Assembly: GCA_010093605.1 (NCBI GenBank)
Contig: MU004182.1
Span: forward strand, 901,032 to 965,031
Source of the DNA: Lophium mytilinum
Lineage: Eukaryota
Direction of reading: 5' to 3'
DNA: 64,000 bases
In this document: one piece after another, positions 1 through 64,000 of the stretch
Layout of the letters: every line of letters starts with the position of its first letter
Position numbering within the stretch: position 1 is the first letter of the stretch
Notes under the pieces: generated by a model
What the model was told of the DNA's origin: nothing
What the model saw: the letters and a program-made list of their open reading frames with translations, nothing else
The model's database searches: none
Position numbers and translations under genes: made by a program

Positions 1-202
1 CTAGTCGCGACCCGATGCAGCGGTTATCACGATGGAAATAGGAACCACTTTGGCGCTGCTGTGCCTCTTTTCCTGTAGCCTTTTATCTACAGGCAGGCCG
101 CCCCAAATCTGGCTGTAACACTAACGCTGCGAACTGTCGTTCTCTTCTTCGCGAGCAGTTATCCTCTCACTCTTATCCACATTTCCCTCCGTAAACGCAA
201 CA

Positions 203-2596
203 ATGGGTAACGTCGTGGCTAGAACTTGGCGGAGCCGCACATTGAGCACCGTACCTCTAGAAATTTCGTATCCAAATGCGTCACTTCCACCCTCAAGGTC
301 TTCGACTGGCCACGAAGACGATGACGAGAAGTCTTGGCAGGATCTCCCTCGAATGGAGAGCTGGCCGAAAAAGGCCAGCCAATTGAAGCAGCGCAATTGG
401 GTTTCCTATCTGTATCTCTTAGTAGACCTTTTATTGGTATTGCTACCAGTATTTTTCATCTGTAGGTGTTTTTAATACTCAGACATTAAGAAGCGTGTCT
501 GACCCACCGACAGTGTTAGGTATTGCCGTAATCACTCTTCATCGGAAGCCCACAAAAGGAAGTTCATTTGGTACCAAAGTAGAGTTTGCAACTCAGCTTG
601 TAGGTGCTACTAACTGCCATAGTGACGTTGCTAATTTGCACTAGGGTCCTACCATCTTTCCGATACTGTTCGCTGCAATCATTGGCCGCAGTATGAAGAT
701 GATTGCTCGATATCTCGCCGAGAAGGGAGCAAAGCTCAGCGTACGTCCTAGTAATGTATTTTGTTGGAGTAGAGCTATACTGACTTAGTGTTGCAGACCT
801 TGGAACTGTTGATGGCGAGCCAGTCTGTCTGGGGGACCGTCGAGAGTCAATTCTTGATGAGACGCCTCACTGTCGTGGGGGCTCACTTACTTATTCTTTG
901 GTCCCTTTCCCCTTTAGGCGGTCAGGCCTCGTTGCGATTGCTCGGGACCGCCGGCGAGGCCAACAATACGTCGCACAAGATTCGATACTTGACCACTGGT
1001 CCTGGCGGGACGCTATGGGGACTTGAAACTGGGTTCGCTGGAGACCAAGTAGCCGCTGATGTGGATGCTTTGTACACCGCAGCTCTTCTTGCTCCTAATT
1101 CAATCAAATTGGGCCCACAGGACACCTGGGGGAACGTCAAGATTCCGTCAATGGTTTCACTAAATGAGTCGACCGCTGATGCTGATGGGTGGATCAGTAC
1201 GCCGATTTCGATGGCAGCCGCCGAAGACTACTCTTCCCTGATGGGACTACCGGTTGTGGGGCGACCTCTAAACGCAAACGCGAACTTCAGCATGGAGTCT
1301 ACATATCTGTCCGTACAGTGTAGCAAGTTCACACAACCGCTTTACCCGAATCCTTTCCATACTATCGACCTATCTGTGGATCCCGTTCAGCTTTCTCGCT
1401 TGATATCAGGGCTCATTCAGAGAGATCTCGGTTCAGACTACAATCCCCTTAAAGGGACAACATTCTTTATGGACACCGATCTACCACTCTACGCCGTCGG
1501 CAGCCCCAATTTATCCGAAGACGATGACCTTGCGCAAATTCGAGCCGAAGGTTTTGTCGGTTTCTTTAACTCATCTGCATCAGCATCAAAGAACGCATCG
1601 GTAACCGCCCGGAGAAACTTGATCTTCGGATCTGTATTTGTCTCTAAAGCAGAGAACTCGACGTTCAGCATTAACAGGGCAAACTGCGAGCTTACGCAAC
1701 ACCACGTTGAATCCGCAGTGGAGTGCGTCAAGGATCAATGCAGTGTCAAAAAGATTAGAAGGTCTCTCACAGATAAACGTCCATCAGAGTATACTGCTTT
1801 CGATACCTATAGTGTAGCCAGTGAGTTTGTTAAGAATTTGGCGAAGGGTCAGAATCGACCCCGCGGATCGTCGCCGACAGAGAGATTCCTGTCCAACTCT
1901 ACTGCGTTTCCATTCTTACAAACAGCCGACTACACAGCTGGGTATTTGAAGGATGATGAGGTGTTTACGGACCTATCCAAAGTGCCAATCGATACTTTCT
2001 CTCGACGACTTAGCCTTATAATCAACACATATTATCAGCTGAGTGTTAGTACTACTGGATACTTCGGCAACCTCCCGCAGAATTTGACGCTTTACGGACC
2101 TGACACACTCCCTGTCAACGACCTAGACACGTATTTGCCGAAGAATCGGTCGGCAACGACCCACTCATTCCCGGACTGGTGGGCCATTTTCCCGGGGGTG
2201 ATGCTTACATTTACCAAGGGGGCGCCCTTTTTAGGGGCGACTACGAATGCAACAATCACTACCCACCAGCAGATTTTTGTTTGCAGCTTCGCATGGATGT
2301 CGCTTCTCTTGGCTGCATCGACCATCATGCTTGCAACGGGCGCCGCAGCCCTTCTGTTGAGACGGAATACCATTGCCCCGGAGATGTTTGGGTTTGTGGC
2401 CAGCATGACATATGAAAACACTCATGTTAAAATACCTTCTGGTGGCAACGTCCTCGACGCAATGGAACGAGCCAGGCTGTTGAAGGATGTCAAAGTTCGC
2501 GTTGGCGATGTACGAGGCGAAGCAGATGTGGGCCATATTGCATTTTCGGCCGGAGTCAAGACTCGAACGTTGGAGAGAGGCAGACTTTACGAATGA
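203..2596 (+). CDS. Multi-pass membrane protein of unknown function (about 4 exons)
   Basis: ATG at 203. Inferred introns 462-513, 600-644 and 741-796 (GT..AG with branch sites) join the 203-475 ORF to the 602-aa ORF. Hydrophobic segments lie near both termini around a large loop rich in N-glycosylation sequons. Confidence 0.75.
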
Positions 2597-3756
2597 GCTT
2601 TACCACCCGATCGCCGTTTCAGTTTCCTCGACCTGCGCCACGATCGATGTAACCCAAGCTGTCTCAAGTGGGCTGTAAAGAACGAATGGAGTCGATGTCT
2701 TACAATACTCTATTTCGCATGATGCGCTAAAGAGCAACGAAATGATCAGGAAGTTGCGCACTATCGTCACTTCGTTGTTTCTTCAGGAAGCGGCCCCATG
2801 ATGAGACGACAGCCTGCCCGGATGCCATTTTGGTTGTGGCGCCAAGGCTCCAAGCCTGAGGCTGAGAATCTCGTCGTCCACAAACTATTCAGGCGAAGAA
2901 GGCTGACTCGACTGAGCGGTGTGTCTCCAGTAGGACCCGGTCTTTTCCTTGAGCGGAGCATTTTCCAAGGTGCTGAACAGACAGGCGCTTCCCGACGACC
3001 AGTACTTTCGCACAGTCGACGATGGATGTGACCTACCAAACGCGGTGGCGCCCGAGAGGTTGAAACTGGCCGTGGGCAACGTCGACGTGGATAGCGGTGT
3101 CTCTCGCAGCGACAACGGACGGGCATCCTTCACCAATCGACCCCTGCTCGCTGTGAGTGGAGCAAGATGGTGCGGCTAATGCGAAACAAGCTGCCCGGCC
3201 CGCCAGATTTTCCGGGGCCAGCGAATCGGCGGCCACCAGCTAGCGGCCACCCCTGAGCTTGAAACATCACCCTCCTGGCTGGCTACCATCGTCAAGTCAG
3301 CGGCCGCACCGAGGGCATTGACGACTATCCTCGCGCGTCAATGTACCTGCATCACCCTAGAGTCGCCGATCAGCGTTGTTTGGCTGCCATGTTTGCCTCC
3401 ATCCTAGCTCCCGCGTTTCAACCCCATAGAACGATTCACAGCGGGACGGTATCCTTACCGTTGTTTGGTTTCCCTTCAACGGGCTCGAAACTTTGTCCAG
3501 AATTAACGGAGCGTAGGTTCAGGGGAAGAGACGATCGGCGCTTTCACGATGTGACCTGAGATTTCTATATAATTGTCTTTCCTTGGCTTTCTAGTATCTT
3601 CATCCTCTCAGCTTTGTCTCGCATTTTCGCATTCTTTCTGTAGATACTCCCGCTTTCGAGCATTTTCTTCTCTTTCTAGCTGGTCTAGTATCTTTTTGCA
3701 TTTAAACGACCACATTCCTTCAAATCATTTACCACAACGCTTTCACGATCTCCAAC

Positions 3757-4911
3757 ATGTCTCTACGAACTGCATTGACGGCTGTAGCAGCCCTTCTCTT
3801 CGCCTCGTCCGCCAACGCCCACATGATCATGGCAAGCCCTGTTCCATTCAGCGTCGACAAGCTTGACAATGCTCCCATCACAGCTGCGCAGTATCCATGC
3901 AAAATCAATCTTGGCTTCACCGTCTCAACCATGAACAATATGAAGGTTGGCGAGGAACAGACTTTGTCCTTCAAGGGCTCCGCTGTCCATGGAGGTGGCA
4001 GCTGCCAGCTGAGTGTCACGACCGACAAGAGCCCCACCGCGAACTCGAAATTCAAGGTCATCATGTCCATGGAAGGTGGTTGCCCCGGTATCGATGGCCC
4101 CAAGACTTTCCCGTTCAAGATTCCCGACAGCATCCCCAATGGCCAGGTCACTCTGGCCTGGACCTGGTTCTCACGCCTGAGCGGCGGCCCTGAGCTGTAC
4201 ATGAACTGCGCACCCGTCACTGTCACCGGTGGCGCCAGCGACACCAAGGCATTTGACGCTCTTCCCGACATGTTCGTCGCCAACATCGCTACGGCTCAGT
4301 GCACCACCCCCGCGAACTTCAACACCAAGTTCCCCAACCCGGGCCAGAACGTCCTGACCGACGACTCGGCCGCCGCCGCCAACCCGCCAACTGGCGCAGG
4401 CTGTGGCAAGGCCGTTAGTGGTGGAGGAGGAGGAGCCGCCTCCTCAGCAGCCGGCGGTGTCTCATCAGCGGCCGCGACCTCCATGCCCGCAACCTCTGCC
4501 GCAGAAGCCCCCAGCAACACCGGCGGCGTCTTCGCACCCGGCGCCTCCTCCGCGGCCCCAGCCGAAGGCACTTCCACCCTCACGACCCTCGTCACCCTCA
4601 CCGCCTCGCCCTCTGTCCCAGCAGCCGCTACCTCCGCACCCGCAGCTGGTACCGAAGCGCCCGCAGCCGGTACCTCAGCAGCCGCAGCGCCGGTCCCTAC
4701 CACCCCGAGCGGCGGCGGAGAGGGCGCTGATTGCACTACGAACGGCGCAGTTGTGTGCAACGGGGCCACGCAGTTCGGTCTCTGCAACAACGGGCATGTG
4801 GTCTGGCAGGCTGTCGCGGCGGGCACGACTTGCAACAACGGGCAGATTACCAAGAGGCACTGGCGACGGGAGCTGAGAGGCCGTGTGCCGCTGAAGCCGG
4901 AGTCTTTGTAG
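3757..4911 (+). CDS. Secreted AA11 lytic polysaccharide monooxygenase with Ala/Pro/Thr linker and C-terminal Cys-rich (X278-like) module
   Basis: Signal peptide (..SSANA) followed directly by His (HMIMASPVPF). Carries the AA11 motifs GSAVHGGGSCQ, LAWTWF and ELYMNCAP, and a C-terminal CTTNGAVVCNGATQFGLC..C module. Confidence 0.9.
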   Translation: MSLRTALTAVAALLFASSANAHMIMASPVPFSVDKLDNAPITAAQYPCKINLGFTVSTMNNMKVGEEQTLSFKGSAVHGGGSCQLSVTTDKSPTANSKFKVIMSMEGGCPGIDGPKTFPFKIPDSIPNGQVTLAWTWFSRLSGGPELYMNCAPVTVTGGASDTKAFDALPDMFVANIATAQCTTPANFNTKFPNPGQNVLTDDSAAAANPPTGAGCGKAVSGGGGGAASSAAGGVSSAAATSMPATSAAEAPSNTGGVFAPGASSAAPAEGTSTLTTLVTLTASPSVPAAATSAPAAGTEAPAAGTSAAAAPVPTTPSGGGEGADCTTNGAVVCNGATQFGLCNNGHVVWQAVAAGTTCNNGQITKRHWRRELRGRVPLKPESL

Positions 4912-5265
4912 GATAGTCGGCCGTTCGGTCTGTGATCTTGGGATGGCATGGCAGGCGTGAGAGTTTCATGGACAGGACTCCATGGTCGGAGTAAATATTT
5001 CCTTTCTGTTGGGGATTTCTGGTTTGGTGATACAGTCGCTTCGCATCGCATATCTGGCGTCTTCTTGGGCATTTCTGGGTCGGGGATGGAGTCTTTCTAC
5101 AATATGCATACATACTCTCGCACAGCGCAAGAAGCTGTCGCCAAGTGTCTTTAAAAATTCAAGATCTTGAAATACACACTTGGTATTGCACTACCGTGAT
5201 ATCTTGAACCGTGTTATCCATATAATGCTAGAAACGCCTGATCTCCCTCTTTCATGATCCCACAC

Positions 5266-7045
5266 TCACTGCGGCAGACTGACCTTCCTCGGCCTCCCCA
5301 CTGGCATCTTCTTGCGCTCCGGCCGTACCTCCGCCACTGGCGTTTGCGGCGTCGCACTCCGCTCCCGCCCCCGCTCGCCTACTTCCGCGTCGCGGGGCAG
5401 CCGGAGCGCTAGATACGTCTCCTCAGCCGGCTTTGCGGTATCGAAGACCTCGTTCATGTATTTCTCCACCACGTCAGGCGTGTGCACGGCGCGAGCGAAC
5501 CACTCGATCACGCGGGGGTCGTTGGCCGCGACGAGGGCGGTGACGGGTTGGTAGAGAACTACCTTTGGCTCCTCTTTCTTGGTCTTCTCTTGATCGTTGG
5601 CTGCGCTCGCAGAGTTGTTAGAGGTAGCTGGGCTCGCGCCGTTAGCGGCCGCAAGAGCTCCTTTCGGTGCTGCTTTGGTCGGCTTGGGGGTCGGCGTGGG
5701 CTCCGCGCTGCCTTTCTGGGCCGCGTCGAGCTGCTCCTGGGTTTTGGTGACTAGGAACGATGCTCGTAGCTGGCGGCCGCCTGGGAGGAACTCGAGTATG
5801 CTGTGTTCGGGGAAGTATAGCTTGTCTGCGTTGTTCTCGTGGAACTCGAAGACGATGGGACGCAAAGCAGGTTTCTGAGGTTGGGCTGGGGGCCCGTAAG
5901 GGCTGTTGTGAGGGTTCGATTGGGCAGTGCCGTAGGCGTTGTAAGGAGTCTGAGGTGCGCATGCGGATGGGACGGGTGTAGGAGTGGGTACCACTGGTGT
6001 AGCTGGACTCGGACGTGCTGGGGTAGCTTGTGGAGCTGGAAGTGGAGTTTGAGTCGGCCGTGGTGGAGGTGGAGCAGGCGTGGGAGGGGCTGCTGCTGCT
6101 TGCTTTGCCTGTGCTGCTTTCTGTGTTTCGAGAATCTTGGTCAACCCGTTGATGTGACTCTGGAAGAATTCGAGTTGTTGCGGTGTGGCTTCACCCTTTG
6201 CAACAATCTTCATGACCGACTTCAGTTCGGGATCCGTCCCTGCTCGCTGTGCTAGCATGTGGATGACGGGGTCCGGGGCAGCTTGTGCTCCAGCGGCTGC
6301 CGACGCAGGAGTACCTGGGGCTGGAGTGGGTGTACTAGGGGCGACGGATTGCTTCTGTGGTATCGGAGTTGGCCTAGGCTGTTGATTTGGGGAAGGTTTG
6401 TATTGAGGTGTTGCAGGAGGGTGCAGTGGCTGGTAGGCGAACGTAGAGCCGTACTGCGGAGTGTATCTCGGAGCTGGTGGCGCCATGTCCTTGATGGTGT
6501 AGACTGAGACCGTGAAGATGTGGGGATCCACGGTAAAATTGGCGTCTCCAATCTTGATCATGGACTTGAGAAGCACTTTGTCCCTTGCTAGTGCATCCTT
6601 GTCCTGTTGTGTGCGCTCCTTCAACTTCTTGACATTTGTAGGCTTGGTGTAGTATTTTTTGAAGTGGCAGCCACTGAGCCAAACTTCTCGCGATCGTTTG
6701 AGGGATGCATTGAGGACACCACTAGTGTACAGTAGATTAGCAGGATGCTGATAGCTGGGCATATATTCTCTCATACCTTTGGATGATAGACTGGTACTCG
6801 TCCACGGGCAGGTCGGCCGGTTGGGGTTGACTGAGCGTCGGAAGAGGCTGTCCATCCACCAGCTTTATCGGTAGGGACTCCTGAGCTGGCTCTGGCCCAT
6901 CAACCGGTATTGATACGATCGGTAGGACATCCGATTCTTTCTTCCGTCGCTTTGAAGGGTTGGACTTCGGGGGAGGCGTTTCGACCACGGCCGCTGCTTG
7001 CGCCGCTCTGGCCCGTGTTGTGCGCGTCTCGCGCGTCTCAGCCAT
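5266..7045 (-). CDS. SWC3: SWR1 complex subunit Swc3-like protein (2 exons)
   Basis: ATG at 7045 (MAETRETR). Intron 6722-6776 (GTATGA..CTAG) gives LPTL..YQSIIQSGVLNASLKRSREVW..KYYTKP. Also DPVIHMLAQRAGTDPELKSVMKIVA and IVFEF..YFPEHSILEF blocks, as I recall from Pezizomycotina Swc3. Confidence 0.75.
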
Positions 7046-7483
7046 ATTGCATTTGTCGCAGGGGCTTTGTATTTGCAATCGGATACCGAGACGAGTAGCC
7101 TGGTGGTAGTGGTGTATGTGGGGTGGGTGCTGGCGCGGTGACGACGTTTACAACGTTGCCGATCATTTTGCGGAGAGACGCGCCTCGCCCTCTGCGCACG
7201 TGACCTAGCGCGGCTGTGGCTAAGTTCAGCTCAAGCCCGGCTCAGCTTCGGCTCAATTCTCCTCAGGTCTGCTCAGCCTTGCTCAGCCTTCCCCGCCGGC
7301 TACGGCACAGTCTCAGGAGCTTCTCGCATTATCCAACTTGATTCTAGTGGAATCACCCTCTGAAATTGGGTCGGAAGGAGCGGGCCTCGGCGCTGACGGG
7401 ATCTGGGCGCCTAATGTAAGCAGCGCATAGTTGATTTCGCATTTTGAGAACACTATCCATCCCACTCGTTGATTGCAGTTATC

Positions 7484-8312
7484 ATGTCCAACCCAGTATT
7501 TGTGCTTCTTCACGGCGCGTGGCATAGCCCCAAATGTTGGAACCGCCTGATTGCTCAACTAGAAAAGTCGGGCCACTCGGCCGTCGCGCCTGCCCTGCCA
7601 TCCTCTGGATATAATCCACCACTCCCAGACTGGTCGAAAGATGTCGAGATAATTCGCAACACGGTGACCGATCTTGTCCAGGAGCACCATGTGATCGTGG
7701 TCACGCACAGCTTTAGTGGTATGACTGGTGGTACTGCTCTGGAGGGACTCGACAAAGAGACCTGCAAGTCCAAAGGTCTGAAAGGGGGAGTTGTGAGATT
7801 GGTTTACATCATTGCTTTCCTAGTACCAGAGCGATTCCAGCACTCCCCTCAAGGCACTAGAGACAACATGGTGCCGGAGATGATCACTGATCTTGATGTG
7901 CGTCCCATAAGTGACCGCCCGTCTCCATCCTACCATTTTTGACCATATTTAACAGGCCAATTCCGTTACTGTGCGACCAGAAGACGCAAAGGCTATGTTT
8001 TATCAAGACATAGAGGACGATGCAGTTGCCGAGCTTGCGAAAGACCTGCGCCCACAGAGCTTGGGAGCCTTCTGGAGCACGACTACATTTGCTGCTTGGC
8101 GTTATATCCCAACAACTTACGTCCTGTGCACCGGAGACAAGCCATCCACAGTAACTGCTGCACAATACCTGGTTGATTCGGGGAAAGCAAGTGGACCCCA
8201 TAAGATTGATAACTTGATTAAAGTGGACTCTGGGCATTCTCCGTTCATCAGCAACCCAGAATGGACTGCCCAGACCCTGATTGACGAGGCAGGAAGAGAG
8301 TTCCAGGTCTAA
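7484..8312 (+). CDS. Alpha/beta hydrolase (Abhydrolase_6, methylesterase-like; 2 exons)
   Basis: FVLLHGAWHSP oxyanion motif, THSFSG nucleophile elbow, CTGDK acid and SGHSPF catalytic His. Intron about 7897-7955. Confidence 0.9.
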
Positions 8313-9006
8313 GATGACTCCAGTATGGATAAGCATAGCATCGAAACAAGATAAGTACGTAATTAACTATGCATGCCAAACTTCAAGATCGTGTCTACCT
8401 AATCTGATTACCTGAACTTCTTTCAGAGCGTTCAACAATTTGGTTGTTGTCCAACCACAGTCAAACGCCCAATTCTGTAAGCAAGCTTCTGTCTGTTTTT
8501 AAAGACGTTCGAGATCAATTCTCTACAACGATTCCTAGAGTCATCGTTAATGCGATCCAAAGCTTTGTAGCTTACTTCCTTAGAAGCCATCATGGCCGTA
8601 TCTAATTGGAAAGGCAGCAATTCCAAAGGAAACGGCCGGTCATCTGATGGTTTGTTCACGAGGCCATTTTCTTTGTAAAACTCTGGGAGCCGAATTGGCT
8701 AGCTGGAAGAAGATTAAAAAACAGACCTCAATAGTCTTGCATTATCACCAATGATTTAGCATCACTATGCCTTTACGGAGGGATAAAAAGACATACTATA
8801 CACACTATGTCAAGCTAGGGAGATTTTATAAAAAAGCCTTTGAATGTGTTGTAAGGTACGCTTTCGATTGTTTAGCAACGGTACAGCCTTTAGACAACAT
8901 TGGAACCTATCAGCCACACGTCACTCTACCCTTGCATGGATGATAAAGTCGCGCAGATCATCTTTGGGCTGTTTTCAATCGGAGAGTAAGTCTGCTCGAG
9001 AACTGG

Positions 9007-9027
9007 CCCCCCCCCCCCCCCCCCCCC
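9007..9027. repeat. Poly-C homopolymer (C21)
   Basis: 21 consecutive C residues read directly from the sequence. Confidence 0.95.
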
Positions 9028-9094
9028 AAACATCGTATCAACGGGTGGCGTTCGTTTACCCCCGACATTTGATTTGCGCGCCGATCCCTAGCCC

Positions 9095-10093
9095 CTAATT
9101 GCCCCATGTTATAGTGCGTACTCTCTGAGAAAAGTTGTCTACCACAGAGTAAACAATTGCCACGGTCTGGCCCGTGGTATCGTACTGTGGCAGGGCGTAT
9201 GGCAGATACACTCCACCACGGTCAGGATCATTGAAAAGGTTGGTGAAACTGCTGAAGGGTCCTTGCGGTTGGTCTGCACGTGCCGCAAGCACACCGGCAA
9301 AGTAGGCTGCCTCGCTGAGATAGACATAGCTGTTGTAATGGGTGCTGAAAAAAGGAGATCCGCCATACGTATTCGTTAGTACGGGAGTGGCTGCCGACTC
9401 ATCCGACACGAACGCATCGCCGTTCCAGTACTGGTAGGCCGACAGAGATGAGACGCTCTTCACATTGAGGAGCACTCGAGCAAGGTAGATGTCGGTGTTG
9501 TTGGTGCCGTAGAGGTAGATGTATCCATCTGTGCCATTGATCACACCGCCATTGCTGTAAGCCGCGTGATTGCTGAGTGTCCAGAATTCAACGGCATTGT
9601 CAATGTTTGTGCACACGGGAGTATCGTTTGAGACGTCCATGATGATGGGACGACTGCCGTGGGCGCTCTCTGCGCCGTTGGCGTGGGTGATGTTGGTGAA
9701 GAAGCCTACGCCGTGGGTACTATTGACGCCGATCACATTCGTCACCCATCCGAGCTGGTCTCCAGTATTGCATAAATTCATGCCATTTGGGGGATCGTGA
9801 ACAATGGCCGGATTTGCCGTATGGTCCACAAAGCTGTTCGTTGCTACAAAGACACAGTTGCTCGTCTCGTCCGTGTCGCAGAGTGAGGTGTCGTAGTTCA
9901 TTGTGAATGACTTTGTTCCAACTGTACCCGGAAACCCAGAATCACGGGAGTATTGCTTGCCCGCTGGAGGGTCGTCGCTTGTGACATTGGTCGGGTCCGA
10001 AACAACACTGGCAATGGGTGCTGCTGGAGTCTGAGCGGAGACGAAACTTGCGAGGGCCGTGAAGGCTACGGTGTACGAGGTGAAAAGAAACAT
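9095..10093 (-). CDS. Secreted beta-rich protein, tentatively DUF4185-like
   Basis: Intronless 332-aa ORF with a signal peptide. Motifs SRDSG, DGYIYLYG..IYLARV..YQYWNG, FSTHYNSYV and A..PQGPFS. Confidence 0.7.
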   Translation of the reverse strand: MFLFTSYTVAFTALASFVSAQTPAAPIASVVSDPTNVTSDDPPAGKQYSRDSGFPGTVGTKSFTMNYDTSLCDTDETSNCVFVATNSFVDHTANPAIVHDPPNGMNLCNTGDQLGWVTNVIGVNSTHGVGFFTNITHANGAESAHGSRPIIMDVSNDTPVCTNIDNAVEFWTLSNHAAYSNGGVINGTDGYIYLYGTNNTDIYLARVLLNVKSVSSLSAYQYWNGDAFVSDESAATPVLTNTYGGSPFFSTHYNSYVYLSEAAYFAGVLAARADQPQGPFSSFTNLFNDPDRGGVYLPYALPQYDTTGQTVAIVYSVVDNFSQRVRTITWGN

Positions 10094-10886
10094 TGCGAAA
10101 ATGCTTGGAATTCTTTGGACTGCTTCTTGTTTTCTTCTTCGAATGATCGCCCTCGTCCATTTATAGATTTTGCCCCTGCTGTGTCCACCCTGGGGAGCCT
10201 TGATTTATTCTCGCGGATAGGGGCTGACATGTGCAATCAAATGTCGTTTCGCTGGCCGCTTGGAGAAAACGAATTCTCGAATAGTCTTATTCTAATGCAG
10301 ATCTCCACAACCCACAGAGTCTGCCGCAATATCAAAGTTCGGGTTTGTATGTTCAACTGCTTCTCTGAAGAGGCATGATTGGACTACGAAATAATTAATC
10401 GGAAAAGAACTACTGCGAAAAACACCGATATTATGGATAAGTCAATGATCGCACCGACGTTCGATGCTATAAGCGAACATTCATCGTGGCCATAGCATAT
10501 GAGCTGAAATTGCAAGCTCTCTCCGTAGCTACGGAGAGAGCTTGTATTGAGGAAGCGTGCAAAGTAACACACCATTGTCGTGCCGAGGCAACTAAAATCT
10601 CACCCTACTTTAACACGTATTACTTGAATCAGAGCTAGTGCTGACGGTTGATCCCGAGACGATGATAGTAGTGTGCTTTGAATGACATTAGAACCCGTTG
10701 GCCATTCGTAGCCCTACCTTTGCAATGATGATAAAGTAGCGCTCCAAACCGCTCCCAATCACTCAATGTTATTAAAGTCTGGTATCATTGCCATGCCGGA
10801 GCTTGGTAGTATTTATTGGAATAGGACGCTAAATTATACAACAAGAATGCTATCTGAGGTATTGAACAAGAAAGAACTTCGCTCTT

Positions 10887-12915
10887 TTAGATCCTGCCAC
10901 GCTCAAGGAACTTGTTGGGGATATCCACATATTTCGACCGGATGTACTCGCATAGATTCTTGCCCAAGCTGTCATAGCCACTAGTAGCATTGAAACCACG
11001 ATCTAGATGGTCGCGGAGAAGGAAGTGTACGGCGAGGATGTTGGGCATCTCAGATCGATCGATGTTCTTGCCCTTGTCATCCTTGCCCAGCAACTCACGA
11101 AGCTTCTCGACACTAAGCATCGTTCGGAACCACTCGTACTCATCGGCGTTGCGCACGAAGAGACCCAAGTTGGCGTTTGAGGACTTGTCACCAGATCGAC
11201 CCATCACGACGTAGCCTAGAGGAGCACGGGTAGTCGGGCCGAATTGTGATAGATCGACGGGGCTGCGGGTGTTGTATGTAGGTTGGTTGAAGTCGTATGT
11301 CTTCATCTGTGTGGGAGTAGGGATTTCGACGACGGTTCCATCAGGAAGATGAGCAGTTTCCTTGACGAACGACTGAGGCATCAAGCTGACCCAGTACTCG
11401 AAGAATGGCCGTCCAATGGCCTGGCGCATGTCTGGAGCCATGGTAGATCCTGGATAACCTTGGAGCAAGTTCTCAATACAGAAGCGGGCGAAAGAACCCC
11501 GATCGGAGTCGATCATAGCACCTGCGGATAAGAGATCGGGATCTTGGGTCTGGGCGAATATCCTCAAGTCGACGGTAGCCTCGTCCTGAGATTGTGGGTC
11601 TACTGGCACCGAACCAGCAATCTGGAACTTCAGGCAAGTAAATTTTTTTGCGTGGTCACCGAGAGCAGCCAAAGTTTGACGTTCGATCATCTTTGCCTTC
11701 TCCTCGATATTAAGACCGGTAAGGTAGAAGTGAAACTCGGCTTGGTAGCCACCCTTGGCGGTGATACCAACTAAGATACTTTGTTAGCGGTTTGTTGGGA
11801 ATTAGAAATAATAGGAACTGCGTACCTTTGGTGGTAGATGGGGCAGGCATGCCCTTAACACCAGAAACCTTGACGGCATTCTCTCCAACTTGTTCTAGCT
11901 TGACATCCTCGATATATGCGGTCACGTCTGAGTTGTAGTAGTAAGGACCCTGAATCTCGTACAGAAGCTGACTAGCAACGGTAGCGACATTGACAAGACC
12001 GTGCTTGCCCTTCTCCATTGTGATAACGGCCTCGCCGAGGTGGTCAAGAGCAGCAATCGGGTAGCCCATGTCGGTATCGTTGACGCCGAGGTCCTTGAAA
12101 CCGCTGTAGTAGCCACCTGTGGCATAGGTGCTGCACTCGATGATGTGTCCAACCATTAAAGCGCCAGCGAGCTCCTGGACGTCCTCTCGCTTCCAGCCGT
12201 GCCACCACATGGCAGCACCGACAATGGGCGACGCGTCAGCGACACGGCCGCAGACGACGATATCTGCTCCTCCCTCAAAGCAGGCTGCGATACCAGTACC
12301 TCCGAGGTAGCATTGGGCGCAGATCGGGTCGAATCCCCAGTCCTGAATGTTCTTGCCGGCGGGAAGGTTGGGGAAGTTCTCGCCTGTATCGAATTAGATC
12401 GTTGTTCGCCAGAAGCAACTTCTTACGGCTTACCCTTGTTGTACAACTCTAGCATGGCATCAGTGACATCGTCGCCATCCACATATCCAACCTTTAGATC
12501 GACACCGTGCTTGATAATCAACTTCTTGACTGCCTCTGCAAGACCTTGGACATCACTCGCACCGGCATTGACGCAAATCTTAGTCTTGTTCTTCGCTAAC
12601 CACGGGATGGCAGGGTCGAGCTCTTCCAAAAAGTATGGTTCGTAGGCAGCGCCAACTGCAGAAAGCTGCTTCTTGTTGAGTTTGTCCCGCTTGTCGGAGC
12701 CACGGAGGGTCATATTGCACTCGCTCATCCAATCTCCAGTGATGACATCGACTTGCGGCTCATTCTTGGCCATGTCATGAATGGCTCTTTTGCGGTCATA
12801 AACACCTGGACGGCAAGTCACATCAGTAAGTATGCTAGATAAAAGTAGGATATCTCTCACCTCCGGAGCATCCTGCCACATTGATGGGCCTCTTGTGGGT
12901 ACCGTTGGCAGCCAT
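10887..12915 (-). CDS. AtuA/DUF1446 (acyclic terpene utilisation family) protein, paralog 1 (4 exons)
   Basis: ATG at 12915; introns 12806-12860, 12384-12433 and 11771-11825. Motifs RPINVAGCSG, VITGDWMSE, GADIVVCGRVADAS, GHIIEC, QLLYEIQG and GRSGDK. Confidence 0.9.
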
Positions 12916-13402
12916 GTTGAACCAAGAAGACTGGGTATGTGTGAAAAGACTGAATTCAGGGGCAGGGTATCGTGACAGCTCTTAAAAATTCTAGTTCGAA
13001 AGTCGGAACGTAGTGTAGTTCAGGGCCGAGCTGGGCTTGAAAACAGCTTTATATCTCCTGAAAGATCTCAGCCCCCTTTGCCGACTTATCCATCTAAGAG
13101 GAATACGGCACATGACACCCCGCTATGCTTGAGATACCTTGCGGGGAGTATGCAGATAGAAGACGCCGGGGTTAGAAGTCCGGCAACAAAAGCTGGGCTT
13201 TCATGCAGGACCAGCTGGGGGGAACGTCTTCTGTACGGTAGACAATAGCCATACCAATCCAGGCCCAACACGAAGGAGTCCCACTGGGGTTGATTGGATG
13301 AGAATTTAGAGGTGGAGGGGTCGCGGGGTCGAGAAAATGTGGAGTGGCAACTGGTGGGACATGGCTACTGATTCATCCCGCTAATCACCATAATCCGAGA
13401 CG

Positions 13403-13417
13403 CTAATGAGTCATTAG
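13403..13417. promoter_or_regulatory. Palindromic cluster motif CTAATGAGTCATTAG, upstream of AtuA paralog 1
   Basis: Perfect 7-1-7 inverted repeat around a TGAGTCA (AP-1/Gcn4-type) core. Related copies occur at 17435, 22290 and 27340. Confidence 0.65.
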
Positions 13418-13649
13418 GCCACAATTCTGAGTGTACCCCGCGACTTTCTGACTTGTTAGACGTGCCGAAGACACGCTGGGAATCGATGAAGGGCCAGGCA
13501 CACATTCAAGGGCCGCGGATATACGTCGGGCCAGTCATTATCCCGTGAGCGGCGAGAAGTCTTACCACAACAGAGTAGTTTAATTCAAACACATTGCGCT
13601 GAGAATGAGCTATAGTTCTGTACAGACTTCTATGATATACGCGTCGTTC

Positions 13650-14431
13650 TTATAGGTTAGAAGACGGTCTCTCTTTGTGAAGGTAGCCAGCTACAACTTT
13701 GAGGAATGCAAACTTTAGGTTTGTCCTGATATCGCCGTACTTTGCCTTATTGTTTGTCACAGCTGCACTTTTCGCGTGGACATCCCAAAGATACTTCTCG
13801 CTCTCGTACACTTCGACGGTCCTGATGGTGTTTTCCTGATCCTTGTCTTTCAGGATTGCGTACGCCAATGTGCCTGGCTCGTTGTTCTGGCTCTCGGACG
13901 TGACGGCCTTCCAGCCGTCGAATGCGCCTGCTCTTGTCCCATCCTTATAATCGAGTGTCGCAAACACAATATAGGGATTGCTCGCCTTATTGCTTTCCGG
14001 TCTGGTGAAGGAGAAGGCAGTTTCCGTTGTGTAGACTTTCGTGGGAGCCGCGAACAGCGAAGTTTCCGTAGTGAAGGTCTTTATCAACTCTTGAACCGCA
14101 TCCGAAGCCAGGTGAGCGTCGACTGTGGCCTGGTCGGCATATCTAGGATGGTCAGCATGTTGTTGCCGTATTATTGCTTTATTGAACTAACTCTTCAATA
14201 GCGTAGACAGACAAGTCGTCCTGGGGATCAGTCGAAACTGTTACGGCGTATCTGACGACTCCAGGCTCCTGAGCTTGCGAGTAGTGGCCGACTTTGGTGA
14301 GCGCATCGATGAGCTATACGCCGGCATGTTAGTCAATCATCTACCGACAAGAGCTTGCTAGAGAGACATGCCTTCCGCTTGGCCTCTTTTGAAGCCGCAG
14401 CGAGATGCCCGATCACAACAATGGAAGGCAT
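13650..14431 (-). CDS. Tandem ABM/Dabb (dimeric alpha-beta barrel) domain protein (3 exons)
   Basis: ATG at 14431 (MPSIVVIGHL). Two repeats of the pattern EPG(V/T).Y..vYaiEEY.D/S...HL/HA. Two short introns near 14143-14191 and 14313-14373. C-terminus -SNL. Confidence 0.8.
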
Positions 14432-14938
14432 TTTGACGATTGAGCAGATGTCGAGGAGGAAAACGCCATCAAGGTGTCCAGCGATTCATTTTGTCCCCTC
14501 CACTAGGCTGCACGTGCGGACAAGCTAGCGGGAACGAGTTGCTAAAGCACGGCATCATAGGACCGTCGGAATGTGTCCAGGTGGGAGTCGAATGGGGTTG
14601 TGGGGAACTGCCTAAGGTGGAGGTCAAGGAAGTAGGTTCCCGAAGGTCACGTGCCGCTACAGCTTAGCGCTCCTGCGCTGTGATCTTTGCTTTTACCGAG
14701 CTTCTCTCCCCTTTCTCATCACATCCTCGATATGTCCAACCGTACGGAGTTAAGCATTTGCTTCTAGCTTACTCCTCCCACGGCCAGTCTGTCAGCAGCA
14801 CGTGGAAACAGAACACATTCAAAAAAGCGCCATAAAATGTGTAAACGACCAAGTGGCTAGCTTGAACAACTTTCATAAGAATACGGCTAGGCGATGCTTT
14901 CAGATGCTCGGATCTCTTCGATAGCAGATTGGGAGAAC

Positions 14939-16984
14939 TTAAACGACATCTTTCTCCTGAACGACATCATGCTCCAGATTCCCTCCGATGGTCTTGCCAT
15001 GCATCCTCCTCTCGATCTTGCTGGTAAGATGCTTCTTAGGATCCTTAGTAAACAGAGACCCAATGATGGCGATACCTCCGAAGCCCAGGGACGCCAAGTA
15101 GACTGTCTTGAACGCAGCCGCATACGCGAACGGAACAGAACCTGCTACTGCGGTGATGACGGCCGTTGTTATGCCTGGAACTTCCGCCAACTTTCCTGTG
15201 CTCACCGCTGCTAGTACTGCGGGAACTTCTGATGAGGGCAGCCCAGCTGCGACGGCTGCACCACCTACCATGGAAGGTAGGGTCTCAGACAGCCTGTTTG
15301 TCAAGATGGTCGAATACACAGCGACAGCAATTGATCCACCAGCTGCTCGGATTGATGCCAGCATGCCAGACGAAAGGCCAATGTCTTCTGCGTGGCAGAA
15401 CAGTGGGGCCATAGACAAAGCAGCAAGCTCGATAAATCCGACGAAGAACGGTCCGAGAATGGTGAATGCAATACCCATACTCTTCGTACTCGGTGTCAGG
15501 GACGAGAGGGCCGATACGAACGAGACCATCCCACAGGCTGATATGATTGTCCAATATCGAGCATTGCCGAAGTAGCGGATCATGCCTCCAGCGCATACCT
15601 GGCCGAGTGCCGTAGCGGCACTGACAGTGCACTGAAAACAGAAGGTCAGTGTAGCTCATAGAGAGCCTGAATGCTGCTGAATTGCTTACAGATAGCCATC
15701 CGGCATAATTCACATCACTAGTGTACATTGTGGAAACCTGTTGTGGCCCTGTCGCATGGGTCAGCTTTGATTCATGCACTAGGAGTGCTATACTCACATA
15801 GAAGAACGGCTGAGTAGTAGAACATGCTAGCGACGGTTGCGCAAGTTACCAAGCTGATGAAACCTCGGTTTCTGAAGAGCTTCATTGGCATCAAAGGATA
15901 TTTTTGATTCCCGAAGGCCTCCCAGCAGCCGAACGAAATCAGTAGAACTACACCAATCACCATGGTACTAATCACGGCTGCAGATTTCCATGGGAACAGC
16001 CCGCCTCCCTATGTTTTCACGGTTAGAAATCCGAGATATTAAACGTACAAATCGCAATACTGGGTTAGAAGAAAGACTTACCCAGGAAAGACCCATCAAA
16101 AACAAAGTGAGGCCAGAGATCCACAAGAACATGCCGACAAAATCCAATTCCTTAGCTTGAGACATCTTTGATTTGTGCTCGTGCAACATCTCGAAAGTTG
16201 GTGGATGGTAGAAGAAGAATAGGAGGACGACAGCCAAACCGGTAGTAATTAGGTTAAGGTAGTATGTCCATCTCCACCCTAGGGAAGGGTCCTGGATGAA
16301 TGCTCTAGCGATTTTTGGTCCAAAGGTGGCAATCGGTGCTGATGTCGCGAAGATAAAGGACATGACAGCAGGGCGGTACTTATTTGGTACCAATTCGCCG
16401 ACTGCGACGCCAAAGCTGAGCTGAATGCATTCTCCGAGACCATAGACCACGCTCGCGAGAATCAAAGCTGTGATGTTCTGAGCTGTGCAGCCTACGATAA
16501 CACCGATGAAGCAAACGACATTGCCACCGATGAAAAACCAGCGACGTCCTGCTTTACGTTAATTACTGCCGAGCGAGAGCTGAGGAGGCAGAACTGACCA
16601 AACAAATCACTCAATCGACCAGAGACCAAGAACATGCAGCTTTCAGCCAGAGTTCTCCCAATATTGACCCATGCAATGTTCTTGTCTGGCCCGATGTCTT
16701 CATTGATGTAGGTCAAGACATTTGTAGGCAGGATTAGGAAGATGTAGGCCGACATTTGGGCAAGACAGAGTCCCTTTACGCTGTTAGAACGGGATCTGCA
16801 AAGAGAGAGTGAGAAGAGTTCTTACAGCCATCGTTCCTAGGAATGGTAGACTGTAAAAGTAATTATTGGGTATAGTATCGCCACGCGCCACCTCATTGAT
16901 GGAAAGAGTCTCCTCTTGCGAGGAGGTCTCGTCTTCAACAATTTCGTTCTTTTCTGCCATGTTCTTATGGGATTGCGGATCCAT
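14939..16984 (-). CDS. MFS transporter, Tri12 (trichothecene efflux pump)-like, multi-exon
   Basis: GRLSD.FGRRWF MFS motif A across an intron, GELVPNKYR, GWRWTYYLNLI, FFYHPP, LDFVG, LMPMKLF, RAAGGSIA and AYAAAFKTVY. About 6 introns. The start may be 16984 or 16960. Confidence 0.88.
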
Positions 16985-17434
16985 GTGGACCGCGTACGAG
17001 ACGGGGGAGGTACTGCTCGACGTTGACGCGTTGGAGAGGAAAGGAAAGCCCAAGAGCTCAATTAGGGAAAGATGTGCGAGTATCAAGGGACGACAGAGAG
17101 CTGTGTGGAAGTGATGTCTATCACAATGCCCAGAGAACTAGTCTCATGACCAGGAAGGGAGCTCCATACATATAGCAAACGCCTCGTCCTTAGTCCCTCG
17201 CCCTCATTTGGCGTAATCTCAGGGCCTACGGGCATTCTAAACACCCTGAGCGCCTATTCGGTCCCCGCATCCTCCGGGGCCTCCGCACGTTCTCTAAGCG
17301 ATGATATGGGGTTTGGGGATAATAGTGGGGACCGGGGAAACCCTGCAGGTCAATATGGTCACCGACGAGCCCGGAAAACGATTTGCAGATCGTAGCGTGC
17401 CTCGAAAATGCCCTTTCGACTCATGTCTTGCAGG

Positions 17435-17448
17435 CACTAATGATTCAG
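17435..17448. promoter_or_regulatory. Partial cluster motif CACTAATGATTCAG, upstream of the MFS gene
   Basis: 13/14 identical to the reverse complement of 27340-27353. Further (T/C)GACTCA-like cores lie nearby at about 17418, 17459 and 17538. Confidence 0.55.
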
Positions 17449-17732
17449 GTGAAGCAATTGACTCAGGTAAAGCGCTAGAGGAGGCGACGACGAGTCAATG
17501 GAATCCCGAATTAGCGCCACCGCAACATCACTCGCCGACGACTCAGCAGAACGCGTCGCAAAGAGCTCTACCATTCGTGCCACTTCTTCCGATGCACAAC
17601 CTCAGGTCTCATATCACATGGTTATGGATTCTTCTCGTTCTTCAATAAGATAGGCTAATCTAACAGTCATCTTAGACTTTCAGACATCTACAGTAGCTAG
17701 TCTTCCTGCGAGGTGAACCCAAAAGACAGTCA

Positions 17733-18612
17733 TCAGCAGATCCATCCACCATCAACTGAATGTATCGCCCCTGTTATGAAAGTGGACTCGTCGCCTAGAA
17801 GGAAGGCTACCAAACTTGCTACCTCTGATGGCTTCCCAGGCCTATTCAGTGCAGTATGGGCATAATTATCAAAAGTGACATTTGGGTTCCCGGCTCCCGC
17901 GATCTCTCGTGCCTTGGCGACCATTGGAGTCTCTATCGTTCCACTAGATCTCCTTTCAGCTTTCACAATCTTAGTTCGAGCGTGGTCGTATCACTTACGG
18001 AGCAATGGCATTTACCCTGATGCCTTTAGACCCCATGTCTTTTGCGGCACTTCGAGTAAGACCGACCACGCCATGTTTACTAGCTGAATACGAAGCATTC
18101 TTCGCTCGGCCTGATATGCCCGCCACTGAAGCAGCATTGACGATGGAGCCACCATTTTCCATGTTCTGGAGCTGCGCTCTTTGGCAGTACCTGTCGAGTC
18201 GCCAAGTTAAGACCCATATTATTAGGGGAAAATGTGGCACTAACATTAGACCGGTAAGGTTGACCCCGATTACAAAATCCCAATCAGAATCTTCAATCTC
18301 CGCAGCCGTTTTTATGCCAATAGCGTTCCCAGTCACTCCAGCCAGATTGGCAGCACCATTCAATTTTCCAAACTTCGAGACCGTTGCGTCGATCCACGCG
18401 TCTACCTGCTTCCGGTCCCGGACGTCCATTTTGAACGTCATGACCTCTCCACCTGCAGAGCGGATCTCCTTCGCAGCTTCGTCTAATGGTCCTTCCTGCA
18501 CATCCCCGATGGATACCTTGGCGCCCCTTGAAGCTAGTAGTTTTGCTGTAACGAGGCCGATGCCAGATGCGCCACCAGATACAACAATCACCTTGTCCTT
18601 TAGAGAAGACAT
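17733..18612 (-). CDS. Classical short-chain dehydrogenase/reductase (3 exons)
   Basis: SGGASGIG, NLAG, catalytic S..YSASK, IRVNAIAPG and ITG..HSVDGG. The Asp after beta2 suggests NAD(H) preference. Introns about 17933-17998 and 18192-18245. Confidence 0.92.
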
Positions 18613-18983
18613 TGTATTGGCTTGGATAGTGGCGGAACTGCCTACGATTTGAATTGAATAAAGCGGCCCCTGCAGCTTGCGCCGTGCGGAGTACGTCAAG
18701 GACCGAGCACTACCACCAGTAGCAGATTGTGGAGAAAGGAAAGTATTGCCGAGTTCAAAATACTACATCGTCAAGTACTCGCAGTTGCACTTGTCAGCTT
18801 TATGGAGCAATGTTCGGCAACTGGTTGAAATCCCCGCGTCCAAAGCTGGATAATGTCTCCCGATCACGTGCTTTAGCACTTACACAGCTCCACTTACTCG
18901 TAATTTTAGTATCCGCATCCCTTTTAGAGGATCTTTGCGCCTGTATCAAAGTGACGGTATACAGTACGTCTCCTTTAGTCGCG

Positions 18984-21010
18984 ATGCCAGCTTCAAAGAT
19001 ATACCGTTCGAACTATCCCCGTCCTCATGTTCCGACAAATCTCAGTATATCTCAATATCTTCAGCTATACAACCCAGATGATGCAGCCGCCGACAAAACT
19101 ATCTTCCAAGACGATTGGACGGGAAAGAGTCTAACATATTCTGGGCTGAGAACTCAAAGTGCTAAAGGCGCCTTCGGTCTAAGACAGTTACTCAATCTGG
19201 AGGAGGGAGGAGTTGGTGTGTTGTAATCTTCCCTACATTCGTGCCGTTCACACCGTTTAATTTCTCCCAGTGCTCATATGCGCTCCGAACTCAGTAAGTG
19301 AGCCCTCGGCACGGCATTTCGAGCACTCCGGACTGATGAAGCAATTAGGTGGACGTCGTACTATTGATTCATGCAGTCTTGTGGTGTGGTGGGACTGCAG
19401 TGTAAGCTCGACAGGCAACTAGAACGCCCCAGATTCTGATGCTCCGCTTTTAGACTTGTCAATCCGCTTAGCACCTCGTACGAGGTAGCCCACTGCCTCG
19501 GGATATCTGAGCCTAAGATCCTAGTCGCCGACTCGAGCACATGGCCAACCTTGTTCACTGCAAGTCAGACAGTCCCGGCGGCTGGGACATTCGCCACGTT
19601 GTCTCTAGATGCAGGACCGTGTCCCTTCCCGTCGGTATGTCCTTCCTGTCTCACCTTCCCCGCCCTCGAACTAAGCTGATAGCTTCCAGGCTATTCGTCT
19701 ACCCCAGATCTTCCAGACTAACAATGCCTTACCACCTCTGGACTTGTCAGAGCGGGACAGCCGCGATTATACGGCATGCGTCTGCTTTAGCTCTGGAACC
19801 AGTGGCAAGGCGAAGGGAGTGGAGCTGTCCCACTACAATCTCGTTGCGTCCATGGCAGGGATCCGATCGTCGGATACCACTCTCTGGAACGAGACTATCA
19901 GACAAGTTTTCTTTGCCCCTCTATGCCACATATATGGTGCGTGACGAAGTGGTCTGAAGAAGCTAAACTGATCCTAATCATGGCATAGGACTCGTGAGTG
20001 CCGCTCTGATGGGAGCATCGATTGGCTACTATACCATGTTGATGAAGAAGTACACACTAGGAAGACTTCTCGAGCTCTCTGCGAAAGTTAATGCCAATAC
20101 CCTACGCATCCTTCCGACCATTGCGGTTGCGATCACTAAGGATCATGGGTTCGACCTCGCACAGTTACAGAGTATCAAGTTGATCATGTGCGCTGGAGCA
20201 ACATTGCCCCCGAAGATCATCGAATTCTTCAATCAACGGTTTCCGGGCGCTCCTATCTTCCAAGGCTATGGAATGACAGAAACGAACATTACCACTCTAA
20301 GACCTGAGCAGGCTCACATGATAGGCAGCGTCGGAAAGCTTTTTGCTAACCTCGAGGCTAGGTTGGTCGACGATGATATGAATGACGTGGAGTTTGGCGA
20401 GGAAGGCGAGATGCTCCTCCGTGGGCCGACAGTCTTTCGCAGGTATATGAAAAACCAGGCAGCCACAGATGAGACCTTCCATGAGGGCTGGATGAAGACC
20501 GGTGACATTCTGCGGTCCGATGAAAATGGGTTCTTCTATCTGACCGAACGCAAGAAGGTACGTCCACCGGAAAGGGAGAGAGGTCTTTCGCTAATGCCGT
20601 GTCTAATAGGAATTGATCAAGTACAAAGGGTATGCAAGCTCGTTGTAGTTGAGAGAACATCTAACTGATTCGATTCTAGTAACCAAGTTGCACCGGCGGA
20701 ACTCGAAGCGTACCTTGGAGGCCACCCTTACGTTAGAGAGTGTGCTGTATGTGCACTTTGGGATGAAGACCAGGGCACTGAAGTTCCCATCGCATACGTC
20801 GTTTTGACTGATGAAGGAAGAGCGGCGAGCGAGAACATTGCTTCCACGCTGGCAGAGATCCAGAAGCACGTCGACAGCAAAGTCTCGCCCTACAAGAAGC
20901 TCAGAGGAGGTGTCGTAGCACTCGACGAGATACCAAAAACGGGCACGGGCAAGGTGCTCCGACGTCTGCTGCCCGCAAGACTAGCAAAAGAACGATCATC
21001 AAAGCTTTAG
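18984..21010 (+). CDS. 4-coumarate:CoA ligase-like acyl-CoA ligase 1, peroxisomal (-SKL), multi-exon
   Basis: FSSGTSGKAKGV, QGYGMTE, KTGD, ELIKYKG (20-nt micro-exon 20610-20629), VAPAELE and IPKTGTGK. Ends in SSKL. Confidence 0.92.
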
Positions 21011-21042
21011 AAATATACAATTACAAGTTCCACATCACACCC

Positions 21043-21879
21043 CTATAACCTGCTAGCCTTCCACACTGGCGATCGCTTCTCACTAAACGCCTTCAACCCT
21101 TCCAGTATATTTTCACCCTTCTGCAACTCCGCAAACTCCCTATCCATCGTGATCCCTACCGCCTCCTCCACCGCCGCCGTCTCCCACCCCTGCCTGATTC
21201 CAGCCCGCGTACAGATAATAGCATCAGGACTGTTCACCGCAATCGCCGTCGCGTACTTGACCGCCTCCGCTACCAGCTCACTCTTCGGCACAACCTTATT
21301 CACAAGTCCCCACGCCAGCGCCTCCTTCGCCGTGACATTCCGCCCCGTCAGCGCAAACTCGCTCGCCCGCTGCAGCCCAATCGTGCGAATAAGCCGTGGT
21401 AGCGCGCCCCCGATCGGCGAGATCCCGCGCTTGACCTCCGGCAGGCCGAAGTACGCCTCCTCGGCCGCGACCACGAGATCGCAGTTGACGATGAACTCAG
21501 TCCCGCCGCCCATCGCGAGGCCGTTGACGGCCGCAATCACGGGCTTCTTGCCGAGCCGTCGCGAGAGGGGAGTGAAGGCTGGCGCGTTGCCCATGCGGCT
21601 GTTGGGGTCGGCGTCGGCGTCCATGGAGGAGTTCCATTCTTTGAGGTCGGCGCCGGCGCTGAAGGCGCGCCCGGTTCCTGTGATGATGGCGACGGAGAGG
21701 TTGGGCTCGGCGTCGAGCCATTTCCAGACGGCGTCCATTTCCCATTGCGCGGTCGTGTTCATGCAGTTGAGGTCTTTGGGGCGGTTCATGGTGATGAGGA
21801 GGACGCGGGGCGCGGGATAGGAGAGGAGGAGGAAGGTGGGTGTTGGTGGTGGAGGGGTGGTGGTTGGTAGAGAAGCCAT
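21043..21879 (-). CDS. Enoyl-CoA hydratase/isomerase (crotonase) 1, peroxisomal (-SRL)
   Basis: Intronless. AFSAGADLKE, KPVIAAVNG.AMGGGTE and FGLPEVKRG (both catalytic Glu present). Ends in ASRL. Confidence 0.93.
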   Translation of the reverse strand: MASLPTTTPPPPTPTFLLLSYPAPRVLLITMNRPKDLNCMNTTAQWEMDAVWKWLDAEPNLSVAIITGTGRAFSAGADLKEWNSSMDADADPNSRMGNAPAFTPLSRRLGKKPVIAAVNGLAMGGGTEFIVNCDLVVAAEEAYFGLPEVKRGISPIGGALPRLIRTIGLQRASEFALTGRNVTAKEALAWGLVNKVVPKSELVAEAVKYATAIAVNSPDAIICTRAGIRQGWETAAVEEAVGITMDREFAELQKGENILEGLKAFSEKRSPVWKASRL

Positions 21880-22289
21880 TGTGGGATGCTGGAGGGAGAG
21901 GGTTCACGCGTAGTGAGAGGGTTATTCTGATGGTAAGAAAGGAAAATGTTCCAACGCTGAACCAATGAACGCTGGTACAATCTAACGCTGTGACTTCGTT
22001 GAATAGCAAGCAATGCGAAGGAATGAAGAAAACCAGGTGTGGTGTTGAGAGTGGAAAAGTACCGCGAGTCATGAGAATTATTGCAAAGAAACGACAATCA
22101 GTCTCACGATTCGTGTGCAGACCTCGGGAGACCCTGCTAATGCACTGTAGCAGGCGCCTCTACCGTGCCGTCTCGACGGGTGTAAGACTCCGTAGGTGGC
22201 GGCAGGCGGTGAGATAAAGATGGAGGACGAGTCGTGGAGTACCCCACGGGGAGCATTAGTCGCAGGTGGAGACCCTTTAACCCCGTTCA

Positions 22290-22304
22290 CTAATGATTCA
22301 TTAG
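22290..22304. promoter_or_regulatory. Palindromic cluster motif CTAATGATTCATTAG in the divergent ECH1/AtuA2 promoter
   Basis: Perfect 7-1-7 inverted repeat, 14/15 identical to 13403-13417. Confidence 0.65.
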
Positions 22305-22590
22305 CGTCTCTCCCAATTGCGGGGAAGAAGCCGCAAACCACCCACGCCGCGATCTGCCAACGCGAAACTGCATCAAGTCATGCTCTTGTTCCTGCTTGGC
22401 GGCGTCAAACTGACTCTCGCTGTCCCCTCATTCATGCCAGGTGGAGGGGAGCACGGGTAGAACGGCGACGGCGACGGCGTTACTTCAAGGCAATGCTCCG
22501 CAGGCACTGCGTAGGTAGCTTGTTCTATCAAAATATATCGAAGTCATACCACAATCACCTTTCTTATCGTCCCTTCTCGAAGTATCCGAG

Positions 22591-24450
22591 ATGAGCTCCC
22601 AAAACACCACAACACGTCGGCCCATCCGCATAGGCAATGCCTCCGGCGCAATCGGAGACGGCATTGACCAGGTCTACCGCCTCGCTCGCGACGGCAACGT
22701 GGACGCAATTACGGCCGACTACCTCGCAGAATTCAACATTGCCTGGAAAGCGATTGAGTTGACTACGGAGCCAGACCTGGGGTACGAGCCCAACTTTCTC
22801 GACCAGCTAGCATGGCAAGATGGCGCCGCTGCGAAGCTGTTGCGGAGGAAGAGAATCAAGGTTGCGCATGACGGTGGAGCGTTGAACCCCAAAGGGCTGG
22901 CCGAAAAGGTTCATGCCTACTTCTTGAGCTTAGGCATTGAAGACATGAGGATTGCATGGGTCAGTGGTGATGATGTGACAGCGTTGGTTAGGGGGGAGAA
23001 CTTTGGCGCACTACAACACTTGGATTTGCGAGGGGTAAAACTGGATGTCAAGACTGAAAAGGTGTTAGCCGCCAATGTATACACTGGACAAGCAGGTGTG
23101 GTGCGGGCCCTCGAAGCTGGGGCTGACATTGTCATCTGTGGGAGGTGTTGCGATGCCTCTCCAGTCATGGGTCTTGCGTATTGGTGGCACAACTGGAAAT
23201 CCACGGACTACGATGCCATGGCAGGAAGTCTTATCGCTGGACACCTCATCGAATGCGGAGCGTATGTGACGGGAGGAAACTACTGCGGGTTCAAAGAGAT
23301 TCCTCAACGCTACTCCTTCGGGTACCCCATCGCCGAGATAGCTGCAAATGGATCCGTGGTTATTACCATGCCAGAAAACAGCAACGGAGCTGTGACCGTG
23401 GACACCACCAAGGCACAGCTGTTGTACGAGATTCAGGGGCCCTTCTATCTCAACGCCGACGTTATAGCTCGCATAGATGGTGCTGTTTTGGAACAAGTGG
23501 GAAAGAATAGGGTCAGACTGTCTGGAATCAAAGGATCTGCACCACCTCCGACATCAAAACTAGCAATCAGCCTCTTTGGCGGTTGGCAAGCCGAGCTATC
23601 AGCATACAGTGCAGGGCTGGATACTGTAGAAAAATTCGACATGATGAAAGATCAAGTGCGACGATACATCAACCCGGACGAGTTCACGACTTTCAGCATG
23701 GAGACATACGGAGTAGCGCCTCAGGATCCGAAGTCCCAAAAGGAATGCACAGTGCAGCTTCGGATGTTTGCCCAGGCACCGGAGAAGGAAGCGATAACAG
23801 AGTTCAAAAGAGCAATCCTTTACAATGGTATCCAGGGGTATTGCGGGTTACATCTGCATATGGACTGGAGGACGATGGAGCCGCGGATGTATCTCAAATA
23901 CTTTCCAACTCTTGTCCCGCAAGATGGTACTCCGCTGGCAGTCCATTTCGTAGGCGAGCCGGGCAACGTCTTAGATGTACCCGCAAAGCGGATCGAGGAT
24001 TGTGCGGAAGAGGTTCCAGTGCAGCCAGACTACGAGGGAAGGCATCAAGCCGTGAACCTAGCCACTTTCGGAGAGACAGTGCGTCGTCCTTTCGGCGATC
24101 TAGTCTTTGGGCGTTCGGGTGACAAGGGCGGAAACGCTAATGTTGGTATCTGGGTAAGAGACGCCAAAGCCTGGCCATGGCTTCAAAGTTTCTTGACCTC
24201 AAAGAAGGTGAAAGAGCTGCTAGGCGATGATTGGAGTGAAAAGTACTCGGTCGAGCGATGCGAATTTGAGCATCTAATGGCTGTCCATTTCGTGGTCCGC
24301 GGAATCCTCCAAGATGGCGTCTCTAGCAGCAGTATCTTGGATGGGTTTGGCAAGAGTTTTGGGGAGTTCATTAGGGCGCGATATGTAGATATCCCGAAAG
24401 GTCTTCTTGAAGTTGAGCAAAGGAGGAGACAACCTCAAGCACAACTTTGA
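22591..24450 (+). CDS. AtuA/DUF1446 protein, paralog 2 (intronless)
   Basis: RPIRIGNASG, ITADYLAE, GADIVICGRCCDAS, GHLIECG, QLLYEIQG, GRSGDKGGNANVG and AVHFVV..L.DG. Ends in AQL. Confidence 0.93.
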   Translation: MSSQNTTTRRPIRIGNASGAIGDGIDQVYRLARDGNVDAITADYLAEFNIAWKAIELTTEPDLGYEPNFLDQLAWQDGAAAKLLRRKRIKVAHDGGALNPKGLAEKVHAYFLSLGIEDMRIAWVSGDDVTALVRGENFGALQHLDLRGVKLDVKTEKVLAANVYTGQAGVVRALEAGADIVICGRCCDASPVMGLAYWWHNWKSTDYDAMAGSLIAGHLIECGAYVTGGNYCGFKEIPQRYSFGYPIAEIAANGSVVITMPENSNGAVTVDTTKAQLLYEIQGPFYLNADVIARIDGAVLEQVGKNRVRLSGIKGSAPPPTSKLAISLFGGWQAELSAYSAGLDTVEKFDMMKDQVRRYINPDEFTTFSMETYGVAPQDPKSQKECTVQLRMFAQAPEKEAITEFKRAILYNGIQGYCGLHLHMDWRTMEPRMYLKYFPTLVPQDGTPLAVHFVGEPGNVLDVPAKRIEDCAEEVPVQPDYEGRHQAVNLATFGETVRRPFGDLVFGRSGDKGGNANVGIWVRDAKAWPWLQSFLTSKKVKELLGDDWSEKYSVERCEFEHLMAVHFVVRGILQDGVSSSSILDGFGKSFGEFIRARYVDIPKGLLEVEQRRRQPQAQL

Positions 24451-24832
24451 GGTCCACCCCAGACATGGACGAAATGAGAAGTTCTACTTAACACCATTGA
24501 AGAGAACGCAACGCATAGAAGTAGTGATGAAGTTGAGAGGTTGATCGCGAGTCTGGTCTTGATTGGTCTGTCGATGACGACAATAGAACAAATGCTCTAG
24601 TGCCGCCGAGTGAAGGTCCGGAAATGCTACACCGACCCCACATCCCCTCCCATCTTCCACGCCCACCCATGCCGCGACCGTCGACATTACCTAGGCAATC
24701 CGAAAGCGGCATGGGCTCTCTTGACGTCTTCCCCGGGCTGAGGCCGGTTGAATTCATAGCTACCTTCTTGACCGACTCTTTACTTACGTCGTTGCGTACA
24801 TTTGCTACCCAAAACATTCTCGAAAAGCACCA

Positions 24833-25968
24833 ATGACCTCCTCAAGTGACAAGGTCGTCAAGAACGCCGCCGGTCGGTATGACAACGTTGATTTCAAGAA
24901 GGCTATAGGGTACAAGTACGCTCCCATTAAGGCCGCCTATCTTCGACGCGATGTCCTCCTTTTCGTACGAAACTTCTCCCCAAACCCTCACTATACTAGT
25001 ACTGATTGTCAAGCAGGCCAACGCAATTGGAGTAACCAAAGACGAGCCACACTTTCTCTACGAACTACATCCCAAATTCGCAGCCTTTCCTACCTTCCCT
25101 ATAAATCTAGCATTCAAGCAGGATGACCAAGACGTGTTCGACTTCATCCAGCGAACCGTGTCAGCCGACGTACCCGGCGTCCCCCCATTCGACCCCAAAA
25201 GATCCGTAGATGGCGAGCGTGGCATCGAGATCATTCGGCCGATACCCACGTCCTCAAAGGGCCTTGACTTGGAGATCAATGGCTCGATCGTTGGAGTGTA
25301 CGACAAGGGAGGCAACATGATACTGGAAGCCGAGCATCTGCTGCGGGACGCGAAGACAGACACCGTCTATGCGAAATTGACCAACGTAGCGTTCGGGATC
25401 GGACAGGGCGGATATGGGGGCCCTCGAGGACCCGCTACTAAATCTTACCCGCCTCCAGAGCGTGCACCAGATGCAGTGCATGTCTTCCAGACGTCGCCGG
25501 AGCAGGCGCTCTTGTATCGGCTGTGTGGGGATTACAACCCGATACACGCTGATGATGAGTTTGCGAAGGCTGGTGGGTTCAAGGGCGCTTTCATGCAGGG
25601 CTTGGGTACTTGGAATATCGCGGCCCATGGTATCCTGAGGGAAGCTGGCGGGAGTGATCCGGCACGGTTTCGTAGCTTCAAGGCGAGGTTTGCGAATATC
25701 GTGTACCCTGGTATGTTCCGCTGTAACTCTTGTTGTCTCGAAGTGCTAACTTTGTCTAGGTGATGCTCTGGAGACGCGTATGTGGAAAGTAGGGACAAAC
25801 GATGGAGTAGATGAGTTCATCTTCCAAACAATAGTCCAATCAGACGGACGTATTGCCCTGTAAGTCTAGATCATAGAGTAAGACGTTCTACACGAAGCTA
25901 ATGGCGAACCCAGATCCAATGGTTTTGCTACCATTAACCAGGCGAGTCCGCTGAAAAGTAGTCTTTAG
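24833..25968 (+). CDS. Peroxisomal MaoC-type (R)-specific enoyl-CoA hydratase 2 (hot-dog fold; 4 exons)
   Basis: YELHPKF..FPTF, VDGER and the hydratase-2 motif LYRLCGDYNPIHAD; ARF..VYPGD. Introns about 24965-25016, 25712-25759 and 25860-25913. Ends in KSSL. Confidence 0.9.
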
Positions 25969-26061
25969 CCTTAAATCTAATGCATATCTTGTCTCCATAC
26001 TCAGAAATGAAAAATATATAATCTTGAAAAGGTCTTTCAAATCATCTAGGATATACAACAT

Positions 26062-27041
26062 CTACAAATACGAAGGCAACCACCTCGGATCCCTCTTCTC
26101 CCTATACGCTGCCAACCCCTCCGCAGCATTCTTACTCCTCAACATAGCCTCACTATATATCTCCTGCCCTCGCATCGTCGCGCGACTAACGCCTGTTTCC
26201 CACGCTTCTCGTGCCGCCAGCCTCGAGATGATAACGCTATCAGGGCTCTTCTCCGCAATCTCAACCGCATACGCAATGGCCCTCTCAAGCAACTTCTCCT
26301 GCGGTACAATCTCCTTCACCAATCCCCAACTCACCGCCTCCTCCACCGACATCCGTCTCCCAGTCAGGATCAGATCCATAGTCCTGTGATTTCCAAAGAG
26401 AAGCATCGCCCGCGGCAGAGCACCAGCAAGCGCAGAGACACCTCGTAGGACCTCTGGGAGGGCGAACGTAGCGTTTGGCGACGCGAATATCACGTCTGCG
26501 TTTAGGATTGCCTCGAAGCCGCCTCCTGTTATCGGTATCAGCATCTACCATGCAGTAATCGGATTCCTTTCGAGATATGAGGCCTACCGTGTGCGTGTCC
26601 ATTACAAGCCACCACAATCGGCTTCTTGCCCGTCCGATTGCTCATCCCCGCGAATCCGCCGTGCGGGTAGTCGTGCGCAACGTCGTTGGTTTTGATGAGG
26701 TCGAGGCGCTGCTTGAGGTCCATGCCTGCGCAGAAGGCCTTTTTGCCAGCCTATCTCCCCAACCTATATAAGCTTTTCCTCCCATACGATCTGATGTGGA
26801 TGTATATAGCACTTACGCCCGTGAACACCGCACATCTAAGCTCCGGCTCTGCATCGTACCACTTCCACAACGCACCCAGCTCGATGGTCGCTTCGACAGG
26901 GAGGCAGTTCATGTACTGCGCACGGTTTATGGTGACTTGGAGGATGTGTTTCGCCGGGAAGGAGATGAGCGAGTGCTCCACGCGGGGGTAAGGGTTTTCG
27001 AGCCACGCGGGGACGGGGTCTTTGGTGCGTGGGGTCGTCAT
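26062..27041 (-). CDS. Enoyl-CoA hydratase/isomerase (crotonase) 2 (3 exons)
   Basis: AFCAGMDLK, KPIVVACNG.AHGGGFE and FALPEVLRG. ATG at 27041; introns about 26526-26587 and 26751-26816. Ends in SYL. Confidence 0.9.
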
Positions 27042-27339
27042 CGCGGAAGGTAGATGTATCAAATGGAAGCAATTGAACAAGCTGGGTGTATGCTCTCCAA
27101 TTGACAAGATACGAAGAAATGCGAAAACCAACAAGAAGAACAGAAATCCACGATCGTCCAACGCGCCAAAGCCTCGAAGCCTAACTTCTGTTCCGCTCCA
27201 CGGGTCATCGACGCATGCATCCTGCACCGCTGAATCGCTAAATCATACCTCGGCGCTTGCTTGAATCATTGCCCTTAGTGAGGCACTGCGGCGGTGTACC
27301 TGGGGTATCTTTTTCCCACAGTGACGGCGGCTCTCGGAA

Positions 27340-27353
27340 CTGATTCATTAGTG
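27340..27353. promoter_or_regulatory. Partial cluster motif CTGATTCATTAGTG in the divergent ECH2/ligase-2 promoter
   Basis: Its reverse complement CACTAATGAATCAG matches the copies at 17435 and 22288. Confidence 0.55.
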
Positions 27354-27679
27354 GGATGCAGGGTGCGTGCAGGGGTAGCTAGGATGCGCGCGGGGCGGCT
27401 GGGGTAAGCTATTGTGGGGCACGTTGGCAAGCGGATATCAGAACGCGGAGGTGGAGAGGTGGGGAAGAAGCGGTGCGAGTAAGGTGTTTACACAAATGTA
27501 CCTATGTACGACAGTACCGTGGGGTAGGCTGCGGAAAGGACGGCTTCGAGGTGGACGAAGCTCTTCGTCACCTCGTTGGAGCTGTTTTTCTGGTTGGAAA
27601 GCTCGTTGCTGCGTTGTGATCGTGAAGTTTGAGCATCGCGATCTTTTCAATTCGTCATCAAACACTCAATCCAGCCGAA

Positions 27680-29518
27680 ATGCGCGTCTACAAAGCCCCC
27701 CAAACCATTGACATCCCTCAAGACCTTAATCTCACCGAGCTCCTCCACACAAGCAACGACCCACCTCTCCCTCCTTCCCACCTCATCACGAAAGATAGCC
27801 TTACCAACCGGAGCATTACCATCGGAGAGCTTCGCCAGCGTGCAGGAAGAATAGCAAATGGACTGAACTCGACTCTCAAACCCCACGATCAGAGCAGGTG
27901 GGCTGTGATTCTGCCAAACAGCGTCGAGTATCTGGAGGTCTTCCATGCGGTGCTCTGGGTCGGCGGAGTGGCGTGCCCTATAAATCATGCTATCAAGGCG
28001 GAAGAGATTGGCCATGCGTTTTCGGTCACGAGGCCAGATTTCGTTATCGTATACGGGCCAGCGCTATCGAAGGTGCTCGAAGCAGTGGAGGTTGCCAGGA
28101 GGGAGTTGGCTACTGAGGGAGTGACATGGGATACACCTAAGATTGTGACTGTGATTGAGAGTGCCGATGGATTTAAGCATATTCCTGACGACTTTCTTGC
28201 CCCGGAGAAATTAGCCATTCCGCATTTCAGCGATACGAAAAGGTGAGCTGTGGTGTTGAGAGATAGTCAGACTGTGACTAAGCTAATCTGGTGGTCAGCC
28301 GTCTCGCAACAATACACCTCTCATCTGGAACTACGGGCAAACCAAAAGGCGTAGAGTTAACACAGTAAGTAGATCAACGTAGTAGTTGGTGCTGATGCTG
28401 ACATGATTTCAAGCTTTAATTTCGTATCCAACGTGTATCAACTTCGTGCTCACGACCCGGCACAGTTCCACCGTGGCAGCCGTGTTGTTGCCTTTACTCC
28501 ATTCGCGCACATCGGAAACACAACAATACCCTTATTTCTCGGCCCGTTCATGGGCATGATGCATCATGGTGAGTTATACGTAAACTCATGTCTAGTTCCT
28601 TGCTAATTGTGGCGCGAAATAGCCATGCCTGCGTACGATCTTGAAACATTCGGACAGCTTGTAGATTCAAATAAAGCCACGATATTCCAGGGTGTTCCCT
28701 CCGTTGTTCTTTCGTTTGCGAATACGGACATTGCCGATAGGTTCGATTTTTCAAAGGCGGAAGTAATAAACGTCGGTGGACCGCCTTTCAAACGGGACAT
28801 GCTTGAAAGGCTGTTGAATAAGGCGCCATGGAGGTTGAACCAGGTTTACGGGATGACGGAAGGCGCTGGGTATGTTGCGTACCAGAGATCTACCGACAAT
28901 CAACTGGAAGGGGTCGTAGGGCCTCTAGTGCCAAACATAGAAGTAGCGTTGCGTATCAACGAGGGAAAAGATGATGCGCCTGAAAACGGCCCAGGCGAAC
29001 TATGGTTGAGGGGCCCCAATATTACGAGGGGATATGCTTTCAACACCGAGGCAAATCAATCGGCGTTCCCCCAGGAGGGATGGTATAATACAGGAGATGT
29101 TTGTACGGTTTCAAGAGATGGGGTGATCGCGGTGGTCGGGCGGACGAAAGAGCTGATCAAGTACAAGGGCTTCCAAGTGAGCCCTGCCGAGCTGGAGTCG
29201 TATCTCAACTCCCATTCCCATGTTGCTGAAGCAGGTGTGGGGCCTGTGTTTGACGAGAGCCAGCTCACGGAGCTACCGACAGCGTACGTAATCCTGAAGG
29301 ATCATTTAGTCCTTGAGAAGGATAAAAGAACGGCTTTGAAGGAGATTCATGCAACGGTGGATGACCGCGTGAGTGGATATAAAAAACTCAGAGGCGGTGT
29401 TTGGGAGGTGAAACTGTTGCCCAAGAACCCAACGGGCAAGATCCTGAGGAAGCAACTCCAAGACCACAAGTCGGGTCTGAGTTCTCTAGATAGAGGGGAT
29501 AGAAGATCAAAATTGTAA
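27680..29518 (+). CDS. 4-coumarate:CoA ligase-like acyl-CoA ligase 2, peroxisomal (-SKL; 4 exons)
   Basis: HLSSGTTGKPKGV exon (about 28299-28363), QVYGMTE, NTGD, GRTKELIKYKGFQVSPAELE and LPKNPTGK. Ends in RSKL. Confidence 0.92.
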
Positions 29519-29636
29519 AGAGAATGGGGACGTCGTACCAATACAAAATAATGCAAGCCGCAAAGCACGACAAAATGCCAGAGTCCTACGGACAAGTACA
29601 CAATCAGTCGGTGCTGTGGTGGTGTATCTGAAACCC

Positions 29637-31030
29637 TCAAGGATTCGAGTGAGACCATTGAGCCGTGCCACCACATGAGGAAGCTTTCTTAAACTCGTCT
29701 ATTCTAGCCATATTCCATCCCGAGTCCCAGGTCAACTCTGTGTCCCTGTCCGGTGACTGGCTGTGGCCCAGACGAAAGTGGTGAGCAAGTTGGCAAGTTG
29801 TGTTGTGGTGAACGTATTGGAAACAGTAGCGGTCGGTATTGCATGCGTCTTTACATTGATCCAGAGTCTTGTCAAACAGTGGTTTAGGATTCACGCCATC
29901 GTCTTCCGACATATTCGTCCAGTTGTAGGCTATCGGGGTGATAGAGGGCTCTACTATTGCACCATACAGCTCTTCAAAGAGCAGTGGTGTCTAGCAGTGT
30001 GAGCACGTGCCCTCGGGAGGTTGATTAGAACTCGTTATTAAGAACTCACAGTTGAATTTCTCTTCATTTCCCAATCCCACAGGTCGCCCACATCCTTATC
30101 GCTTAAGTGGTGAAGTGTGATGATAGGCTCACACCATTGCTCCGGCCCAAAACGAAGTGTAGAGACCTTCTCTCCGTTTATCAGCGGCCAGTAACCCTTC
30201 AAAGTGATGCCGATGTCTTTGAATACTCTAGCTAGGACTTCGTCTCCGCAGCATTCTCCCTTCATATCCAGTCCAAATTGATGGTTGCCCACAGAGTATT
30301 CGTCTCTGAATTTCCGGCCATATGATGCCAGCTCTCCAAGTGCTTTCCGGGAGAGGATCAACCCACTACCGCCGTGACCGAAGACAGGCTTCTTCGCGGG
30401 CCACACGGGAGATCCCATATATAACGGCTGCTCGGGATCCAGATGCGAGAGGAAGCGCAAAAGGTTATCCCAGACAACATACGTGTCTAGCTCAATAAAC
30501 ACATACCAGTCTTTCTGCCTCGGCGTCTTCCATGTTAACTCCATCATGGGCAAGAACTTGTATTTGTCCAGCTTCCAGCCGTCCCCGCTCTTGCCAACAC
30601 GCTGGCCCGACGCCTTCTGCTGCTTGATGCTGTCATAGATTTTGAAGTCCGGGTTGTCGTGCTCGTATTGCTCGGAGAAGTTCTCGAGCGCATCGATGAG
30701 GTGATGGCCGTGGGCAGTTTCCTCGAAGTCGGAGAAGATGAGAAGGTCTGGGACACACGAGGTGACAGTACGGAGGTGAATTGGAAGCTTGGATTCGACC
30801 TCGCCTGCACCAAGCTTGAGCACAACTTGGATCTTATCGAATGCATGCTTGGGCAGCGCTTTGCAGGCATCAAGCGCCGAGTGATTCTTGGATAGCAGGT
30901 AGGCGGCGTCGTCCCATGTGTCGAAGCCGCGCGGGCCGGGTAGTGAAGGTATTGATGGTAGGCCAAAGTACGAATAACATAGAAATGCGATGAGCACTGT
31001 GAGCACGAGCCTGCGTGGTCTGTTCTTCAT
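29637..31030 (-). CDS. Glycosyltransferase family 31 (Fringe-like) type II membrane protein (2 exons)
   Basis: N-terminal TM, GWKLDKYKFLPM, WYVFIELDTY, HGGSG..LS, CCGD..LA and WCEPIITLHH. Intron 29991-30049. Cys-rich C-terminal module. Confidence 0.88.
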
Positions 31031-31773
31031 GTTGATTGCTGTGTAAGGCTGACGTGTGGATCGTGTACCCCAAGCTCCACCAACCGGAACGCCAAGCGGG
31101 GTGGAGCGAGAGCCAGCAACGTTCCTCCGACCCGTGACCTTCTGACAACTCCATTTCCCCATCGTGCTCGCCTCAAACCAGACTGACACCTCGATTCAGA
31201 CGGCAATCACTTCGTAGCGAGGGACTCTCTTATTGTGGCGCTTCTTCGAACGGGTGTCATCGTTGAGTGGCTCTTCACGACAGCCATTAATGCCCACGGC
31301 AGGTCTCGCCCAGCCTTGTTTGGTTCTGATTTGCTCCTCTAGAAATATGGCTTTCGTCCCGCTCTGGTACTGATGCCTTTTTACTTGGCGATGGGGCTGA
31401 GACGATGCGTTTTTACTTCAGCTCGTCGGCATTTGCCATGCACGATATCACCCCTAGCTTTCACTGGATGCCACCCTCGTATAACTCCTGCTTTCTCGTT
31501 TACCCTTCCGCCACCGGACTTGGCTTTCTATAGTGCTTCAAACCTTCTTTCTGCCAACTCTTAACTGCGCCTTTTGAGGAGGTGTCGCAGTCCAGGGCAG
31601 CTCAGCCGTGGCGTTCTTGTTGGGAATAGCGGAGAGGCACCTAGGGGCGGCCCACATATAAGGCTGTACCTTTCCTACAGCACTTTCCTTTTTCACATTC
31701 TGTCCATTGTAAAAGTGAACAACTTTAAGTAATATACTACATTCGTTGAAGAAACACCTCCCAGTCTTTCATC

Positions 31774-32504
31774 ATGAAGCTATCTACCGTCCTACTCCCA
31801 GCCATCTTTGCGTGCGGCACCCTCGCCGAAGATTTCTTCAGATTCGCCCAGGGCGGCATGTTTGACAAGAGAGTATCATGTGGTCGAGGCAATACGTGCC
31901 GGGAAGCTTGCGGCGGTGGAGCAACCGAGTGCGGCTCCAGTGGAACATATTGCTACGATCCGACTCTAGGAGAGGTTGGTAGTATTCCAATCCTTTACAT
32001 TCGAAACTAACACAGTCTGAATTGGTAGACTTGCTGCGGAGACTCTGGATACTACTGTGCTGCCGGGAAGTACTGTGCACCGATCGACGGATACTGTTGC
32101 TTCAACGTAAGTACACTACCTCGCTGATAGATCGATCGGTCTTAGGCACTAATAGTACGCAGGGCGAGACGCCTGAGCAATGCGCTGTCCGACAGACTCT
32201 GACCTTCCCTGCTGTCTCCGCAACGGTCTTCTCTTCCGTCGAAGCCTCGAGCGCATCCTCAACCCCTGTGGTCGAGCCCTCGTCGATCGACTCCTCTTCG
32301 GTCTTCGTGCCCTCTTCAGTCATCGCGCCTTTGACCTCCGCTCCTAGCCTAGTGCCAACTACATCGACCGGCAACGCGTCCTTCTCTACTGCTACACTAG
32401 CTACTACCAGCGCTGCTCAGTTTACTGGCGCGGCTGTGAAGAAGGACAGTACGCTAGGAGCGTTCATCATGGGCGCTCTAGGTCTGCTGGCTGCCGCAGT
32501 CTAA
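31774..32504 (+). CDS. Small secreted Cys-rich, probably GPI-anchored cell-wall protein (3 exons)
   Basis: Signal peptide, KR site, Cys-rich domain (C..CYDPTLGETCC..YCC), Ser/Thr-rich stalk and FTGAA followed by a hydrophobic tail. Introns 31975-32028 and about 32107-32162. Confidence 0.85.
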
Positions 32505-33072
32505 GTCCTATACTATGTCTCGTGCATGCCGCCATCTAGGTGGCCCTCACGTTCCTTACGATGGGTAGGCACGAGGTCAGAGCCTCACACTCGTGGTGAC
32601 ATAATGGGTAGCATATTTAGTACGGAATAAGTTGATGGATATTCATGGGCCAACATTGTGTAATATTGGGACATGATCATGGAATAATATATCGCAATTG
32701 GCTACACTTTTGATCACTGCAGATGAAGATTTGATTTATGACAATTGATCTGTTGCATACCAGCCAGCATGTATGTGAGGCTGTGAAGGACTTCTGACAG
32801 TGGCAAGTAGATGTAAGCAAGGCAGTGTAAGAGGCAGCCTGATTTGAAGCATGTGGAATCTTACATCTCGTCACGATCCTGTTCCGACATACCGAGGGTG
32901 TCTCCATGATATATCGACGTCGCCAGAATGTCACAGCTCATAGCTCGATTCACACACAGATTCCTTTTCCTTATTTCACCCATTATGGGTGGCTCCGACG
33001 GGGTATAACTGTATTCAAAATACCATCCCGAGTCCCTAGGATCCGGACTTCGTAGAAAAACCTTTTCTCCTC

Positions 33073-35206
33073 CTACTTGAACCGCCTCAATTTCCGCAAC
33101 ATGTGCAACTTTCCCCACCCCTCCACCTCCTCCGCGTCTGCCACCCACGGGCCCATAATGATACCGCTTTTTCCAACACGCCACGCCGCGTCTTTGTCCG
33201 GATTCAGGCCCATAACGCCCTTCTTCCTCGCCATTTGGTCAAACTGTGTGTCCTCTAGGTACGCCCACGCGGGGTGGTCACAACATCCAAAAACAAGCAC
33301 TGTCTTTTGCGGGTCAAGTTCCGCAACAAGGGCACTATGCGTAGACGGAACGAGGATCTCGAGAGCCCGCGTATGAGCGTCAAAGCCCCGAATGAGTGCT
33401 GTGCACACCACTTTGGTCGTCCCTGGATCCAGGGGGGTAACCACGTTGTTCTGGTCCGGCGGGAAGTACGGAATGCCAGCTAACCGTGCAGGAATGGAAG
33501 AAGCTGGGCCGTAATGGGCTCGAAGCGTCACGTCTTCGGGGGCGCAAGGGAGATTCCCGTACTGGGCTTGGATGGCGGGGTCTGAAGTCTCCACAATGGT
33601 AATGAGTGAGCCATTAAGAATGGTGGCAATGCAGCTGGCGTCGGTCCATTCGCTTAGCATTAGGACCCCGATAAAATCGAGAGAGTCTGACGGGTCAGGG
33701 CCATAATGAACGTCCCAGGGGCTGGTCCGGGAGAGCGTAGTAGGGTTGTATATCCGCTGTCCGGTAACCTCATCAAGGTCCTCGCAGTGGAAGTACGACA
33801 GCATGTGCATGCTTGCCAGCCTAGAGTCTGTTCGGAGTGGTATCGCATTTGGGTGCGCTTCAATGGCGCTAAATTCTATGCCATCCTTCTCGCAGGCTGC
33901 TCGTACTGGGCCGAGAAATTGCTCATCGGGCCGTCCTTCTCGTTGACCAGAATAGAAATAAGAAATGCTCGTGGGACGTATGTGACTGATGGTTCGAAGG
34001 AAAGGGTCGATGTCGTTGCTGAGCGCCCAGGCTGGAGTGTTGATTACAAGTATAGCCTTAGAATGATGGGAGTGAAGTGCCTCATATCGCTTTATAAGAT
34101 CGCTAACGCAGAGGAAGAAGTACTCGGGGTACTCCGCAATAGCGTTCAGGGGCATACAATGTGACCATATTATGTGGTTGTCTTTTCCGTCATCAGGTAT
34201 TGGGGCTGGATGACTATATGAAGGCCCGAAATTGAGCTTCCTTACCTCAACCAAAGCAATCTGGCCTTGCGGTGTATATTCCGGTTTGGAGGCATCCAGA
34301 TCCAAAAAGAACACAGAAGCCTCAGATTCGTCTTTCATCGAAGTCAACATATGATTGATCGAACAGTTCGCGTACGTATTTTTTCCGCTGTGTTTTGTTC
34401 CCGCAATCATTATTTTTGGGCTTTTAATAACGCATAACTTTAGAATGAGGCCTGGCGACAGAGCGGCCACTGGGATGAACGAGCGCTTGAGTTCGTCACC
34501 CACATTCCGATAGGCTGTTGTAAAGGAGCGGCGAAAATCTTGATTCTTTGCGACTGCCCCGATTTTCGTGAATAAATCGGAAAATTGTTCCAATAGCTTC
34601 ATACTGGGGCATGTTCTCATGCGAACAACAGAGCTTCCAATTGCCTCAACAACTGGCAAAGAGTGTGTACATAGAGCGAAGACGCGTTGTGGCGAGTTCT
34701 TTGCCTTTAAGACGGCACCATTAAGAATAACAACGCCTGATTCGATGAAAATATCGTAGACTCCAATGTTTACAATAGTCTCGCGGTGCCGAAGTTCGAT
34801 CGTTAGCTCCTCGTAGGTGTCAATTAATATATTGGTTTGGTTTCCCTTCCATGTCGTCAAGGGTGCGTCGACTCGAGGGTTCTCTTCGGAGCTGTCGTGT
34901 TCTTTATCCAGCTCGTACGTAGGGTTAGCATCCTCAAGCGGATTATAGTCCGAGCTGCTAGCGGAGGGTTGCTCGCTTTTGAGCTCTACAACCACACTTT
35001 TGAATGCGAGATCCACGTAACCTGACGAAGTCTCTAAAGTGCGCTGACGGGCTGCTGCAAAAGCGCTCACTGGTCGAGCTTCTGCCAATTTTGCTACAGA
35101 CACTATCAGGAAATGAAAGCTTAGAATAAGTGAGAAGAGAAGGCTTACTATTAGCTTTATCACCGCGGGGAGGACTCTCTTCAGCTCTCCTCTTCAAAGA
35201 CGGCAT
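33073..35206 (-). CDS. GRC3: Polynucleotide 5'-hydroxyl kinase Grc3/Nol9 (2 exons)
   Basis: Intron 35094-35148 (GTAAGC..GTAG). VSAFAAAR, VFA..THSLPV, P-loop GTKHSGKNT, FLDLD..PEY, LVINTP.W, ALIRGFD and LV.G..D.P.W.Y.ED. Confidence 0.85.
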
Positions 35207-35421
35207 GGCGCCGCTCTGTGCGCTGTTGAGCTAAGCAGGTGCAGATACTTTTCCTCCCAGACGGTAGAGCTTTGAGGCGGCGTGGACGGAAGGTTAACGC
35301 GACGTGAAGGTGACTAAGCAGAATGAGTAGCGGCTTGGCCGATACGGTCTGTGCACGTCTCAAAACTTTTTTACAAGTGGAGTGCGAAACATCAACGCCG
35401 AACGATGACACCGTTTTTGCA

Positions 35422-36752
35422 ATGAAGGAGGCCACGAAGAAGAAAGTGCTTCTGCCGAAGGGCCGGACAAGCTCAAAGAAGGATACGAAGGTCCTACCGC
35501 CGCCAGCAAAGAAATATCATCTGAGTGCGGAGACCATTGACGACAGCGACAGCAGCGACGCCGAAACTGGAGCTGAGACAAACAAGCTTGAGACACCTAC
35601 TAGCAAGAAGCCGCTCATATCGACAACGAGGATTGAGCCTCCGAAACCCAAGTCGAAGCTCAATGGACACATCGAAAAGGCTTCGAACAAAATTCAGCCA
35701 GTGAATGGCGCAACGAAGCCTAAGAGCGCGGAAGTTTCTCCAGTGGACAGTGACAGCGATAGCAATAGCGGAACAGAAAAGGAGGTTCGGTCGGGAAGCG
35801 ACAGCGCCAGTACGAAAGACAGTGAAAGCGAAAGCGGCGGAGACAGCGAGAGCGGGGATGACGAGAATGAAGTCGCAGAAGAGAGGCTTGTCGCTCAATT
35901 AGCAAATGCGTATGCGAAGCACCGCTGTCAGTCGTTGTGGCAACGCTGATGAATAGTATAGTCAACCCGCCCCCGCTCGAAGCCACACGGTCCAGCTTCA
36001 GGCCGCTCGTCCATTCGAACCTCCGCAAGGCTTCAATGCCGTGTCCGCACGTCCAGCAGCGTCGTCGAATGTAATGGAACTTTTCAATCAAGGCAGCGCA
36101 TCCGAGAAGAAGCAAATATGGCACATTACAGTCCCGGAAGGAGTATCAATTGAGTCCCTGAAGGAGGTTGCATACAACAAAATCGCGAACGGCGACGCAG
36201 TCATAAACCACAAGGGCGCTGAATATGGATTTAAGACCCAAAAGAAGGGAGAAGAAGGCATCACTAAAGTCATGTTGCCGGGGCCTGAAGGCTACACAAC
36301 AGGTTGGTGCAATTATTCCTGTTCAAGATATGAATTGTGTCTCTAACAGTCTAGTCCCTACCCGAATCGCACGCACCCTCAACCTTCAGCAGATAATTCA
36401 GTTGCCAAAACTCAGCTTGGCGCAAGCAAATCAAGGCAGTGGCTCCAAGACTCCCTCTACTAAAGCTCCACGGCCACAGCCAAAAGGGCTTCGGATGCGA
36501 TTTCTTCCGTCTGGGTTTGGTGATGTGGAACCAGGGACGATCGGCTCATCAGACAGCGAGGCTGAGGTGAGGAAGCCGAGTAGTGCCAATAAACTCCATC
36601 CTCCTAAGAAGCGAAAACACGAAGACACGAATGGAGACCAACACGAGAAGCCGAAGAAGGCCAAGAAGTCAAAAGACCCAGAACATGAGAAACGGAAAGC
36701 GGAGAAGAAGGCTCGGAAAAGAGAAAGAGATGAAGCCAGGGTTGGTGCATGA
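35422..36752 (+). CDS. RPA34: RNA polymerase I subunit Rpa34-like (3 exons)
   Basis: LSAETIDDSD, KQIWHITVP, PRPQPKGLRMRFLPSGF and a Lys-rich C-terminal tail. Introns about 35909-35961 and 36303-36354. Confidence 0.85.
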
Positions 36753-37762
36753 GGGAAGGGGCTTGGCCTTCATAGTGTACCAACTCTAGCACAGCCTCGC
36801 CTTCACGAAAGACGAAAGCTTACTAAGCAAACTAATTGTCGCCAGATCTGTGGTAATGCCGTTCCCAGTCGCAGGAAGAAGTTCATGGCGGCGGCAGAGG
36901 GCACGAGACATAGGAGGCTCCGACGCGATATGCGATACGGATGTTCAGTCAGGTCGTGCAGTATGGGGAACATCGTTAGCGGGTACGACATGTCATCGCT
37001 GAGCAGTCAACGACTGATGTTCACTAAATCGCCGGTGGTAGTATCACCTCTGCTTGAGGGTGGTAGAAGGCGATAGGATCGTCTACGCCGTAGCGCAGAC
37101 GGACTGTGAGGCAGGAGGCAGGATTAAGGAACAAGTACCATGTGAAGACGAGGGGTATGATACAAGTAGCTTGTATGTATGTACAAGACCATACGTCCCC
37201 TGTAGCTTGGCAATCAAAACGTGAAATCTTGATCTATTTAGCATTTCACTGTGTCGAGGTTTGAAAAGCAATACATCAGGCAAACTCGGCCCTTTCCGAC
37301 TAAGCGCGACAGTTGACAGCCCGGTGTGCCGGGGCTATTTTAGATAGAGATGCGATAGGCGTTTGATGGTGTTGTTCTTGGCAACGCCGGCCTTGACGCA
37401 GGAGAAGGGGATCGTCGCGCTTTCGCGATGCTAGACTCCAAAAATCAAGACTCCCATATCATGCGCTCCGAAACCCAAACCTCCCAGCACACTATGGCCA
37501 GCCGGTAGACGCTCCGCTGCCCTCGTGACGCCCCTACTCACTGCTTCCGGCCTGCTGCCCGCAGTTTTTCCACTAGCAGGTAAACAACACATCTTTCACC
37601 GCACACACGTATCCCTGCTATCCAGTGTCAACGCGACCAGTTGTCGGCGCAACGCCCGCTCCGTCTCTATCACCCAGTCACTTGCTCTAACACCTCATAG
37701 ACCTGGCCGCCTTTCATCTCATAGTAACGCGCCTTCGCCGCTGAAACCTCCGTTTGAAGCAC

Positions 37763-40700
37763 ATGCAGTCAACACCTCCCCGGACTACCACCCCGGACGG
37801 CGCTCTCAATCTACAGCGCGCCGATCCTCCCCTTAATCCGCAGCAAGATATTTCTGCCGATGGACCCAGCATGTCTCGCGACGCCCAGGAAGGAGAGGAC
37901 GTGAAGTTATTCGACCAGTCCGACGCTGAACTCCCTCCGCTGCCCGTCGATGATGACGACAGCATTCTCCTCCGGGCCCCGAGTGACTCTGGGGACAGCC
38001 ATGTAGCCAGCGAAGGGAGCGCATTGATGGACCCAGAAATGAAGCGCCAATTGATGGATATTGAATCGAGTTTTATACCAGAGCCGTCGATACATATGGA
38101 GGCACCGCCGCCTGTTGGCGTAGACGACACATACTTGTTTGGGGGATCACCAGGACATACCAGGCCGCAGTCGCAAGTTTCTCTGCACCAGAAGAGTGCA
38201 GTGACTAGCAACACAGACGTTTCGGGCGACCATGCGACACACGATTCGTCCCTGTTATCCAACTCTCCTCCCACGCCCGCAGACGCATATAAAACACCCG
38301 GTCCGAGAAGAGAGGACGCTGACTCACAGGCCGGCCACGAATTAGATGAGGAAACAACGACTTCGGAGCCTCTGCCGTCGTCTCCGGCCGCAGCAGCAGC
38401 ACAGCGCAACATGTCGCGCGTGGCATCGAATCCTACATTCACCAAAGAATTTGTCGAGGGAGAGAGCGGTGCAGATTTAGCGGCGCACGATAAAGAGCCC
38501 GGGGAACAAGACTCTCTGGACGCCCAGCGACCGACCTCCAGCGCATCCACAGTTAAGGCGCCCGATTTCTCACCATATGAGGATGGTTCCTCCATGTCAA
38601 CCGAGCACCAAGATATGAGCATTGAAAACATCACTATTCCTATGTCTACAGCGTCTTCGAACGGCGATCGTATAAGTAAACGCCCTAGCTTTCTCCAGAA
38701 TCGGCACGCGAGCCAGAGGTCCTCCCTTTCTTCATTTACGAATCGCTCAGATTTGTCGGGTGAAGGGAATAGTGAAGCCACCTTAGGTGCAGATTACGCG
38801 CTGCAGAGTGGAGGAGCAGTGCCAAGTTCGAGTCAAAATCGCCCTAGCTTTGGCTTGTCGCGGCTTCCCAGCCTAGGAAGCATTGCTTCCTCGGTGTCGG
38901 GCTACAGCGACTCCAACCCTGCTTGGGATCGCACACGAAGCATCAGCAGCACTTCGGTTCTAGCAGGCTTGCAGACAGATAAGAATCTTGGAAGACTGGA
39001 CGAAGAAAGGCCAACGTCAACAACGCCTCCTGCTACACCAAGAGCTCCCAGCGTCAAGCCCATTGCGCCAAGCGATACAGTCATTGCCAGGCACGTTCAG
39101 GATATCCGCGTGCCGGACACTATTGCCCGGGAATACCGAGAGAAACACCTCCGCTCTCCCGATAAAAGGCAGAGCTCAGCTATGCAGTTTCATAGCCGAA
39201 GCAAGCACAACCTTACTCTCAAGGAACAGAACAGCAAAATCGACAAGCTTAGCAAGGAGAACTTTGACCTAAAACTGAAGATTCACTTTCTTGACCAAGC
39301 GCTCCAGAATCGCTCCGATGAAGGGGTCAAGGAAATGATCTCCAAGAATGTGCAGCTTCAAACAGATCTTGCCAATGAAAAGAAAGAGAGCCAGTCTATG
39401 CGACGTAAGATTCGAGAGTTAGAACGGAAGCTAAAAGCTCAAGAGGATGGACTAGCAGCGGCGCGAGAGACGACCAGCGGCTCCGAAGAAGACAAGAGTG
39501 ACCAGGATTCGAGGCAAGCGGACTTAGAAGAAGAGATATCTTGGCTGAGAGAGCGGCTCGAGACCACTGAGACCGTAGTAGAGCAGCTACGCGAAGACAA
39601 TCTGGCCAAGGAGGTCGAGAAGAGGCGCATGGCAGAATACATCAAATCCATGGGTGAAAGGAACGTTTCGGAGCCATCAGCGGGCATCAATGAAGCCATG
39701 GGCATCTGGAAAGAGGATCTTGAGGACGAGAAAGCCCGTCGCGAACAGGCTGAGACCGAAGCAGACAAGCTGCGGGAAGAAGTTCTACGTCTCAAAGAGC
39801 AATATCAGCCAGCCGCGACCCATCATAACGTCAAGAACGTCTACAACATCAGCAAACGTAACCTTACGTCCTACACTACTCGCTCACACTCAGGTTCAGA
39901 CGGTACCAATGATCAGGCTGGGGGAACAAGCGGCACAAGTAGCACCCTTGTCGATCAGCTTCGCAACGAGAATTCTGAACTACGACGAGATCTCGGAGCC
40001 CAGACGTCGATGCTCACATCTCGAAATCGTGAGCGTGAACGACTACAGCAGGAGATTGAGGACTTGAAACTTACCGCCCGTCGTGGCGACGGTGTCAGAT
40101 CCGTTGCCGGCGACAGCATTTTTGAACGATCGATATCTCGCGCTCACCAGCGATCTACCTCGAGGGCTAGCAGAGACACCCGAGTAACTCAATTGAGTGA
40201 TGCCGAGCGGGATGATTACGAGGGCAAATGCGCAGCTCTCCGAGATGAAGTCTCGCAAACAAAGTTGGTCAACCAAGATCTTGAGAGGGAACTAAACCAA
40301 CATCTCAACATTCTCGAAGAAGCTGAGAAAGAGATGGATGAGCTGAAGAAAGACATCGAATTACAATCAGAGGATCTGCAAGCTCTACAAGCAGAACGTG
40401 ACGAAGCTTTAGAGGCGTTTCAAGATAAAGAACAAGAGTGTGAGAGGTTAAGAGAAGAGGCTATCAGCACCATCGAGAGACTCGAGGATGAAATTGAGCA
40501 AAAAGAACAAGAACGGAACCGACTCATCACTGAGATAGAAAACCAAAATGAGGACTTTACCGCTCTACAACAAGAGATGAAGAATGTCAGCGAGAGCTTG
40601 GTTCAGCTCGAGGATGACCGCGAGGCGAGCTTACGGAAAATTCAACATCTCGAGCAGGAGCTAGACGACGCGAACTCCGAACTCGAAAGTCTTGACAAGC

Positions 40701-42331
40701 GGCTTCGCGATGCCAACTCAAAGATCGAGAGGCTTGAAATCCAAATCGAGTCGTGCCAAGGCGAGATCTCATTCCTCCGAGAAGAACAAGAAGGCGATAA
40801 GATCAAAATCGGTGAACTTGAATCTGCACTCAACACCGCGACCACAACTATCCAAGACGAGAAGGAGAGATTCCGGGACCTCGAACAACGTCTGACAGAA
40901 GAGAGGCGTCAACGCGAGCTTCTGGATAGCCAAGAGAAGGAGGAATTGCAGAAGGTGCTCACAGACTTGAATCTGCAAACATCAAAGGCAAAGGACGAGG
41001 TGAGGAGACTGCGAAAGAACCTCTCTCTCAAGGAAGTCGAAGCATCCACATGGAAGCAACGTCTAGACGAGCTTGAGAGTAACCTTCGTGAGGCCCTCGG
41101 TAACCTTGACGGCACCAAGTCCAGCCTGCTAAAGGTACCCAACATAATTGCACTATCACCCCGATATATATTAATCACCATCGTTCAGGACATTACTAAA
41201 CTGCAGCGGGACCTTGACTCTACAATCCAGGAGCTTGAAAGCACGAAGAATGATCTCGCAGAAAAGGACAGGCTTCTGCGGAATCGTGACGCGTTACTGG
41301 AGAGCGCTGGGTTGGAAAGTCGGAGGCTATCCGATCTGCTCGAGCGGGAGCGCCAAGCGCGACGACAAGACCAATCGCAATTCGACAACGCGAAAAGAGG
41401 TCATCAGACCGTCTCACGGACGATTCAGCAGCACGAAACTCGGGTGCTTGAACTCGAAACAGCGCGTAACCAAGAACGCCACAAGAACTCGACTATGGAA
41501 CGTCAGTACAAGGACCAGCTTCTTGAGCGTAACAATCTCCTACTTGCACTCTGGAATCGCCTCTCGACTCTTTGTGGGGGAGAATGGGCTCGCAGCAATA
41601 GTCTCGTAGCGGGTGAACTACCGTCGCTTGAGATCATCGCGCGAAATCTACCTGGCTTCAGCAAGAATGTTATTCTAGCTGTCAAGACTGTCGAGAATAT
41701 CGTCGGTAACTTCCGCCAGCGCATCCGCGGGATCGAGAAGGACTTGTGGAAAGACTACCAGACACTAGAGCACACGCTCGACATACGTATGAAGCGGATG
41801 GACCAGCTCGACAAGATCGCCATTGCGCAACGGCAGAGTATCGGCCGGCCATCCACGGTAAGAGGCGGGCTGCTTGAGACGAATGGCATAGAGGTGACGA
41901 AGTTGAAGAACGAGAACAAGATGCTGAAGGCTGAGCTGCAACTCAATCGGCAGATACAGCCACAGGGCGACTCTCAGTCTCAGCGCTCGCCGTCGGTTAG
42001 TGGGCGCAGCTCTGCTCGCGCCAGCATGGCGGCATCTCTTCTTCGTCATCACTCCACGAGCGCGGTCGAAGCTCTACAACAGCAGGAGCCCCAGCAGTAC
42101 CCACCTGTGAGCGCACCCCTACAGCCAAGCGAGCAGCGATGGATCCATCGACTCAAGGAGCTCGAAAGACGACTAAAAGCAGAGCGCGAGGCACGGTTAC
42201 TTGACCGCAGCGGGGCACGGAAGAGGCTAGAAGAAAGCAGTGCAGAGAAAGAAGAGCTACGGCTGCAGCTTGAGCGGGAGAAAGATCGGCGCGGGAGTGT
42301 GGACGATCTTGGTGGGCACGGAAGTGACTGA
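37763..42331 (+). CDS. apsB: Gamma-tubulin complex receptor ApsB/Mto1 (centrosomin CM1 domain, long coiled coil)
   Basis: CM1 motif LTLKEQNSKIDKLSKENFDLKLKIHFL and C-terminal EQRWIHRLKELERRLKAEREARLLDRSGARKRL. Probable in-frame intron 41135-41188. Confidence 0.9.
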   Translation: MQSTPPRTTTPDGALNLQRADPPLNPQQDISADGPSMSRDAQEGEDVKLFDQSDAELPPLPVDDDDSILLRAPSDSGDSHVASEGSALMDPEMKRQLMDIESSFIPEPSIHMEAPPPVGVDDTYLFGGSPGHTRPQSQVSLHQKSAVTSNTDVSGDHATHDSSLLSNSPPTPADAYKTPGPRREDADSQAGHELDEETTTSEPLPSSPAAAAAQRNMSRVASNPTFTKEFVEGESGADLAAHDKEPGEQDSLDAQRPTSSASTVKAPDFSPYEDGSSMSTEHQDMSIENITIPMSTASSNGDRISKRPSFLQNRHASQRSSLSSFTNRSDLSGEGNSEATLGADYALQSGGAVPSSSQNRPSFGLSRLPSLGSIASSVSGYSDSNPAWDRTRSISSTSVLAGLQTDKNLGRLDEERPTSTTPPATPRAPSVKPIAPSDTVIARHVQDIRVPDTIAREYREKHLRSPDKRQSSAMQFHSRSKHNLTLKEQNSKIDKLSKENFDLKLKIHFLDQALQNRSDEGVKEMISKNVQLQTDLANEKKESQSMRRKIRELERKLKAQEDGLAAARETTSGSEEDKSDQDSRQADLEEEISWLRERLETTETVVEQLREDNLAKEVEKRRMAEYIKSMGERNVSEPSAGINEAMGIWKEDLEDEKARREQAETEADKLREEVLRLKEQYQPAATHHNVKNVYNISKRNLTSYTTRSHSGSDGTNDQAGGTSGTSSTLVDQLRNENSELRRDLGAQTSMLTSRNRERERLQQEIEDLKLTARRGDGVRSVAGDSIFERSISRAHQRSTSRASRDTRVTQLSDAERDDYEGKCAALRDEVSQTKLVNQDLERELNQHLNILEEAEKEMDELKKDIELQSEDLQALQAERDEALEAFQDKEQECERLREEAISTIERLEDEIEQKEQERNRLITEIENQNEDFTALQQEMKNVSESLVQLEDDREASLRKIQHLEQELDDANSELESLDKRLRDANSKIERLEIQIESCQGEISFLREEQEGDKIKIGELESALNTATTTIQDEKERFRDLEQRLTEERRQRELLDSQEKEELQKVLTDLNLQTSKAKDEVRRLRKNLSLKEVEASTWKQRLDELESNLREALGNLDGTKSSLLKVPNIIALSPRYILITIVQDITKLQRDLDSTIQELESTKNDLAEKDRLLRNRDALLESAGLESRRLSDLLERERQARRQDQSQFDNAKRGHQTVSRTIQQHETRVLELETARNQERHKNSTMERQYKDQLLERNNLLLALWNRLSTLCGGEWARSNSLVAGELPSLEIIARNLPGFSKNVILAVKTVENIVGNFRQRIRGIEKDLWKDYQTLEHTLDIRMKRMDQLDKIAIAQRQSIGRPSTVRGGLLETNGIEVTKLKNENKMLKAELQLNRQIQPQGDSQSQRSPSVSGRSSARASMAASLLRHHSTSAVEALQQQEPQQYPPVSAPLQPSEQRWIHRLKELERRLKAEREARLLDRSGARKRLEESSAEKEELRLQLEREKDRRGSVDDLGGHGSD

Positions 42332-44063
42332 CGGAAGTCTAGTGCGCAACTTGTACTACTACACACAGGGTTTATCTAGCGTAGGAGTCGGTCGTACAGG
42401 CGTTTTTCTTTGTATCAGAATGTTCGTTGGTGTCTGGGTGCAGCTTGGGTTGGCTGGCGTTTTCCTCATACGCGAGGGGGAGCAGGGCGTTCGAGGGTGA
42501 CAAAAGGAATTTTGGTATTGCTTAGATGGTAGAAGATATCATATCGCACGTTTGAGGTACATACGTTGTCTATATGACAACTGCAAAATCGATGTTATGA
42601 ATGCGGTTGTATTTGTGTGCTCGAATACGTGGGCGCTTACGAATCTTGGTACATAGGATCTTGTTATGACTGCCCCAATATACCGCTATCGACAGTCCAC
42701 GAGGTGGCCGTTTCATCAAAAGTATTCCATATCTAGCCTAATTGGCAGTCTCGATTTAGGGAGTCTGTTGTAGGCCCCTAATCAGGCGTTAGCCACCAAA
42801 CGACTCCAAGTATCCGCTCGTTGTGACTTCATGAAAGCTACAAAGCCAGTTCATACTCCCAAATCCGCTTGGAGACTACAAATTATACCTCCAAGTTCGG
42901 GTCTAGAACGGTCTGTCGAGAGCCATCTACTCCGATCAAAATCAAGATTCTAGTTCGCCGAAATGTATACCAAAGCGACATAAATTTTAATAAGAACGTT
43001 TATGCATCAAGACAGCATGGGAGGCTCTGAAGCGTAATGATACGACGTCTGAAAGGTATGGGCATACTTTCAGCGCAGTTGACAGAGTTGTTCACAAGTG
43101 TGTGCGGGAGGGTGGACTTCAGATATCAGGGACATGCTGTATGCTCCAGACTATATATCAGGCAAGCTCTGGGTGTCTACTGTAAGCACCGTGCTGTAGC
43201 GGGGAGAGCTTCGCAATTGCGAAACAGCATGCCAATAACATAAATCGTAGTATGAGATGTTTATGGCAAGATACATGCACAGCTAAAACAGTCAAATCCT
43301 CGTGCATATACATCTATTCGCTCCGTATCGTATCAGTCTGCTGTCCTCCATACCACCCTTTACAAAAGCTCGAAGGGCCCACTACCCTCTCCATAGCTCA
43401 TTCAGCGACGCTTGCTACTACTTAAGCTTATCTACTCACCTCGACGCTGCCTTCATCCTTCCTCCATCTTCCAACCACTATCTTCCTGCACCACCACTCT
43501 ACTCAGGGTCCGTCTTTCAACAACCCTTAATATCTTCCTCTTCTTGTTGATACCGAGAAGCAACAACCTGCTGCTTGTCAACTTCGTAAGACCTCCTCCC
43601 ATCCGCTGGCCCTCTCCACATACACACCCATATCGACCTGGACGCTTCTTGCGGACTTGACTCATCACCTCACCAGGACCCTTATCATCAGACTGATTCC
43701 TTCCTCTACCCATTCTTGTTCGGGCTCTTTCCTTATCATTTGCTCAACCAAGCGGGACGAGCTGCGCAACTGCTTCACCTCACCTGATTTTGAAGTCTCC
43801 CACACTCCTCTAACATCTCTCAGGCCTCTACCTCAACCAATCTCTCACCCTCCACAAACCAGCCACATCTCAATATCTGCTTTCCAACCAAACTAGCCTA
43901 TCAAGCCACCCCCAAGTCCTTCTTCTGCATCCCACTGCTTTGCTTGCGCCAGTCCAGCATCGTCAATCGTTCCATCTTCGCGCAGTCTTGCACTTGCTTC
44001 GAAGGTGGGCACTCACTCTTTACTGTACGCATCTTCCTTCCCATGTATTAATACCAATCCCAG

Positions 44064-46070
44064 ATGGCCAAGCCGGACTACGAGAAGCCCCCGTCGGCTA
44101 ACACGAGGAAGGGTCAGATTCCGCCGTCGTCGTCAGCAAAGTCGAGCGACGCAAAGTCTAAGCCTCCGAAAAAGCTGACCTACCGCGAGCGTGCGCAGAA
44201 AGAGCGGGAAAAAGAGCGCGAGCGGGAGAAAAAAGCGAAGCAGAAAGAGGCCGTGCTGATCAAGAAGGCTAAGGCGAAGGAGGCGGAACTACTCAAGAAA
44301 GCTAAAGAGGAAGAGGTTGCACGGGCTGAAAAAGCGAAGCAGGCGAAGGAAAGAGCACGATTGGCGAGGCTTGACAGAGAGTTTAGGGAGGCTCAACGGT
44401 TGATCGAGAAAGAGGAGAGGAAGGCTGCTGAAGCTGCTGCGAAGGCGGAGAGGGATAAGGCTGCAGAAGCTGCTGCTGAACTGGAGAAGGAGAAAGCTGC
44501 ACAACTAGCAGCCAAAGCGGAAAAGGAGAAGGAGAAAGAGAACACGAAGGGCAAAAAGATTGCTCCGATACCATCATCACACAGCTCGCGAGCTAGTACG
44601 CCGACGTCAAACGAAAACATGACTATCCCCGACGCAGGTTGGTCTTTCTCGAAGGTCCCTTCCAACGGTCCCGAGATCTGGGATGTTGATGAAGGTTCAG
44701 TCGTGAACCCTTCGAGCTCGGTGTCGCAACAGAGAGACCTGGTCGCCGAGCCTAGCACCCAAGGCAGACAAGGTCCTCAAGGCAGCGGCAACGAAATCCG
44801 TTCATCGGATCATCGGTTTCAGGCTACCCTCAATGGCGACGAGGGTCCATCGAGGTGCACGGCCATGTCCAGGGCATCCGGAGGTTCTTTCAATGTGTTC
44901 GATGCCGAGCTGCAAGATCTCAAGAGACAGAATGAAACTCTTAAGATTAATCTTGCGGAACGAGAGGCAGTGATTGCCAAGGTTCTGCGAGAATCAGCCG
45001 AGACTCGAAAAGATAAAGCTACCGTTGAGCTGAAACTGGCTACGAAAGATCAAGAGTTGAAGGAAGCCGTCCAAGAGCACCTCAACCAGGAGGAGGCTTG
45101 GAAGCAGCAGGGCCAAGTGTGGAAGGGCGACTATGACTCAGTCTGTAAGGAAAGAGACGCTATGAAGGAAGAAACGGATGAGCAGGCGAAGCAGGCTGAG
45201 GGTAAACGAGTGACTCTGGAAGTTGAACGAGATATTGCTCGGACCGATCTGAACAAGATGTACAAGGCCCACGAGATTGCCCAGGATCGTGCCGAGAAGG
45301 AGAAGCAAGCCCGCGAAGCAATCTCTAGTCTTCTCGAGACAGCAAATTCTACAATTGCAGAGCTGAATGACCAACTGGAATTGCTCGAGTCGAAGGTAGA
45401 AGAACTGCAGAGCGCAAAGTTGCCTACTCCTCCCCGCGACGGCGATCCCGGAGAAGCGCAGAAGCAGCTCCAGCAAGAAAGAGACGCTATCAGAGAGGAA
45501 CGAGAGGCCGTCAAGAAGGAAAGAGACTCTATGAGAATCGAACGCGACACAGCAAAGACCATGCTAGATGCTTTGCAGCTCCAACATAATGCCGACAAAC
45601 GGAGCCACCGCCTCGAATTAGTCGACTTGAGGGCCGAGAACAAGAAGCTCAAGAAGAGGCGTGGAGATGTCGACGACTCAAGCTCCGAAAGTGATCCCGA
45701 AGACTCTTTGGTGAAGCCAGATTTCAAGCAGAAGTACGAAGACCTCTTCGCCAAGTACAAGATTCTCATGGATGGAACTGTGGAGGGAAGTACCTTGAAG
45801 AGGAAGTACGATGAGATGCAAAATGAGCATCAAACATCATCGGTGGAGACCGCAAAACAGCTCGAAGCGGCACAAACGAAGTGCAAGAACATCTCCGACA
45901 CCTACATCAAGGTCAACCGCAAATATGGCAAGCTTCGAGCAGCAGTGGCTGACGTGGGTCAAATGTTTGGAGGAATGACCGGGGATGACTTCGGCAATGC
46001 GGGTCGTGCAATCAAGAGGCTCAAGCGTGAGCTTCTGGAGGTCGATGATCCGCCGACTCAGAGTGAGTGA
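44064..46070 (+). CDS. Lys/Glu-rich coiled-coil protein of unknown function
   Basis: 668-aa ORF with long charged helical or heptad stretches. The ATG is directly preceded by CAG, suggesting a 5' UTR intron at 44005-44063. Confidence 0.75.
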   Translation: MAKPDYEKPPSANTRKGQIPPSSSAKSSDAKSKPPKKLTYRERAQKEREKEREREKKAKQKEAVLIKKAKAKEAELLKKAKEEEVARAEKAKQAKERARLARLDREFREAQRLIEKEERKAAEAAAKAERDKAAEAAAELEKEKAAQLAAKAEKEKEKENTKGKKIAPIPSSHSSRASTPTSNENMTIPDAGWSFSKVPSNGPEIWDVDEGSVVNPSSSVSQQRDLVAEPSTQGRQGPQGSGNEIRSSDHRFQATLNGDEGPSRCTAMSRASGGSFNVFDAELQDLKRQNETLKINLAEREAVIAKVLRESAETRKDKATVELKLATKDQELKEAVQEHLNQEEAWKQQGQVWKGDYDSVCKERDAMKEETDEQAKQAEGKRVTLEVERDIARTDLNKMYKAHEIAQDRAEKEKQAREAISSLLETANSTIAELNDQLELLESKVEELQSAKLPTPPRDGDPGEAQKQLQQERDAIREEREAVKKERDSMRIERDTAKTMLDALQLQHNADKRSHRLELVDLRAENKKLKKRRGDVDDSSSESDPEDSLVKPDFKQKYEDLFAKYKILMDGTVEGSTLKRKYDEMQNEHQTSSVETAKQLEAAQTKCKNISDTYIKVNRKYGKLRAAVADVGQMFGGMTGDDFGNAGRAIKRLKRELLEVDDPPTQSE

Positions 46071-46681
46071 TCGGAACATTCGAAGGCTGGGGTGCGACTG
46101 CCAGGGGAGTGTTGGTTGGAAGGTCGGGGGTTGCAGGTAATGACGGTCTTCTTGATGGAATCAATCTTGCAAGGCATAGCACATCTGATCGTGCGTCTAA
46201 ATTGGATATGGAGGCTTGGAGCGATGGAGCTTTGCGGATTCATAGGTTTGGGCGAACTCGGTCTATTTGGTTTCTTTGGGCATTTACCACTCATCCTAGA
46301 TAGGATAAGAACTTCTTCACGAATTCCTGATGACTGCTTCGCGTGTATCATGTCCGGTGTACGCGTGTATGCCACTGCTTGGGTTGCCCTAACGCATTTT
46401 CAGAACTCAAAAGGGGAGAGAGGCTGTTCACTTTGGGCCCTGTAATAAGTCGTTAGGGCACTTCAAACAGTGGTGAATAGGTGCACTCGAGACAGAGTGC
46501 TTGAAGGGTGTGCCACTTTTTTCATGCCTAGCGTGACGGGGAAGCTTTTGCCGACCTCTTCGGCAAAACTTGACGCGGTCACTGTCGCGTTCTTTGAGCG
46601 TTATCACCAATTATCAACTCCAGGTCATCCGGCTCTCTCCCTCACTCCTCCCAGCTCCAACGCCTTTACAACACCCAGAAC

Positions 46682-47144
46682 ATGAAGGTCGTCATCAAGC
46701 AGTGGAATGCTGTGGCCGCGTGGCGCTGGGACATGCCCGACGACGACGTCTGTGGCATATGCCGAAATCCATACGATAGCACCTGTTCTAAGTGCAAATT
46801 TCCTGGCGACGAATGTCCCCTGCGTACGTCTATCCTACGTTCATTGAAGCTATCCACTAAACAGTCTTAGTTCTTGGGGAATGCAATCACTCTTTCCACA
46901 TGGTCAGTTGACCTACGCCTGCTTCTGTGGCGCATTGCTTACAGGTTTGGCAGCACTGTATATTCTCGTGGCTTCGGCAGGAGAGTTCGCAGGAGAAATG
47001 TCCTATGTGCCGGCAGCGTAAGGTTTCATTCTTGTCTTTGTAGTATTTGTACTAACAAAGCTTGACGCAGCGTTCAAGAGCAAGGCACAAGATGCGACGG
47101 GAGAGGCTCCCGAGCCTGACAACGACTCGGCTCTACCAACCTGA
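46682..47144 (+). CDS. APC11: Anaphase-promoting complex RING-H2 subunit Apc11 (4 exons)
   Basis: MKVVIKQWNAVAAWRWDMPDDDVCGICR..C.FPGDECP / GECNHSFHM / HCI..W..CPMCRQ. Introns 46823-46870, 46903-46952 and 47018-47070. Confidence 0.95.
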
Positions 47145-47669
47145 TACCTCAAATGTCACTTTAAGCACAACATATACCCTAACGACGACAACGTAAAGGG
47201 TCTGTAGCACGGCCAAAGAGGGATCTTCCACAGACGATTCTCGCAACCTTGGCAACAAGCACGACCGAAGTTGCAAGTAAGGACGACTCACAGTATCGCT
47301 GTGGACACTTCTCTTATGCCCAGAATATCTCTCAAAGACGTCGAGAAGACAGACTGTACAGCAAAATCGACGTCGGAGGAGAAGAGGTCGATCCAAGTGA
47401 TCGCATGCTGTCGGGTGTTGACGGAATGAGTGGCACATAGCGGCTATCTATAGCGCGACTCGCAACAACTACATAGCATACGCCACTGAAATACACATAC
47501 CTATATGAATCAAAAGTCTCGTATCATAAAAGCCCAAAAGACCTCAATCACTAACCCCCACCAAGCCTCTTTAAGGCGATAAGGCTGAACCCTTATCGAT
47601 AAAGCTTCCCCAGCACCCCAGCTTCAAGCTTGAGCATTGTCCCAACCCCCAACATCCACCACAACCAAA

Positions 47670-48452
47670 ATGTCGAGTCCAAACCGAACCCTCCTCCCCT
47701 CTCCCTTCCCAGACGAAGCCACCTCAAACCCTCGCTCCCCCTCTCCTCACCAAACCCAAGACGCCGTCCCAGAACCCTCCCCCAACGAACCCTACCCCGA
47801 GGCAGAGGCAGACGCGTCCTACGTCGAACCCACCTCAACAACCCTCCTCCCGCCGCCCTCCTTCTCCCCCTTCTTCACCCTCATCGAAGACGCCGCCACC
47901 GGTGAACACTACCACCCCTCGCTGCACTACCTCTTCGCCGACGATGACCCCATCCTGCTAACCGCGGCCTCGATGCGCGCACTCGGCGTCGACGAGGCTG
48001 CGCTGCTGTCCGATCCCCAACAACCTGACAGCCCTGACGACCCGGACGATATCAGGGAATCGCCGCTGCCGCCACCGCTGCCGGGCGTCACGGAGCGCTA
48101 CCTCGTCGTCGACGTGGGCGCGGACGGGCAGGCGATCACGGATGCGCAGAGCTTGAGCACAGAGTGGCAGGTGACGGAGACGGCGGTGCGGGCGGCGCCG
48201 AGTTGGGATGAGGAGGCGGGTGGGGAGGGGTTGATGCTCGTGGTGGGTGGGGTGGAGGTGAAGCAGGTGGGGAAGCGGGTTGGGGCGCCGGGGGAGGCGA
48301 GGCTGGCGGAGGCGAGGGGGGCTGTTGGGGGGAATGTGCTCGCGGGGTTAGAGAAGATTGTGGGGCAGTTTGATGGGGAGTTGGAGGTGTTGAGGAGGGT
48401 AGTTGGAGAGAAGGAGGTAGAGAGGGAGGGGTTGGAGAGGAGGGAGAGTTGA
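47670..48452 (+). CDS. Conserved fungal protein; probable remote Atg31 homolog
   Basis: Intronless ORF. The blocks HPSLHYLFADDD, ERYLVVDV..ITDAQSLSTEWQV and a C-terminal amphipathic helix resemble, in order, yeast Atg31 as I recall it. The ORF is solid; the Atg31 assignment is tentative. Confidence 0.6.
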   Translation: MSSPNRTLLPSPFPDEATSNPRSPSPHQTQDAVPEPSPNEPYPEAEADASYVEPTSTTLLPPPSFSPFFTLIEDAATGEHYHPSLHYLFADDDPILLTAASMRALGVDEAALLSDPQQPDSPDDPDDIRESPLPPPLPGVTERYLVVDVGADGQAITDAQSLSTEWQVTETAVRAAPSWDEEAGGEGLMLVVGGVEVKQVGKRVGAPGEARLAEARGAVGGNVLAGLEKIVGQFDGELEVLRRVVGEKEVEREGLERRES

Positions 48453-48678
48453 GAGATGCGACGATACGGAGTTTTAGGAAAAGGAGGATGGGCATATGCA
48501 TTGGATGGGGGAGGCTGGCGTTTGATATGGGGTTATGGATTTCGTTCGTTCTTTCATATCTCGCGTTATGGACTACACCGGACTCATCTCACGATGCATC
48601 ATCTAGTCGCTCAAACATCTCCCTCTTACAAGAAAGTGCGCCTCTCTAAACAACTTTCATCAGTCAAAATCACAACCC

Positions 48679-49392
48679 TCACCACCCGATATCCACACCC
48701 CACCGATCCACAAACCTCCCACTCTCCATCTCCTCTTTCTCAAGCAACTTCATCATATCCCCCACGCTCTCCTCCGCACTAATCGCCCCCTCCTCCTTCC
48801 AATCCACCAACCCACTCTCCACCCGCCCCGGATGCACCAGCAAAAACCATACATCCGGCACATCAACACTAAAACTCTTCACGACCGCATTTAGCGCCGC
48901 TTTCGACGCTCTATACGCATACCCACCACCCGTCGTATTATACGACAAAGAGCCCATCCGCGAGCCCATCACAACAACCCGCGGCGATGCAGCAAGACGC
49001 AAACTAGGAAGTAGAGCCCGAATTACTAGGAACGTGCCGAGGGTATTGGTCTCAAACGTCCGTATCATAGTCGCAGCATCCATGGCATCTATCGACTCAG
49101 TAGCTGGTACGTCGCCAGGGTGTGCAGCGACGGCAGAGGGGACGAGGCCGCGGATGCCGACGCTGTGGATGAGGAGGTCGATTGGCGTGTTCTTTAATCT
49201 GGATGAAAGGTCTTGCAGGGAGGCTTCGGAAGAGACGTCGAGGGTGTGTGGTGAGTACTGCGCCTCTTCTTGTGGGGGGATTTCGTGGTGGTCTACTGCT
49301 ATTATGCGGGGAGGAGCTGGGAGGGAGAGGTAGTGTTTTAGGAATGCGAGACCGATGCCCGAGGCGGCGCCTGTGATGAGGATTGTGGGCAT
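48679..49392 (-). CDS. Short-chain dehydrogenase, CsgA/C-factor-like
   Basis: ILITGAASGIG, SRMGS, YAYRASKAALN and VHPGRV. Confidence 0.9.
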   Translation of the reverse strand: MPTILITGAASGIGLAFLKHYLSLPAPPRIIAVDHHEIPPQEEAQYSPHTLDVSSEASLQDLSSRLKNTPIDLLIHSVGIRGLVPSAVAAHPGDVPATESIDAMDAATMIRTFETNTLGTFLVIRALLPSLRLAASPRVVVMGSRMGSLSYNTTGGGYAYRASKAALNAVVKSFSVDVPDVWFLLVHPGRVESGLVDWKEEGAISAEESVGDMMKLLEKEEMESGRFVDRWGVDIGW

Positions 49393-50690
49393 TGTGGGTA
49401 ATGAGGCCACCCAGGGCCGGTGCTTTGGTTACAAAAGGGAGAAGAAGTGACGTTGAGAGTGTTGTTGATGTTTATTCTGGACGCGATGAGACGACGTGGG
49501 GTAATGAGAAGCGGGCCGATAGAAGCATTCTAGCGTATCAAATGCAGGTGGCAGGGGAGGCATATGGTGGCATGAACTGCGGGGCATCAGACCCCGATCT
49601 GAGGCCGATTTAGCCTCCACTCTATCTAGGTAGGCACGGTAGGTTTGCCTTGAAACGAAACAGGTGAGAACCCTAGCTAAATGGTGGGAATACTAGCCCA
49701 CTAGGCCTAGAGAAGTGCTTTCTGTGGGCCAGTAAGGGCCCGCAATTCAATGGTGATGTTAATATACGCAGGCGCTTCCCGTTGCCAACGAGCGCGGTAC
49801 CTGTACGGCAGTGATACGGCATCTTACAAGACACCGTTCAAGAACCACCTTCCATGACTAGTTCTACCTTTTCTTCCACGTAGCGTGCTCCAATATCTCA
49901 ATATAAAGACTCTCTCTCTTCTCAATCAAACAAATGCCCAGGGACGTCGACCCGATATATCTCTATCTTCTCTGGGCCCACGGAACCGACTGGAACGAAG
50001 AACATTGGGAGGGATTGCGGGGAAAAAGGACTGGCATGGATCTGATTGTCGAAAGATTACAAGGTGCGAAGGGATGAGCCGATACGCGAGTACCTTTTCT
50101 GCAAAACCCGCACATGTCTCTGGTCCCCTTGCGCGATTCTTCCTGGTTAGATCACGCATATGCCGACAAATCGAGTATCATCAACCAGCCACGATCACAG
50201 TGCGCGATGCGATTAAACATCCAGGAACTCGAGTACTTAATTTACATATTTAGTCCGTACCAACTAGTCCATTAGGGGACGATATGCAGCGTTGAAAGAG
50301 AAAAGGTTACTTTTAGAACTGGTTGCACAGCCCCGACAACCAACACGAATCACCAACACCGAGACCAACCCCCGAAGACCAACACCACACACCCAAAACG
50401 TACCCAGGCAGGGTAATATTTCTCGTAGAGGCCTAGGCCAACTGAGATAAATTGAGACCTCATGGTCTGATGCGTTCGTCACGTGATATCATCTTACTGA
50501 GTAGCAAGGGAGCCCAAGTCATAAATTCCATCACGTAGGATTGGAATGTACCCCTTTTGAGACAACGCGTTCGGTAGCGTTCCAGATAAGAAGATGTATT
50601 CGTTGCTTACTTGAGGGCCTGAGTGCCGCTCATGAACATTTTCTCGAGTTTTCAACTCTATTCATTCATTTATTTTGGCAAACCGGTCCG

Positions 50691-52433
50691 ATGGAAGATT
50701 CGTTACTGCCGACGTTAGCCTCGCCACGCAATATGGCCTCTAGCTTCCGAAGTCGCGGACGATATGGAAATAGCTGTCTGCGGCCGCTCCTCTTCGCGGT
50801 CGTGTGCGTAGTGATGGTGTACATGGCATCGACAATGCTAGAAAGCCCGAGCGTGAGGAGGATAGAAGAAGAAGGCTTGCCAGACCCAAGCCGGGGACGA
50901 TTCGAAGACAGGCCGAAGACTCATACGACGAGCGGGAAACCGACGAATGCAACGGGGGCGCCGAGACCGCAGGAGAAGACGTGGAAGGAGAAGATCTCGG
51001 AAATAAACCCGTGGGCGAAACACGGTGATGTTGAACCGAATACGAACACAACGGCCCTGGAATCTGAATTGCTCATCTATCCCGACGAGTCCTCTCTAGG
51101 TGCTAGGGTGCGGATTGGGAAAGTGATGATGCAGTTTGGTCACCCTTCGCCGGTATACGATCGCGCGCTGCGGTCGCACGAGCGGCACAACAAGATACAC
51201 AATTACCCGCTGCACATCCTGCGTTATCCAATGCTTGATGGCATATGGGCGAAGGCGGCGTACATCCAATATGTGCTTCTTCGTGAGATGAGCAAGCCGG
51301 AGCCGGACCGACTGCAGTGGTTGTTCTGGGTGGATTCGGATACCATAATCATGAACCCGCTGATGCCGATCGAAGCGCTACTACCGCCGGACGACCCGGA
51401 GTGGGATGATGTGAATCTACTCGTAGCTCATGACTGGAACGGATTGAACGCTGGGGTGTTTCCGGTACGCGTCTGCGACTGGAGCGTGGAGCTCTTCTCT
51501 GCGGTACTTGCGCTGCGTTTCTATAAACCGGACGTCGACCTGCCTTACGCGGAGCAGAGTGCCATAGATTATCTGATCCAGGACGAGAGACTCAGTCCAA
51601 ATGTAATCAAAACGCCGCAACGATGGTTCAACGCGTATCAGCCCAAGTTCGGGAGCGACAATGTGGAGTTCTGGCAAGCGAGAAAGGGAGACATGCTTGT
51701 GCATTTTCCTGGAAATGACAATCGGGACGAGCGGATGCGGCAGTGGCTTGACATGGCAGAGAGACATAAGTGGGACATTGAGCTTCAAAACACTCTGTAT
51801 CCCGAGGAGGCGGCCGACTTCTGGGAGGAAGAGAAGAAAAAGCGGGTTGAAGTGAGGAAGAGAGCAGAAGCTTCCAGGAAGGACATGTCGATATATCTGG
51901 AGGAGCTGAATGAGCGGGTATCGAAATTCGGCAGGAAGCTAACAGACGACGACTTCCATGCGTTGGAGGATCAAATTTCGAAGACCAAAGAGGTCATGAA
52001 TGACCAGAAGACGAAGAACAACGTCCACAGGCTGGAGGCCGAGTTCCAGAATCTTAAAAAGGTGCGTCCTGGCGTCCCGTGTGGTATATTCTGGTGTTAA
52101 GGATGTGATGAGCTAACGTAGTATAATGTTTGATAGGAAGCTACAACATTGCGTGAACTCATCGAATCGATTGAGACGCTGAAGCAAGAGGAACAGCGAC
52201 AGAAAGAGAAGGAGAGAGAAGAGCATAAGAAGAAAAAGGAAGAAGAGCAGGAAGAGCTCAGGAGAAAGATAGAAGCCGCAGCAAAGGAGAAAGAGCAGCA
52301 TACACCATCTCCCCCGCATGCCCCGGGGCCCCCAAAGCCGCCACATCTCCCAGGAAGTACAGCCACGGACGAGTCCGACGCAGATGGGACATATTCTACC
52401 AAGGAAATGCAAGACAAGAGAGACCTCGCGTGA
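50691..52433 (+). CDS. Glycosyltransferase family 34 (Mnn10/GMA12-like) with C-terminal coiled coil (2 exons)
   Basis: TM anchor, WAK.AY, WLFWVDSDTIIMNP, DWNGLNAGVF, EQSA, PQRWFNAY and GDMLVHFPG. Intron 52062-52136. The start may be 50691 or 50733. Confidence 0.9.
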
Positions 52434-54769
52434 GCGTATTGCAAGCGTGGGGAAATCGTCAAGATTGTAGTTGTAAAACATAGAAGAGAAGAGAGGAAAA
52501 CGGAAGAAGCTCCCGGTGATTCTGTTACTCATGGAAGTACAACCGAAATATCCAGAAGGGTTGTCATAGAGGTGGATAAGGTAGACGTCAGGACTAGGTA
52601 GAAAGAAGACACGACACGGAAGGCCTCAGCAAATGAAGTGGCATGGATAGGGAAACACTGCGGGGTGCGGAGGCTAGTCCCAGGAGGGTCTCTAGCGGAC
52701 GCGGCACAATGTCTAGCTACTGAAATATATAGACTATTGCAAGCATGATAGCGACGTGTTCAACATGGAGGTCGGCAAAGCTAATGTCGGGTTCGAAACC
52801 GTCTGTGATAGCAGCTGCCGGCATCTGCCATGTGCTTCCCAAGGCCACCTTTGAATTGATGATATGTGGGTGCTGCTGTGAGGCGGTTGTTACGCGGCGT
52901 TTGTTGAGGCCTAGGCCCAACATGTTGGTTTTCATGGCCTCGTACAGGTGGTGTTGGGGTACGCGGTGAATCCAAATAGTAAGAGGCGCAAAATATAGGA
53001 GAAGTGGATATGAAGATGAGCTCCTTGAAACCTGGGGCGTGAGGCTAGGTAATGAAGCTGGCGATGGAGTATACAAGTCCGATTAGCGAGAGACAGGCCG
53101 GGAACCGATCGGAGGGCGTTAGCGGGCTTGTAGCACAAGTGAAACCTCAATTGCCATGACGTGCAAAGGGAAGAGGGTAAGCAGTGTGGCCTTTCCCACC
53201 GTTGCTAGATTGGGGCTTTGTTTGGCGGGAGGAGGCGTCGTGGGGCGGCCGGAGAGATTCAAGCAGGCGTGGCAGGGTGGGCTCAACACCATGGCACGGC
53301 TCGAAGATGCAGCACATGAAGAAATGCGGAGCTTCACGCTTGTGCGGTAGTGGGCGAATGAGAGGCGCGGGTTGTGCGCGACGATGATGCAAGGCCAGTT
53401 GGCGTCCGTGGGAGAGCCGGACAATCGCTCGGTCTCCCCACCGGGAAGATCATCTCTAGGCGATTAACAGCCGCTCATTGGCTACACGTCGACGAAGTTG
53501 CAGACGGCGGGGCACTCGAAGACAGCGGGAGTCGACTCCGACTGCAGTGTGTGTGAAGTGATAAGAGGTGGCTGACTGAGAAACGCAGATACAGCTCTCC
53601 AGAATGTTGCGAGCCAGAGACGACGTGGTAATCGGAGAGTTGATCGCGACCTTCACGACACCACCATCAGAACTCGACGCGCTGGGAATACAGGGTTCAA
53701 GGGTAGCTCGAGCGGGAGATGCACGGCTTGACGGACAGGGTCCAGTTGGTGCATCATCACTCGCGGACTTGTGCAACGCAAGATCCGAGGGATGCTCATC
53801 GTGAAGGGTGCCAGGTTGAAGCTTGCTACTGTATGACGAAGCCTGCTAGATTGAAGATGCGAGATTGAACCTGCTGGATTGAACGTGCCAGATGGAAGCC
53901 TGCCGCGTGTAAACCACTTCACCCGACGCTGTGCTCCATGGAGGTTTCTTGATAGAGTTCGTTGGGGAGAAAGAGGCGCTGTGCTATGGTCGTCCTTTGG
54001 CAAAGAACGACGCACGGTTGAGTACTTCCGTAGCCTTCGTGGCGTGCTATCTTGATGGACTGAGGACTGACATGCATGGCTTGCAGGGGAGCCCGCTCCA
54101 GATGCCAAACTTGATGTCGCCGAGGATCGACATGCGCTTAACGAGCACGGCCAGCGAGCTAGCTGGCCTCTTCGGGACATTATGACGGGGGATGCGCCGC
54201 CCATTGGTCGCTGCCATCAGGATTCCTCCGATTGTGATTGTTGGCCGTCGTGCTGCTTGCATCTCACGCTGCTGCACTCTCACCACAAACAAGAGTCGCT
54301 CGACGCTTCCAGCTGCATCGTCGACGCAAGCCACGCAATGATGCCCTCACCTTTGCTCTCCGCCACGGCTGGCTGGTGCAGCTGCATCAGCCTTCACCAC
54401 AGCTGCTGGCGATGCCAATCCGCTTTCGAGCCCCATGCCGTGCCGCTTGACCGCGATCAGCCTCGCCTTGATGCCAATCCTGCTCGAATTCGGTCTCGAT
54501 CCCAACCCCAGCTACGCCACCCAGCTGCACGCCAACGCGTCCGGCACGCCCAACTCCCGCCGCATCCAAGAGCTTGCAAAGCCAGGCGCGCGGAGAGGCC
54601 CTGTATATCCATGATGCTGTGGCCAGCCGCCTGGGGGAACCGTACCAGGGGATTCCTGTCCATGTTCCAAATACCGCCCTCCCGAAGCTTTGGCAGACCA
54701 AGACAGTAGGCGCCCATCCCGCCCATCTCAAACACTGTCTCCACTGCTGTTGAGCGAGCATCCTAAATT

Positions 54770-57700
54770 ATGGTCGAGCGGCCGCCAGTCCCCAGCCGCT
54801 GCTCCTCCCTACGCTCACGCTCTGCATCCAGCAACAGCTTCCACAGCTCTCACGATTCCCAAGACAGCACAAGCAACGGCACCAATTCCAGCTCCCGGGA
54901 ACAGGCCAAGCCGAGCACGCAGGGCCAGATCCCAGCCGTGTCCCGCGTCAGTTTGGACGGCCCGTCGTTGGACCTGGCTGATATCCTAGCTGAGGCGAAG
55001 GCGACCCAGTCTCTTAAGCTCGACTCGGTCCCAAACTTCTCACGCGTGAGAACTTCTGCCAATTTCGACCTCCCAGAGGACGTGCCAGAGGACGCAATGG
55101 CACCAATGCGGGTCTCCCGGAGAGCTCCCACGGGCCCTGGTGCCATGAGGAATCCTACGCGCCAGGAAAAGGTCAAGCGATGGGACGGCGAAACTAAGAC
55201 CGTCGAAGAATGGGATGGGCTACGAAGGGTGAGAAGCTCTAGTTACATACGTCGGAACTTCGCTAATCATTCGCATCTTTCAGGACCACGAGTTGTGGTA
55301 CGAACACGGTGACTGCCATGTTCATCTCTATGCCAGAGGAGCTTCGCGACGCGGCCCTTCATTTCGTGTCCCCTTCAAAGCTTTACGGGATGCCAATTGC
55401 GGTGCCATGTTCAGTCTCTGCTTTGCACAAATGGCCCCGGAAACGCCAGGTAGCCCTTCCTCGCGCATCCCCACCAAAGGCTCTTGTGATCTCTACATAC
55501 CAGCGCCAGACGAATCCTCCAGAGAGGCGTCCTTCCAGTGGCATCTTACAACGCGCAACTTCTTCGCCTTTGTTCTTAGCAAACCGCTTGTTGGAACCCA
55601 TCTCGGCAAGACTCTGGTCGATTTGCAGGAGAGAATGCACCTTTTCCGGTCTGGACAGATCAACAACCACGAGGACTTCTTGGTCTACATTGACGACATG
55701 GGATATCGCAACTTTGTCGACACCCCCGATTACGCTCTCTCAATGCTGTATTATGCCGAGCACTATCAGCTCCGTGACCTTTGGGTGGACGCTTTCGCCC
55801 ACTGTGTCGGAATGAACGACCGACTGTGTCTGAGTCCCGAGTTTGAAGTCAGTACTATTTGATCACACGTAGCTTTTGTATAGCTGACATCATTCTAGCA
55901 CATACGTCGTGTGACGAAGGCGCTCATAACAAGAGCCTACCTTGAAATGGACCTTCATTTGGGACGAGTGGCTGCGGCTCTGAGCCATTTCCTCGAGGAT
56001 GACTTGTCAGCTTCTAATCTTGGCCTCAGTCAGGGAGCGCGAGCTCATCTGGACCGCTTTCGATCTTTCCTCCAGAGCTTCTACGTCGAAAAGTTTGGAT
56101 ATTGGCCGCCTCCTGAAGGCGCTTCATACTCAAAGTCCCTCTATAGATCCATGTACTTCGACTTCCGGAGTCTATATGACTACTTGGTGGACGTAGAGTC
56201 AGCCGACACCATTCAGACCCAGAAGCCGGCAAGCGGGGGAATATGTGTCCTGCAGAATGTCCACGCATTTGACAGGCGACACAAATTTACTCCACTACCT
56301 CATCCACTGCCAAGACTGCCATTTGTCTCTAGCCAGGCTAATCGGACGCAATCTCAACGAGCATTAGTAGCTTTCAAGCTCGGCTCCAAGAATGCCAAGA
56401 CGGATGTTTACCTCACCACGCGAGCGGCGCTGACTGCAGCTACAAACACGACTGATATCTCGGTTACTACATCTCCCCTTGTTGTGTCATATATGCGCTT
56501 CGAGCGTGAGTGCGCGGTGAAGCAGCGGGAAGAGAAGGTGTCGATAGCAGATGCGAGGAAAGTCCGGTGGCTATTGATATACGGCGCCCTCCAGATTCTC
56601 ATTTCAGCAATTCGAGCGCCAAAAGAAGTGCGCGATACCGAGGAGGCAAATTACCCATTATGCTGCCTCGTTGCCGGAACCCCACCCTGGAAAATTGGAG
56701 CCAACGCATTGAGGACACCCGTAGTGCCATCGGCCAATGCGACTGAAGCTTTTACCACTTATCTCTCGGAAGTGGTAAAGGCGGATGAAGATTCCTACTT
56801 GACCGACGATATGACTCCTCTAACTAACATTCAACCGGACTGTGAGATGGGAGATTATTTTACTCACACCAATAACGACGTTGGTTCAACTTCTTCTCTA
56901 CAGCATCAGCTTCCTGTGGAAGTTCCGGCGCCTCTTCGCGTAGCCCCCCCACTCCTTCGCAATACATCAATCAAATCCATGAAGCAGTTTGCAGTATCTC
57001 GCTTCTCTCGCCGCAACAGCGTGTTAGTCAAGGCACCTACTCAGCCGTTTTGTGAGATTATCGTGCACGGTTATGGGAACGGATTGAATCAAACGATCAT
57101 CGACCCTCCGTCTTCAACCGCGTCTCCCCGATCAGAGTCCCCTCAGCAACTAGCCAGCGTTGTTCCTACCATATCTATGGACCCCTCCCCAACCCTCGAG
57201 GCGTCAGGAAGGTCCGTTTCGAGTAGGCAGAGTCGCCGTGCCACGAGACCTATGCACCTCGAACTCAATTGCGATTCGCTCCCTGATATGGAGCGTACTC
57301 CTACCTTGGATACTTTCCAGATTGACGGCGTCCAGGAACTCAATGCATCAGGCTCAGCGAGCACCAGTTCGGATACCAGTTCGCCCATGACTCCAGTCTT
57401 TAGCCGGGCCAGCTCAACATCATCAGCATCTAGTTACGGGCCATCAAATCAAGAAGTCGACAGCAAGGCTGTGAGCGAATGCAGCAACGTTCTTGGTGGG
57501 CTGGTCTCGATGGATAGCCCAACCTCGAAATACAGCTCGGTCCCCAACTCCCCTGTATCTCCCACAGCACGTGGACGAAAGCTTCGTTTCAGTTTCGGCA
57601 GCGCGTCTAGCGATGCCGCACCAATATATCTCCAGCAAGTCAATAGAGCACCATCGCTCGCCGGTTTCGACTTTGGACTCGATGGTACTTCCGAGACTAC

Positions 57701-58004
57701 CCCTTCGCTTAAACACTCCCCTTCTATCGACTCCTACAAGATTCCCACCGAAGCAATGCCACAGCTTCTCCGCCACAGCATCTCTCTCGAATCGTTCGAC
57801 ACCATGCGCAAAGCCGCGCCGGCTGTAGACATCTACGCCGCGCTGCAGATGCTCCCGCGTAGTGCTACGTCTCAAGAGGAACGGATTGAGGAATATGCGG
57901 AAGAGTCCGCACCTTCGCCGTCCGTTTCCACACCTCCCCAGTTCGCGAACAAAGTTCAAAAACCTAAGCTCAAGAAGAGATTGAGCCTCAGGATGTGGGG
58001 CTAG
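54770..58004 (+). CDS. Conserved fungal protein of unknown function (tentatively DUF8004-like; 3 exons)
   Basis: RWDG..WDGLRR/DHELW..GDC.VHL..GPSFRV, TRNFFA, DAFAHCVGM, FL.SFY..KFGYWPP and DARKVRWLLIY. Introns 55229-55283 and about 55848-55898. Confidence 0.8.
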
Positions 58005-59891
58005 ACCTTGTACAGCGTCATATTTGCTTATTTTTTGTGAGCGTTCTTGCCATTAGCGATACTTAAATTGTCTCGTTCAAGCGTTTTCGTCTTGCTGCTC
58101 GCCTCGATCTCCGCTATCTCTTACCACAACATTTGATACCCACACACTCGCTCGAGTTTCTTTAGTTATCTTTGCGCTTTTGGTGCTTGGGCTAGATTGG
58201 CGCTATTTCGAACCATTGTTGACATGGATCGAAGTTACTTGTAATGTCTCATTTAATCGAAGCGTCGTTGGGATGGAGTAAGGGAAGGAAGCGTTGCGAA
58301 CGGGAATGAGGCCATCGAATATAGAAACGGGTGAGGCTTGACTCAACCGAAACCTATATCACACATATATTATACCCTATATCTTCAACCCCGCTAGCTT
58401 GCAGCCCTACCAGTGTAGCCTAATCGAGCGATGTTTGGAGCGCGTCGTCTTGGTGGGGCCTCTAACCAGCTTTAGCCTACGCACTAACGATAGCACTCAT
58501 GGACCAATGAAGACGTAGAACATGGCACCAGCTTCGACTGATATCAACATTAGGAAGAATTGTCTTCGGAACGGCTCCGATGCGGTATCATCGACATGCC
58601 CACTCACCTTTTCAAATCGTCAACACATGACTCGGAGACGGTAGACGATTACGTATGTACTTCTGAGAAAACATGGATCAGGACCTGCTGTTCCCAACCT
58701 AGCATGCTATTTACGCTCCACGCGTATTTCGTCCTAAGGCGGATTATAGCTATCTTCTGCCAAATGCAGCCTCTCCTCCAAGATCTCACCGAGTACCTCG
58801 TTAAACAACGCGAGGGCTGCCCCCGATCTTCCACGGAGCAGACGATGACTCCGACATACCTTCAACTTTTGTACCATTCAACCATACTCTCCAATACGTA
58901 GGCGCCAGAAAGCATTGGAAGATGAAACATGGTTAACCACGGAACCAGAGTGAGGCGACTTAGGCGAGGCGTGGGGCGCTCGGACCTGTTCATCTTAATT
59001 CAGACGGCTCACAAAAAGGTTAGCGTTAGCCGCCCAACCCTTTTCTTCTTGACACTTGCGCTTTCCCTCCCTTCAAAAGCTACTTTGCAAACGTTCTTGC
59101 AGAGCATGGAATTCCTTTCCGTTTTTTCAAAAGATGAGTTGGTGGTGATACAGAGCGACGAGAGCGGCTATTCACTCCACACGGGCTACGCGTTGTCCTG
59201 TGTTGTGTCAGGGGCACCTGTTTTGGACCCCAAACATGGCCATCCGAAGCCCAATCAGGCCAAGCTGTTTTTCAACGACATTTGGTGGAGATGCTCGACA
59301 ACAACAAGTACTGCTTGACAGGCTTTGCTACGAATCTTTCAATGCCTCAATACAGCTGCTCTCACGTGGAAGCACAAGGTCATCACATTGAATATGCTCA
59401 AGAAGGATAAGATCAGCATATTACTCTATCGATTATCGATACCCTTTCCAGATCTTCTGTTGACTTCAACTCAACAAAGGTAGTACTGAGGTAAGGATAA
59501 AAGAGTGATCATCACCACTCACGCAACCTAAATTGCTCCGGTCATAATGTATTCATCAATTGCTTTTTCCAGTATACTCAACAGGCCATGGTGCCAGCTT
59601 TTTGTGCACATCCGTCCTGTATGAACTCCTCTCCTCTCAAACTACTATGCCCCTTACTTGATAGTGCGACAATCGTCGGCGGTCGTCAGCAAATACCAAG
59701 AACAGAACAGCTAGACAGCAGAAAGCTGTCACCCCTTCTCATTGCACACGAATACTCCAAGAAGACCCATCTTCCACGGCACCAGCTCAACAAACCCCAA
59801 TTCCCGGTCGTTTATCGTCATTGTCCCCGGCCGTTTGAAAGCCGCGCTCAACCCACGAAGTCAGGATCCCGCCAACGCCGTAAAACTCAGG

Positions 59892-60785
59892 TTATGACGC
59901 ATCGACCTTATCCACAATACTCTCGATAGCCATACTCCTCGTCGACGGCGTCGTCGGCGTGGGCGGCGCCCTGGCCTCAACCTTTTTCGCCGGCGGCACA
60001 GGCAGCTGCGGCCTCTCCACGGCAACAGGCGTCGGCGGCTCAGGCTCCGCATCCGCCATCTCCTCATCCTCCCCACCCACGACCTCATCCACCTCCTTCA
60101 GCCAACTCGTCTTCAGCACCTCCATCGGCGGATCCAGATCCCCGGGTTTCCCCCCGCGCCGCGCCTCGGCCGCCGACATCTTGCGCTCGCCGCGCTTGTG
60201 CGGGTGGAAGTGCATGCGGCGCAGGTGGCTGGCGGCGTTGTAGCACTCGTTGTACTTCTTGCCCGACTGGCAGGCCTTGCAGTTCGCGAGGAAAGTCTGG
60301 TCTGGCGACGTGTCGATGGTCATCCAGACCTTGCGCGCCTTGCGGTGCACGCGGTTCGTGTGCCGCCGCAGCTCGTGCTCGCTGCGGAAGCCGTCCGGGT
60401 AGTCGTTGCAGGTGGGGCATTTCAGGCGCAGGACCTTCCTTGGGGGGGTCTTGGGCGGCGCGAAGGCGTTGTTGGTGTTGTTGTTGGGCGATGTCGGGCT
60501 GGCGGTGGTGCTGTTGCCGGGCTCGGGTTTTGGCGGTGCGGGTGCGGCGACGGCGGCGGTGGCGGGGGCTGTAGCTGCTGGAGTGAGGATGGGGACGGGG
60601 TCCTGGGGAGGAGCAGCTGTCGCGGGCGATGGTGGTGGTGGAACCGGAGCTTGAATTGGTGGTGGTGGAGCTGGAGGCTGCTGGGAGAGGACGGGGGCCG
60701 TCGAGGCGGCCGCCGCGGAGGCCTTTGCCAATTCGGCCTGCTTCGCCTCTTGCTTCGCCTTTGCCCTCGACTTCGCGGCAGCCAT
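59892..60785 (-). CDS. Atypical zinc-finger protein resembling the KLAP1 (key lime pathogenicity protein) C-terminal domain
   Basis: CPTC..PDGFRSEHELRRH..RVH, LANCKAC..KKY..YNAASHLRR.HF.P and RGGK...PPM..LK..W.KE. The true start is uncertain. Confidence 0.7.
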   Translation of the reverse strand: MAAAKSRAKAKQEAKQAELAKASAAAASTAPVLSQQPPAPPPPIQAPVPPPPSPATAAPPQDPVPILTPAATAPATAAVAAPAPPKPEPGNSTTASPTSPNNNTNNAFAPPKTPPRKVLRLKCPTCNDYPDGFRSEHELRRHTNRVHRKARKVWMTIDTSPDQTFLANCKACQSGKKYNECYNAASHLRRMHFHPHKRGERKMSAAEARRGGKPGDLDPPMEVLKTSWLKEVDEVVGGEDEEMADAEPEPPTPVAVERPQLPVPPAKKVEARAPPTPTTPSTRSMAIESIVDKVDAS

Positions 60786-61493
60786 TGGGTCTTCGCGACG
60801 CTCACAGGCAGCAGATTCGACGGCCGGCACGGGGTGGCGCGAGGGCTTCAACGGGCAGATCGACGGGGTTCCGGGGTAGAGCAGCAGCAGCAGCACAAGC
60901 AGCAGACGTCAGAGGGTCGATATGTATCGCAGCGGGAGCGGCGGAGGGGCGGAGCGATGTCGTAGCTAGTGAATCGGGGGAGGATCATACATGGCCCTGG
61001 CACAGTAGTATGTAGTAGGGTGCGGGGGGGGGAAGATTTTGGAGTCGTGGGTGGTCTGCCTTCTGCCTGATATTTGCAGAGAGAGAGAGAAGAGAGCTCG
61101 CACTCGCCCGGGGCTGGCAGCACGCACACGCAGCAAGCAAAAGCAGCAGCAGGGCAGGGCGGGCAGATCAGTGGTGGGTGGTGCGCGCGCGAGGCTGAGC
61201 TTCAGCCCTCTTGTAAGCCTCGCTCCCCAGCCGGCGGCCTTGTCTTTTTGCAGACGCAGCCACGTCCGAGAGCGGATGAGCCAGCTGACGGCCGATTCGT
61301 TCGCTGAGGGGGGGAGTCCCCCGATTTCCAAGGGTTTCCAAGGTTTCCTCAGCCTGGAGACATGCGCCGGCCCTGCGAGTGGCCAGACCGCCCGCCTGCA
61401 GAAGGGAATGCCAGCGAGCTGCAGTGGAAAGAGTGGACCGCTTTGATAGCCCAAAAAGAAACCCGCACTGCACTCTGCGAGGTGCGCACACGC

Positions 61494-61636
61494 TGTTAAG
61501 ATTATTGACCGTGCGTAGTAGTAGATCGCTTTAGGAGCTGAAGTAAGGGTGGACCAAGTAGAAAGTCCACCCGCTCATGCATGTATATAGTCTAGTCTAA
61601 GCCCTAGATAGTAAATAAATCTATTAAGTTTTAATA
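61494..61636 (+). repeat. Putative 5' LTR (143 bp)
   Basis: Starts TGTTAA and ends TTAATA (TTAACA with one C>T), directly followed by the PBS. The partner LTR is not in the window. Confidence 0.65.
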
Positions 61637-61648
61637 GGTTATAAGCCC
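61637..61648 (+). other. Copia-type primer binding site GGTTATAAGCCC (de-RIP GGTTATGAGCCC)
   Basis: Matches the GGTTATG(A/G)GCCC internal-tRNAiMet PBS type of copia elements with one G>A change in a RIP context. Confidence 0.7.
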
Positions 61649-62983
61649 GGCGCTTTACAGCGTACTAAGTAACTATCTATTAAATCTATACTCTTTAGAT
61701 TCTACTTAAAACTAGAAGAGTTATAAGAATTATATACCTATAGATATATATAAGTAACTTATAAGTAAATATATTATCTCTAAAATATAAAAGTATTATC
61801 TAAAGAATATAAAATAAATTATTACTATAGGTATAAAGGTAAAAGTATTATCTTTAAGATATAGATTTTATCTATAGAATATAAAACTACTTATAGCTAT
61901 AGGTATAAAGTAAGGTAAAAGATAGTCTACTAATACTACTTAAATATCCCTTATAAAAGTAAAGTAAGAAGAATATAAATAGTAAGAAAAAGAAATAACT
62001 TATTATAAAACTACTATAAATGTAGTAAGTAAGTAACTCCTTACTATTTAATAATAAGTTATAGTAGTAAGGGGTAAGTAGAATATAATATAATTAGGTA
62101 GGTTTCTACTTCTTTAGAAAAGTTTTCCTACTAAGTAGATAGTTCTTAGACTTATAGTTCTTAATCTAGTAGAATATAAAAGTCTCTAGCGTATTCTAGA
62201 TAATAGCTTTAGATATTCTATAACTACTCTTTAAGATTATTTATATTCTTATTATTATTTCTTTCTTAGAGGTCTTTATCTTTATATTTTTCTCTTAAAG
62301 AGCTACTTACTACTTTAATTATACTAAAAGCTACTAAAGTACCTAGAATAAGTTTATTTTATATAGAAATAACTACCTAGAATAGTAGTAAGAAGTAGAA
62401 AAGAGAGTTAAAGTAAGTAGAAAAGAAGGGGAGAAAGTGCTAAAAGGCTACTAATAACCTTTCTACTGCTGCATTAACGTTAATATTAAAAAAAAGCGCA
62501 ATAGTAAGCTTTATCTTTAATAAAGCTAGTAAATAGTCTAGGGGTAGTAAATAACTATAAACTTAAAGCTACTACTATAGATAGTTATTTATTATAAGTT
62601 TTAATAAAACCTGCCTTAAGTAAAGCGCTTTAAGTATCTATTATAGCCTCTTCTACCTAAATCTACCTTCTAGCTAGAAAGAGTATATTAAGAGGCGTAT
62701 AGGTAGTAGAAAATAATAACCTTTTAAATAACCCTTTAAATAACTCTTTAGATAATAATAATAATAAATCCTCTAATAATAACTAAAATAATAGTTAAAC
62801 CTCTTAAGCATAGTAAGTATAAACTAAACCCGCGCACTAAGTATATATTAAGCCTTTTTAGGCACTACTAAATTCTTTTCTATAAGAATTCCCATTTATT
62901 CTATTAACTAATAGTAAGATAAATATTTAAAATATTATTAACTACTATAGAAGCCCCTCCGGGGCTTTCTCTTAAACTATTAG

Positions 62984-63103
62984 AGCGCCTACCGGGGCGG
63001 TAGTAGTATTCTTAATATCTAGGCCTAGATAACTATACTTAGCGCCTACCGGGGCGGTAGTAGTATTCTTAATATCTAGGCCTAGATAACTATACTTAGC
63101 GCC
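62984..63103. repeat. Exact 57-bp tandem duplication (about 2.1 copies)
   Basis: 62984-63040 is identical to 63041-63097, followed by a further AGCGCC. Confidence 0.95.
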
Positions 63104-64000
63104 CCTCTATAAACTATAGAAATCTATTTAACTAAATATTAGTATAGTTATAACTACTATTAGATTAATATCTAAACTTAACGGCCTAAATTTATATCGC
63201 CGCTAGAGTAACTAAATAGAACGGGCGTTAAGAATTAGATAATTTTAGGGTTTTATTAGTAGTGCCTATAATTATTTTAGCTCTAATAACCTATAGTTTA
63301 TAAAGATAGATAGCTAGTATAAGAGTCTACTAGAGTAAGGCTATAAAGAAGAAATATAGCTATTAGTAGAAGAAGTAAGAATATTTAAGAAGTTATAGAG
63401 TCTTTTAGAAAAAAAGTATATATAGAAGGGGGGTATAATATACTATACTCTTTAATAGTATTAGTATAGGGCGACTTATATAAACCTTAGGTTAGTAAAA
63501 GCTTTTATTAAAGAGCTTAAACTAATTTAAGATTACCTCCGGGCCCTTTATTTAAATTATATAAAGAAGGGTTTTAAAGTTAACTTCTAGTTCCTAAATA
63601 ACCTTAGTACCTAGTTCTAATACTTAGTTACTATAAAATTAAATAAACTAGCTATAATTAACCCCTATAAGTCTATAGACTTTAACTACCTAGCCTTATA
63701 GTTTATTAAGGAAGAGAAGCGTATAGAAGTAAAAGAAGACGCTATTACTACTATAGCCTAGTATACTTATACCGCGCTTATAGTAATAATACCCGCGGCG
63801 GCAAGTACTAGGTTAATAGCTATAGTAGAGAAAGTAATAACGCGCTTTAAGAAAGTAAAGAGTAAGCTTTTCTATAAGTATTATAAGAAACCCGGATATA
63901 TATAGAAAGTTAGATTTACTAGTTACTAGAATTACCTAGATAATAAGAAATACTATCCCGCTAATAGAGTTAATAAGGGTAGAAAGGGGGGTAAGAAAAG

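Follow-up and report, generated by a model that had tools for sequence, protein, structure and literature searches.

The window analysed here is a stretch of 64,000 nucleotides from contig MU004182.1 of Lophium mytilinum, and between positions 10887 and 29518 it carries ten adjacent genes, all of whose models were built by hand. A first-pass annotation had named ten families at this place, and a Pfam scan recovers every one of them there. The minus strand holds AtuA1 (12915-10887; four exons, 622 aa, C-terminal end GRI; PF07287 and PF23544), a tandem antibiotic biosynthesis monooxygenase-like protein (ABM) made of two ABM halves (14431-13650; three exons, 224 aa, end SNL; PF03992), a TRI12-type MFS transporter (16984-14939; six predicted exons, 587 aa; PF06609 and PF07690) and a classical short-chain dehydrogenase/reductase (SDR; 18612-17733; three predicted exons, 256 aa, end WIC; adh_short). 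Next come the ANL ligase lig1 on the plus strand (18984-21010; eight exons, 551 aa, end SKL; AMP-binding and AMP-binding_C) and the SidH-like enoyl-CoA hydratase crot1 on the minus strand (21879-21043; a single exon, 278 aa, end SRL; ECH_1). AtuA2 (22591-24450; a single exon, 619 aa, end AQL; PF07287, E 1.6e-156, and PF23544) and a stand-alone MaoC protein (24833-25968; four exons, 326 aa, end SSL; PF22622 and PF01575) both lie on the plus strand, and the series is completed by a second SidH-like crotonase, crot2 (27041-26062, minus strand; three predicted exons, 283 aa, end SYL; ECH_1), and a second ANL ligase, lig2 (27680-29518, plus strand; four predicted exons, 559 aa, end SKL; AMP-binding and AMP-binding_C), whose model is 100% identical to a 559-aa database protein. 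Both AtuA proteins combine an AtuA domain with a ferredoxin-like domain, while the two Pfam domains of the MaoC protein (MFE-2_hydrat-2_N and MaoC_dehydratas) assign it to the R-specific MFE-2 hydratase-2 type. With identities of 37% (AtuA1/AtuA2), 31% (lig1/lig2) and 42% (crot1/crot2), the three paralogue pairs are, on sequence comparison, old.

The Pfam scan, which covered 22 selected ORFs inside the cluster, found no housekeeping gene among the ten, as had been claimed, and the intergenic gaps measure 32-748 bp and therefore leave no room for an additional gene. The gene models also agree with the first-pass annotation on three divergent pairs (SDR/lig1, crot1/AtuA2 and crot2/lig2). In the flanks, where stop-to-stop ORFs of at least 110 aa were scanned, there are unrelated or housekeeping genes. 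Neither a PKS, an NRPS or a terpene synthase, nor the acyl-CoA dehydrogenase, carboxylase, HMG-CoA-type lyase and thiolase was detected among these flanking ORFs, so that both absences noted in the first pass hold for the scanned ORFs of cluster and flanks.

Support from transcripts comes from the RNA-derived contigs of run X3, a kind of evidence that does not permit a ranking by expression. All three predicted introns of AtuA1 (12806-12860, 12384-12433 and 11771-11825) are spliced out in an RNA contig, both ABM introns (14314-14371, of the GC-AG type, and 14143-14191) and all three MaoC introns are likewise confirmed, and six of the seven introns predicted for lig1 match RNA splice joints. 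For the SDR, MFS, crot2 and lig2 genes, no splice joint occurs among the X3 contig rows listed; one contig retains the predicted introns 2-4 of the MFS gene, and lig2 is covered by an unspliced contig with its predicted introns retained. The ten genes include no transcription factor, and their promoters gave no sign of the co-regulation suggested in the first-pass annotation: no word shared across them exceeds background, and the FarA/B site CCTCGG shows no enrichment at the cluster (28 observed against 35.6 expected).

A peroxisomal location had been proposed for this set of proteins, and the C-termini of three of them bear it out: both ligases end in the PTS1 signal SKL and crot1 in SRL. A canonical PTS1 is absent from AtuA1, AtuA2, MaoC, crot2, ABM and SDR, whose ends are given above, and none of the ten showed a PTS2-like motif. 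Among orthologues, canonical PTS1 ends occur in 107 of 109 crot1 and 92 of 112 lig2 proteins; for AtuA2, they are present in 40 of 109, and an end of the form x[KR]L in 79 of the same 109. The predicted peroxisomal targeting of the pathway is thus conserved.

Is this group of genes a real unit? Eleven fungal-like loci carry a gene 57-78% identical to AtuA2, and a core of five genes (lig2, AtuA2, MaoC, crot2 and crot1) is found again in fungal metagenome contigs. The complete core is present in L001 and, with an MFS gene added, in L005; L002 keeps the order lig2, AtuA2, MaoC, crot2 up to the end of the contig, and L003 contains AtuA1, SDR, lig1, crot2, AtuA2, lig2 and crot1. L006, L008 and L009 each hold an AtuA2-like gene with one other cluster gene, and no cluster gene was found within the 8.8-10 kb of 3′ flank of the AtuA2-like genes in L007 and L033. 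MaoC stands immediately 3′ of AtuA2 in L001, L002, L005 and L008, and crot2 homologues (72-89%) are present in L001, L002, L003, L005 and L009. In 14 named genomes of Sordariomycetes, Dothideomycetes and Eurotiomycetes, the orthologues of AtuA2, crot1 and lig2 bear locus tags only 1-5 apart (006333, 006334 and 006337 in Neonectria magnoliae, for example); in Fusarium zealandicum, the lig2-like gene and AtuA2 lie on separate contigs. Fused gene models add to this picture: two join AtuA2 to MaoC, one joins an AtuA2 orthologue to a 57%-identical lig1 orthologue (Cudoniella) and one joins lig2 to an ABM part 39% identical to the ABM of the cluster (Xylariales sp. PMI_506).

Synteny across contigs and named genomes, together with these fusions, therefore upholds the proposal of a genuine unit acting on CoA thioesters, for which we found no published description in the literature. 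The claim of a ten-gene cluster has to be narrowed, since the five core genes are widely linked and the other five (AtuA1, SDR, lig1, ABM and MFS) are variable companions; MFS homologues adjoin AtuA2 orthologues in L005 and L006, and SDR homologues of 60-65% identity adjoin AtuA genes in L003 and L039.

The hydratases give an indication of the substrate. The best PDB match of both crotonases is the mevalonyl-CoA hydratase SidH (7OEQ), with 292 bits and about 51% identity (counted by hand on the alignment) in the case of crot1. SidH, described as a peroxisomal enzyme (PMC3709128), acts on a tertiary 3-hydroxy-3-methylacyl-CoA; within the terpenoid, branched or aromatic acids suggested in the first pass, this kinship would favour 3-methyl-branched acids over cinnamates. 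The best PDB matches of MaoC are a MaoC-like dehydratase (3kh8) and peroxisomal MFE-2 hydratases; lig1 is 4CL/luciferase-like and lig2 4CL-like. The SDR sequence comes closest to reductases of small ketones (levodione reductase and acetoin/diacetyl reductase), and the PDB sequence match of the ABM protein is weak.

The reaction of AtuA had been taken as unresolved, a view that is outdated for the family. Its sole characterised member is the newly solved two-subunit citramalate lyase CmlAB, which uses a free acid and not a CoA ester, and whose large chain is labelled “AtuA family protein | Citramalate lyase, subunit A (cmlA)” in PDB entries 9ERQ and 9EVF (the title of the latter being “Citramalate lyase - ADP - pyruvate complex”). 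Among the best 120 of 4400 AtuA2 homologues, every named source is fungal. The AF2 model of AtuA2 (pLDDT 89.1, pTM 0.91) has 9evf_A as its sole Foldseek match in the PDB at E <= 0.001 (E 4.9e-16), and in VIA-align residues 8-458 superpose on this chain with a Z of 26.6 and an rmsd of 3.0 A over 316 residues, the second-best Z being 6.1. A profile search also returns 9evf_A (E 0.0019), and the model of the C-terminal domain has 9evf_B as its best match (E 2.9e-3, probability 1.00, TM 0.71). The single chain of AtuA2 matches both subunits of CmlAB, and therefore AtuA itself most likely supplies the lyase that seemed to be missing from the cluster. The AtuA fold now has a characterised counterpart, and the chemistry of this type of enzyme has only just become known. 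Both copies look intact by their sequences: of the 60 columns invariant in the family, AtuA1 retains 51, and the nine that it alters include no D, E, K, R or H. The different chemistry proposed in comparison with the bacterial atu/liu route now seems less likely than the same type of step, hydration followed by cleavage of a tertiary alcohol, and what the cluster really lacks is the carboxylation. For naphthalene degradation, too, a step by an “AtuA-like aldolase” has been proposed to follow the formation of a tertiary alcohol by a hydratase (PMC13689101).

Taking the gene content and its conserved linkage together with the PTS1 signals, the fold that AtuA shares with CmlA plus CmlB and the likeness of the crotonases to SidH, we infer the catalytic steps, the catabolic direction and the substrate as follows. 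The ten genes, five of them widely kept together, probably form a peroxisomal pathway in which an acid is activated, hydrated and cleaved by AtuA. More specifically, we give close to an even chance to a conserved pathway for a C3-branched (beta-methyl or similar) carboxylic acid with AtuA as C-C lyase, isoprenoid-type or other 3-methyl-branched acids being the favoured substrates. A branch at C3 blocks ordinary beta-oxidation. An ANL ligase, either lig2 of the core or the accessory lig1, would make the CoA thioester; crot1 and crot2, both SidH-like, and the R-specific MaoC would hydrate a 3-substituted 2-enoyl-CoA to a tertiary 3-hydroxy-3-alkylacyl-CoA, or else interconvert isomers of the latter. 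The AtuA proteins, as single-chain equivalents of CmlAB, would then cleave the C-C bond beside the tertiary alcohol in an aldol-type reaction, releasing acetate or acetyl-CoA and a ketone, and the ketone-reductase-like SDR, ABM and MFS may process this ketone or transport substrate or product.

The same enzyme logic could serve a C5 dicarboxylate (itaconate, mesaconate, citraconate or methylsuccinate), whose CoA ester, made by a ligase, would be converted by MaoC to citramalyl-CoA and cleaved by AtuA2 to pyruvate and acetyl-CoA, a copy of the mesaconase/CmlAB route at the CoA level. The only characterised AtuA relative being a citramalate lyase speaks for this, as do the AtuA2-MaoC pair, the most tightly kept one (same strand, 382 bp apart, two fused models), and the MaoC type of the itaconyl- and mesaconyl-CoA hydratases. 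However, the MaoC of the cluster has its closest counterpart in the hydratase 2 of peroxisomal MFE-2, which works on fatty acyl groups, this route gives no obvious role to the conserved pair of SidH-like crotonases, the ligases are not of a dicarboxylate type, and fungal itaconate degradation is ascribed to ictA, ichA and cclA. Even though enterobacterial clusters for C5 dicarboxylates are described as having the DUF1446 gene downstream of the one for methylaspartate ammonia-lyase (PMC4682846), we regard this substrate as unlikely, though first among the rivals. Ranking next, and also unlikely, is an AtuA that is no lyase at all, acting instead as an E/Z or positional isomerase of enoyl-CoA or in a regulatory or mitochondrial role, with the cluster as an auxiliary set for beta-oxidation that would supply ligases, S- and R-hydratases and a reductase to deal with fatty or aromatic acids of an unusual kind. 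Fold likeness is no proof of function, the identity of AtuA2 to CmlA is only 14-16%, and the ligases resemble 4-coumarate-CoA ligases; in Pseudomonas, a review assigns the HIHG-CoA lyase activity to LiuE and not to AtuA (PMC4097962). [quoted passage not shown] Against a role in the mitochondrial matrix stand the PTS1-like ends of most AtuA2 orthologues; both CmlAB chains are matched, the large one over its full length, the many polar residues invariant across fungal and bacterial members fit an enzyme, and such an auxiliary set would have no C-C cleaving step in the absence of a thiolase or lyase.

Aldol cleavages are reversible, and the cluster could also be biosynthetic, with AtuA condensing so as to introduce a beta-branch, the hydratases dehydrating and the TRI12-type MFS exporting a small branched unsaturated acid or derivative. 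Efflux pumps of this type and ABM proteins are typical of secondary-metabolite clusters, an ABM gene is fused to or beside lig2 in a Xylariales genome, and SidH dehydrates in siderophore biosynthesis (PMC3709128). Yet the scanned ORFs of the window include no core synthase, MFS and ABM fall outside the conserved core, and the presence of two ligases points to free acids being taken up and activated. The core itself shows high conservation in at least four classes (75-85% identity for crot1) and so looks primary or catabolic rather than devoted to a lineage-specific product; we place this biosynthetic reading after the preceding two, as improbable. A chance neighbourhood, to which the lack of a transcription factor and of a shared promoter motif might point, is by far the least credible: it is contradicted by synteny, the same five families occurring together in several independent fungal contigs with differing gene orders and in the 14 named genomes. 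Bacterial AtuA genes, too, keep company with CoA-ester enzymes, as 16 of 29 non-fungal loci have within 2.6 kb a gene for a ligase, CoA-transferase III, acyl-CoA dehydrogenase, crotonase, hot-dog hydratase, thiolase or carboxyltransferase.

Proteins of the AtuA/DUF1446 family occur widely in bacteria and fungi, and the Lophium mytilinum window brings two of them, AtuA1 and AtuA2, together in a compact conserved cluster, beside enzymes that would make their substrate. A Pfam scan of the open frames at 10887-29518 recovered all the gene families that the first-pass annotation had claimed there: two proteins with an AtuA and a ferredoxin-like domain, an ABM protein, a TRI12/MFS protein, an SDR (adh_short), two ANL ligases with AMP-binding and AMP-binding_C domains (lig1 and lig2), two ECH_1 crotonases (crot1 and crot2), and a hydratase with the MFE-2 hydratase-2 N-domain and a MaoC domain. 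We read this assembly as an atu-like hydrate-and-cleave pathway without carboxylation, which would operate in fungal peroxisomes and for which we infer the catalytic steps. A literature search found no paper describing the cluster.

Gene models were derived from splice-site consensus and reading frame. The ten models lie 32-748 bp from their neighbours, which leaves no room for further genes inside the cluster, and the divergent pairs proposed in the first-pass annotation were borne out as SDR/lig1, crot1/AtuA2 and crot2/lig2. The window, which is fungal DNA, has short introns of the GT-AG type, AtuA2 has no intron, and the lig2 model is 100% identical to a 559-aa database protein. AtuA2 scores 521.9 bits for the AtuA domain (cut-off 22.8) and 62.2 bits for the ferredoxin-like domain (cut-off 27), while the exons of AtuA1 give 101.6, 284.5 and 105.6 bits for the former and 44.3 bits for the latter. 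Identities between the paralogues are low (37% for AtuA1/2, 31% for lig1/2 and 42% for crot1/2), which indicates old paralogues and no recent tandem duplication.

The cluster is flanked on one side by Swc3, an alpha/beta hydrolase and a DUF4185 protein, and on the other by a Fringe-like transferase, a Clp1-type protein, RPA34 and Mto1. The Pfam scan covered 22 ORFs picked inside the cluster and 93 flank ORFs of at least 110 aa, and none of these encodes a transcription factor, acyl-CoA dehydrogenase, carboxylase, thiolase or HMG-CoA-type lyase. Nor do the ORFs scanned across the 64-kb window encode PKS, NRPS, terpene synthase or DMATS domains, and for want of a core synthase the cluster escapes standard cluster finders. 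An AKT2-like membership was weighed for the alpha/beta hydrolase at 7448-8309, which was left out: it ends in FQV, without a type 1 peroxisomal signal (PTS1), and a secreted-type DUF4185 gene intervenes before AtuA1.

The linkage of these genes extends well beyond L. mytilinum. Scanning metagenomes with aligned AtuA2 orthologues gave 80 loci, which were searched with the ten cluster proteins; 11 of the 80 are fungal-like, 57-78% identical to AtuA2. The order lig2, AtuA2, MaoC, crot2, crot1 is found complete in L001, followed by the MFS gene in L005, and up to crot2, where the contig ends, in L002, whereas L003, a TARA contig, has seven of the ten, in the order AtuA1, SDR, lig1, crot2, AtuA2, lig2 and crot1. 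Three loci (L006, L008 and L009) hold one further cluster gene each, two (L004 and L012) lie on contigs too short to judge linkage, and two (L007 and L033) have none of the ten genes in 8.8-10 kb of 3' flank. In 14 named genomes the locus tags of the AtuA2, crot1 and lig2 orthologues are 1-5 apart, with a recurrent pattern of lig2 at n-1, AtuA2 at n and crot1 at n+3 (for example in Neonectria magnoliae and Thyridium curvatum), the same order as in L001 and L005; an exception is Fusarium zealandicum, whose lig2-like gene is on a different contig. Mis-fused gene models provide four additional adjacencies: AtuA2 with MaoC in Neoarthrinium and Colletotrichum, AtuA2 with lig1 in Cudoniella, and lig2 with ABM in a Xylariales genome. 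Taken together, metagenome loci, locus tags and fused models indicate that a five-gene core (lig2, AtuA2, MaoC, crot2 and crot1) has been kept in Sordariomycetes, Dothideomycetes, Leotiomycetes and Eurotiomycetes. The proposal of a ten-gene linkage thus holds for this core across four classes but not for the other five genes, which join it variably.

Contigs assembled from a public sequencing run (X3) bear on the expression of the cluster; 27 of 27 aligned pieces are at least 99% alike to the window. These contigs skip exactly the predicted introns of AtuA1 (3/3), ABM (2/2) and MaoC (3/3), together with at least six of the seven predicted for lig1 among the joints listed. As the joints coincide with predicted introns, X3 must be RNA-derived, and AtuA1, ABM, lig1 and MaoC are transcribed. 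The first ABM intron (14314-14371) is of the GC-AG type and 58 nt long in an RNA contig, contradicting a model from splice consensus alone, with a GT-AG intron of an impossible 31 nt. Among the joints listed there are no spliced forms of SDR, crot2, MFS or lig2. Over lig2 (27467-29538) the RNA-derived contigs are collinear with the window and retain its three predicted introns, and a joint with CT..AC ends (29292->29538, a minus-strand intron) overlies the 3' end of the gene; this pattern suggests antisense transcription, or read-through, across lig2 from the neighbour on the minus strand. Over MFS (14734-16619), whose exon structure is a prediction, a contig retains predicted introns 2-4 and skips 15643-15689, where there is no AG acceptor, which could reflect misassembly, a variant or unprocessed RNA.

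With PTS1 defined as the C-terminal tripeptide [SAC][KRH][LM], canonical signals occur in the window in lig1 (SKL), lig2 (SKL) and crot1 (SRL), but not in the six other soluble proteins, which end in GRI, SNL, WIC, AQL, SSL and SYL; a look for PTS2-like motifs in the window proteins gave none. Among orthologues of typical length, 107 of 109 crot1, 92 of 112 lig2 and 40 of 109 AtuA2 sequences carry the canonical PTS1 (11, 8 and 11 rows, respectively, were left out of these counts for atypical length), and x[KR]L ends on another 39 AtuA2 orthologues bring that form to 79 of 109. Such counts point to peroxisomal import as a predicted trait conserved in the core, for which the AtuA2 of L. mytilinum would depend on a degenerate signal (AQL).

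The fold of AtuA provides the most direct indication of its chemistry. By phmmer, AtuA2 has no match in the PDB at E <= 1, so that its relative was found only by profile and fold searches. An AlphaFold model of AtuA2, built with 51 fungal and non-fungal sequences (pLDDT 89.1, pTM 0.91), has a single Foldseek match at E <= 0.001, namely 9evf_A (E 4.9e-16), from an entry entitled 'Citramalate lyase - ADP - pyruvate complex', whose chain A the depositors label 'AtuA family protein | Citramalate lyase, subunit A (cmlA)'. VIA-align superposes residues 8-458 of the model on residues 1-456 of 9evf_A (Z 26.6, rmsd 3.0 A, 316 residues), the next match having a Z of 6.1, and the AtuA family profile reaches the same chain in the PDB with E 0.0019. 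The C-terminal domain, modelled separately (pLDDT 85.5), finds its best match in the small chain 9evf_B (E 2.9e-3, probability 1.00, TM 0.71). From these two matches, AtuA is predicted to be the single-chain counterpart of both subunits, CmlA and CmlB. The citramalate lyase CmlAB (PDB 9ERQ/9EVF), the Cml of Raoultella planticola from the Berg laboratory, thus shares its fold with the predicted AtuA2 model and splits a tertiary hydroxy acid to yield acetate together with a ketone, in this case pyruvate. It has two subunits, in contrast to the single chains of AtuA1 and AtuA2, and its identity to AtuA2 is 14-16%. Its substrate is a free dicarboxylic acid in the context of glutamate and mesaconate, with no mention of CoA enzymes, whereas the fungal AtuA genes lie among CoA ligases and hydratases and have peroxisomal signals. 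Already in 2015, a DUF1446 gene adjoining methylaspartate ammonia-lyase had been noted (PMC4682846).

For both crotonases, the closest solved relative is SidH, the peroxisomal mevalonyl-CoA hydratase. Since crot1 matches the Aspergillus fumigatus SidH at 292 bits and ~51% identity (a hand count on the alignment), and its Eurotiomycete orthologues in Paecilomyces, Rasamsonia and Polytolypa are 77-82% identical to it, crot1 would be a paralogue of SidH and not SidH, and this comparison of identities speaks against crot1 as the SidH orthologue. The SidI/SidH pair of Aspergillus siderophore synthesis likewise consists of a ligase (SidI, for mevalonyl-CoA) and a crotonase, which act in peroxisomes on a tertiary 3-hydroxy-3-methylacyl-CoA, and SidH carries a PTS1 end, as does crot1. 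Siderophore neighbours of the SidI/SidH type (transacylase, NRPS or ornithine monooxygenase) were not found among the ORFs scanned in the window, and the cluster is distinct both from the SidI/SidH module and from secondary-metabolite clusters with a core synthase. As for the other proteins, lig1 and lig2 resemble 4CL/luciferase, MaoC resembles peroxisomal hydratase 2, the SDR resembles small-ketone reductases, and ABM has weak solved relatives only.

The Pseudomonas atuABCDEFGH cluster associates AtuA with the SDRs AtuB/G and the acyl-CoA synthetase AtuH, and its crotonase AtuE makes a tertiary alcohol (PMC4847356). A set of this type (AtuA, SDR, crotonase and ligase) is present in the window, matched at the family level by Pfam, and the logic common to both systems would be the hydration of a 3-branched acyl-CoA followed by a C-C cleavage. 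The fungal cluster nevertheless lacks two defining atu features, the carboxylase and the acyl-CoA dehydrogenase: neither Carboxyl_trans nor biotin carboxylase, as expected for geranyl-CoA carboxylase (AtuC/F), occurs among the 22 cluster and 93 flank ORFs, and no Acyl-CoA_dh domain, as in citronellyl-CoA dehydrogenase (AtuD), among the ORFs scanned in the window. It also differs from atu in its two AtuA genes, two ligases, MaoC hydratase and SidH-like crotonases, and in being eukaryotic, intron-containing and, by its predicted signals, peroxisomal. In terpene breakdown the role of AtuA is itself tentative, the lyase being listed as AtuA's (PMC4847356) or as LiuE's, to which the review PMC4097962 gives the Pseudomonas step. 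A parallel comes from a 2026 scheme for naphthalene degradation (PMC13689101), in which the crotonase-type hydratase ThnL produces a CoA-bound tertiary alcohol and the C-C bond cleavage that follows is proposed for an AtuA-like aldolase, the same two steps as those inferred for the fungal cluster; that system, unlike the fungal one, is bacterial, anaerobic and ring-opening, and its aldolase step is likewise a proposal.

CoA-ester enzymes lie within 2.6 kb of AtuA in 16 of 29 non-fungal loci. Together with the substrate of SidH, the reaction of CmlAB and the scheme proposed for naphthalene, these neighbourhoods make a three-step route the simplest reading of the cluster, in which an acid would be ligated to CoA, a 3-substituted enoyl-CoA would be hydrated, and AtuA would carry out an aldol-type cleavage, with SDR, ABM and MFS possibly serving in ketone handling or transport. 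Two kinds of substrate fit this route by analogy: 3-methyl-branched (isoprenoid-type) acids would agree with the SidH-like hydratases, and C5 dicarboxylates with the example of CmlAB and with the close pairing of AtuA2 and MaoC. The known ways round a beta-methyl block are alpha-oxidation and the bacterial carboxylation route, and a bolder reading, which we regard as rather unlikely, would add to them a third, undescribed peroxisomal route past the beta-methyl block of isoprenoid-type and other 3-branched acids in filamentous ascomycetes. Here, CoA ligation and hydration by a SidH-like enzyme or by MaoC would yield a tertiary 3-hydroxy-3-alkylacyl-CoA, which AtuA, as a fused CmlAB-type aldolase, would split directly, and the ADP site of citramalate lyase may correspond to a pocket for the ADP part of CoA. 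If true, such a route would settle the function of AtuA, which has been in doubt since the first description of the atu cluster.

If correct, the ligate, hydrate and cleave reading would establish a new catabolic route of the peroxisome in numerous ascomycetes of plant-associated or saprotrophic habit, including Colletotrichum, Verticillium, Neonectria, Fusarium, Xylariales and Pleosporales, and the cluster offers a direct handle on AtuA chemistry, with four or five soluble proteins and few candidate CoA esters. It also bears on the published claim of a fungal AtuA as mitochondrial regulator and antifungal target, as most AtuA2 orthologues have peroxisome-type C-termini. The only fungal AtuA-domain protein for which we found a published functional study is VdAtuA3 (VDAG_02121) of Verticillium dahliae, which PMC13399572 presents as a virulence factor targeted by staurosporine and as a mitochondrial partner of Nuo1, a subunit of complex I, dispensable for growth on citronellol. 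In the same study, VdAtuA3 is described without a role as a cluster enzyme, the authors consider the atu homologues of V. dahliae unclustered, and the mitochondrial location comes from a C-terminal eGFP fusion. The V. dahliae orthologue of AtuA2 (P0069) is 63% identical and ends in PKL; like the x[KR]L ends of the AtuA2 orthologues in general, such a C-terminal signal would be hidden by a C-terminal tag.

Several minor observations concern regulation and the neighbourhoods of other AtuA genes. In related fungal contigs, a DUF3425 ORF adjoins AtuA1/SDR-type genes at L003:2240-2956 and L039:8268-8624, and a weakly matched Fungal_trans_2 ORF (E 8.4e-6) adjoins crot1 at L001:16912-18534; both are candidate regulators, and the window contains neither. 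No 6-8-mer common to seven promoter regions rises above random region sets, and the FarA/FarB-type site CCTCGG, found 28 times in the window against 35.6 expected and twice in cluster promoters, receives no support. An FSH1-type serine hydrolase lies between lig1 and crot2 at L003:7231-8136, without counterpart inside the window cluster, and an NRPS-like carboxylate reductase is found near the AtuA2-like gene in L006 only. Outside fungi, AtuA is followed directly by acyl-CoA dehydrogenase and carboxyltransferase at L065:10001-14449, the classical atu-type order, and in four loci (L019, L035, L055 and L074) AtuA is accompanied by a family III CoA-transferase, the matching domain of which covers just the C-terminal half of a ~500-aa protein. 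At the end of the window (62001-64000), G+C falls to 28%, compared with 48-61% elsewhere; an AT-rich repeat or a RIP-type region could account for these final 2 kb.

Follow-up and report, generated by a model that had tools for sequence, protein, structure and literature searches.

The question raised by this locus is whether a short palindromic motif that recurs upstream of genes of a putative catabolic cluster in Lophium mytilinum is a genuine regulatory site and, if so, what kind of factor would read it. The window, meaning the whole stretch of 64,000 nt that was analyzed, carries on its minus strand AtuA1 (10887..12915; PF07287 and PF23544, three introns, no PTS1, ending GRI), an ABM-domain gene (13650..14430, start approximate), a TRI12-family MFS transporter (14939..16984, from Pfam), a short-chain dehydrogenase (SDR, 17733..18612), and the enoyl-CoA hydratases ECH1 (21043..21879, ending SRL) and ECH2 (26062..27041, from Pfam). 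On the plus strand lie the AMP-binding acyl-CoA ligase 1 (18984..21010, ending SKL), AtuA2 (22591..24450; intronless, 619 aa, ending AQL), a MaoC/MFE-2 hydratase-2-like gene (24833..25968, ending SSL), and acyl-CoA ligase 2 (27680..29518, ending SKL). Pfam agrees with the gene labels of the initial annotation.

Seven cluster promoter intervals, totaling 4,186 bp, were scanned. One palindrome had been proposed for four of them, and the four strings were all found where they had been placed, CTAATGAGTCATTAG at 13403, CACTAATGATTCAG at 17435, CTAATGATTCATTAG at 22290, and CTGATTCATTAGTG at 27340, each of them intergenic. Main site 1 (13401..13417, no strand assigned) reads CG-CTAATGAGTCATTAG, a full palindrome between the AtuA1 start and the ABM stop, and its center lies ~495 bp upstream of the AtuA1 ATG. 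Main site 2, in the MFS promoter (17435..17447, plus strand), is CACTAATGATTCA, a core with one arm, centered ~460 bp upstream of the MFS ATG; for these two genes, distances of ~490 and ~450 bp had been given. Main site 3 (22288..22306, no strand assigned) is again a full palindrome, CA-CTAATGATTCATTAG-CG, between the divergent ECH1 and AtuA2, with its center ~418 bp from the ECH1 ATG and ~294 bp from that of AtuA2. Main site 4 (27341..27353, minus strand), CACTAATGAATCA, has the core and one arm and is centered between the divergent ECH2 and ligase 2, ~303 and ~336 bp from their respective ATGs. The core is therefore present at all four sites as proposed, but the full 15-bp palindrome at only two, the other two having a single arm.

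The string common to the four main sites, CRCTAATGANTCA, matches exactly at 13401, 17435, and 22288 on the plus strand and at 22306 and 27353 on the minus strand. These 5 matches in 4 intervals compare with 0.008 to 0.016 expected under Markov models of orders 1 to 3. To allow for post hoc choice of the motif, a shuffle test was applied to any 11-mer: a one-wildcard 11-mer was common to 4 of the 7 cluster promoter intervals, whereas the maximum in 300 dinucleotide shuffles was 3, and none had 4. The initial annotation had stated that the extended motif is absent elsewhere in the window, which holds for CRCTAATGANTCA but not for looser matches to the palindrome. At ≤3 mismatches to CTAATGANTCATTAG, 7 matches were found in the window where 2.34 are expected, a count attained by 1 of 100 shuffles, and the sites at 17437 and 27337, with 3 mismatches each, are equaled at this level by three unrelated window sites. 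The sequence CRCTAA is present in all four main sites.

Three weaker cores, missing from the original list, lie 18 to 80 bp away from main sites: CTACTGATTCAT in the AtuA1 promoter (13365..13376, plus strand, core center 13372), TGACTCA in the MFS promoter (17459..17465, no strand assigned, core center 17462), and TGAATCATTGC in the ECH2/ligase-2 interval (27262..27272, no strand assigned, core center 27265). The cluster promoters, at 4,186 bp, contain 7 TGANTCA cores in all, and the remaining 59,814 bp of the window contain 9 (binomial p 3.5e-5). No such core occurs in the ABM, SDR/ligase-1, or MaoC promoter intervals of the window, from which the motif had correctly been reported missing.

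Conservation in orthologous promoters, one of the checks set by the initial annotation, was assessed from a metagenome scan that returned 79 loci, most at 34 to 41% identity. Three were close fungal orthologs, two of them without upstream region, and usable promoters came from one locus only (L002, 9,596 bp), making the footprint that of a single outside locus. The AtuA2 of L002 shares 99.8% identity with a protein of Coniochaeta hoffmannii, and a FastTree phylogeny of 33 chosen rows groups it with Coniochaeta and apart from the AtuA2 of the window. The comparison thus spans two classes, Sordariomycetes for the Coniochaeta-like L002 and Dothideomycetes for L. mytilinum, a protein of which is identical to the AtuA1 of the window. 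Gene order is rearranged between the two clusters, and their promoters are unalignable (28 of 28 pairs within shuffle range).

A matrix trained on the window's four sites alone was run on L002, and its top four matches all fell in promoter intervals: MFS (20.1, at 7727, the counterpart of main site 2), ECH2/ECH1 (15.3 and 10.0), and ligase-2/AtuA2 (11.9). The best scores of these intervals were reached by 0, 0, and 2 of 300 shuffles, respectively. The MaoC interval of L002 has no motif (286 of 300 shuffles reach its best score), as is also true of the MaoC promoter in the window. Scores of at least 15.3 occurred at none of 63,964 other window positions and none of 869,250 positions in the other 78 loci, a background of mostly bacterial DNA with a eukaryote-like portion of 47,594 positions; scores of at least 11.9 occurred once and 10 times, respectively. 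At this one locus, all three orthologous motif-bearing intervals keep the motif amid diverged flanks, and the check was passed. As the promoters are unalignable and gene order is rearranged, the motif has been kept apart from its context. The motif is non-random in the window, and its retention in a distantly related fungus makes it very likely a functional cis-element and a docking site for a regulator.

Several smaller observations accompany this comparison. The 12 letters of CTACTGATTCAT also start the L002 MFS site, and TGAATCATTGC resembles the L002 ligase-2/AtuA2 site TCATTGCCC. At L001, the AtuA2-MaoC interval has one TTGATTCAT core and no arm. A longer conserved promoter block near ligase 2, spotted by eye, was not significant, and the genome-contig and viral-contig collections searched gave no relative. 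Three sequencing runs matched the cluster, none recorded as RNA. One, which has spliced contigs, shows 1 listed difference from the window in 19.5 kb and, being nearly identical, is uninformative on conservation; contig depth cannot rank genes.

The anatomy of the motif was derived from 11 promoter cores, those of the window's cluster promoters and of L002. The inner TGA-N-TCA is fixed, while either outer arm can be lost. The center base is T in six cores, A in three, and G and C in one each, so that A/T is found in 9 of 11; a central C/G occurs in one of the four main window sites and in none of the four L002 cores. On one side of the core, C replaces A as the adjoining base in 5 of 11, and the full ATGANTCAT 9-mer is present in 3, with 7 differing at one end and 1 at both. 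Exact CTAA/TTAG arms flank 2 of 4 L002 cores (p about 4e-4, taking a rate of 2/256) but none of the 81 cores counted in the other 78, mostly bacterial, loci and none of the 7 window cores outside the cluster, in agreement with the conserved outer arms first described. The arms of the L002 ligase-2/AtuA2 site are CAATGA rather than CTAATGA. An RNA hairpin was rejected by inspection because half of the sites have no second arm. A single FarA site (CCTCGG) was present in each of two window intervals (of 7) and two L002 intervals (of 4), and sites for CreA (SYGGRG) occurred in all intervals of both.

We favor, as the probable explanation, an unlinked AP-1-type bZIP dimer that binds this site with CTAA/TTAG contacts and coordinates six cluster genes. 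The element would be a TGA-N-TCA pseudo-palindrome of AP-1 type with a mostly A/T center and the half-site (C-R-)C-T-A-A/C-T-G-A, its core invariant and at least one arm kept. Binding in trans would be by a dimeric factor of bZIP type whose gene lies elsewhere in the genome; this factor may be of the IDI-4/JlbA class, in which IDI-4 is grouped with JlbA, or an uncharacterized relative reading extra flanking bases. Consistent with the earlier statement that the cluster holds no regulator gene, no credible transcription factor domain was found in the window by Pfam on 44 ORF pieces or by six-frame patterns (4 matches), searches that intron-split domains can escape. From four promoter intervals, two of them bidirectional, the factor would switch on six genes, activation being presumed over repression: MFS for uptake or efflux, ligase 2 for CoA activation, ECH1 and ECH2 for hydration, and AtuA1 and AtuA2 for C-C cleavage of a tertiary 3-hydroxy acid or acyl-CoA. 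A counterpoint is that four cluster genes (ABM, SDR, ligase 1, and MaoC) have no site. TGA(C/G)TCA is the bZIP AP-1/Gcn4 (CpcA) core, and because only 2 of 11 cores have a central C/G, plain CpcA is unlikely, as originally argued. The companion argument, that a tolerated central base points to a new dedicated factor, is not supported in that form: a free center alone does not call for one, because ATGAnTCAT is already described for the bZIP IDI-4 of Podospora anserina (PMC4835503).

Other readings were weighed against this bZIP site. A real cluster site bound by a dedicated factor of another class, either a Zn2Cys6 protein with a non-CGG site (as for QA-1F and XlnR) or a homeodomain dimer on TAAT-N5-ATTA, is rather improbable. 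Catabolic clusters of filamentous fungi are usually under ligand-sensing Zn2Cys6 factors, and the arms hold TAAT and CRCTAA, which are homeodomain-like and XlnR-like half-sites. Zn2Cys6 genes also adjoin AtuA paralogs (40 to 58% identity) in other fungi, so AtuA loci can have such neighbors, and gene models from Fusarium, Seiridium, Stachybotrys, and Thyridium fuse such genes (Zn2Cys6/Fungal_trans) to AtuA paralogs, the domain being present in 13 of 18 long matches. However, when the regulator was sought through fused gene models, Zn2Cys6 appeared only with paralogs (37 to 44% identity to AtuA2 and at most 55 to 58% to AtuA1), whereas long models of true AtuA orthologs are fused to MaoC, MFS, ligase, TauD, or peptidase. 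No shared CGG triplets of the canonical kind were found at the sites. Zn2Cys6 dimer sites have fixed outer CGG/CCG triplets and a free spacer, and an invariant inner core with an optional arm fits a bZIP better.

It is more unlikely still that these are ordinary general-control or stress sites, read by CpcA/Gcn4 or by IDI-4 as a global starvation factor, with incidental arms and the cluster as one of many targets. The site at 13403 does hold a perfect ATGAGTCAT, the core at 17459 is TGACTCA, JlbA and CpcA are reported to respond to amino acid starvation (PMC9031554), and ATGAnTCAT is reported as enriched in a broad Podospora gene set (PMC4835503). The predominance of A/T centers, the excess of exact arms in L002, and CRCTAA at every main window site speak against this. 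That the motif has no function, whether it arose by chance or was left over from duplicated promoters or gene conversion within the paralog pairs AtuA1/2, ECH1/2, and ligase 1/2, is very improbable and largely refuted. The AtuA1 and AtuA2 promoters do match at 20 of 21 positions spanning the site, which has the same orientation relative to each gene, but the match extends only ~4 bases beyond the consensus, the window promoters show no further alignment at E below 0.1 beyond the motif, and AtuA1 and AtuA2 are 30 to 51% identical by piece. Moreover, the MFS promoter has no paralog, and the motif is found again in a fungus of another class, in promoters that cannot be aligned.

Judging from domains and PTS1-like protein ends, the cluster appears to encode an acyl-CoA pathway, largely peroxisomal, whose probable role is the breakdown of branched organic acids. 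The AtuA2 model has the fold of ATP-binding citramalate lyase, matching 9erq_A at Z 29.0 (rmsd 3.1, 319 aligned, 16% identity; next row Z 7.1) and, by Foldseek, 9evf_A at E 5e-18, with a weak match to the small chain (TM 0.70 by target length, E 0.17). The 9ERQ/9EVF entries are titled citramalate lyase, with AMPPNP/ADP; a sequence search of the PDB with AtuA2 gave no sequence-level match. AtuA is expected to act once a branched carbon has been hydrated, splitting a C-C bond (PMC13689101). In Verticillium dahliae, the AtuA paralog VDAG_02121 is reported to be mitochondrial and dispensable on citronellol, a warning that the family name may mislead as to the substrate.

This two-AtuA cluster is found in many ascomycetes associated with plants or wood, and in several Dothideomycete, Sordariomycete, and Exophiala-type genomes the orthologs of AtuA1 and AtuA2 are separated by 2 to 8 accession or locus numbers. 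A 2026 paper nevertheless has AtuA proteins reported only in bacteria and the V. dahliae atuA-H homologues not clustered (PMC13399572). A specific, conserved 13- to 19-bp element could serve as bait for the regulator, as a probe for further members of the regulon, and as the basis of a reporter with which to screen for an inducer, and the inducer would indicate the substrate of the fungal AtuA enzymes. Tentatively, and with considerable doubt, an undescribed, dedicated, unlinked regulator with a Maf-like extended AP-1 site, CRCTAATGA-W-TCATTAGYG, may have ruled a two-AtuA peroxisomal pathway since before the split of Dothideomycetes and Sordariomycetes, its AtuA enzymes acting as nucleotide-dependent C-C lyases on branched (terpenoid or resin-derived) acids. 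If so, the motif would name the remaining regulon across Pezizomycotina.

As regulation, this is a variant of a known site type, and the mechanism is not new. Maf/MARE-type sites, of an animal family, likewise extend an AP-1 core by symmetric flanking contacts, but with TGC flanks in place of CTAA. CpcA/Cpc-1/Gcn4 sites share the TGA-N-TCA core and differ in the center and in lacking the extended arms. The IDI-4/ZIP-1/JlbA site is an AP-1-type pseudo-palindrome with TGA-N-TCA and a free central base, as found here; the cluster motif differs in its outer CTA/TAG arms, which are conserved, and in having either A or C beside the core. The described IDI-4 targets are incompatibility and autophagy genes rather than a catabolic cluster, and ZIP-1 (NCU08055) is reported as homologous to IDI-4 (PMC10241597). 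BIP1 of Magnaporthe oryzae sets a precedent for an unlinked bZIP that activates a cluster through GCN4-like sites in a bidirectional promoter; as described, it requires TGACTC, with the extension CATGACTCG, in an asymmetric site and has other targets (PMC10833574), whereas GAGTCA occurs here at 13403 only, one of four main sites. Finally, the Pseudomonas atu cluster also sets an AtuA-family protein beside hydratases and a CoA ligase. It is controlled by the TetR repressor AtuR, unlike the AP-1-like sites here, and the fungal cluster is eukaryotic, with PTS1-like ends, two AtuA paralogs, and neither a carboxylase nor an acyl-CoA dehydrogenase.

The four motif strings described in the initial annotation are all present in the window, at 13403 (AtuA1 promoter), 17435 (MFS promoter), 22290 (ECH1/AtuA2 promoter) and 27340 (ECH2/ligase 2 promoter). 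Their reading as palindromes held at 13403 and 22290, where the perfect CTAATGANTCATTAG was observed (two occurrences; 0.0001 to 0.0002 expected in the window); the other two consist of a TGANTCA core and one arm, the arms being the outer CTAA/TTAG flanks. When both strands were read, all four sites had CRCTAATGANTCA in common, with 5 exact matches in 4 intergenic intervals and none elsewhere in the window (0.008 to 0.016 expected). Counting matches with up to 3 mismatches (7 versus 2.34 expected, reached in 1 of 100 shuffles) is a weak test of the motif; post hoc motif choice was therefore allowed for by a shuffle test on any 11-mer, in which no one-wildcard 11-mer was common to 4 of the 7 promoter intervals in any of 300 shuffles. 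Three weaker cores flank the main sites. Cluster promoters hold 7 cores in 4,186 bp, against 9 in the remaining 59,814 bp of the window, a density approximately 11 times as high (p 3.5e-5). Separately, the ABM and SDR/ligase 1 intervals, both without the main motif, share a 12-mer, TGCTAAAGCACG, in opposite orientation (14540-14551 and 18867-18878; E 0.07-0.12, alone not significant).

Pfam labels were borne out for AtuA1, ABM, a TRI12-family MFS, SDR, ligase 1, ECH1, AtuA2, MaoC, ECH2 and ligase 2, and no transcription factor gene was found within the 64-kb window, as had been claimed for the cluster. Introns of AtuA1, ABM, ligase 1 and MaoC are backed by spliced contigs of a sequencing run (X3) nearly identical to the window, and the last AtuA1 exon matches a protein of Lophium mytilinum (Mytilinidiales, Dothideomycetes) at 100% identity. 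The ABM intron at 14313-14372, bounded by CT..GC, is of the GC-AG type when read on the minus strand. The AtuA1 contig extends about 605 letters beyond its first listed joint on the upstream side (window 12858-13460) and, if ungapped, would run over the site at 13403, as a long leader or ABM read-through. Over ligase 2, a contig retains introns (27467-29294; window 27467-29640, minus strand), and the CT..AC ends of its joint at 29292-29538 are those of a minus-strand intron. Contigs show neither strand nor ends; the adjoining Fringe-like gene probably has an extended antisense 3' end, which would cover ligase 2 and stop about 115 bp from the site at 27340. At 62001-64000, G+C drops to 27-30% (window, about 52%), resembling RIP-degraded repeats or an AT-rich block.

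Both ligases end in SKL, ECH1 in SRL, AtuA2 in AQL and MaoC in SSL; ARL, AKL, GKL, SRL and the like predominate among AtuA2 homologs, while AtuA1 orthologs end in GRI/GRV. By the PTS1 rule, the pathway would be mainly peroxisomal. A structural model of AtuA2 (22591-24447; mean pLDDT 85.6, pTM 0.90, 51 sequences) matched only one solved family, citramalate lyase entries 9ERQ/9EVF (Z 29.0 over 319 residues at rmsd 3.1, against Z 7.1 for the next match; E 5e-18 in a second structure search), whose titles name AMPPNP/citramalate or ADP/pyruvate; AtuA2 gave no match to solved structures by sequence. That the model has the fold of a recently solved nucleotide-binding lyase gives an entry point into the chemistry of AtuA/DUF1446 proteins in general. 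AtuA is expected to cut a C-C bond after branched acyl-CoA hydration (PMC13689101), and a likely route would run from substrate uptake through CoA activation and hydration at the branched carbon to AtuA cleavage; we would guess at a branched or terpenoid acid as substrate. In Verticillium dahliae, VDAG_02121, an AtuA paralog whose locus number is nine away from that of the AtuA1 ortholog VDAG_02112, is reported as mitochondrial and dispensable on citronellol (PMC13399572, whose supplementary figures may also bear on it).

Judged by adjacency of identifiers rather than DNA, the two-AtuA cluster is widespread among fungi: AtuA1 and AtuA2 orthologs are 8 apart in Polyplosphaeria, Lophiostoma and Trematosphaeria (and, in their own numbering, Microdochium and Exophiala), 7 in Paraconiothyrium, 5 in Patellaria, 2-3 in Verticillium, and 2 in two Neonectria species and Neoarthrinium. 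Gene models also fuse AtuA2 with MaoC, with a ligase, or with MaoC and MFS. A literature search that left aside the literal arm string and most subscription journals or motif databases returned no paper on the cluster or the extended element; the cluster is widespread yet uncharacterised.

A metagenome scan yielded 79 loci, 3 of them close fungal orthologs, with promoters present in one, L002. This locus carries ligase 2, AtuA2, MaoC, ECH2, ECH1 and MFS (62-79% protein identity to the window) in a different order, and its AtuA2 is 99.8% identical to, and groups in a tree with, a Coniochaeta hoffmannii protein (Sordariomycetes). Window and L002 promoters did not align better than shuffles in any of 28 pairs, and the motif is nevertheless present in the latter, as conservation in orthologous promoters would predict: of the 4 TGANTCA cores in L002, every one falls within a promoter interval (such intervals make up 3,124 of its 9,596 bp; p 0.011). 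A scoring matrix trained on the window's four sites alone ranked CTACTGATTCATTAG highest in L002 (MFS promoter, 20.1), followed by GACTGAATCATTAG (ECH2/ECH1, 15.3), CAATGATTCATTG (ligase-2/AtuA2, 11.9) and a second ECH2/ECH1 site (10.0); the best scores were reached by 0, 0 and 2 of 300 shuffles. Scores of at least 15.3 occurred at none of 63,964 other window positions and none of 869,250 positions of other loci, a mostly bacterial background, in which 11.9 was reached 10 times (once in the window). The MaoC interval had no site in either fungus. Promoter-sharing gene pairs differ between the two, yet in both a site precedes each of ligase 2, AtuA2, ECH1, ECH2 and MFS. This footprint, in one outside locus, is the strongest evidence for function, and on these sequence comparisons the motif is a real, conserved cis-element; that it lacks function seems very improbable. 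In another locus of the scan (L018), a motif-like ACTATTGATTCATTAAG lies at 5133-5149 (score 15.1), some 4.9 kb upstream of an AtuA gene with 40% identity.

A fixed inner core with one dispensable arm, as in these sites, would be better explained by a bZIP dimer that makes additional flank contacts than by a Zn2Cys6 dimer. The binder is quite probably of bZIP type; a bZIP site with the arms as a specific code is somewhat favored, and an ordinary general bZIP site is decidedly unlikely. A binder of another class, which we consider unlikely, draws on gene models in which Zn2Cys6 or Fungal_trans domains are fused to AtuA paralogs (13 of 18 long hits), but these paralogs share 37-44% identity with AtuA2 and no more than 55-58% with AtuA1 pieces, against 70-98% for true AtuA1 orthologs. 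Such fusions, seen in Fusarium, Seiridium, Stachybotrys and Thyridium (P0160-P0168, P0171-P0173, P0175), suggest that further AtuA loci exist with regulators of their own.

Returning to the candidate bZIP binder, the 11 promoter cores (7 in the window, 4 in L002) have T6, A3, G1 and C1 at the center, A or C adjoining the core in most half-sites, and CTAA, CTAC or GCAA as arm variants; 3 fit ATGANTCAT. Because the center is mostly T/A and only 2 of 11 match TGA(C/G)TCA, plain CpcA fits poorly, which bears out its earlier dismissal. Dementhon and Saupe 2005 is reportedly the SELEX paper on IDI-4. The free center, from which a dedicated regulator had been argued, is already part of the specificity of IDI-4, a bZIP, described as ATGAnTCAT (PMC4835503), and the window motif differs in its extended arms. 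The argument from the arms fared better: they carry signal beyond the 9-mer, since exact arms occur on 2 of 4 L002 cores versus 0 of 81 background cores. The element is useful and open to direct test, and does not constitute a new kind of system; it is an AP-1/IDI-4 kind of site in a variant with extended arms. BIP1 of Magnaporthe, an unlinked bZIP driving a cluster via a bidirectional promoter (PMC10833574), offers a precedent in both respects, although its requirement for TGACTC sets it apart.
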